NCBI GenBank assembly: GCA_964387115.1
Contig: CAYLVN010000001.1
Location: 1-30,733 of the forward strand
Source: an uncultured Fibrobacter sp.
GTDB taxonomy: Bacteria > Fibrobacterota > Chitinivibrionia > Chitinivibrionales > Chitinispirillaceae
Reading direction: 5' to 3'
Length of the DNA: 30,733 nt
The notes below the pieces were generated by a model. That model was not told where the DNA came from. It ran no database searches and saw nothing but the letters and a program-made list of their open reading frames with translations. This document shows, piece after piece, positions 1-30,733 of this stretch. A program made the position numbers and the translations under genes. Within the stretch, counting starts at the first letter, position 1; every line of letters starts with the position of its first letter.

Positions 1-2
1 AT

Positions 3-854
3 ACAGTACCGGTTTTTGATGCTGACAATTTAGACGAGCTTAAAAAAGCCGATGTGGCTATTCTTTGCAGCGGATCAAAAGATGATCTTCCCATACAGGG
101 GCCATTCTACGCGAAATACATTAATACTATCGACAGTTACGACAACCACAGTCAGGCACTTTCCTATTTCAAAGCAATGGACAAAGTTGCCCGTGAAGCC
201 GGGACCGTCGCTTGCGTTTCCATTGGATGGGATCCGGGAACCTTCTCTCTTCAACGGGTACTGGGCAATGCTGTAATCCCGGGTTCCAAAACTTACGGGT
301 TTTATGGTATCGGTCCAAAAGGTGGGCTATCCATGGGGCATTCGGATGCTATCAGACGTATAGCCGGTGTACAGGATGCCCGTCAGTATACTCATGCCAT
401 TCCCGAGGCAATTGAAAGTGTTCGCTCCGGAGAAAATCCTGAACTCAAGTCGGGTGACATGCACTGGAGAGAATGCTTTGTTGTTGTGAAAGAAGGGGCT
501 GATACTGATGCAATTGAACGGGAAATTAAAAACATGAGCGGCTATTTCGCACCCTACAAAACGGTTGTACATTTCGTAAGTCAGGAGGAACTGGATGCAA
601 AGTATTCAGGTTTTCATCACGACGGGCTTGTCATCGGATCGGGGACAACCGGGGAGGGTAATATGGCGCTGATTGAATATCGGAACATCTGGGATAGCAA
701 TCCGGAGGCAACCGCGTATATTATGGTAGCTCATGCGCGTGCGGCAAAGCGACTTGCCAACGAAAATCGCAGAGGTGCATTCACTATATTTGACATACCT
801 CCAGCATATCTCTCACTAAATTCCCGCGAAGAACTCATCAGCAAATTTTTGTAG
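3..854 (+). CDS. ddh: meso-diaminopimelate D-dehydrogenase, 5'-partial (runs off the window edge)
   Basis: Frame is open from position 3 (TVPVFDADNLDELKKADVAILCSGS...) to TAG 852-854. Motifs DVAILCSGSKDDLP, NTIDSYDNH, SIGWDPG, GLSMGHSDAIRRIAGVQDARQYT and H(W)RECFVV match the Ddh family. Confidence 0.9.
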   Translation, partial: TVPVFDADNLDELKKADVAILCSGSKDDLPIQGPFYAKYINTIDSYDNHSQALSYFKAMDKVAREAGTVACVSIGWDPGTFSLQRVLGNAVIPGSKTYGFYGIGPKGGLSMGHSDAIRRIAGVQDARQYTHAIPEAIESVRSGENPELKSGDMHWRECFVVVKEGADTDAIEREIKNMSGYFAPYKTVVHFVSQEELDAKYSGFHHDGLVIGSGTTGEGNMALIEYRNIWDSNPEATAYIMVAHARAAKRLANENRRGAFTIFDIPPAYLSLNSREELISKFL

Positions 855-1021
855 AACAGGCGTGATGATAAACCATAGTGCCTGATGGTTAACCGTAATT
901 TATAAAGAATGCATTTTGTCGGATTTTACAGTTTCGATTAAGACAAAACTATATTCCAACTGCCCGCAGTTATAGTGCCTGATTGGTTTGAGGGCTTTGC
1001 AGAGCAGTCAGGATAAGTGGG

Positions 1022-2110
1022 TTACGGATATTGAACCAATGCACGAAGCAGCCTGTTTACCTGCCTGTCAATCTTATGACGCGAAGCATTCCTGAAAGCA
1101 CGCACACTCAGAGCTTTGAACTCTTCAGGACTATTACACAAATCAAATACTTTCTTTGCGTCCTGTTTCAGATCAACCCCGCCAATAAGAACACCGCTGT
1201 GAGATTCAGAAATGGTTTCACGGCTTGACGGGATATCAGTTGCAAATACGACTAATCCGTAACTCTGTGCCTCCAAAATCGCAAAAGATCGTCCGCCCTC
1301 GTATCTTGATGTAGATATGAGATAGGGGCATGTTTCATACCAGCGGCTGATTTTGTCAGGTGATTCCTTTTCGACAATAAAAAGCGAATCACCAAGTGAT
1401 GACAGCAGATTCTGCTTTGAATCAGGAATAGAACCGGTTCCGACAAGAAACAGTCTCGCATCAGGAAGATAAGAGAGGATATGTTCAAAGAGACCGATTC
1501 CGTATTCGATATTTTTCTTCCATGTAAAACTGCCTACAATCAGAAAACTGGGCGGTATCTCCTCCTGTGAAGCCCAGAAAGGAGCTTCGGGCAGGTTTAT
1601 ACCGTTTGGAACTACTCTGAGTTTTTTACGGGCAAAGGGGTGTTTACGGGATATCCATCTTGCCTCTTCAAGTGTACCGCAGATGCAGGAGGAACAAAGT
1701 GAAAGAGACAGTCTCAGCAGTGGAAACCGGATGATCCGGGATTTCCATGTGGTTCTGTTTGTCACCGCTGAGAGAGGGAGCCTCCGCTCAATCTGAAACA
1801 CCTTCTCTTCCCATCCGTGATTGTAAAGAACCACCTTTGTTTTTAATTTGAAAAGTTTTGAGATCAAAGCACAGAAAACGCCGTCAGTTGACCTGGCGAT
1901 AATCCTGTCGGGACGATCGAAAAAATTTAATAGAAAAAGAAGCCCCGTTCTCAGTGCAAAAAAAAGGTAGTTCTCTTCCCTGGGTGAACCTGCGTAGATA
2001 ATTTTTACCTTGTGCCCGGCTCTTTTTACACCTTCCGATAAAGTGTTGATAGAACGGTTTACTCCGCCTGCAGAGTTTTTATTGATGGATGCTATAAACC
2101 AGATTTTCAC
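1022..2110 (-). CDS. GT4-family (GT-B fold) glycosyltransferase
   Basis: Start re-assigned to GTG at 2110: AGGAG RBS upstream and a 4-nt GTGA overlap with the upstream stop. C-terminal STSRYEGGRSFAILEAQSYGLVVFATD motif; HGWEE and VVPNGI motifs. Confidence 0.85.
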   Translation of the reverse strand: MKIWFIASINKNSAGGVNRSINTLSEGVKRAGHKVKIIYAGSPREENYLFFALRTGLLFLLNFFDRPDRIIARSTDGVFCALISKLFKLKTKVVLYNHGWEEKVFQIERRLPLSAVTNRTTWKSRIIRFPLLRLSLSLCSSCICGTLEEARWISRKHPFARKKLRVVPNGINLPEAPFWASQEEIPPSFLIVGSFTWKKNIEYGIGLFEHILSYLPDARLFLVGTGSIPDSKQNLLSSLGDSLFIVEKESPDKISRWYETCPYLISTSRYEGGRSFAILEAQSYGLVVFATDIPSSRETISESHSGVLIGGVDLKQDAKKVFDLCNSPEEFKALSVRAFRNASRHKIDRQVNRLLRALVQYP

Positions 2111-3861
2111 AGCTTCTCCTGCGGCTCTCTTAAAAAGAAATCCCATGACAAAGGCTCGTGCGGAAGTGATTCGAGAAGTCTTTTTAAACTCCGGAAATTG
2201 TCCCGGGCCTCTACAGAGAGGTGAACGGTGAGGCACACAAAACATCCTTCTGTTTTCTCGATTACTCCTGATGATAAAATCGATTCTGCGCTTCCATACC
2301 AGGGATAAAATGAGGGGAAATACCATGTGCCTGCAACGGCTACAGGCCCTGTTACCCTGCCCGTAAAACGAGCCGTTTCTGGTCCACCGCATATAACAGA
2401 AAAGTGTTTTGACAATTGAACAATCTGTTCAAGGCCGATTGCATTGAATGGAGGTACTAGAATCCTGGGAACTGTTCCACCGGACCTTTCGATTTCCGAA
2501 AGTCTGGTCAGAAATTCAGGGATTCTGATCTGCAGAAGCTCACTGGGAAACGGTCCGTATTTTCCCTGATGAGAAAATCCGTGAAGTCCGACAACAGCTC
2601 CGCTTTCGCATAAGGAACTTAAAATTGAATCACCTTTATTGTCAATAAGATCATCGCCTTTTACTGCAGCTAAATAAGGAAATCCTTTCGATTTCATTAC
2701 ACCGCATAATCCTGAAACATGATCTCTGTTGTCAAAAAATACATCATCAACTCTTAAGAATATTCGTGATTTTACAGGTGAGCCTCCACAGGCGAGTTTC
2801 TTTATTCCAGAGCTGCAATCATATACGGGTTTACGGTTGAATTTAAACAGCAAAGATTTCAGTGGTGAGCCTGACAGCCTCATATCGTCAAGCACAAGAT
2901 TGTTTTTATCCCAGAGCCGTGCTGTTTTCTCCATGTCTGCATATCGGGAAATCAATCCCGATCCACAGGAAACCCAGGTTTTAAAGAAACCGGGTGCCAT
3001 AAGCATAGCGGTAATCTGTTCAATAATACAAGAAGCAGCAAGGGTTACTGTCTGAAAAGGGTGCCTGATAAGAGTAGAGATACGCCTGCGCCTGAAATCG
3101 TTTATTATGTTTCGAAACATAATCGAAAAATATGTTCCCCAGAATGTCGATGCCCTGCGGAAGAGATGATATCTGTCGGGGTGTTTACGATAAAAGTAAA
3201 ATTCTGCTTTGAGAAGCCCCCTGATTCTTTTTGGTGCGTTTTTCAAGTACCTGAGCAGATTAATTTTACGGGGAAGATGAGTAACAGAGATTCGGTTGCT
3301 AAAATAAATTTCTCCCCACATGAGAACTCTTGCGGCAAGTTCATGATCCTCACAGAAGGGTCCGAGAAATTCAAATTCCTGATCAAACCCTGACAATTGG
3401 TTCAATATCGATCTTCGCAGAATAAAATGACATGTGAGATACGCTTTTCCGTCGAGATTCTGAACCTCCCTGTCCCATACACCATTACCTGAAGCTTTAA
3501 CCTGCCCCTCAATTCCCGGAACAGACAAAGGCATTTCTTTAAGCAGTGGAACAAGAGATGAAAACCAGTTTTCGTTTATTCTTACATCATCATCCAGAAA
3601 AACTACCCATTCACCTTTACTGTTTGCGATACCGGTATTTCTCGCTACCGCCATCCCCCTGTTTCTTCCCTGATGAAAATAGCTGCATCTATGCTCCGCA
3701 CAGATCTTCTGGTTTGCAGATGCATCTTTTTGGCATGAACCATCATCTATAACGATAATCTCGGTATGCTGATCATTTCCAATCTGCTCTCTTAAGGCCT
3801 TAAGGCAGGATAAAAGGTAATCGGGTCTCTGATATGTCGGAATTACAATCGAAATGAACAT
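2107..3861 (-). CDS. GT2 glycosyltransferase fused to a C-terminal NodB/CE4-like (DUF2334-type) polysaccharide deacetylase-like domain
   Basis: N-terminus has ISIVIPTYQR, IIVIDDGS, NRGMAVARNTG, VVFLDDD (DxD) and GPFCEDHEL. C-terminus has FLRVDD, VGLHGFSH and LVPPFN. ATG 3861 chosen because GT2 homology starts there. Confidence 0.8.
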   Translation of the reverse strand: MFISIVIPTYQRPDYLLSCLKALREQIGNDQHTEIIVIDDGSCQKDASANQKICAEHRCSYFHQGRNRGMAVARNTGIANSKGEWVVFLDDDVRINENWFSSLVPLLKEMPLSVPGIEGQVKASGNGVWDREVQNLDGKAYLTCHFILRRSILNQLSGFDQEFEFLGPFCEDHELAARVLMWGEIYFSNRISVTHLPRKINLLRYLKNAPKRIRGLLKAEFYFYRKHPDRYHLFRRASTFWGTYFSIMFRNIINDFRRRRISTLIRHPFQTVTLAASCIIEQITAMLMAPGFFKTWVSCGSGLISRYADMEKTARLWDKNNLVLDDMRLSGSPLKSLLFKFNRKPVYDCSSGIKKLACGGSPVKSRIFLRVDDVFFDNRDHVSGLCGVMKSKGFPYLAAVKGDDLIDNKGDSILSSLCESGAVVGLHGFSHQGKYGPFPSELLQIRIPEFLTRLSEIERSGGTVPRILVPPFNAIGLEQIVQLSKHFSVICGGPETARFTGRVTGPVAVAGTWYFPSFYPWYGSAESILSSGVIEKTEGCFVCLTVHLSVEARDNFRSLKRLLESLPHEPLSWDFFLREPQEKL

Positions 3862-3867
3862 AGGTTG

Positions 3868-3876
3868 ATTATACCA
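3868..3876 (-). promoter_or_regulatory. putative extended -10 promoter (TGnTATAAT), 6 nt before the ATG of the GT2-deacetylase gene
   Basis: Minus strand reads attaTGgTATAATcaacctATG. No Shine-Dalgarno; TTATCA lies 18 nt upstream of the -10. Confidence 0.45.
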
Positions 3877-3971
3877 TAATTTAACAGGGACTGATAACGA
3901 TCCCAAATTATTGTCACTAACTCAAAAGTAATTTTTAGAATCGCTGTCGTTATTGGAGCTTGAAACAATTT

Positions 3972-5039
3972 TCATCTGTTAATTAGTTTCTTATAGATCT
4001 CAATACACTTATCTCCAGAATCAATACTGATCATTCTGTATCTGCCAGCACCCATCCGTGATCTTTCTGCCCATAATGAATTATTCTCAATCAGGTCACT
4101 AATCCCCAGTGAAATACCCTCTACATGCATTGGATCGACAAATCGTGCTGACTCTGTACACGTTTCTTCTACGGAAGGGATCCTGGATGCCACAACGGGA
4201 CACCCGGCAACCATTGCTTCAAGTGGCGGTATTCCAAGCCCCTCATAAAGCGAACAGAAAATCAGTCCACTGCAATTATCAAGGTGATATTGATACCGCT
4301 CCATACCCGACTCAAATAAGACAGTTTCGGGCACATTTTCCAGCCCCTCTTCCTTCTTATCAACATCGCCAAGTATTAAAAGTTTGAATTGCGGATATTT
4401 TTCTCCAAGTTGCGAAAATGCCTTTACCACACGGGCACAATTCTTATGAACACTTCCTCCAAGCATCACAAAGTAAGGCTTGCGATCTGTATTACCTGTA
4501 TTTGTTCGTGAAACAGGCATGTACAATGTATGACACCTGTTTTTAACATCGGGAAATGCTTTAATAAAATCCAATCTTGCAGATTCTGAAATGCAGATAT
4601 AACTCTTTAAGGAGCCGGCTAAGATTTTCTGCATCCGCCAGTATCTGCTGCTCTTTACCGAACGCAGAAATGGTATGTCCCAGTATTCAACTCCCATATC
4701 GTATACAGTAGCCACTGAAGGACATGGATGTAAAAGACCCAGACCGATCTGTCTTTTGGGACCAAGGGCAACCCAGTAGTGGTAGAGATCAATTTTATGC
4801 CTTAAAATGATGAGCGGAATGGTAAAAAGATCTCTTTTCCAATCGCTTTGCCGGTAAGGAATCCATTGAGCTATTTTTTTCTGCAAAGAACACGGGATTT
4901 TTGATTTATCACCCCAACCAATAATTCTGTACTCCGGTTCCGTAAAACTGATGCTTCCGGATAATGCTTCTGTAAAACGTCCTACACCACGATTGCCGTA
5001 CCCGAATGAAAACAGCCGCAGATCCCAGAGTATATTCAT
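3972..5039 (-). CDS. GT4-family glycosyltransferase (mannosyltransferase-like subfamily)
   Basis: N-terminal GVGRF; ATVYDM; ICISESARLDF; SLYEGLGIPPLEAMVAGCPVVAS (EX7E). Confidence 0.88.
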   Translation of the reverse strand: MNILWDLRLFSFGYGNRGVGRFTEALSGSISFTEPEYRIIGWGDKSKIPCSLQKKIAQWIPYRQSDWKRDLFTIPLIILRHKIDLYHYWVALGPKRQIGLGLLHPCPSVATVYDMGVEYWDIPFLRSVKSSRYWRMQKILAGSLKSYICISESARLDFIKAFPDVKNRCHTLYMPVSRTNTGNTDRKPYFVMLGGSVHKNCARVVKAFSQLGEKYPQFKLLILGDVDKKEEGLENVPETVLFESGMERYQYHLDNCSGLIFCSLYEGLGIPPLEAMVAGCPVVASRIPSVEETCTESARFVDPMHVEGISLGISDLIENNSLWAERSRMGAGRYRMISIDSGDKCIEIYKKLINR

Positions 5040-6139
5040 TTTTCAGTGACTTTCCTGTAAATTGAAAACATCCTGGTGGCCATCGACTGGTAACTGTACC
5101 TATCAGCATAATTCTTTACATTATTAAGTAATGTTTCCCTGAAGGAGATATCGGACAAAAGACGGTTCAAGGCATCAGCTGCAGCCCCTGGTTCATGAGG
5201 TACAACAACTACAGGGGAATGCTCTGAACCTGCAATTTCCTCTGAAAGAGGAATCTTTGTTGCAATTACAGGTTTAAGCGCTCCTATCGCACGTGTCAAA
5301 CTTCCTGAAGAGGAACGGCTCGAGAAAAGTGCAAGATATATATCAATTTCTCTGAGAAGAACGGTCTGTTCCTCTTCTGTAATCCACCCTGTAATCGTAA
5401 ACCGGTCATTCCAGCCGTTATCATTGATCCTGTTTTTTATACTGTTTAAAAGATCCTGCTGCTCCCGACTTCTGATCCCGCCAGCCCATGTAAAGCGCCA
5501 GTCTTTATCGAGCTTCTTAAGAAAGGAAAAAAGAAGCTCATAATTGTACTGTGGATTTATAAAACCTGTTGACCCAAGGTGAAGTGGGCGCTGGGGTGCC
5601 CAGGAGAATTGAGGAAAATCTGCGGAAACCCTTACGGGATGTGAAAGCACTTCAATATTAAGATTTGCGTTTTCGGCTTGCAATATTTCTTTATGATACT
5701 GGTGATGAACCAGAATAAGATCTGCACCGAAGTTCATTTTCAGATGTTTTCTGAATGCCGTCTGAGACGGATGTTTGCGGTCGTAAATGATTCTTTTAAT
5801 CCCTTTAATTAAATCGTTTCCGGATATCTCACGACGGGGATATACTCCCGGAAAGTCTCTATAAACCTCATGAAGAGAGATGATTACCGGCTTTTTGATT
5901 TTAGATAAGATCTGCAGAAAATAATCATGCCCGTTTTTAATGAAAAATGTGGTTTCATACTGAATATGGACAACATCTGCATTCTGCATCAGATCAGAGG
6001 TTCTGGAAGAGTCGGAAAATAAACTGAGCGGATCAATAATCGAAACATCTGCATGCTTTCTTAAGGCATCGGTATAGTTTCGGGCGTAAATTGATATCCC
6101 GCAATTGTCAGTTTCCGGGAAGATCCATAGAGCTTTCAT
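5036..6139 (-). CDS. GT4-family glycosyltransferase with degenerate EX7E motif
   Basis: CGISIYARNY, DVVHIQYE, ISLHEV, GSTGFINPQYN, SGSLTRAIGALKPVIAT. ATGA overlap with the downstream gene. Confidence 0.78.
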   Translation of the reverse strand: MKALWIFPETDNCGISIYARNYTDALRKHADVSIIDPLSLFSDSSRTSDLMQNADVVHIQYETTFFIKNGHDYFLQILSKIKKPVIISLHEVYRDFPGVYPRREISGNDLIKGIKRIIYDRKHPSQTAFRKHLKMNFGADLILVHHQYHKEILQAENANLNIEVLSHPVRVSADFPQFSWAPQRPLHLGSTGFINPQYNYELLFSFLKKLDKDWRFTWAGGIRSREQQDLLNSIKNRINDNGWNDRFTITGWITEEEQTVLLREIDIYLALFSSRSSSGSLTRAIGALKPVIATKIPLSEEIAGSEHSPVVVVPHEPGAAADALNRLLSDISFRETLLNNVKNYADRYSYQSMATRMFSIYRKVTEK

Positions 6140-7948
6140 TTAAGGAGATTCCTGTGATTCGATAATTTGCTGTGGCAGTCCTGTTCTTTTCCCCTGAGTA
6201 AGGAATCTTACGAGTCCGCATGAAGCACCAAGAAGGCCGGCAATTACAGCCAGAATATTATGGCCTTTCCTGAAGGGTCTGCCTTTTTCCGGTACTTTTC
6301 TGGAAAGATATTCAAGACGATATTTCCAGAAGACAATCCATGATAATGATTTTTTAAGAGGGGCATATTTACAGGAAAAATAAGCTGTATTGGCAAAACT
6401 ATGGAAAAGAAATCTGTATCGTTTATCGGACCTGCATCCTCCGGCGTCTTTACGAAGGTGCTTTACCCTGGCCTCGTGACAATACCAGATTTGATAGTTG
6501 CTTTTTAACAGCCTGAATGCACAGTCTACATCTTCCCAGTGCGCATTATGTCTGAATCCTTTGTCAAATCCGCAAATATTTACAAGTGCGCTTCTTCTGA
6601 AAGACATATTTGCGCCCATGATACTGATAACATTGCGACTTTCAGACATGGAAAAGTTCTGATGAATCTCACCGTGGCGGACATCAAACCATGGATCGGA
6701 TTCGGGTGCTTCGGAGGCGAAAACAGGATCCTCAATGAAACCGGCAACAGCGCCTGTAGATTCCTGCCGGTAGCAGTTTCTGTGTTTGTCAAGTAATTCG
6801 CTTTCCGGCACTATATCATCATCAAGAAACAGTACAACAGGGTTATAGCCTGCCTTTAGAGCCGCATTGCGGGCATTGGGAAGATTCGGGGGCGAAGAAA
6901 AAAGAAGATGCACCCGTTCTGATAAAGGCACATCGGGCTTCTGATCGCCCTGCCATACAATATAGATGGTGTCATTGTAGTTGCATTGATCAAGTAGAGA
7001 TTGGACAATATTGTAAACTGAATCGGGTCTATTGAATGTAGGAATAATTATGTCGATAGAAAATGCGCTTTCTTGAAAAGAATCTTCTGTCTGGAAAGGT
7101 TTTTCTGCATAGGCAAAGCAGGAACCTCCACCCTTTATATCCAGTAACAGTTCAAACTTATTGATAGAGGCGTTCAGTAATCTGAGCATAAGACCAGTGA
7201 CAGGAAACTTTTTAATTCCTGTAAACAGCTCTGTTATGATATTTAAAAAATGAAAGCGGGCCTTCTTGAATGCGAGGCGGTATTTCTCCGGATACCCGGT
7301 GATCCACCCTGTCAAGCCGGCAGGGCTGAAGAATCGCCTCACTTTAAACCGTCTGCTGTAAAAGCTGTAAAGCTCTTCTGATGGTCGTATCGAATAATGA
7401 CCGTCAAGATCTGCGAGATAATCAAAACCGATTTTCCTGATAAGACTATTGTCAGGCCACCTTTTTTTGTAGTCACCGCATTCGCTGTGAAGAAAGAGTG
7501 CGGCACCTGGACGGCAAACCCTGAATATTTCATCCAGCGCCTTTTCCTGATCGCGAAGATGACCCAGGGCATCAATAGTGAAAAGAGAATCTATGATTCC
7601 ATGTTTGAACGGAAGCATATGTAGATCGGCACAAACAGGAAGAACTTTACCTTTTCCACTGCGGTATGAGGCCCATTTGAGCGCCTCAGGCGACCAGTCT
7701 ACAGCCAGAACCGTACAGGGACAACGGTCTATAAACCACCTGCTGTAGGCACCGCGGCCTGAGCCGAAATCAACCACTTTGTAAAAGGGGAAACACCTTG
7801 CAGCAAGGTCATCAACACCCTTGCGTTTCAGGGAAAGAAATCCGGCACACAGTCGCATCAGACCCGACCTGACGGAAACTGCACGTGTGTGCCACTGACC
7901 TGAAAGGAATTTTTTCCGGGAAAAAGAGCGCTCAGCTCTACTGGACAT
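6140..7948 (-). CDS. class I SAM-dependent methyltransferase fused to a GT2 glycosyltransferase
   Basis: VVDFGSGRG (SAM motif I), LAVDWS, CADLHMLPF and DALGHL; then IDIIIPTFNR, PNARNAAL, LFLDDD, MGANMSFRR and HWEDVDCAFRL. Confidence 0.82.
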   Translation of the reverse strand: MSSRAERSFSRKKFLSGQWHTRAVSVRSGLMRLCAGFLSLKRKGVDDLAARCFPFYKVVDFGSGRGAYSRWFIDRCPCTVLAVDWSPEALKWASYRSGKGKVLPVCADLHMLPFKHGIIDSLFTIDALGHLRDQEKALDEIFRVCRPGAALFLHSECGDYKKRWPDNSLIRKIGFDYLADLDGHYSIRPSEELYSFYSRRFKVRRFFSPAGLTGWITGYPEKYRLAFKKARFHFLNIITELFTGIKKFPVTGLMLRLLNASINKFELLLDIKGGGSCFAYAEKPFQTEDSFQESAFSIDIIIPTFNRPDSVYNIVQSLLDQCNYNDTIYIVWQGDQKPDVPLSERVHLLFSSPPNLPNARNAALKAGYNPVVLFLDDDIVPESELLDKHRNCYRQESTGAVAGFIEDPVFASEAPESDPWFDVRHGEIHQNFSMSESRNVISIMGANMSFRRSALVNICGFDKGFRHNAHWEDVDCAFRLLKSNYQIWYCHEARVKHLRKDAGGCRSDKRYRFLFHSFANTAYFSCKYAPLKKSLSWIVFWKYRLEYLSRKVPEKGRPFRKGHNILAVIAGLLGASCGLVRFLTQGKRTGLPQQIIESQESP

Positions 7949-7956
7949 TTAAACCG

Positions 7957-10119
7957 CTAATCTTTTTTCGATTTGTAATAATGATAATAGTATTTGTAAT
8001 ATCCGTAACTTGAGTACCGGTGCGAAAGGTTGATATCATTAAGCACCGCCCCGAGTATCCTTACGCCTACATTTCTCACCGTATTTACTGCTCTCAAAGC
8101 GATGTCCCGATCTGTATGGTGAGATTTTATAACTATCAGCAAACCATCCATTTTTGTTCCCAACAAAGTCGCATCTGTAACAGCAACAACAGGCGGTGTA
8201 TCGAAAAATATAACATCATAGTTGCTTCGGAAATAATCCAAAATTTGAATCATGCGGTTTGAACCCAGCAGCTCGGCCGGGTTGGGGGTAAACATGCCTG
8301 CAGTTATAAGGAACAGGTTCTCTTTCTGAGTGTGCTTTGTCACCCGGTCGTAATCAGGGTTTTCCATAAAAAGATCTGTAAATCCAGGTTCCCGTTTTGT
8401 ATTGAAAATGTGATGAAGAACCGGACGGCGTAAATCTGTGTCAACAAGCAGTGTCTTTTTTCCCATCTGTGCGTAAGCCATGGCCAGATTGGAAATGGTC
8501 AGCGATTTTCCTTCTGAAGGTCCGGCAGATGTAAGTACGATAGCCTGCAGCGGTTTATCTGGACTTACAAATGATAGATTCGTGCGCAGAGAACGATAGG
8601 ATTCTGTAATAACAGAATCATCACCATCAAAGCGAAACACCTGACGGGGGTATTGAAGAACCGACATGCCTTTCTTGTTCTTTGAGGAGCGCCGCCGGAT
8701 TTCAAGCTCATTCTTCTTATATGTAATATGAGGTATTGTACCCATTACCGGCAGCTCCAGATATCTTTCAACATCATCGTTTGATTTGATAGTCGTGTCA
8801 TTAAACTCAATCAGAAAAGCCAATCCAAAGCCAAGAACCAATCCCAGAAAAATGCCCAGGATGTAGAATCTGGTCTCATTTTTGGGTACAGGATCGCGCG
8901 GCATTACCGGAAGGTCAACAATCTTTACTCCGGCGGAACTGGATGCACTCTTTATACGCTCTTCTTCGGCTTTTTCCAGAAGAATAGTGTAGATATTCTC
9001 GTAAATTTCTTTAGATCTCTTTAAACGGAGAAGCTCAAGGGACTGAGAGAGAATATCAGGATTGCCCTTTTTATAAGAGGTTATGGCCTTTTCGTATGAC
9101 TCAAGGCGTCTTCTGAACAGCTCCAGTTCGCCTTCTTTGGTTAAAACGGATTTCCGGAGCTCCTGCCATTGACGCATTGTAGCAGGATCGATAGTGGTGC
9201 TGCTTGGAGTCTGTTTGAATTCAAGCAGCTTGTTCTCTATCTCCTGAATCTCTCTGTCAACCGTTGAGACCCCCGCCAGACGGATTCCAAGTCCCTCAAG
9301 ACGCAATTTCTCTTTTTCCAGTTCACTGAGCTTTGCCCTGAGCTGGTTGTACTGGGGTGAGCGCAGTGTGCTTGCCGGAGTAATTTTACCTTCGAGATTG
9401 GCAAGCTGCTTTTTTTCCGCATTCAGATCTGCCTGCTTGAGCCCCAGTTGAGCAAGCCCGCTTGCATAAGCGTCCTGCAGTGTCTTCAGTTCCGGAGTGG
9501 TACCTTCCTGAATCTGACCTGTTTTTTCACTGAAACTGCGGTAATCGTGCTCAGCCTGCTCGAGATTTTTCCTTATCAGTTGTAACTGATTCTCAATTTC
9601 ATAGAGGGCCCTTCGTGATTCCTCGCTGGCAACCTCCTGACATCGGGTACGGAATATTACCGTACTTTTTGAGGCTATCTGAAAAGCAAGCTCTCTTGAC
9701 TGCGCCCGGGAAACCAGATTGAGAAAAGAAGTGAAAGTGGTTTTACGCAGTGTCAGGCTGCTCTGAATATATCTGAGTGCCTGATCTCTGGTAATCTTCG
9801 GGACAACTTTCTCAAAAGGCTCTATTCCAATACTGTCAAAAACATTTTCCATAAATGTACGGCTTGCCAGAATACCTTCATAAAAACTCAGAGTCCGGGT
9901 ATTTACGTTCATCATCTGATTGACAAATGCACCCTGCTCCTCAATGACCAGTGTCGAGTATGACTCGTAAATATCTTCAATCTGATAGACATAGTAAAGA
10001 GTAGTAAGAAGAACACTCAGAAACGACAGTACTATTACCCATCGCCTGCGGAATATTACTGCAAGGTAGTCTTTGATTCCGGCACTGGTCCGGAGCTTTT
10101 GTAATGTAAGCGATGCCAT
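7957..10119 (-). CDS. wzc: polysaccharide co-polymerase / bacterial tyrosine kinase (Wzc/GumC + CapB type)
   Basis: Two TM segments around a coiled-coil periplasmic region. ESYRSLRTNL; Walker A GPSEGKS; Walker A' LLVDTDLRRP; Walker B IFFDTPP; C-terminal cluster of 9 Tyr (YSSYGYYKYYYHYY). Confidence 0.93.
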   Translation of the reverse strand: MASLTLQKLRTSAGIKDYLAVIFRRRWVIVLSFLSVLLTTLYYVYQIEDIYESYSTLVIEEQGAFVNQMMNVNTRTLSFYEGILASRTFMENVFDSIGIEPFEKVVPKITRDQALRYIQSSLTLRKTTFTSFLNLVSRAQSRELAFQIASKSTVIFRTRCQEVASEESRRALYEIENQLQLIRKNLEQAEHDYRSFSEKTGQIQEGTTPELKTLQDAYASGLAQLGLKQADLNAEKKQLANLEGKITPASTLRSPQYNQLRAKLSELEKEKLRLEGLGIRLAGVSTVDREIQEIENKLLEFKQTPSSTTIDPATMRQWQELRKSVLTKEGELELFRRRLESYEKAITSYKKGNPDILSQSLELLRLKRSKEIYENIYTILLEKAEEERIKSASSSAGVKIVDLPVMPRDPVPKNETRFYILGIFLGLVLGFGLAFLIEFNDTTIKSNDDVERYLELPVMGTIPHITYKKNELEIRRRSSKNKKGMSVLQYPRQVFRFDGDDSVITESYRSLRTNLSFVSPDKPLQAIVLTSAGPSEGKSLTISNLAMAYAQMGKKTLLVDTDLRRPVLHHIFNTKREPGFTDLFMENPDYDRVTKHTQKENLFLITAGMFTPNPAELLGSNRMIQILDYFRSNYDVIFFDTPPVVAVTDATLLGTKMDGLLIVIKSHHTDRDIALRAVNTVRNVGVRILGAVLNDINLSHRYSSYGYYKYYYHYYKSKKD

Positions 10120-10121
10120 AG

Positions 10122-11015
10122 TTATTTGAATAGATTGGTAAAAGTCTGAATCGTTATTATAAATAATAAAGTGTTGTTAAGAATTGTCAGAATCGTTCTC
10201 CAGTCATACCATCGTGAATAAACTATTATAATATCTCCTTCGTAAATAAGCGGGATCTGTTCCATCTGACCTTTATCGATATAGGATTGAATGTCAAAAA
10301 CCTCTTCGATGACTTTATTGTTTTCCTGCTGTGAAATCCTTCTTACTTTTGTCAGATCGGCTTTTTCAGAGGGCCCGCCTGCAAGATAAATGACTTCGAA
10401 AATGTTCATTTTGTCTTCAAGATCAAACAAACCGGGTTTCTGAACAGAACCGATAACTTTGATTTTCTTCGAACGTTCCTGAGAAAGAACAATGACCATG
10501 TCCTCATTTTCCAGTGTCGGCATAGTCTCAATATTACCATCTTCCATGAACTTTAACAGATCGTATGTTTTCTCGGAATCAGGATTGTTTTTGTGAACTA
10601 TTTTCACCCTGGACAAATCCGCCTGTTCCTGTGTGCCTCCGGCAAGTTTAATTGCTTCCTGTATAGAGGCCCCCTGAAGTGTCCTTACCGGACCGGGATT
10701 AACAACCTGCCCGAGAACATTTATAAGTATTTCCGGTTTTTCCACAATAGAAATCAGAACAAGAGGATTGTCAATATGGCGTGCAAGTCTGAACGTGAGA
10801 TCATTCATTAAATCCGATGTACTCATGTTGGTAATAATCTGATCTGCAAGAAGCGGATAATCAATTGTTCCATTATCATTTACGGTGTAACGCCCTGAAA
10901 ATTCAGGGTTCGACATTACCTGGATTTCCAGCACATGTCCGGCTTTAATAGTCGCTCCGGCAACCGGCATGCTTGCGGCTGTCAGGAGTAAAAGAATCGT
11001 GATAATCTTCTGCAT
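10122..11015 (-). CDS. wza: OPX polysaccharide export protein (Poly_export + SLBB repeats), Wza-like, no lipobox
   Basis: Poly_export signature IKAGHVLEIQV...YTVNDNGTIDYPLL. SLBB repeats INVLGQVVNPG...EAIKLAGG and VIGSVQKPG...EVIYLAGG. Hydrophobic C-terminal helix; 2 nt upstream of wzc. Confidence 0.88.
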   Translation of the reverse strand: MQKIITILLLLTAASMPVAGATIKAGHVLEIQVMSNPEFSGRYTVNDNGTIDYPLLADQIITNMSTSDLMNDLTFRLARHIDNPLVLISIVEKPEILINVLGQVVNPGPVRTLQGASIQEAIKLAGGTQEQADLSRVKIVHKNNPDSEKTYDLLKFMEDGNIETMPTLENEDMVIVLSQERSKKIKVIGSVQKPGLFDLEDKMNIFEVIYLAGGPSEKADLTKVRRISQQENNKVIEEVFDIQSYIDKGQMEQIPLIYEGDIIIVYSRWYDWRTILTILNNTLLFIITIQTFTNLFK

Positions 11016-11055
11016 AGATCCTCATGCGAAAAAAGCCTGTAAACGGCAATGATTC

Positions 11056-12117
11056 TCAGTTGGCAGCCATAAAAACAAACGGATAAGAAACAGTCACATC
11101 ACCATCCGGTATTGATTCAAACTGCCACATTTTAATTTTTCTTATTATCTCTGATTCAAGTTCTGTGCTTCCGGTAGTGTTCTCAATTACCTTTACCATA
11201 GAAACACTTCCGGAAGCTGTGATGGTGAATCTGACGGTAATCTTTCCTGATAACGACGGATCACGCTTGAGATATTTTTCATAGCTCATGCGTATGCTTG
11301 CTTTATGAGATGCGACAACAGAATTGATAATATCGGAATCTCTCTTTGAGTTCGATGATGCAGAGCCTTCTATGCTTTCGGGACGTTGTATTACAAACTC
11401 ACCCTTCTTTGACAGCTCTACTGTTTTTGCCCCGCCAACTCCGGCAATCAGGTCATCAATCTCCTGCCTGTGCGACACCACCACATCCTTGCTCTTTACT
11501 AACTTGCGGTTCAGTACATCTACTTCCTGTGTTTTCTGAAGTCCTGCCATATTGGCAAGGGCCGCATCCAGATCCCCGAATTTCTCTTTCTTGTCTTTCA
11601 TCGTTCCAAGGACATCGACCACCGATGGGCCTTTTGCAGTTGTTCCTACACCGGTCAGCATTCCAAGGACCCCGACAGTTCTGATTTTTTCCTCGACTTT
11701 TGCCGTTCTTGCCTGAACTGCCTTTTGTGCCTGTGCACGTTCAACCGGGCCGATTACTTTTGGTTCCGATCTGGTTGTTTGAGTCTCGGTTTTTGCCGCT
11801 TCTGATGCGCCGCTTCCAGTGCTCTCTGCAGTTTTCTTTACAGTTTTTTTAGGAAGGGGCTTCTCGATTATGAGGCGGGCAAAACGTTCCGGCACATCCT
11901 CAAGCTTTACTTCAACATGTTCAATTTCTATCTGCCGGGTATACCATATAAGAGCCAGATGTACTCCGACAGAGAGAAGCGCAATAAGAAAAAAACGCAC
12001 ATCGAGCTTCTTCCAGGGAGTACCACGCAGCTGCCGCAAAGTGCGGTTGTCGATAACAATTCTGCTGCCGGTTCCGGCGATGATTGCGTTATTCTGAACG
12101 TCCAACCTATTCCCCAC
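11056..12117 (-). CDS. TonB-C energy-transducer-like protein, AgmX/PglI (GltJ/GltG) C-terminal-domain type
   Basis: One N-terminal TM with His (LLSVGVHLALIW) and a low-complexity Lys/Thr/Glu linker. GVLGMLTG motif and C-terminal IRMSYEKYLKRDPSLSGKITVRFTI...WQF...VSYPFVF. Confidence 0.8.
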   Translation of the reverse strand: MGNRLDVQNNAIIAGTGSRIVIDNRTLRQLRGTPWKKLDVRFFLIALLSVGVHLALIWYTRQIEIEHVEVKLEDVPERFARLIIEKPLPKKTVKKTAESTGSGASEAAKTETQTTRSEPKVIGPVERAQAQKAVQARTAKVEEKIRTVGVLGMLTGVGTTAKGPSVVDVLGTMKDKKEKFGDLDAALANMAGLQKTQEVDVLNRKLVKSKDVVVSHRQEIDDLIAGVGGAKTVELSKKGEFVIQRPESIEGSASSNSKRDSDIINSVVASHKASIRMSYEKYLKRDPSLSGKITVRFTITASGSVSMVKVIENTTGSTELESEIIRKIKMWQFESIPDGDVTVSYPFVFMAAN

Positions 12118-12625
12118 GTTTCCTTACAGCTAATGAAAAATTATTATACTCCTGCTGGCCACATGTATACATGATCTTCTTAAGAAGGCGGAATCGTATC
12201 CGCTTATCGCCCAAAATCGTAATTTCCCCTTTAAACTTGGTCTTATCAGAATATTGACTTATCTTTTCAGTCGCTTCGCGCCTTTTTCCCAGCCACTGGT
12301 AAAGACCGGGTATAATAAGCTCTTCCGATTCCATAATTTCAGGTACCTTGTCCACGATCTGATTTTCGGCAAGGATATATTTGTTATTTACAGTTAATGT
12401 AACTCTCAGTTCCGGTTTCTTCTGAGCGCTTGATTCCGGCAGTTCAAGTTCTCTTGACACAGTCAGAATTTCACCTTCTGTAGAGAAGCTCTGAAGAAGA
12501 TAAATAAGAAGAATAGTCATTGCATCGACCAGTGAAGTAAGCTGAGGTTTGAAACCCTTGAGTTGGGTTCTGGCCTTGCACTTTCTAACACGGATCATTT
12601 GTGATTTCGATGCAGGAAAACTCAT
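12107..12625 (-). CDS. ExbD/TolR family protein (AglS-like), conserved TM Asp present
   Basis: QLTSLVDAMTILLIYLLQSFS TM segment; ELELPES; ITILGDKRIRFRLLKKIMYTCGQ. Confidence 0.88.
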   Translation of the reverse strand: MSFPASKSQMIRVRKCKARTQLKGFKPQLTSLVDAMTILLIYLLQSFSTEGEILTVSRELELPESSAQKKPELRVTLTVNNKYILAENQIVDKVPEIMESEELIIPGLYQWLGKRREATEKISQYSDKTKFKGEITILGDKRIRFRLLKKIMYTCGQQEYNNFSLAVRKRGE

Positions 12626-12948
12626 ATGGCCTCTTCACTATCAACAACCTTGAAAATTTTATCCAGGTTGGTTCCGGTAAACATGTTTCTGATAAACCCC
12701 TGCGGATTCAGGAATATGAGCTCTCTGTTCTGTTCCCCCAAAAGTCGCCAGATATATACAAATGCCCCAAGTCCATGGCTGTCAATAAAAGTGGTCTTGC
12801 TTAGATCAACAACAACCTTCTGAGAGTCCCCTTTTCGCAGACCTTCAAGTTTTGAGGTGACTTTTCCGACGTTCTCACCTGTTATTTCTCCGGTAATCTC
12901 AAGCACCGGACTGGAATTGATCTTTTTTGACCTGATTTTGAGGCTCAT
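12622..12948 (-). CDS. STAS-domain anti-sigma-factor antagonist (SpoIIAA/RsbV-like)
   Basis: VVVDLSKTTFIDSHGLG with the phospho-acceptor Ser after Asp; TNLDKIF. ATGA overlaps with both neighbours. Confidence 0.9.
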   Translation of the reverse strand: MSLKIRSKKINSSPVLEITGEITGENVGKVTSKLEGLRKGDSQKVVVDLSKTTFIDSHGLGAFVYIWRLLGEQNRELIFLNPQGFIRNMFTGTNLDKIFKVVDSEEAI

Positions 12949-13457
12949 CCTATATCTCCTGATAAACCGATTTCAGGAAATTGCGATTCACGGCATATAT
13001 CCATGAATTTGATTATATCATCATAAAGAACTTCACCTTCAAGCACCAGAACAACACTCTTTTGTGAGGGATACTGGAATTTTATCGCCTTTAACAGCAC
13101 TCTGAGCTGCTCAAACTGGTATTGTCCGCGAACCATCGGTACCTGGTCGAGTTTTTTACCCGTCCCTACAATCCGGAATCCTTCGTTGGTAACAACTATC
13201 GATATGTCAAGTTCTTTTGATTCTGTAGATTCTCCGGAGGTGCCCTGTGCGGGCGGAAGCGAAAAATCGACCGTTGCTATATGCGTAAATACCGCCATAG
13301 ATACCAGAAATGGAATCATCACCATAAAGAGGTTCATCACAGACGTAACATCAAGATCCAGTGCCTCTACTTCTTTACTGGTCGATTTTTTCGATCTCTT
13401 TGTGGCAGGAAAAGCCTTCTGCATCGGCTTATCATTATTTATCTCTTTATCGGCCAT
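12945..13457 (-). CDS. ExbD/TolR family protein (AglQ-like), TM Asp replaced by Asn
   Basis: DLDVTSVMNLFMVMIPFLVSMAVF TM segment; VDFSLP; VVLVLEGEVLYDDIIKFMDICR. Confidence 0.85.
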   Translation of the reverse strand: MADKEINNDKPMQKAFPATKRSKKSTSKEVEALDLDVTSVMNLFMVMIPFLVSMAVFTHIATVDFSLPPAQGTSGESTESKELDISIVVTNEGFRIVGTGKKLDQVPMVRGQYQFEQLRVLLKAIKFQYPSQKSVVLVLEGEVLYDDIIKFMDICRESQFPEIGLSGDIG

Positions 13458-13475
13458 TGCCCTGTCTCCCGGTAA

Positions 13476-14108
13476 TCAGGATCTTCTTTGAGCATAAAGG
13501 AAATTCAGCAGACGAACCGAACTCTCATCGATTTCCTCTATAATTGTATTTGCTTTAGACCCCAGGATTGAATAGGCTATCATGCAGGGGATAGCCACGA
13601 TGAGCCCCAAGGCTGTTGTATTCATGGCGATTGCAATACCTTTGGCAAGGATGACGGCTTTCTGCGACGGGTCTGCGGCAGATAGTGCACCGAATGCTTC
13701 CTGAAGCCCGAATATTGTACCCAAAAGACCCAGCAATGTGGCAATATTTGCAAAAAGAGAAAGGTAATGGGTTCTGCGCTGTATACGTGGAAGCTCTCGT
13801 AAAGCAATTTCATCGACTGCATTCTGGATCTCCTGATCCGGTTCCTGCTGCTGGAAATGCCACAGGGCCGATTCAAGAATAGCAGATAGAGGTGTTTTTG
13901 TCTTTGCACAGATCTGACGCGCATTCTCCAGATCTCCATTGCGTACCATTCGTGTGATCTGAGTCAGCATTGCTTTGGCATCTATACGGCAATGTACATA
14001 GTAATAAAAAAGCCTCTCCAGCGTTACTGCCAGTGCAAACGCAGAAACCGCTGCGATAGGGTGCATCCAAATCCCGCCTTGCTGATACCATTGGGCAATC
14101 GCTTGCAT
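13476..14108 (-). CDS. MotA/TolQ/ExbB proton-channel protein (AglR-like)
   Basis: GGIWMHPI...VTLERL; ATLLGLLGTIFGLQEAF; AKGIAIAMNTTALGLIVAIP. GAGGAGG RBS. Confidence 0.92.
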   Translation of the reverse strand: MQAIAQWYQQGGIWMHPIAAVSAFALAVTLERLFYYYVHCRIDAKAMLTQITRMVRNGDLENARQICAKTKTPLSAILESALWHFQQQEPDQEIQNAVDEIALRELPRIQRRTHYLSLFANIATLLGLLGTIFGLQEAFGALSAADPSQKAVILAKGIAIAMNTTALGLIVAIPCMIAYSILGSKANTIIEEIDESSVRLLNFLYAQRRS

Positions 14109-14177
14109 ATTTCCTCCTCACTTCAGATCACATTCAATTTATAAAAATTGTGTTATTACCCGATTTTATAAATACAA

Positions 14178-14207
14178 AGTCTACCATTTACCTGCCCGAA
14201 GTGTCAA
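14178..14207 (-). promoter_or_regulatory. putative internal sigma70 promoter for the motor + polysaccharide half of the operon
   Basis: Minus strand TTGACA-N18-TAGACT with a TGn extended -10, inside the 125-nt gap upstream of the ExbB-like gene. Confidence 0.55.
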
Positions 14208-14233
14208 TGTTTCAAAACCCTTTCCCCTTATTT

Positions 14234-14527
14234 CTACTCAATTATGGGTGAAAATGGCAGCGGATCAGCCAGATCCTCTTTAAAAGACCTCTCAAACTCT
14301 ATTTCTCTGTAAATAGTCCTCTCTTTTGGAAGAAAAATCATGACCTGCGGTTTTTCAATTTTCCCTTTGATCTTTACACCGACAGTAAAGGTGATTGTTC
14401 CGGGCTGCTCAATCCGGTATCCCTGCTCCTCTACACTGTCAGGCTCAGCTGCTTTTACCTGAGGTGCTGCCAGACAGGCTGCCGCTGAAGTGAGAACAAA
14501 TAAAAAGAAGGCCGCTTTAAATTTCAT
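14234..14527 (-). CDS. small exported protein, GltF/CglF-like
   Basis: Signal peptide; IKGKIEKPQVMIFLPK...ERSF resembles the small IEG-x-x-x-KP proteins that follow TPR genes in Glt-like clusters (recalled, not searched). ATGA overlap with the TPR gene. Confidence 0.6.
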   Translation of the reverse strand: MKFKAAFFLFVLTSAAACLAAPQVKAAEPDSVEEQGYRIEQPGTITFTVGVKIKGKIEKPQVMIFLPKERTIYREIEFERSFKEDLADPLPFSPIIE

Positions 14528-17517
14528 TGTTTAGCCTCTTTCTGTTCAGGGCTGAAGTTCTTGATAAAAGGAAACTTGTAAACATCCTCCGTTACCTGTT
14601 CTGAACTGAGCGGTTCTTCATAATCTGGAGGTTTGGGAACAGACACCGTTGTCCTTATTGACATTAAAAGCAGAGGAAAAATCCCGTTATCATCGTTGCT
14701 TCTGCTTTCTGCCTGAATCGCTATGACGTTTTTACCCTTTCTGATTTTTCCCAGAAGATCCCAGGATCGTGCTTCAAAGCCCATACTCGCAGAAGTATCG
14801 GACATCAGTAATTCTCCATTGATAAAAACTACTGCTGGTCCCTTTGAGGCAAAAAAGAAAAGTGCAGAATCGGGAGTTTCCGTTGTAGTAAACGTCCTCC
14901 TGAATGTGACTTTCTTTTCAGGATGGTAGGATTCTTTCACGGCAGGGTTCCCTGAACCCAGCCACATGGGAAGAGGTGTTTTACCGGGAAAACCATTGAT
15001 TCCAACACTGTCATTGTAAATGGCTTTCTGTGCCTTCTCCCAGGCAGTATCCGACAAATCAATTTTCTCCCAGTTTTCTACTGTATCGGATGTACAGCGC
15101 CACTGTGAGCCGGTACCGATTGAAGACTGAATCAGCTGGTTTTCTTCGGAACCGTATTCTTCGGGAAAATTCTGATAGAGTCTGACATAGGCATGAGTGA
15201 CATATTCCCCGGTGGCATACTTCTGTTTTGTAAAATCAAGTATGGTTTTATAGATCTCAAAAGCCTGTTCCTGAAATTTCAGTCCGATCTCTTCAAACCT
15301 TATCTTGTATTCTTCTTTTTCAGTCTCATTTACATTTCCGGGAAAAGGCGGGTTTTTAAAAGCTGTTTCGCATAAAAGGTCCATGCAACGGGCTTTGGTA
15401 AAGAGGAGCTGAGCGATTTTGTTTTGAGAATCCCTGACACTGGGGTCATCAATTTTGTAGGCTTCAGCAATCTTGGTTGTTTTAAGATAGTTTGTCAATG
15501 CCTGATCCTCATATCCTTCAATCTGCTTGAGAAGCTTGGTCTGGTAGACAAATCTTTCATATGGATCAAAATTTTCCGGTATCGGGGCGTCTCTGGCGAT
15601 GTTGACTACATCAGCGTAAGTTTCTCCAACTACAAAGGAGATTTTTGTTATGCTGGCGCTGGCCTTCTTGTAATATTCACTGAACTCCTGATAAGTGCTG
15701 CCAAGTTCAAGGCACTTCAGGAACAGATCAATTGACTTCTCCTGAAACGGGGCAATCTTCTGCAGCATCTGAAGCTTACGTGCGATAAGGGCAAAGCCCT
15801 CCAGCTGACCCTTCTCACCTGTGCTTCTTGCTATTTCAACAAGAGAAAGGTAGTTCTCCCCTGCCGCATAGGGAAGGTAAGTCAGTTTCTGACGTGACTG
15901 CAGGACATATTTGTCTTCGATTTTTTCCTTTATTCCAAGCTTTACATTCTGCTCATGATAATGTACTGCCTTATTTATGAAATAGTTTTCGATTGCCTGG
16001 GCTATTCCAAGCTCCAGCGCAATCCGCTCTTCGATAGATCCAAAAGAAGGTCGCTCCTGTTTGAATATGCCCATGGCGAAATCTTCGTACGCCTGACCGA
16101 TCTCAAAAACAGAGCGGGTTGTCCATTCTGAAATATTGAACTTGACTACGCGCGAATAGGCTTCAAGAGCCTTATCTAGAAGGTCAGATTTCTGCCCGAG
16201 CTGCTTTTTATAGAGACCCCTGGCACTGCTCAGTTGTATCTTGTTCATCTCGGTATGTCTGATTTCACCGATAGTAAACATTGCCTTTGCAGCGTAAAAC
16301 TGGTTCATTGAACTGGGGCTTTTTAATCTGGCGAAAGTGGAAAGTGCTTTTTCAAGCTGTAGAATTGCTTCACTCTCATTATTCTGCATATAATAGGCAA
16401 TTCCGGTCATACAAAGTGCCTGAACAACCCTGTTTTCATCATTGCCGAATTTCTCTGTAAACAGCCGGCTTACACGTCCGACACTTTCCCAGTCTTTTAT
16501 CTTTCCGTAAATTTCTCCTGCCCTGAAAAGAACATCCGCTGCATCTTCAGACTGAGGAAAAAGCCGCGCCATTTTTTCAAACGTCGCTCCAGCTTCCTTG
16601 AGCTTGTCAGCATTTTCAAAACTGAATGCGGCATTATAAAGTGAGACAGATGCGAGTTCTGACTTAGGATAGCCGGCAGTAACCTTTAAATAGGATTCTG
16701 CAGCAAGATCCCACTGAAGGAGTTTCTCATAGCTCTTGGCGATTCTGAACTGAGCCTTGGGAAGAAGCTGTGAGGAAGAATATTTCTGCAGCAATCTCTG
16801 AAACACCAGAATCGCATGTGACCACTCAGCCTGCTTTTCGTAGCTTAACCCGGCATTGAACAGAGATATGTCTGCGATTTTGGCATCCGAGTACTCCAGA
16901 GAGATCCTTTCATACTGCTCAGCTGCATCCTTGAAACGACTTTCCGCCTCATACTTTTCTGCCATCCGGAACATCGATTCGGCAATTCTTGTCAGAGCTT
17001 CCTGTTTGTCGGCTCCATCAGCTGCTACATTACTGAGCTTTTTATACCACTCCTGTGCCTTATCAAAGTTTTTCTCTTCGTAGAAAGCCTGAGCTACCAT
17101 CTTGGTTGCTTCAAGTTCATTTGAAGTACCCGGATATTTATTTATTATCTCCATGTAAACATTACGACTCTGCTCAAAGAGGCGGTTGTTGTAAAGCATA
17201 GAGGCCTTGATTGTGTATACCTCGGCTGTTTTGGGTGTATTAGGGTTAACACTGATATAGTTGTCACATGCTCTGATCATGAGCTCCGATGCCGGAGACA
17301 GCCCTCCGGGAATCGACTGAACTTTCTCAGTACCAGTTTCTTTTTTTATTTTTGAACTGTCAATCACAGCCTGCGACACAGAGTCTGCAGCCTTCCTGTA
17401 GTCGGGTGTGTTGTTTCTGATCAATTTGCTGCCATTGTTTGCACAGCCGGCAAGCAAAAGAGCTGAAAACAAACTCAACATACCCTTGAACGGGAAGATG
17501 TTTACTCGATGAAACAT
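14524..17517 (-). CDS. large TPR lipoprotein (GltD/GltE-like) with a C-terminal galactose-binding-like jelly-roll domain
   Basis: Lipobox LLAGC; many BamD/CpoB-like TPRs (SLFNAGLSYE, AQFRIAKSYE, SLYNAAFSFE). C-terminal WRCT..NWEKIDLSDTAWEKA, FRRTF, VFINGE and GKNVIAI. Confidence 0.8.
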   Translation of the reverse strand: MFHRVNIFPFKGMLSLFSALLLAGCANNGSKLIRNNTPDYRKAADSVSQAVIDSSKIKKETGTEKVQSIPGGLSPASELMIRACDNYISVNPNTPKTAEVYTIKASMLYNNRLFEQSRNVYMEIINKYPGTSNELEATKMVAQAFYEEKNFDKAQEWYKKLSNVAADGADKQEALTRIAESMFRMAEKYEAESRFKDAAEQYERISLEYSDAKIADISLFNAGLSYEKQAEWSHAILVFQRLLQKYSSSQLLPKAQFRIAKSYEKLLQWDLAAESYLKVTAGYPKSELASVSLYNAAFSFENADKLKEAGATFEKMARLFPQSEDAADVLFRAGEIYGKIKDWESVGRVSRLFTEKFGNDENRVVQALCMTGIAYYMQNNESEAILQLEKALSTFARLKSPSSMNQFYAAKAMFTIGEIRHTEMNKIQLSSARGLYKKQLGQKSDLLDKALEAYSRVVKFNISEWTTRSVFEIGQAYEDFAMGIFKQERPSFGSIEERIALELGIAQAIENYFINKAVHYHEQNVKLGIKEKIEDKYVLQSRQKLTYLPYAAGENYLSLVEIARSTGEKGQLEGFALIARKLQMLQKIAPFQEKSIDLFLKCLELGSTYQEFSEYYKKASASITKISFVVGETYADVVNIARDAPIPENFDPYERFVYQTKLLKQIEGYEDQALTNYLKTTKIAEAYKIDDPSVRDSQNKIAQLLFTKARCMDLLCETAFKNPPFPGNVNETEKEEYKIRFEEIGLKFQEQAFEIYKTILDFTKQKYATGEYVTHAYVRLYQNFPEEYGSEENQLIQSSIGTGSQWRCTSDTVENWEKIDLSDTAWEKAQKAIYNDSVGINGFPGKTPLPMWLGSGNPAVKESYHPEKKVTFRRTFTTTETPDSALFFFASKGPAVVFINGELLMSDTSASMGFEARSWDLLGKIRKGKNVIAIQAESRSNDDNGIFPLLLMSIRTTVSVPKPPDYEEPLSSEQVTEDVYKFPFIKNFSPEQKEAKQ

Positions 17518-17549
17518 TTATTAACAGTAATTCCTTTCAACAATTCCTG

Positions 17550-20500
17550 TTATTTTGTGCTGCTTTCCTGCTTGAGCAGGTTCTGGGATGCCACAATTGC
17601 ATTCCATGCAGCAGTTTCCCTGTATTTGCTGTCGGGATATCGTTTTGATACAGCCATATATTCTTCTGCTGCCTGGAGGTAATTACCAAGAGAAAACTCG
17701 ATTTCCGCCAGGTTATAATGACACTCGTTGGCCATCGGCGATGCCGGGTATACAGTTATGAATTCTCTGTAAGAATCAAGAGAGGATAGATACAGTGTAG
17801 TATCGTTTTTCTGAAGGGCTAACTGATGATATCCGATCGCTCCATCATAAAGCAACCTGCAGGCTACACTGTCGGCCTGCTCCCGGACATCTTTCTTCTG
17901 AGACCTGGCCCAGGAGCTGTTACGGTTGTATTTTTTATAATAATCGATTTTTGTCTGATTCGTTTCCTCAATTGTTGACTCACGCTGCAATAACGCAAGC
18001 ATCTCCGCTTCGGCCATAGGATTTTTGGAATAATCGGGGAATGAATTCAAAAGCGTTCTGTAGGTCTTCAATGCCATATCAGTGCGCCCCTGGTCCCTGT
18101 ACACAGATCCAAGTCTGTGAAGAATCTGGCAGCCCTTATCATAATCACCGAGTTTTTTGATAAACTTAAGAGCCCGCTGCAGACCACCGTCACCCACCCC
18201 ATCGGTTTCACTGAAGCTGATTGCTATGTAGTCCATCGATTCCTTTTCAAGCAGAGGCTTTCTGTTGGGATTGGATTCTCCAAGACTCACCAGAGCAAGA
18301 AATGAGCTTATGGCCTTCTCCGGGTTTGACAGACGGTACTGTGCCCAGGCCAGTTTGTAAAGTGCCTCATCAAACCATTCACTTTCCGGATATCTCATCG
18401 CCGCCTGATAGCATTTGATTGCTCTGTCCAGTTCTCCGCGGTCAAAATTGTATTCACCACAGTACATCCAGGCCTGAGGAGTATGGTTGCTGTTTGGGTA
18501 AAGTGTGGCAAGCTGTTCCATATAGTATAAAGCGCTGTCCAGCATGGTGATATCATTATAGCACCATGCAAGGCTGTAGTAGGCCGGCGGGATGAATTTG
18601 GATTTCTGATATCCATTTATGACAGCCTTGAATTGTTCCATGCTTTTCTGGTGGTTAAGGCGGGGAGGAACCGGGATAGCTGGAGGCTCAAGAAGTTTAC
18701 CTTGCCGGTATTGTGATAAACTCAGCTCATAAGAAGTCATCTCTTTTTCATAGACCTCAAAATCGGCAGAATATTTCTTGTTCTCCTGAGTATAATAGAG
18801 CTCACCGAGCTGGTATTTGAAATAAGATTTATCTGCACTGTCTGAAACCGTATTTACAAGAGCCGGGAGTTCCTCTGCCAGCTTCTGGAAATGCCGCCTT
18901 GAAATGCTGTCTTCTTTAACCAGAAGAGAATCTATGCGTGCTGAACAGATCTGTTTTTCCTTTTTAAGGGAAAATATTTGAGCCGAATCCGTCGACTCTG
19001 AAATAAGTTCGTCAAGCTGGATATCCCTTTTTTTGACAAGTGATTTTTCCCAGTCTATATAATCCCTCTCCCAGCGAAACTTATCGATCGATGCCACAGA
19101 TGAGAATACCAGTGAGTTATCGACAATATCTTTAATTCGTTTGCGGTTGTGTCTTGCATTTGACAGCATTTTTCCGTATTTATTCTGTTGTTCGCCTCTG
19201 GCCTCGATTATTACGGAATCAAGGTAATGAAGAAGCCTCTCGCGTTTCTGTGAGAAACTTGTCTCCTGGAAAGATCCGGTCTTGTAGTGACGGATCAGAA
19301 GGTTGCAAATTTCGTTTACCCGGTCGTAAGTCTGGGATATTGATTTGTAATCCGGCACCTGCTCCTGGTGGATCCTGTCCAGAAGAGATGTCAGCTCACG
19401 GCGGGCATATGCGTATTTACTTGCATTAGCACGGTTCTTCTCTATAGCTTCTTTTTTGGAAATAGTTTCCAGCATCTGCAGTAGACGCTGTTCCTCATTT
19501 TTGAGGTATACAGCTTTTTTCCAGTCATAACCTGCTTTGTAAAGATTTCTTCTGGCAAGAATAAGAATACCTTCTGCACCAAGCGGCGATTCAGTAGACT
19601 GGCTTACAAGTTTACTGAGAGCCGTTTCTGCTTTATCATCCTGACCAAGACGAATATAGCACCAGAGTATTCCAAACATCGCACGGTCAAAGCTATTCTG
19701 TTCATTGAGAATATCATAGAACAGGGAAAGAGCTTTTTTGTAATTGCCAACCTCATAATAGAGCTGGGCAACGGCAAGATGTATTTCGCCATAAGCAAGT
19801 TCGTCCTCAGGAGAGTTACGGTTGTATTTTAAAGTACTCTCCATTATGGATAATGCGGTTGCTTTGTCATCGATCTGGAGATATGAACGTGCAAGTGCAT
19901 GCATCACATGCAGCGAATAAGAGGCATTTTTATCGACCTGAGATGCCAGATTCAGGAAATTTCCATCTTTGCGTAGTGCAAGCCCGCTTTCAAGCACCAT
20001 CCATATCAGAAGATTCTTTTTTCTGCCCGCAAAAGATGTAAACTTCAGAGTTTGGCCTTCAGCCCAGAGTTTTTCATAGTCTTTGAGAGCATAGAGGCTC
20101 TGAAATTTGTAAAGAATTCCGGAGAGGGAATCTTTTTCAGGAAACCTGGTGATTGTGGAAAGCACTTTATCGTATTCGCCTTCCTGAAACTGAACCTTGG
20201 CAAGCAAGTTATAAAGCTCATCAACTGCAACACCTGATTTGAAACGTCCCAGGAGGAGAAAAAGTTTCTTTTTGGCAAGATTTCTCTTATCTTCCTGGAT
20301 GTATTTGTAAATTCTATCCTTCTCAATCCGGTACATATTTGCCAGATCAGCTTTGCTTCCTTTTGATGCCAGGTAATCTTTGATGTGGTTTAGCTTATCA
20401 TAGTACTGCTCAGACTGAAATCCCAGATTGGCCCTGAGTATTTTAAAGAATTCTTCTTCCATAGGACCATTACTGCTTGCCTTTTTGTATTTCAACCCGA

Positions 20501-21029
20501 GTTCTTTCATCACAAAATCAAGGAGTGAATCGTTTGCATTCCATAAACTGTCAATCTGGTGTTTTATAGAGAGCATCTCGCTGATTCGCTTCATGTCTCC
20601 TTTTTCCAGAACCTCAAACATGCTCTCTACAGGCTCCCCGACAACCATCTCGCGAAGTATAGCCATAGCATCATTGAGCGGCGGTTTTAAAGCATCGATC
20701 TGTTCAAGAAGCGAAGCGTGAGTCTTCTCCAGAACCAGAGATCTGCTGTTAAGCTGCTCCATGCTGCCTGTCTTGAATCCTGTCAGCATCGAAGGGAAAA
20801 GCCCGATATCACGTATCTCAGCCAGAACATCAGATACAGCGGAGAGTTCCCGGGAGAGCATCTCGATTTTGTTCCATTCAGAACCAAACCGCAGTATCAG
20901 ATTTTCCCTGATCTGCCAGACATCTGTTTCTTCTTTGGGTTTACCAAATAGACAGTCCGGGCACAAAGCAAGAGCTACTCCTGCTATAAGCGCGCCTCTT
21001 TTAAGAAGATTAAAGACTGTCTTTTTCAT
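17550..21029 (-). CDS. large exported TPR protein (GltC/GltD-like)
   Basis: Signal peptide; TPRs including RAMFGILWCY, AYYSLAWCY, EALYKLAWAQYRL, EKESMDYIAISFSE and HYNLAEIEF. Confidence 0.8.
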   Translation of the reverse strand: MKKTVFNLLKRGALIAGVALALCPDCLFGKPKEETDVWQIRENLILRFGSEWNKIEMLSRELSAVSDVLAEIRDIGLFPSMLTGFKTGSMEQLNSRSLVLEKTHASLLEQIDALKPPLNDAMAILREMVVGEPVESMFEVLEKGDMKRISEMLSIKHQIDSLWNANDSLLDFVMKELGLKYKKASSNGPMEEEFFKILRANLGFQSEQYYDKLNHIKDYLASKGSKADLANMYRIEKDRIYKYIQEDKRNLAKKKLFLLLGRFKSGVAVDELYNLLAKVQFQEGEYDKVLSTITRFPEKDSLSGILYKFQSLYALKDYEKLWAEGQTLKFTSFAGRKKNLLIWMVLESGLALRKDGNFLNLASQVDKNASYSLHVMHALARSYLQIDDKATALSIMESTLKYNRNSPEDELAYGEIHLAVAQLYYEVGNYKKALSLFYDILNEQNSFDRAMFGILWCYIRLGQDDKAETALSKLVSQSTESPLGAEGILILARRNLYKAGYDWKKAVYLKNEEQRLLQMLETISKKEAIEKNRANASKYAYARRELTSLLDRIHQEQVPDYKSISQTYDRVNEICNLLIRHYKTGSFQETSFSQKRERLLHYLDSVIIEARGEQQNKYGKMLSNARHNRKRIKDIVDNSLVFSSVASIDKFRWERDYIDWEKSLVKKRDIQLDELISESTDSAQIFSLKKEKQICSARIDSLLVKEDSISRRHFQKLAEELPALVNTVSDSADKSYFKYQLGELYYTQENKKYSADFEVYEKEMTSYELSLSQYRQGKLLEPPAIPVPPRLNHQKSMEQFKAVINGYQKSKFIPPAYYSLAWCYNDITMLDSALYYMEQLATLYPNSNHTPQAWMYCGEYNFDRGELDRAIKCYQAAMRYPESEWFDEALYKLAWAQYRLSNPEKAISSFLALVSLGESNPNRKPLLEKESMDYIAISFSETDGVGDGGLQRALKFIKKLGDYDKGCQILHRLGSVYRDQGRTDMALKTYRTLLNSFPDYSKNPMAEAEMLALLQRESTIEETNQTKIDYYKKYNRNSSWARSQKKDVREQADSVACRLLYDGAIGYHQLALQKNDTTLYLSSLDSYREFITVYPASPMANECHYNLAEIEFSLGNYLQAAEEYMAVSKRYPDSKYRETAAWNAIVASQNLLKQESSTK

Positions 21030-21032
21030 TTT

Positions 21033-22169
21033 TTAAAATTCCAGAGATTCTTTTCTCTGTGATTTCCCCTCAGTACCCGGTTCCTGAAGGTGGTTGTCGA
21101 TATCCATCCTATTATCCTTTTTCCGGTTTTTCAGGATAAGATATGTTCTCATCATCTCAGCACTGGTTTTTTTGTAGCGTAGAGGAAAAGAGATTGAACC
21201 TGCCATTTTCCATTTTGTGAACCACGGGTCGAAAGGATCGGTTACATTATATTTCTCTCTTTCAATCGGATATTCCTGATTACCATAACCCATGCTTGAA
21301 TACTTGTTTCTGCTTAGAAGAACAGGTACAGATAAAGAAATAACAAGCCCGTTATCGTAACGAAGATTACCTCCCAGGGTGAGGTACATGGGATTTTCCG
21401 GAAAGAAAACAGCAAATCTCTTTCTTCCGTTATCCTGGGTCAGAACAAGCGGTTTGAACAGATTGTTGAAGGCTTCAAGAGTATAGATCGCAAAGAAATC
21501 GAAACCGTATCTGCTGTAAACAGCACCAGCATCAAGAAGATACTGAAAACAGTCCGCCCGGTCGGATCTGAAAGGCATGCGTAAACCTGCATTTGCTATT
21601 GCACGTAAAGGAATTTTGCTGATTCTGGGAAGCAGATCCAGCTCGTAAAGGAATTTGATATCTGCGGTCAATCCCTTTACCACGAATCCTTCCGGCATAA
21701 AACCATAATATCCCCCAAGAGTCGGATTTGTCTCAAAAAACTGGTAATTGAATTTAAAGTCAAGCCCGAAGCCGTTCAGACGAAGATCCTCGTTATTAGG
21801 GGTTGTTAATTTTAGTCCCGCTGCGATGTTCCCGAATTTAAAACGGTAGGAGAGGACTCTTGATTCCACATACGCTGTTCCGAAATCACCGAAACCAACC
21901 TGTGCTTTAATTTCCGGAAATCCGTAGAGATTCGAGAACCATTTCTGGGAACTCAGCACTGAAGAATCATTTTTGTCAGGAACATCGTCCCACACAAACC
22001 CTACTGCTGTCAGGGTAACCCAGATATTGCCGGGTCCGCTGGTATTTGAATTCTGAAGTTTGTAGAAAGACTCACCCCTGTTGCGCTTCTGGTTGCTCTG
22101 AGAAAAAGCCGACGGCACAGTAGAAATCAGGATAAGGACCGATGCACTGATAATCAGATTTAGTTTCAT
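21033..22169 (-). CDS. putative outer-membrane beta-barrel protein with a C-terminal tail (paralog 2)
   Basis: Signal peptide; many alternating hydrophobic/aromatic strands (GLDFKFNYQF, ADIKFLYEL, ANAGLRM, LGGNLRY). Shares terminal motifs with the upstream gene. Confidence 0.55.
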   Translation of the reverse strand: MKLNLIISASVLILISTVPSAFSQSNQKRNRGESFYKLQNSNTSGPGNIWVTLTAVGFVWDDVPDKNDSSVLSSQKWFSNLYGFPEIKAQVGFGDFGTAYVESRVLSYRFKFGNIAAGLKLTTPNNEDLRLNGFGLDFKFNYQFFETNPTLGGYYGFMPEGFVVKGLTADIKFLYELDLLPRISKIPLRAIANAGLRMPFRSDRADCFQYLLDAGAVYSRYGFDFFAIYTLEAFNNLFKPLVLTQDNGRKRFAVFFPENPMYLTLGGNLRYDNGLVISLSVPVLLSRNKYSSMGYGNQEYPIEREKYNVTDPFDPWFTKWKMAGSISFPLRYKKTSAEMMRTYLILKNRKKDNRMDIDNHLQEPGTEGKSQRKESLEF

Positions 22170-23248
22170 TCCAGATCCTCCAGCAGACTCTCTATCTCCT
22201 GCATCTTCTGATGTATTTCTTCCCGTTTCTGCAGTAGCTCTCTTTGCTGGGCTGCATCAGGCAGATCAGTCTTGAATTCGTCAAAGGTGATCTCGAAATC
22301 AGGCCGTATCGATTTTTGCTGCTCGATAATTTTGGTCACAAAGTCTTTTTTCTTTTCCCTTTCTTTCTCGACAAAAATCATCGTACGGATCGCTTCCGAA
22401 TTTGTTTCTCTGTAAAGGAGAGGAACCTCCACTGCACATGAGAGCCGCATGTAATTTGCGGGAAGAGGCCTGTCGTGCTTTACTCTCTGGAATATCAGGG
22501 TTCTAAGTGAACCCAGTAAACTTATTTTCTGAAAAAGCCTGTATCTGATACCCGGTTCAATCCAGAAAGTCTGCTGTTTGAAACCCTTGTCGCCTGAAGG
22601 CAGCAACAGGTTCGGTTTTTCTCTGTACAACCCCAGCCCTGCATCAAGAATTATACTGTTCTGATACAACTTCCATTCGAGCCCGATTTTAAATGAAAGC
22701 TGGTTGTACAGGTAAAGCATATCCGGATTATCGGACATGCTGAATGAGAAATAATTTTTCAATGGGAAATGACTTAACAGTGCAATCCAGTCCAGATCAA
22801 TAACAGCAGAGGGTCTGAAGAAAGGATTGTAATCAGGTCGTGTTTCTTTGGCTGAACCTATGAGAGTATCCTTGGTGGTTGACAAATAAAGGTCGCCATT
22901 AATACACATTCCGAAAAATCTCAGGTTATTATTCTCGGGTGTAGTGATCTGAAGCCTGCACTCTATTGCCCCCAGACCATGAAAGTTTGTAAAGGATGCT
23001 CTGCCGCTGAGCTGCATGATGTCTGAAATCCCTATTGCCACATTAAGACCTGGATCAGCTCTGAGACCAGTTTCTCCATATCCTCCCGACAGGGATATGC
23101 CCGCAGTGATATTGCCGTTACCGGCAACATTTGATGGACTGATATTGAATGTGCCCTCATTTCTGCCTCTCTTTACAGTCTGACCGTAAGACATCAGACT
23201 GCAGAAAAGAAGTAGAAGCATCGGGTAAATTGCAAATCTGCACATCAT
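22166..23248 (-). CDS. putative outer-membrane beta-barrel protein with a C-terminal coiled-coil tail (paralog 1)
   Basis: Signal peptide; amphipathic strands (GISLSGGYG, KIGLEWKL, LDAGLGLY, IEPGIRYRL, LSCAVEV). Charged helical C-terminus. Confidence 0.55.
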   Translation of the reverse strand: MMCRFAIYPMLLLLFCSLMSYGQTVKRGRNEGTFNISPSNVAGNGNITAGISLSGGYGETGLRADPGLNVAIGISDIMQLSGRASFTNFHGLGAIECRLQITTPENNNLRFFGMCINGDLYLSTTKDTLIGSAKETRPDYNPFFRPSAVIDLDWIALLSHFPLKNYFSFSMSDNPDMLYLYNQLSFKIGLEWKLYQNSIILDAGLGLYREKPNLLLPSGDKGFKQQTFWIEPGIRYRLFQKISLLGSLRTLIFQRVKHDRPLPANYMRLSCAVEVPLLYRETNSEAIRTMIFVEKEREKKKDFVTKIIEQQKSIRPDFEITFDEFKTDLPDAAQQRELLQKREEIHQKMQEIESLLEDLE

Positions 23249-23252
23249 CAGG

Positions 23253-23519
23253 TTACCTGCTGTTCTGTTCCTGTAAATTCCTGGATCCGGTAATTACTAC
23301 AGGAAGCAGAGTTGTTTTGTTGAATCTCTTCCCGCTTTTTCTCAGTTGTTTTTTAAATTCTCTAAGCGATTCAAGATCCTCCAGCGTAAAGAGGCGCCAG
23401 CCGTTGTAGTTGCGCTGGTTTGAGATATTCAGCTGGGGCTCTTCCAGCCACCGCTTAAGAGTCGACAATGAGATGCGGAGTTTTTTGGCCATTTGTCCGC
23501 TGGTCAGGTACTGTGACAT
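23253..23519 (-). CDS. small stand-alone MerR-type helix-turn-helix DNA-binding protein (88 aa)
   Basis: YLTSGQMAKKLRISLSTLKRW...RNYNGWRLFTLEDL. ATG 23519 has an AAGGAG RBS; no effector domain. Confidence 0.85.
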   Translation of the reverse strand: MSQYLTSGQMAKKLRISLSTLKRWLEEPQLNISNQRNYNGWRLFTLEDLESLREFKKQLRKSGKRFNKTTLLPVVITGSRNLQEQNSR

Positions 23520-23690
23520 CAATACCGCTCCTTTACCTATTGACAAAGTTAAATGGTGAAAGAATACAATATATGGTATAGTCGTGTTTAAAGAGATACA
23601 TCAGATGGTATTCCTTGATAAGCCATTGATTTTGTTGCAATTAAATTGTCCTTAAACCCTTTCATAAACCTATTCATTAAACCCGTTCTA

Positions 23691-23718
23691 ATTATATTAT
23701 GTTTCCTACCATTGTCAA
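23691..23718 (-). promoter_or_regulatory. consensus sigma70 promoter for the 18-gene operon
   Basis: Minus strand TTGACA-N16-TATAAT, both hexamers perfect, ~170 nt upstream of the HTH gene. Confidence 0.7.
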
Positions 23719-23856
23719 TAATTTTTAATAAAATTGGTTTCCATTGTCAGGCTTTTAATTCAAGAGAGTGCAAGGAGTAACAGTGGAATGTTTATTGCTC
23801 AACATGGATAGAAGCCTTGTACAACTCCAGCGAGGTACAATATATAAGGAGAATAT

Positions 23857-25368
23857 ATGCCTTTTAAAATCTACCCGGCAGTGGTTTACCTGCTTATTGC
23901 ACTGTTCCCGCTTATTCCGGGAAATCATTGTTCTTTTGGTCAGCAGGGGGCAGCACAAAGTCTGGGGGCTAAGAGCAAGCCTCAGATCTCCGATCCCGGG
24001 CCGCTGAAAAATATCTATAATGAAATTGCTGAAAGGACAATTCCAACTGTGGTTTCTGTAATCCCTACCACTGTCGATACGGTAGAGTATTTCCGCAACC
24101 CCTTTTTTTTCAAGGACACCTCCTCATTTAACTCTTTTGACTATTTCTTTGGAAGAAACCCCAGGGTTGAAAGGCGTGAACATCGTCAGCAGGGGCTTGG
24201 TTCCGGTGTGATCATATCTCCTGAGGGTTACATTTTGACAAATTACCATGTTGTGCAGGGCGCTGAGGAGATCCGGGTGCTCTTGTCCGATGGCCGCAAT
24301 TTCAGTGCAAGGGTGATTGGGGCCGATTCTCTGGCTGATGTTGCTGTGATAAAGTTGAATGAACAAGCAAGTAATCTTCCGGTGGCCTACATAGGAAACA
24401 GCGATTCTCTGCGTCCGGGGGACATTGTGGTTGCAGTTGGAAATCCCTTCAGCTTCACTTCCTCGGTTACAATGGGAATTGTTTCTGCTCTCAACCGTAA
24501 AATCGAGGGCTCGGAGATGTATCAGGATTTTATCCAGACCGATGCTGCAATAAACCCCGGTAATTCCGGTGGGGCTCTGGTAAATATCAGGGGTGAGCTG
24601 GTTGGGATCAATACCATGATTATTACTCCTTCGGGGGCTTTTGCAGGGGTGGGTTTTGCCATTCCGATAAATACTGCCGCAAAAGATGCCCAGAGTTTAA
24701 TAAGATCCGGAACTGTCACCAGAGGCTATATCGGGGTCAATATCCAGGATCTCAATGAGTCTGCTGCTGAAGCGCTGAGGATGAAAAGCACAAGAGGGGC
24801 ACTGGTTTCGGATGTAGTGAGTGGAGAGCCGGCCGACAAGGCGGGTTTGAGGCGGGGTGATGTAGTGATCTCAATTAACGGAAAAGAGGTGGAAAGCGGC
24901 AATGCTCTCAGGAATATTGTGGCCTCTTACAAACCGGGTCAAACCGTTCCACTGACTGTTGTCCGTGAAGGAAAACAGATTAAACTTAACATAAAAATCG
25001 CTGAAAGAAAGTCCACCGGGGTGGTTAAACCCCCCAAACCACATCCGGAACAGGAGAAAAAAGAAGCATTTCTTGGCCTGGAGCTTGCCGATCTCACCTC
25101 TGAGCTAAGGGTTCAGCTCAACATCCCTGAGAGTGTAAATGGAATCGTGGTTACTGGTATCCGCCAGTCAATCACAGATGAACGGACAATGATGAGCAGG
25201 GGAGATTTGATTCAGTTGATAAAAGTGAAAAATGGCACCTTCCAGACCATAAATTCTGTTGAGCAGTTCAGACGTACTGTAGAGAAGATTAAACCCGATG
25301 ATGCAGTGATGCTTCTGGTGATGCGTCGAGCAGAAACATTTTTTGTCTCTTTTAAGGCTGGATCATGA
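23857..25368 (+). CDS. degP: DegP/HtrA (Do family) periplasmic serine protease with two PDZ domains
   Basis: GLGSGVII; catalytic triad LTNYHVV, DVAVIK and IQTDAAINPGNSGG; two PDZ domains; AAGGAG RBS. Confidence 0.95.
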   Translation: MPFKIYPAVVYLLIALFPLIPGNHCSFGQQGAAQSLGAKSKPQISDPGPLKNIYNEIAERTIPTVVSVIPTTVDTVEYFRNPFFFKDTSSFNSFDYFFGRNPRVERREHRQQGLGSGVIISPEGYILTNYHVVQGAEEIRVLLSDGRNFSARVIGADSLADVAVIKLNEQASNLPVAYIGNSDSLRPGDIVVAVGNPFSFTSSVTMGIVSALNRKIEGSEMYQDFIQTDAAINPGNSGGALVNIRGELVGINTMIITPSGAFAGVGFAIPINTAAKDAQSLIRSGTVTRGYIGVNIQDLNESAAEALRMKSTRGALVSDVVSGEPADKAGLRRGDVVISINGKEVESGNALRNIVASYKPGQTVPLTVVREGKQIKLNIKIAERKSTGVVKPPKPHPEQEKKEAFLGLELADLTSELRVQLNIPESVNGIVVTGIRQSITDERTMMSRGDLIQLIKVKNGTFQTINSVEQFRRTVEKIKPDDAVMLLVMRRAETFFVSFKAGS

Positions 25369-25475
25369 TCTTTTAACCTGAAAGTCACAAGTTGGGGAGA
25401 GCATAAAACCGTAAGATGTTGAGATGATTGAGGCTTGAAGGCATTGCAGTTTTTATAGTTTATTTTTTTTCATAT

Positions 25476-25535
25476 AATAAGGATAAGACATTAGATAAAT
25501 TTCCAATGTCTTACCCTTATTGTTATTTTTCTTTT
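25476..25535 (+). terminator. long AT-rich hairpin between convergent degP and the queD-like gene, probable terminator
   Basis: aataaggataagacatt / aatgtcttacccttatt pair at 16 of 17 positions with a 12-nt loop, followed by a T-rich tract on the plus strand. Confidence 0.55.
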
Positions 25536-25548
25536 ATCACTTTCCTTA

Positions 25549-25980
25549 CTATAATTCTCTTGAAGCACAATTTAATGAAGAAGAACGAAATTCTATCTTC
25601 TTAATATTCACCTTGTCTTTCAATAATTCATAGAATACTGTACAAAACCATTCGCAAGTAGATGGTCCCTTGCCCACAGATCTCCTGCCTTCAGGAAAAG
25701 ATTTAACCAATTCATGGTTGATAGCTTTTGCAGGTGTTTCAAATTTATTTGTTGTTCCTTTCATTCCTGCCTTCTCATAACCTTGCAGAACTAAATCAAG
25801 CAAAGGGTCACATTCCTGAAAAATTGTTCCATGATGAAAATTATCTGCAACTACCCAGGCTGATTTTTGTGCTTCTTTTACCGGATAAGCATAATTGTGT
25901 TCGTTCAGATCTCCTTCAATTTCTATAGTTAAATAACCCGAGTGCCCATGAAGATAACTTGCTTCTCCTGGATAATTCAT
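25549..25980 (-). pseudogene. queD: 6-carboxytetrahydropterin synthase (QueD/PTPS)-like gene lacking its N-terminus
   Basis: YLHGHSG.LTIEIEG, AW...NFHH...DPLL and YELLKDKVNIKKI match QueD-like proteins. The first strand and the AHR His are missing, and an in-frame TAA lies two codons upstream of the ATG. Confidence 0.55.
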
Positions 25981-26037
25981 GACTTAACTCGTTAAATGGG
26001 ATCTGTGGGTGAGTCCCACTCTTTTTCCCCCTCCGCA

Positions 26038-26975
26038 TCCGGGGACAAACTTCTTTTTTAATTTTTACTAAGCATATTTCTACAATATGCAGTTCAAATT
26101 AAATCTATGGCTACCTTTTTCTGGAATCTCTCTATTGACCCTTTTATAGATTTCGATAGAGTCGGTTTTTAAGAGATATTCTATTAGCTTTGTATGTTTA
26201 ACACTCAAGTCACAAATTCATCTTGAGGGTGAATCATCTCTGGGATGAAGGAGTAGCTTAACTTACCAACTCAAGGATAAATCTCTCTCTCCCATTTGCA
26301 CCTGCACGACCATTTCCGGAGCCGTCTCTTACACCCCATAGATGAATTAGTGACTAAAAATCCAAAGTCTTTATTTCATCTCGAGGGTATAATCTCCGGG
26401 AACGAACAGCTTTTAATTTTTGCTCAACAATTTTCTACAATATGCAGTTCATTTTAAATTAATCGCTCCATTTTTCTGAAATCACCAATTTGAGTTATTA
26501 TGAATTTGATAGAGTCTGCTTTTAAGAAGGTATCCAATTGGTTTGGCCGATTTAACCCCTAAGTCACAATTTCATCTCAGGGGTGAAGTTCGGGGACGCA
26601 CTACTCTTTTAATTCCTGCACAGCAAATTTCTACAATTTGCATTTCTATCTAAATTAATCACTCCCTTTTTCTGCAATCATTCTTTTATGTCTTTTTGAA
26701 ATTTGATAGAGTCTGCTTTTAGAAGGTGTTCAATTGGCTTGGTCAATTTAACATTTAAGCTTAAGTCACAAATTCATCTCTGGGGTGAAATCTCCGAGGA
26801 CGAACTACCTTTTAAATTCCTGGTCAGAATTTTTCTTCAATTTGCAGTTCGATCAAATTTAATGGCTTCTTTTTTCTTCTGGAATCTCTAAAATTTGATA
26901 GAGTCTACTTTTAGAAGGTATTCAATTGGCTTGATCAATTTAACCCCTGACTCACAACTTCATCTCCGGGGTATA
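26038..26975. repeat. tandem array of degenerate ~185-200-bp repeats (4 clear units + 1 diverged unit)
   Basis: Units at about 26038-26233, 26237-26391 (diverged), 26393-26587, 26589-26789 and 26791-26975. Shared blocks include ccggggac.aac, near-identical tttctacaat[at]tgcagttc, ttttctg.aatc and gatagagtc, and tcacaa.ttcatct. Confidence 0.85.
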
Positions 26976-27087
26976 CTCTCAAGGCGTTTTTTCCAGGGGC
27001 AAATTACCCCTGGCTACAGAATTACGCCCCTTCTGGCACAGAAGCTACTACTACACTGCTCTTTTCCCTGCTTGCGACTTGCGGCAT

Positions 27088-28041
27088 TCAACCCGCAACT
27101 CTCAACCCCGCCGCTTCATCAAGCCCCAGTGCAATATTCATATTCTGCACTGCTGCTCCGGATGCTCCCTTACCGAGGTTATCAAACCTGGCCATGACCA
27201 CAATCTGCCCGCCTTTACCAAAGACAAACAGATCCAGCATATTTGTATCATTGCATTTTGTTGGAGAGAGAAATCCCTTGTCAAGGCTCTGTTCAGGATC
27301 AGGAGACATCACTCTTATGAAGGGCTCTCCCTCATAATAGGCAGATACTATACTGTAAACATCCTCAACAGATACACTCTTTTTAAATAGACTGGTATAA
27401 AGCGGAACACTTACCACCATGCCATTGTAAAAATTGCCCACTACCGGAAGAAACAGAGGCGGAGTGGCAAGTGAGGTGTACTTCTGCATCTCAGGAATAT
27501 GCTTATGGCCAAATGTCAATGCATAGTGCCGCGGCCCGCTCAGATCTTCTTTCTGTTCAGGATCCTGGTACTGGGCTATCATCTTCTTTCCACCACCGCT
27601 GTACCCGGTTAACGAATAGCAGATCACCGGATAATCCTCGCCAACAATTCCGCTTTCCCTCAATGGAACAAGTGAAAGTATAAAACCTGTCGCGTGACAT
27701 CCGGGATTAGAGATCCGCATTGCACCCCGCAGAATCTCCCTCTGCCCTTTTTTGAGCTCCGGCATACCATAGGCCCAGTCAGGAGCGGTCCTGAATGCTG
27801 TGCTTGCATCAACGACCTTTGTTTTGGGATTCTTAATCAACGATGCAGACTCTCTTGCTGCCTGATCCGGAAGACAGAAAATCACAGCATCAGCGGCATT
27901 CAAATACTCCGATTTCACACTCACATCTTTTCTCTTATCCGATGGGATTTCCAGCAACTCAATGTCTTTTCTCGGTTTAAGTCTCTCCAGAATCTTAAGC
28001 CCGGTAGTACCTTCCTGACCATCAATGAAAACAATAGACAT
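27088..28041 (-). CDS. argC: N-acetyl-gamma-glutamyl-phosphate reductase (type 2)
   Basis: VFIDGQEGTTGL; FCLPD; DASTAFRT; ISNPGCHATG (catalytic Cys); SGYSGGGK-like LTGYSGGGK; FDNLGKGASGAAVQNMN. Confidence 0.95.
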   Translation of the reverse strand: MSIVFIDGQEGTTGLKILERLKPRKDIELLEIPSDKRKDVSVKSEYLNAADAVIFCLPDQAARESASLIKNPKTKVVDASTAFRTAPDWAYGMPELKKGQREILRGAMRISNPGCHATGFILSLVPLRESGIVGEDYPVICYSLTGYSGGGKKMIAQYQDPEQKEDLSGPRHYALTFGHKHIPEMQKYTSLATPPLFLPVVGNFYNGMVVSVPLYTSLFKKSVSVEDVYSIVSAYYEGEPFIRVMSPDPEQSLDKGFLSPTKCNDTNMLDLFVFGKGGQIVVMARFDNLGKGASGAAVQNMNIALGLDEAAGLRVAG

Positions 28042-28150
28042 AAAACGCCAACTCCGTGTAAAATGTTTAGCATAAAATCATTTTTTACATACCTGTGAGC
28101 AACAGATATGGCAATTTTAAACAAACCTGAGATGGAAATACACAAAATGC

Positions 28151-28179
28151 TTGAACATTTTTACAGTTCGTGTTATATT
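28151..28179 (+). promoter_or_regulatory. putative sigma70 promoter, divergent from argC
   Basis: TTGAAC-N17-TATATT with a TGn extended -10. Confidence 0.5.
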
Positions 28180-28185
28180 ATAAGT

Positions 28186-28273
28186 ACCTCTTATTTTCCT
28201 ATCTGCAAGGCCCTCTTGCAGTTATTTTGGGTGAAGCGGAAGCGCCGGGTTTTATACCCGGCGGTTCTTTTTT
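28186..28273 (+). ncRNA. candidate ~88-nt small RNA (family not recognised)
   Basis: Lies between a predicted promoter and an intrinsic terminator. Internal hairpin ctgcaag/cttgcag; no ATG ORF inside; no plus-strand gene downstream. Confidence 0.4.
28243..28273 (+). terminator. intrinsic terminator
   Basis: cgccgggt-tttat-acccggcg (8-bp GC-rich stem) followed by gttctttttt. Confidence 0.75.
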
Positions 28274-28660
28274 ATACCCCTCTGAATATCTAACTTTTTA
28301 AACCAGAAATCTTAAATTGAGAGCCCTCTTCCCGAAACTGCATACTATTTGTTTATGCCCTCCTTACGGCCAGGCCTCGGAACAGGAACCGAATATTACA
28401 CATAATGGGGCATCGGGGCAATAATCCGAGCCTCGACTATCAAGGAAGGGTCATAGAAACATGCTTAATGAGTGTTCACCACAGAGGCCCAGAGATCACA
28501 GAGAGGAAAATTAGAGTTCGGAAAAACTGATGAAAAGGGCATCTTCTCTTAACTTGTGGCTTGCGACTTTTCCACTTTAATCTACCACCAGTTCGTCAGT
28601 GCAACCACAAAGGCGTTTTAAAAAAGTGATATCTATACCTGCCTGCACAACTGGGGGTTT

Positions 28661-28714
28661 TAGGGGCCCGGATACGGCATACGTGTTAACGTATGCCCGG
28701 ACACGGCCCCTACC
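28661..28714. repeat. REP-like palindrome (GTAG type)
   Basis: taggggcc...ggcatacg-tgttaa-cgtatgcc...ggccccta: two 8-bp stems with a 7x7 internal loop. The minus strand begins GTAGGGGC. Confidence 0.45.
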
Positions 28715-28878
28715 AGATCCTTATGCTTTTATCCCAAATTGTCCATCAGGCAGTATTTGGTTTTGTAAACCTCAGAGAAAGACAACTCGAATCCAACCAG
28801 TTTCTTTTCTTTTAACCTGAAAATCACAGCTGGATGATGCAAAAAATCGCAATCTGTTGAGCGCTAAGGCTTTCAGGT

Positions 28879-30036
28879 TTACTCCTCTTTTTCGGTTTTA
28901 TTTAAAACCCCCTCATCCAGATCAAGTTTCAGTGCTAAAAACCGCATCAGATCCCTCATGGCAACCATCCCGATCAGCTTTCCCCCGTGGTCAACCACCA
29001 TCAGCCTCGAACTCCCCGTTTTGTTCATCACCGTAAGAGCCTTGATAGCATCCTCATCCATCGAAATAGTATTATCTGTCGAGCAGGGTTTTGCCAGCTC
29101 TTTTACAGTATGATGATCCCACTCCTCTCTGGGAACACTCTTTACATCATTTATACTGACACACGACAGAGGACGGGAATCATTTATAACCGGGAACATC
29201 TTGTAATGATACTTGTAAATGAAATCCTCCATCAGATGATCCACGGTTGTGTCGCCAGAGACAGTAACCGGATCGGTTTTCATGAACCTTTTCACCGATT
29301 CCCCCTCCAGTGCGCTTCTGACAAGCACATTCTGGTAAGACATCTTTGAAGCGCTGCGCAGGAAAAGACCAATCAGTGCCCACCAGATCCCCCCGACCAG
29401 CCCCCCTCCAAGAACAGAAAACACTCCCAGGAATATGAGGAAAAGTCCAAATCCAGAACCCACCTGTGATGCAACCCTGGTGGCCCAGCGCACATCCCCC
29501 TTCCACCTCCACAGCAACGATCGAAACACCCGTCCCCCATCGAGCGGAAACGCCGGAAGCAGGTTAAATGCAGCAAGGATCAGGTTAATAGTGCCCAGAT
29601 AGTTCAGGATAAGCTCAGAAGGCCTTGGCCAGATACCCCGGATAAGAGAAAGTAATCCCAGACACAGTGCCCCTATACCTATACTGGCCAAAGGACCGGC
29701 TATGGCCATAAGAAACTCTGCCTTTGGACTCGACGGCTCATCATCCATCTCCGCCACTCCGCCGAATATAAACAGGGTTATCCCCCTCATGGGGAGTCCG
29801 AATCGTCGGGCGACAAGAGAATGACTGAGCTCATGGAATATTATAGAGGCAAAAAGCCCTATCGCACCCCCCACTCCGAGAAGCCAGTAGGTCAATGGCG
29901 AAAGAGTTTTATCGTAGAGAGGAAATACACCCTGAGCAAGCGACCAGACTATAAGAACCGCAATAATTATCCAGCTAATATCTATGCGGACCTCAAAACC
30001 CAGCAGTTTAAAAAGAGTTATTCTGGATCCAAACAT
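28879..30036 (-). CDS. site-2 protease (M50 zinc metalloprotease) with a C-terminal CBS pair
   Basis: HELSH (HExxH), TLFIFGGVA, AIAGP and FNLLPAFPLDGG; multiple TM segments; two CBS domains; AGGAGGT RBS. Confidence 0.93.
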   Translation of the reverse strand: MFGSRITLFKLLGFEVRIDISWIIIAVLIVWSLAQGVFPLYDKTLSPLTYWLLGVGGAIGLFASIIFHELSHSLVARRFGLPMRGITLFIFGGVAEMDDEPSSPKAEFLMAIAGPLASIGIGALCLGLLSLIRGIWPRPSELILNYLGTINLILAAFNLLPAFPLDGGRVFRSLLWRWKGDVRWATRVASQVGSGFGLFLIFLGVFSVLGGGLVGGIWWALIGLFLRSASKMSYQNVLVRSALEGESVKRFMKTDPVTVSGDTTVDHLMEDFIYKYHYKMFPVINDSRPLSCVSINDVKSVPREEWDHHTVKELAKPCSTDNTISMDEDAIKALTVMNKTGSSRLMVVDHGGKLIGMVAMRDLMRFLALKLDLDEGVLNKTEKEE

Positions 30037-30201
30037 GTGACCTCCTTGTGCAATACAGAACAGTCCGCCCTGTTCTCTAACTTACTAGTTGATTAACAGG
30101 CAAAGGATATACCACTGGAGGTTAAGCGCTTCGTAGGGTTTTTATTGATAGTAAATGGTTTAAAAGAATACTCATCAGAAATAAAGACCGGAATTTAAAC
30201 G

Positions 30202-30675
30202 GTAGAGTAGACGCGGGTTTTGACGCCGCGCCCCTCGTCGAACCGTACATACAGATTTCCCGTATACGGCTCTCCCATAGACTTCACATACGGTACACGC
30301 AACAAGCTCACGAGATCTATCATAGCGGCACTAAACCCAGATTCCTTAAGTGCTTATAATAGCTCACTCCTTGGGGAGGCCTCATAGGCCGCTGGCTTCG
30401 ACGACACATATGGACGATCAGCCGACACTGTATGTACATGTTCATCTTGCGAAACGCTTTCCGGGGGTATCCGTACCGAAAGTAGTTCGCCCACCCATGT
30501 GATTGCCGGTTTATTTCCTGTATCATATCTGTTACAGGTTTATAGCACATCTTATGGGAGGTCAGGTCCAGTATGGAGTTCCTTTCCCTTTGCTGCGACT
30601 TCGCTGATGGTTCGATATTCAGGTACCGATGCCCCCTGCCTTGCAGATCCTTGTCATACCGGTAGGTGAACCAAT
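30202..30675 (-). mobile_element. group II intron, 5'-truncated remnant (end of IEP plus domains V-VI)
   Basis: Domain V GAGCCGTATACGGGAAATCTGTATGTACGGTTC at 30272-30240. Domain VI ends CTACTCTAC at 30202. The maturase ORF ends 47 nt before domain V. Confidence 0.88.
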
Positions 30676-30676
30676 G
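30320..30676 (-). pseudogene. group II intron reverse transcriptase/maturase, C-terminal fragment
   Basis: Reads FTYRYDKDLQGRGHRYLNIEPS...INRQSHGWANYFRYGYPRKAF...RRSQRP (end of RT plus maturase domain X). An in-frame TAA at 30679-30677 and loss of similarity lie upstream. Confidence 0.8.
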
Positions 30677-30733
30677 TTAGAGAGTATTAAGAAAAGTGGA
30701 TTAGATGGTGTATGTGCTTGTGTAGTACGTTAC

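Follow-up and report, generated by a model that had tools for sequence, protein, structure and literature searches.

In an anaerobic-digester MAG of an uncultured relative of chitin degraders (Chitinispirillaceae, Fibrobacterota), an 18-gene locus encodes what we read, with moderate confidence, as one envelope-spanning, two-module, PMF-powered system dedicated to a single surface polysaccharide, a function that is inferred. The window, meaning the whole stretch of DNA analyzed, is 30,733 nt long. In this reading, module A would comprise a regulator of the MerR type, a pair of paralogous 12-stranded barrels, two giant TPR proteins, and a small secreted protein, while module B would comprise a proton-driven stator (ExbB with two dissimilar ExbD subunits), a small STAS protein in the cytoplasm, a GltG-type transducer, a Wza-Wzc translocon, and five glycosyltransferase genes. 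The data below show the gene content, the folds, the conserved linkage and co-occurrence of the parts across genomes, and their presence in RNA libraries. Physical contacts, PMF use, and any effect on a glycan are inferred; no experiment was performed, and all of the work is comparative genomics.

Layout of the locus

The ORF listing places all 18 genes on the minus strand, from 23546 to 1022; every feature of the array described below is on this strand. The edges of the array are strand switches, with a convergent DAPDH gene at 3-854 and a divergent HtrA gene at 23857. Apart from two larger gaps of 110 to 125 nt, the genes overlap or are separated by no more than 40 nt (junctions of -4, -4, -4, -4, -4, -11, 0, 2, 3, 4, 8, 18, 32, and 40 nt). 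An earlier sequence-only reading had described 18 co-oriented, coupled genes, and both the ORF listing and the junction lengths uphold that description. Its domain calls were also reproduced, except for one discussed below.

Module A

The first gene, conserved phylum-wide in this position, encodes a small MerR-type HTH protein (23253..23546; 97 aa if read from TTG; PF13411, 30.4 bits versus a cut-off of 21.6), although the ATG at 23519 is probably the true start. Two outer-membrane barrels follow, neither of which has a Pfam or NCBIfam match. Barrel A (22166..23248; 360 aa) was modeled by AF2 (pLDDT 78) as a 12-stranded beta-barrel with two C-terminal helices, most similar in fold to FapF, NanC, and further barrels of 12 strands. 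Barrel B (21033..22169; 378 aa) aligns with barrel A at an hhalign probability of 99.7%, and the two are thus true paralogues; its Atlas matches include Phenol_MetA_deg, OmpA-type barrels, and a 275-aa Myxococcota cluster.

The giant TPR protein of 1159 aa (17550..21029) matches many TPR families with YbgF- or BamD-like units, and its N terminus reads as a signal peptide with a possible lipobox. The second TPR protein, a lipoprotein of 997 aa (14524..17517; lipobox LAGC), has TPR matches and ends in a galactose-binding-like jelly-roll domain at approximately residues 790-965 (AF2 pLDDT 88 for residues 770-997). The top 50 PDB fold matches of this model are all glycosidases, nearly all of them GH2, and the matches cover ~130-250 columns, fitting the N-terminal sugar-binding domain; an Atlas features search points the same way. 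Contig C73 of the same genome encodes a paralogous TPR protein that likewise has a jelly-roll domain, and no wza-like match was found there. No orthology to GltD, GltE, or GltC is claimed for the TPR proteins.

The last gene of module A encodes a small secreted protein of 97 aa (14234..14527) with a signal peptide. Its position is conserved across loci, and it has no family match in Pfam or NCBIfam; the designation "GltF-like," the one domain call that failed, had rested on position only.

Module B

After a 125-nt gap, module B opens with an ExbB/TolQ/AglR-type proton-channel subunit (13476..14108; 210 aa; PF01618, 95 bits). TolQ and ExbB are its best NCBIfam names, and it scores far under the equivalog cut-offs of both. 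Of the two ExbD/TolR-type subunits, each identified by PF02472, subunit 1 (12945..13457; 170 aa) has Asn at the transmembrane acidic position, and subunit 2 (12107..12625; 172 aa) retains the transmembrane Asp. These stator proteins are 35-44% identical to those of an ordinary ExbB-ExbD-ExbD-TonB set elsewhere in the genome, on contig C235, which also carries a receptor-type gene (TonB_C plus Plug). By identity, they cannot be distinguished from ordinary FCB-type ExbB/ExbD, and an "Agl" identity is not shown. Between the ExbD genes lies a STAS (anti-sigma-antagonist-type) protein (12622..12948; 108 aa; PF01740, 61 bits; TIGR00377, 60 bits versus a cut-off of 53) with a DSHG phospho-site motif. 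STAS occupies the same position in most loci with module B and was not detected in several others (L025, L030, L034, L035, L081, L085, and the f15 loci).

The transducer (11056..12117; 353 aa) is a GltG-type TonB-like protein. It exceeds the cut-off of NF033768, the AgmX/PglI C-terminal domain (96 bits versus 40), and matches the GltG model NF033760 over positions 340-648 of 650 (E value, 5.7e-27). It has TonB_C, a transmembrane helix at residues 40-58, and a short cytoplasmic N terminus of ~40 residues; neither domain searches nor reading of the sequence revealed an FHA domain. Domain searches found no TonB-dependent receptor, TolB, or Pal in the locus. Together with the AgmX/PglI type of the transducer, this fails to uphold a grouping with ordinary Tol-Pal/TonB systems, which would have counted against the sequence-only reading. 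The MAG holds five AgmX-type proteins and other motor gene sets.

The Wza-type OPX protein (10122..11015; 297 aa; Poly_export plus 2 SLBB) aligns with the E. coli Wza structures 2J58 and 2W8I. It lacks a lipobox and has a C-terminal hydrophobic helix, which, from the sequence and this alignment, we infer to be an outer-membrane helix. The Wzc-type PCP-2a protein (7957..10119; 720 aa; Wzz, GNVR, and TIGR01007 at 189 bits) has a Walker A motif and 9 Tyr in its last 30 residues, and these features and domain matches lead us to infer an intact BY-kinase.

Domain matches identify the remaining genes as, in order, a methyltransferase-GT2 fusion (6140..7948; 602 aa), two GT4 glycosyltransferases (5036..6139, 367 aa; 3972..5039, 355 aa), a GT2 glycosyltransferase with a long C-terminal extension (2107..3861), and a final GT4 glycosyltransferase (1022..2110). 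Between the second GT4 gene and the GT2 gene, the gap measures 65 nt if the GT2 gene starts at a TTG and 110 nt if it starts at the ATG at 3861; the latter is preferred because it fits the GT2 domain start. For the last gene, the GTG at 2110 gives a GTGA overlap with the preceding stop codon and is the most likely start, so the protein probably has 362 aa, not 456 aa. Flippase, polymerase, priming transferase, and Wzb genes are absent from the operon; of these, Wzx-type flippases and priming transferases have genes at other places in the genome.

Promoters and transcription

A candidate operon promoter, read from the sequence, lies at 23691..23718 (TTGACA, 16-nt spacer, TATAAT). Metatranscriptome (RNA-library) contigs of four runs end just downstream of it, at 23626-23675, ~10-60 nt past the start site predicted from this perfect sigma-70 -35/-10 pair upstream of the HTH gene. 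Other RNA-library contigs cover 5775-15904 (10,130 nt), 10777-15536, and 10911-12088, so that contigs of three runs bridge the motor-wza junction. No terminator-like site is present in the 40-nt gap at 11016-11055; a transcription stop there, which would have spoken against the sequence-only reading, was thus not seen. The RNA runs consist of assembled contigs, carried-over DNA could not be ruled out with the help of a silent control stretch, and a contig that joins two genes does not prove that they share a transcript. A second promoter-like site (14178..14207; TTGACA, 18-nt spacer, TAGACT, with an upstream TG) lies in the 125-nt gap at the boundary of modules A and B, where the array splits in families f13 and f15.

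Conservation across Fibrobacterota

Of 27 orthologous loci, which come from 9 families within the order, 26 keep the HTH-to-glycosyltransferase array, with protein identities dropping as low as 33-60%, and named Chitinivibrionales MAGs carry it as well. In a survey of 151 Fibrobacterota genomes, in which related genomes are not independent samples, a single-copy Wza orthologue was present in 54 and directly adjoined a GltG-type gene in 51 of these; in the other three (G036, G043, and G136), Wza-Wzc lies away from the motor. The motor-wza adjacency expected in relatives therefore holds at both levels. Across the phylum, transducer identity falls to 22-30% with the neighborhood retained, and in the most distant family the TonB-like neighbor still passes NF033768 (68.6 bits).

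In split arrays, the break point falls between the genes for the small secreted protein and ExbB, so the motor stays with Wza-Wzc: ExbB-ExbD-ExbD-GltG-like-Wza-Wzc remain together, and the HTH-barrel-barrel-TPR-TPR-small protein module is found elsewhere. The two modules are 353 kb apart in the complete genome G070 and on different contigs in G045. Barrel B is present in 55 of the 151 genomes, namely, all 54 with Wza plus G107, and in five genomes of 94-100% completeness the orthologues of GltG and Wza and barrel B are all missing together. In a tree, motors unlinked to Wza form their own clade, and the two orthologues without linkage fall inside the linked group. Outside the phylum, two core complexes that were examined, one in a KSB1 MAG and one in an unclassified MAG, have no neighboring wza.

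Proposed mechanism and alternatives

In the model we favor, proton flow through ExbB/ExbD would drive conformational work in the transducer, whose periplasmic AgmX/PglI domain may engage the TPR/barrel scaffold, the Wza-Wzc translocon, or both; this work would help to pull out the polymer that exits Wza, to spread it, or to fix it on the cell surface. Putative links to glycan handling are the GH2-N-like galactose-binding fold on the TPR lipoprotein, the Wza outer-membrane helix, and the intact Wzc BY-kinase. Points against this reading are the generic ExbB/ExbD, the C73 jelly roll without a wza-like match, the missing flippase, polymerase, and priming transferase, the three unlinked genomes, and the core complexes without wza. 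The sequence-only reading had proposed a dedicated PMF-driven glycan machine, and every refutation test that could be run favored it; the use of PMF to extrude, spread, or anchor the glycan remains an inference from gene linkage and co-occurrence.

It is possible that the locus instead performs TonB-like energized export, in which the motor and the GltG-like protein gate or power polymer passage via Wza-Wzc through the periplasm and outer membrane without acting on polymer already outside the cell, the TPR/barrel module being accessory, e.g., for anchoring. In support, the motor and transducer of split arrays accompany Wza-Wzc rather than the TPR/barrel module, only 40 nt without a terminator-like site separate them from wza, and Wza has its own outer-membrane helix, so that the barrels are not needed as a polymer conduit. 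However, no Wza-Wzc system is known to us to require PMF or a TonB-like protein, and a full-text literature search found none. Module A accompanies Wza in all 54 genomes, even when unlinked, which argues that it is essential rather than accessory, and the homologous region of GltG is predicted to bind the TPR protein GltD (PMC11761067).

Two independent systems could share a neighborhood or regulator, with a motor for Tol-like envelope maintenance or TonB-type transport beside an ordinary EPS/capsule operon. The generic stator, with TolQ/ExbB names far under cut-off and its resemblance to the ordinary TonB set, the likeness of the TPR units to YbgF/CpoB, and the promoter-like site upstream of exbB are compatible with this view. 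We consider it unlikely, since the neighborhood outlasts the decay of transducer identity across the phylum, co-occurrence with module A is near perfect, with parts lost together, and the locus has an AgmX/PglI-type transducer and no TolB, Pal, or TonB-dependent receptor. Least plausible, and very doubtful in our view, is a machine for gliding or surface translocation on chitin or cellulose, with the Wza-Wzc polymer as slime or adhesive underneath. The Glt-type parts list favors it, and these organisms degrade insoluble polymers and attach to their substrate (PMC4814513, PMC4704652). On the other hand, the GltG-like protein has only its short cytoplasmic segment and no FHA domain, GltH, I, J, K, CglB, AglZ, and MglA-type genes were not found in the locus, in the judgment of Luciano et al. 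the core complex does not suffice for motility (PMC3169522), and members of the class are flagellated (PMC4704652).

Comparison with known systems

We return to the two-module polysaccharide machine as the preferred reading. In the literature searched, no description of a motor-Wza operon linkage was found. ExbB-ExbD-TonB uptake systems and Tol-Pal share the stator families (PF01618, PF02472), a TonB_C-fold C-terminal domain, and YbgF-like TPR units with the locus, which differs in its AgmX/PglI-type C-terminal domain, in lacking a TonB-dependent receptor, TolB, and Pal, and in coexisting with a separate ordinary set on C235. Group 1-type capsule/EPS export (E. coli K30 Wza, PDB 2J58) has the same OPX protein with Poly_export, SLBB, and a C-terminal hydrophobic helix, the same PCP-2a protein with a BY-kinase and Tyr-rich tail, and neighboring glycosyltransferases. 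In contrast, the Wza of the locus has no lipobox, its operon has no Wzx, Wzy, Wzb, or priming transferase, and a PMF motor and TonB-like gene lie directly upstream of wza, an arrangement that, to our knowledge, no characterized Wza-Wzc system has.

The closest known system is AglRQS-Nfs-Exo of Myxococcus xanthus (ExoA is Wza-type), in which AglRQS proton conductance is required for Nfs assembly of the Wza-exported Exo coat (Wartel et al. 2013, PMC3858216) and in which GltA/GltB and NfsA/NfsB are paralogous barrel pairs encoded beside a TPR protein (PMC4488436). Common to AglRQS-Nfs and the locus are a TolQ/ExbB-type and two TolR/ExbD-type subunits, a GltG/NfsG-type TonB-like transducer, a paralogous barrel pair beside TPR proteins, and a partner polymer handled via Wza and a Wzc-type protein, without cytoskeletal coupling parts. 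In Myxococcus, however, the motor also serves gliding, and the motor, nfs, and exo genes occupy three separate loci, whereas here they form one 18-gene array whose motor remains with Wza-Wzc even when the array splits. The locus belongs to a different phylum, and sporulation is not involved. Nfs is not known to have a STAS gene within the stator set, a first gene of the MerR type, barrels with C-terminal helices, or a jelly roll on a TPR lipoprotein, all of which are found here.

The Glt "core complex" (aglR, aglQ, aglS, gltC, gltD, gltE, and gltG), of unknown function, was described in Gammaproteobacteria, Geobacter, and Fibrobacter (Luciano et al. 2011, PMC3169522). Like the locus, it gathers in one cluster ExbB, two ExbD, a GltG-type protein, large TPR proteins, and an extra small gene, and as in our MAG, it occurs in several copies per genome. 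As published, the cluster is described without reference to barrels or to genes for polysaccharide export; in the text, the word "polysaccharide" occurs zero times (PMC3169522). The locus differs in that one of the paralogues is linked to Wza-Wzc and glycosyltransferases across Fibrobacterota, and this motor-exporter link suggests, without proving, a role for the unexplained ancestral Glt-type core.

Organization of the gene block

The 18 ORFs all lie on the minus strand, running from 23546 to 1022 of the window, which is one complete 30.7-kb contig of a 3.76-Mb MAG. The block opens with genes for a MerR-type HTH protein (97 aa), two proteins that matched no family (360 and 378 aa; hereafter barrels A and B), two TPR proteins (1159 and 997 aa), and a secreted protein without hits (97 aa); we refer to these six genes as module A. 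Genes for ExbB, ExbD, a STAS protein, a second ExbD, and a TonB_C protein of 353 aa (the transducer) follow, and then wza, wzc, and five glycosyltransferase genes, the first of which is fused to a methyltransferase; we refer to this part as module B. The block is flanked by a divergent HtrA-type protease gene (23857-25368, plus strand) and a convergent diaminopimelate dehydrogenase gene (3-854, plus strand), and its GC content is uniform, at 0.40 to 0.46. Most gene junctions are overlaps of 4 to 11 nt or gaps of 0 to 40 nt. Two are wider: 125 nt upstream of exbB and 65 nt upstream of the fourth glycosyltransferase gene, the latter widening to 110 nt when translation is taken to begin at the ATG at 3861. 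For the last gene, the likeliest start codon is the GTG at 2110, overlapping the stop codon of the preceding gene.

Elsewhere in the window, a low-GC noncoding stretch at 26375-26972 holds a tandem array (period of 196 nt, 3.1 copies, 75% matches) for which no Rfam match was found. Close to the contig end, the minus strand at 30202-30274 matches Rfam Intron_gpII, the catalytic domains V-VI of a group II intron (52.3 bits; gathering score, 40).

Motor genes and a GltG-type transducer

The cluster has one match to PF01618 and two to PF02472, that is, one TolQ/ExbB-type and two TolR/ExbD-type proteins. These are the equivalents in kind of AglR, AglQ, and AglS; membership in the same clade has not been shown. 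The conserved acidic position in the transmembrane segment is Asn in ExbD1 (12945-13457) and Asp in ExbD2 (12107-12625). The STAS gene (12622-12948) lies between both exbD genes with a 4-nt overlap on each side, and its product has an intact DSHG motif. A STAS protein could be detected at this site in most orthologous loci and not in several of those fetched, namely, L025, L030, L034, L035, L081, L085, and the loci of family f15 of the phylum survey.

The transducer matches NF033768, the model of the AgmX/PglI C-terminal domain, at 96 bits versus a cutoff of 40. It also matches the GltG model (E value of 5.7e-27) over positions 340 to 648 of 650, which correspond to the transmembrane and periplasmic part. 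The N-terminal cytoplasmic half of GltG is missing, which leaves the score far under the full-length equivalog cutoff (650 bits); only about 40 residues stand ahead of the transmembrane helix, and the FHA domain is absent. A search for homologues returned orthologues only, and those with a named source were from MAGs of Chitinivibrionales or other Fibrobacterota, where they are annotated "energy transducer TonB" or "AgmX/PglI C-terminal domain-containing protein." The GltG-like protein of one relative, a MAG deposited as Fibrobacter sp. (isolate AS06rmzACSIP_199), is 96% identical.

Polysaccharide export genes

The locus encodes both an OPX protein and a PCP-2a BY-kinase. The former, Wza, could be aligned with E. 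coli Wza through domain 3, and its C terminus is a hydrophobic helix some 28 residues long; it could therefore cross the outer membrane unaided. Wzc has a Walker A motif and 9 tyrosines among its last 30 residues. No Wzx flippase, Wzy polymerase, or priming phosphoglycosyl transferase was found among the 18 genes, and Wzx-type and Bac_transf genes are present on other contigs of this MAG. In G070, a distant genome, wzc is immediately followed by a Wzx-type gene.

On contig C274 of this MAG (fetched as locus L102, 1269-5170), a gap of 2 to 3 nt separates a second AgmX/PglI-type TonB-like gene (332 aa) from the WbaP-type priming phosphoglycosyl transferase gene downstream of it. The same arrangement of a second AgmX/PglI-type gene and a WbaP-type transferase is seen in G003, a genome of the same genus (locus L107, 2964-8682), where a weak Wzi-like gene (29.9 bits versus a cutoff of 30.1) comes after the transferase. 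A fusion of a PP2C (SpoIIE) domain to an RsbW-type kinase is encoded two genes upstream of the second AgmX/PglI-type gene in these loci (C274 and L107). The C274 paralogue is kept within the genus and in one other family; it was not found in the surveyed genomes G011 and G006 at an E value of 1e-30. It is conceivable that a cluster of this type provides the priming enzyme that the main locus is missing, as well as partner-switching enzymes for the STAS protein.

Barrels, TPR proteins, and the small secreted protein

Neither of the barrels nor the 97-aa secreted protein matched any Pfam or NCBIfam family. The label "GltF-like," which the sequence-only reading had attached to the last of these, thus has no family match behind it and rests on position alone. 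Barrels A and B are paralogous (hhalign probability of 99.7% across 285 columns), and their N-terminal tails are conserved. An AlphaFold model of barrel A built with 21 orthologues as input (pLDDT of 78) predicts a beta-barrel of 12 strands with two long helices after it, the nearest solved folds being FapF, NanC, and other 12-stranded outer-membrane barrels. Barrel B falls in the Atlas among Phenol_MetA_deg and OmpA-type barrels, and its structural neighbors there include one 275-aa cluster from Myxococcota. This cluster may be a lead toward GltA/GltB but is no more than that; sequence homology to NfsA/NfsB or GltA/GltB has not been shown. GltA and GltB are themselves paralogous barrels encoded beside the TPR protein GltC (PMC4488436), and paired paralogous outer-membrane barrels are likewise encoded beside a TPR protein here.

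None of the Glt-named NCBIfam models matched the TPR proteins of 1159 and 997 aa. The 997-aa protein bears a lipobox, and its last ~200 residues are predicted to form a beta-sandwich (pLDDT of 88). All of the best 50 PDB matches to this domain are glycosidases, nearly all of them GH2, with spans fitting the GH2 N-terminal sugar-binding domain. The jelly-roll domain can be ruled out as a mark of the Wza-linked paralogue only, since a paralogous TPR protein encoded on contig C73 has it too.

Transcription across the block

The locus is present in four metatranscriptome runs from anaerobic digesters. Contigs from three of them cross the junction between the motor genes and wza (11016-11055), the longest such contig, at 10,130 nt, having one end in a glycosyltransferase gene and the other in the TPR lipoprotein gene. 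RNA depth is uneven and in two runs falls toward the 3' glycosyltransferase genes, and contigs that cross the junction are no proof of a single transcript. In all four runs, the contig carrying the HTH gene ends at 23626-23675, 10 to 60 nt downstream of the start predicted near 23684 from a TTGACA-16-TATAAT element (23718-23691). Such a boundary suits RNA better than contaminating DNA, a judgment made without a silent control stretch for DNA carry-over.

The motor is linked to wza-wzc across the phylum

Of 40 relatives, 27 have an orthologue of the transducer, and these cover 9 families of the order. In 26 of the 27 loci, the gene order running from the transducer into Wza-Wzc is unchanged, at protein identities of 33% to 98%, and in those 26 the genes from the HTH gene onward precede the transducer as far as each contig extends. 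Named MAG contigs show that conservation largely extends to the five glycosyltransferase genes. A Chitinispirillum MAG is among the carriers of the locus (L072). We then counted these genes in a phylum survey of 151 Fibrobacterota genomes, each at least 90% complete. A Wza orthologue is present as a single copy in 54 genomes, and in 51 of them it directly adjoins a GltG-type gene, according to coordinates and fetched loci. The three that depart from this are G136 and, with Wza-Wzc at another place, G036 and G043. The TonB-like protein adjoining Wza in the most distant family is only 22 to 30% identical and still passes the AgmX/PglI model.

The survey also revealed where the array comes apart. 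In families f13 and f15, unrelated housekeeping genes stand upstream of exbB, and module A is found intact at another locus; the array therefore breaks between the small protein and ExbB. Module A is 353 kb from the motor-Wza locus in the complete genome G070 and on a separate contig in G045. In the window, the break point corresponds to the 125-nt gap, inside which there is a promoter-like site, with a possible internal start near 14170. When the array splits, the motor remains with Wza-Wzc and not with the scaffold.

The scaffold nevertheless follows Wza in its distribution: barrel B was found in 55 of the 151 genomes, namely, all 54 with Wza plus G107. Five genomes of 94 to 100% completeness lack all three of barrel B and the orthologues of GltG and Wza. 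The absences are scattered over several separate genera and families, which implies that loss occurred more than once. These co-occurrence counts ignore kinship; related genomes are not independent, and loss events were not counted on a species tree.

Paralogous sets in this MAG put the linkage in context. Five AgmX/PglI-type proteins and further motor gene sets are encoded, among them a paralogous ExbB-ExbD-ExbD-GltG-like set followed by SecA (contig C156) and an ordinary ExbB-ExbD-ExbD-TonB set (contig C235, locus L104). Other Wza-like or Wzc-like matches in the MAG are on contigs without any motor match. In a tree of transducers, paralogues not adjoining wza form their own clade (support of 100/100), and linked transducers group by taxonomic family. 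The two unlinked orthologues are nested among the linked transducers, the placement that secondary rearrangement would produce. With its long branches, weak deep joins, and midpoint root, the tree alone is no proof that the linkage arose once. Beyond the phylum, a scan of genome collections found no wza beside the core complex in one KSB1 locus or in one locus of an unclassified MAG, and four contigs from Gammaproteobacteria were too short to be informative.

Two further gene arrangements were noted. Farther along C235, one gene encodes a receptor-type protein of unusual architecture, with a TonB_C domain at the N terminus and CarboxypepD_reg and Plug domains after it. In G006, where the orthologous system is absent, a Wza-like ORF of 842 aa and an AgmX-type paralogue lie ~10 kb apart on contig C17 (20733-21437 and 31941-32735), which might be another motor-OPX pairing.

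Possible roles of the locus

On balance we favor, with moderate confidence, a reading in which the locus encodes one PMF-powered machine serving one surface glycan; the use of PMF, the contacts among the components, and the effect on a glycan are all inferred from linkage and co-occurrence. The way in which the array splits favors a close tie of the motor to Wza-Wzc, and the strict co-occurrence indicates that the scaffold is needed as well. That the motor acts on the Wza-exported polymer is likewise inferred, with conserved linkage and co-occurrence as its only basis. The transducer could target the translocon or, via the scaffold, the emerging polymer, and the evidence does not decide between them.

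Two other assignments were considered. The genes could make up an ordinary TonB uptake or Tol-Pal system. The locus has no TolB or OmpA/Pal domain, its TolQ/TolR scores are far below the equivalog cutoffs, and no Plug or TonB_dep_Rec domain is encoded in it; gene content and the AgmX/PglI-type transducer rule this assignment out. Alternatively, barrels A and B might be 18-stranded porins of the Wzp/GfcD type that serve a short OPX protein. This was ruled out as well, given that the model is 12-stranded and that Wza has its own C-terminal hydrophobic helix.

In this phylum, one paralogue of the core complex is tied to Wza-Wzc in three ways, by a shared operon, by co-occurrence among genomes, and by retention of the motor with Wza-Wzc at breaks. 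Together, these ties give the core complex a concrete, testable function, the PMF-powered handling of exported polysaccharide. Wza-Wzc export is generally considered not to require energy at the outer membrane; the machine, if real, would add an energized step. These organisms break down chitin and cellulose in digesters and sediments, and surface glycans are probably important for attachment there. A bolder and less likely possibility is that the locus represents an unrecognized class of polysaccharide secretion in Fibrobacterota, in which a PMF stator mechanically drives or gates Wza-Wzc via a GltG-type TonB-like arm. On that view, the Glt/Nfs core complex would have done this work ancestrally, with the gliding and spore-coat machines evolving from it later.

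Comparison with known systems

The Glt/Nfs core complex has been described since 2011 as conserved, of unknown function, and older than gliding (PMC3169522, PMC3858216), and Luciano et al. reported such a unit, without a known function, from Gammaproteobacteria and Fibrobacter (PMC3169522). The literature that we searched held no paper linking this complex to OPX/PCP genes and no prior description of a motor-OPX link or of Chitinivibrionia envelope systems.

The locus shares with the Glt/Nfs family a 1+2 stator, a GltG-type transducer, TPR proteins, and paired paralogous barrels. It differs from the Agl-Glt gliding machine in that everything coupling the Myxococcus machine to the cytoskeleton and substratum is missing: no FHA domain on GltG and no GltI, GltJ, AglZ/MglA, GltH, GltK, or CglB was found in the 18 genes or the flanking genes. 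The nearest functional precedent is Agl-Nfs, in which the proton-conducting motor is needed to assemble the Wza-exported Exo polymer (PMC3858216). If the favored reading of a PMF-powered glycan machine is right, it would explain the origin of this Nfs/Exo partnership in Myxococcus.

Follow-up and report, generated by a model that had tools for sequence, protein, structure and literature searches.

The DNA analysed here (the window) is a stretch of 30,733 nucleotides at the beginning of contig CAYLVN010000001.1 (C1), which belongs to the metagenome-assembled genome (MAG) of an uncultured Fibrobacter sp. of the Chitinispirillaceae, Fibrobacterota (GCA_964387115.1; G000). Between a PTPS-family gene and an argC-like semialdehyde dehydrogenase gene, the window contains an array of four direct repeat units of 186 to 202 bp each, at 26036 to 26975 (Table 1). 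Tandem Repeats Finder reported a period of 196 bp with 3.1 copies over 26375 to 26972, and all four full units were recovered both by find_repeats and by nhmmer run with the units' own profile (E = 1e-51 to 1e-57), confirming the tandem repeats of ∼195 bp described in the original prediction. In that description a diverged fifth unit was counted along with four clear ones. The four were recovered, but the supposed fifth turned out to be filler composed of hairpin-repeat copies. Unit 4 carries a 15-nt deletion in the zone that had been called variable, and its last hairpin is degenerate. The lead-ins 5' of the units are conserved but differ among copies: the C-rich lead-in at the left border of the array, in front of unit 1, is also present 5' of a copy on contig C12 (C12_b), and another lead-in is shared by copies on contigs C24 (C24_b) and C250. 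Synteny breaks at the left flank of the array: the other three genomes of the genus, in which argC is conserved, contained nothing matching the DNA of the PTPS-family gene (E ≤ 1e-10). Near the end of the window, on the minus strand, positions 30202 to 30274 matched the catalytic domain of group II introns in Rfam over its full length (RF00029; 52 bits, E = 1e-7).

Table 1. Features of the repeat array and its immediate surroundings (window coordinates)
Feature	Coordinates	Strand	Description
PTPS-family gene	25549–25980	−	Start codon directly adjoins the array's left border
Left border	25981–26035	+	Hairpin-repeat linker remnant (GACTTAACTCGTTAAATGG...), small hairpin, C-rich lead-in
Unit 1	26036–26233	+	End motif 26040–26059; TACAAT 26081–26086; GATAGAGTC block 26155–26170; closing hairpin-repeat core 26204–26233
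Filler (155 bp)	26234–26388		Hairpin-repeat copies: direct 26234–26262, inverted 26329–26358, truncated 26362–26388
Unit 2	26389–26587	+	End motif 26397–26415; TACAAT 26436–26441; GATAGAGTCTGCTTTT 26508–26523; hairpin-repeat core 26558–26587
Unit 3	26588–26789	+	End motif 26591–26610; TACAAT 26632–26637; GATAGAGTCTGCTTTT 26705–26720; hairpin-repeat core 26760–26789
Unit 4	26790–26975	+	End motif 26794–26813; TTCAAT 26836–26841; GATAGAGTCTACTTTT 26897–26912
"Variable" segments	26129–26149 (unit 1), 26484–26503, 26680–26700	+ (unit 1)	Locally decayed block
GC-rich hairpin CCAGGGG..CCCCTGG	26985–27011		Preceded by T6; separates the array from the argC stop codon; identified by reading the sequence
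argC-like semialdehyde dehydrogenase gene	27088–28041	−	Transcribed towards the array

The units proved to be mosaics of smaller modules. Their last ∼27 nt (AGTCACAAATTCAYCTCNGGGGTGAA) are the core of the most abundant repeat of the genome, which occurs in intergenic runs and closes every unit. With the strict pattern T[CT]A[CT]CTCNG[GA]GGTGA, 165 copies of this core were found on 59 contigs, and none in shuffled sequence. The core is thus a high-copy, short, extragenic palindromic repeat of the kind seen in REP/REPIN-RAYT systems, without a GTAG/CGTC tag. Copies are often arranged in tandem runs with periods of 45 or 61 nt and conserved "spacers"; examples in this genome are C70:1-300, C207:4500-4920, C62:3300-3510, C12:11680-11790, C28:10030-10240, and C87:1140-1900. 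Many contigs terminate inside such runs, which explains the fragmentation of MAGs such as this one. The spacing of the runs is CRISPR-like, but the intervening sequence is conserved, and a CRISPR origin was rejected on this ground for the runs of the 27-nt core spaced at 61 nt on other contigs. The array itself is not a CRISPR either, as had been stated from the outset, since the ∼165-bp stretches between its hairpins are mutually homologous. Two further repeats were noted in these genomes. One, of ∼170 bp (L023:6296-6468, equivalent to C12:12296-12468), has at least 35 copies with 79 to 88% identity in the genome of a sister species of the same genus (G003) and is probably a separate MITE-like family; the other, of ∼80 bp (GTCACAAGTTGCAAG-type), lies just after recO (L021:3551-3630, on C15) and has dozens of copies in both genomes.

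At its other end, each unit begins with a second repeated motif of 19 nt (GGGGACGRACTAC and a T-run), for which 38 loose matches were found in the genome versus 1 in shuffled sequence. The complement of this motif begins GTAGTCCGTCCCC (GTAG). The motif alone forms no hairpin; it often occurs, however, as REPIN-like inverted pairs that make up long hairpins (on C7, C173, C407, and C530), with GTAG facing the loop side. The same motif lies ∼75 nt upstream of a RAYT/TIRYT-like Y1 transposase gene, the start of which is cut off at the ends of contigs C587 and C644, and is also located 5' of the Y1 gene on a contig of the sister species (G003:C115). A complete copy of the gene, found in the sister species (L096:1595-2581), encodes a protein of 328 amino acids with a Pfam Y1_Tnp domain (41.8 bits; cut-off, 23), an HUH motif (HYH), and a YIHFNP motif. 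Its best NCBIfam match was the REP-associated tyrosine transposase (REP_Tyr_transpos), at 59 bits and thus below the 80-bit cut-off. Contig C63 of G000 encodes the C-terminal 197 amino acids of this protein, and ∼225 nt downstream the 19-nt motif is found again, in inverted orientation. An inverted repeat flanking a Y1/HUH gene, a hallmark of REP/REPIN-RAYT systems, was therefore shown for the 19-nt motif only, as distinct from the abundant hairpin repeat. The Y1 gene is present at two or more loci in G000 and at three or more in G003, with 89 to 96% identity between copies, and hence, rather than being single copy like a RAYT gene, it behaves like an insertion sequence. In the assembly of this MAG the body of the gene is absent, and just its two ends are present. 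A second RAYT-like gene, single copy and located on C461 (L083:192-1220, minus strand), encodes 342 amino acids (Y1_Tnp, 35.9 bits); it was not clearly flanked by the abundant hairpin repeat, with only weak hairpin-repeat-like sequence upstream.

The resemblance between the unit and the transposase gene extends beyond the motif. Read inwards from the motif, the unit and the 3' flank of the Y1 gene have three collinear blocks in common, namely the 19-nt motif, TCAGCAAA, and GATAGAGTCTGCTTT, the last of which (15 to 16 nt) matches the Y1 3' flank exactly in the units of the window. In the unit, two inserts split these blocks, one of 10 nt and one of ∼75 nt that is A/T-rich and contains a TATAAT-like box; the unit also includes a G·U-rich hairpin. 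Solo copies of the ∼75-nt flank module were found on C44 and C312. Of the categories named in the original prediction, "MITE/REPIN cluster" came closest to this evidence, given the Y1 end motif and the abundant REP-like hairpin. The unit is no classical MITE, however: its 5' motif has no inverted 3' partner, and no target duplication was seen at single-copy loci. Because the unit has the transposase motif at only one of its ends, it cannot be derived from the transposase unit by simple internal deletion, which counts against the reading that we favor below. A different arrangement of the motif was seen on contig JAEZKC010000051.1 from another Fibrobacterota MAG (L107:5870-6636), where a tandem array with a period of ∼242 bp has units composed of an inverted pair of the 19-nt motif plus ∼190 nt, the opposite strand of which reads as a small glycine-rich, membrane-protein-like open reading frame.

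A search of genomes with a profile or covariance model, including inspection of neighboring genes, had been proposed originally, and it did find homologs beyond the locus. With a sequence-only covariance model, 46 genomes of the family were searched. G000 contained 10 full copies at 5 unrelated intergenic loci, i.e., the array on C1, single copies on C15 and C250, and pairs on C24 and C12, besides isolated 5' halves on C316 and C223. Two full copies were present in G003, at one locus orthologous to the C24 pair. In 42 other genomes of the family no full copy turned up; matches in the remaining two genomes of the genus and in one other genus were weak and partial (E of 1e-5 or worse). The neighbors of the copies share nothing: they are housekeeping genes (recO and those for EPSP synthase, an esterase, a thiamine-binding protein, and a glycosyltransferase), besides a CsgG-like gene, and no nuclease, reverse transcriptase, or recombinase gene accompanied the copies in these neighborhoods. 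A scan of public genomes for the motif at the unit start pointed to Chitinispirillaceae/Fibrobacterota MAGs as hosts. Apart from Chitinispirillaceae MAGs, an exact copy of the motif occurred only on a 2.4-kb contig labelled Smithella sp. (JAAZHX010000001.1; L117), which may be mis-binned. Sequencing runs containing the window came from anaerobic digesters, biogas reactors, and wastewater. Six DNA runs from four studies contained every sampled word of the stretch, which suggests conservation of the locus in the field.

In a maximum-likelihood tree, units 2 to 4 grouped together (support, 86/87) and unit 1 joined them weakly. The units of the array are each other's closest relatives, yet their pairwise identity is only 69 to 78%. 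For comparison, the orthologous pairs at the C24 locus and in G003 are 94% identical between the species, and the two members within a pair are 81 to 86% identical. The low identity within the array, set against that of the orthologues, indicates that the local duplications behind the arrays long preceded the separation of the two species and that divergence has continued ever since. Divergence between the orthologous pairs (6%) is lower than that of the neighboring EPSP synthase gene at third codon positions (15%), and the intergenic region upstream of this gene is 94 to 100% identical between the species (98 to 100% outside the pair). Some constraint, or a low local mutation rate, may thus act on the retained pair. 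Three loci could be compared with G003. At argC, all that the sister species retains is the truncated 5' part of a single unit, which is fused to the argC 3' flank with nothing in between. At the C12 locus it has two hairpin repeats in place of the truncated hairpin, two units, and hairpin of G000, and after recO it has no copy, the region being rearranged. Loss of copies in the sister species shows that they are dispensable at several loci. No clean pair of filled and empty sites was found among the three loci, all of which are rearranged or recombined at repeats, so that the exact borders of the element and a target site cannot be defined. Judging from these configurations, gain and loss appear to have proceeded by recombination among flanking hairpin repeats.

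The local units differ most in one segment of ∼20 nt, and some of their indels are multiples of three. These two features had led to the suggestions that the array encodes guide-like RNAs (a scaffold plus a targeting segment) or consists of relics of tandem small-protein genes, both of which we now consider highly improbable. In the four local units the majority-base fraction within the segment is 0.53 to 0.60, compared with 0.7 to 0.97 in the flanking blocks. The segment is therefore poorly conserved locally, as originally described, but this does not hold for the eight copies elsewhere, in which the same columns are conserved (0.70 to 0.84; consensus, TCTCTCTTT.GGGTCTTTTTT). With up to 3 mismatches allowed, the three local segments matched nothing else in the genome; no effector gene lies near the copies, and TnpB (PF07282) had no match in the 91%-complete assembly. 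In IS200/IS605 omega-RNA and guide-RNA systems a TnpB or IscB effector is accompanied by a guide at the element end; here the variable part is internal. Conservation in the other copies, together with the missing genome matches and effector genes, indicates local decay rather than a targeting module, and with folding no better than that of shuffled sequences (see below), the proposed scaffold with a variable guide was abandoned. The notion of relic mini-genes fared no better. That no intact open reading frame spans the array was verified, all six frames being full of stops in all 12 members of the family, and six-frame translation of the 12 aligned copies revealed no shared open frame.

Whether the units act as RNA was judged from their folding, their promoter-like boxes, and transcript data. 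A structured RNA was rejected, as the RNAalifold consensus for the whole unit amounted to −1.8 kcal/mol and the minimum-free-energy z-scores of single sequences were near 0, ranging from −1.6 to +1.1 relative to shuffles. Rfam matched nothing in the array at gathering thresholds and gave only chance-level matches at permissive ones. Two small helices towards the 3' end (TGGYYTGG with YYARGTCA, and the closing hairpin TTCAYC...GGTGAA) retained 90.6% of their pair cells versus 30 to 57% when the partners were slid. Covariation in these two hairpins was not above that of column shuffles, and the sole compensatory change (U-A to C-G) was seen only within the C24/G003 clade. Being rich in G·U pairs, the TGGYYTGG/YYARGTCA helix can form only on the plus strand, whether in RNA or in single-stranded DNA. 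A TATAAT or TACAAT box is found at a fixed position in 11 of the 12 copies, and its retention, together with the lower divergence of the orthologous pair, hints at some constraint on the sequence. A consensus promoter scan did not pick up these boxes; it found no −35 match, and there is no terminator inside the array.

Four metatranscriptome runs were compared with positions 24500 to 28500. In two of them, from one study, RNA contigs with 0 to 1 mismatch were found at 26166 to 26476, 26240 to 26481, 26554 to 26735, and 26737 to 26920, at a depth of 2 to 5, similar to that of argC. Differences of more than 20% among the units make these contigs specific to this locus, and the array is probably transcribed. 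No RNA contigs were seen over 24500 to 25840 (the HtrA and PTPS genes) in any of the four runs. The RNA contigs are strandless and extend across the borders of units, and their starts do not coincide with those predicted from the TATAAT-like boxes. Minus-strand read-through from argC that fades before the PTPS gene explains these data equally as well as promoters within the units, and read-through would be the simplest source of array transcription.

These observations bear on a first rival explanation, namely, that each unit is an independent small-RNA gene with a sigma-70-type promoter (the TATAAT-like box) and an RNA of ∼150 nt ending in a hairpin. The published precedent is NsiR1 of the Nostocales, a single locus conserved across the order that reportedly produces discrete 60-nt RNAs with terminators (Ionescu et al. 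2010, as cited in PMC4030482). The NsiR1 array resembles ours in its direct tandem repeats with a promoter-like box in each, but here the copies are dispersed, restricted to one genus, and without terminators, and their RNA is seen as strandless contigs that cross unit borders. The fixed box, the well-kept helices that fold on the plus strand only, RNA contigs over most of the array and none on the HtrA and PTPS genes, and orthologues that diverge less than synonymous sites would all fit such genes, as would the finding that most copies outside the window face a co-oriented downstream gene. On the other hand, the −10-like boxes stand without a −35 element, without a terminator, and without excess folding energy or covariation; the transcripts run across unit junctions; copies have been lost at 2 to 3 loci in the sister species; and no Rfam family matches. 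We therefore regard independent small-RNA genes as rather unlikely. A more far-reaching version, in which the unit would be a transposase-borne, self-amplifying small-RNA cassette with its own promoter and a plus-strand RNA of ∼150 nt closed by the REP-like hairpin, appears distinctly unlikely. Under this version the Y1 system would spread a family of regulatory RNA genes in the Chitinispirillaceae, and the diverged segment would give the four RNAs different targets.

Modular, non-coding intergenic repeats of 100 to 200 bp with a variable number of internal modules are also known as BOX elements in Streptococcus pneumoniae and as Correia elements in Neisseria; they are often transcribed and sometimes carry promoter-like boxes, and Correia elements in addition have terminal inverted repeats and target duplications. 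The units described here are alike in their modular intergenic character; they have no sequence relation to these elements and lack the inverted ends and target duplications of Correia elements. By comparison with them, the unit might be an exapted cis-regulatory cassette, such as a portable promoter or leader, a terminator, or an insulator. An arrangement of this kind is suggested by the element being upstream of and co-oriented with the next gene at 4 of 6 loci, by the isolated 5' halves upstream of genes on C316 and C223, by the conservation between species of the region before the EPSP synthase gene, and by RNA coverage that ends between the array and the PTPS gene. However, the units in the window point at the 3' end of argC and so cannot drive a gene, six loci are too few for an orientation bias, and the copies on C223 occur in both orientations. 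Such a general regulatory function is unlikely in our view. As in other REP clusters, the array might at most provide, and this is speculative, a hairpin for RNA 3' ends or an insulator between argC and the PTPS gene.

We think it likely that the array is an old, local tandem amplification of a lineage-specific, non-coding mosaic intergenic repeat, similar to a REP/BIME cluster. Besides the motif at one end only, points that weigh against this reading are the want of a clean pair of filled and empty sites, an end motif that forms no hairpin alone, the hints of constraint on the orthologous pair and the TATAAT-like box, and the absence of the body of the transposase gene from the assembly. Tandem BIME-2 arrays have been described, and the enzyme TnpA-REP, which binds single-stranded REPs, cuts at and near them, and joins strands, has been proposed to amplify BIMEs and to insert them beside existing REPs (PMC3333891). 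By analogy, the Y1 protein may have mobilized the unit, and single-strand DNA cleavage and joining by this enzyme would have seeded the module beside hairpin repeats. Tandem copies could then have arisen by unequal recombination, by slippage, or by a rolling-circle-like recombination of the enzyme, and exchange between flanking hairpin repeats would have changed the copy number, which rose here and fell in the sister species.

The REP/BIME clusters and REPtrons of Enterobacteria and Pseudomonas (PMC3333891, PMC3116915) share several traits with the locus: abundant extragenic hairpins in mosaic arrays with conserved linkers, some types being in tandem and varying in copy number by locus, and a RAYT-type Y1/HUH gene with inverted flanking repeats and GTAG/CTAC in the motif. 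In contrast, the units here are direct and ∼195 bp long instead of inverted REP pairs of 30 to 40 bp, the end motif alone forms no hairpin, unlike classical REPs, the transposase is multicopy where a typical RAYT is single copy, and the host belongs to the Fibrobacterota. Since units and hairpins are all direct, the array is not a BIME in the formal sense, although its mosaic, tandem, and locus-variable character is common to both. TIRtrons, or TIRYT families, likewise comprise a tyrosine transposase gene flanked by long inverted repeats (PMC3733652). RAYT genes whose long flanking terminal inverted repeats form repeat families have been described, as have composites of a degenerate REP and an unrelated stem-loop (Di Nocera et al. 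2013, PMC3733652). TIRYT repeats begin with GGGG and are moderately abundant; they occur as single, dimeric, or clustered copies (PMC3733652). The motif found here, GGGGACGG, has one mismatch to the published consensus GGGGWSAS, and the unit adds the ∼75-nt insert and a second, unrelated hairpin repeat.

The locus provides a worked example of how a tandem repeat that looks like a guide array can be a mosaic of repeat modules in decay. Annotators should label the region repeat DNA and neither a gene nor a CRISPR-like locus. In the REP/BIME/TIRYT literature cited here we found no prior description of such systems in Fibrobacterota, and our results extend the REP/BIME-type repeats associated with Y1 transposases to this phylum, in Chitinispirillaceae of anaerobic digesters.
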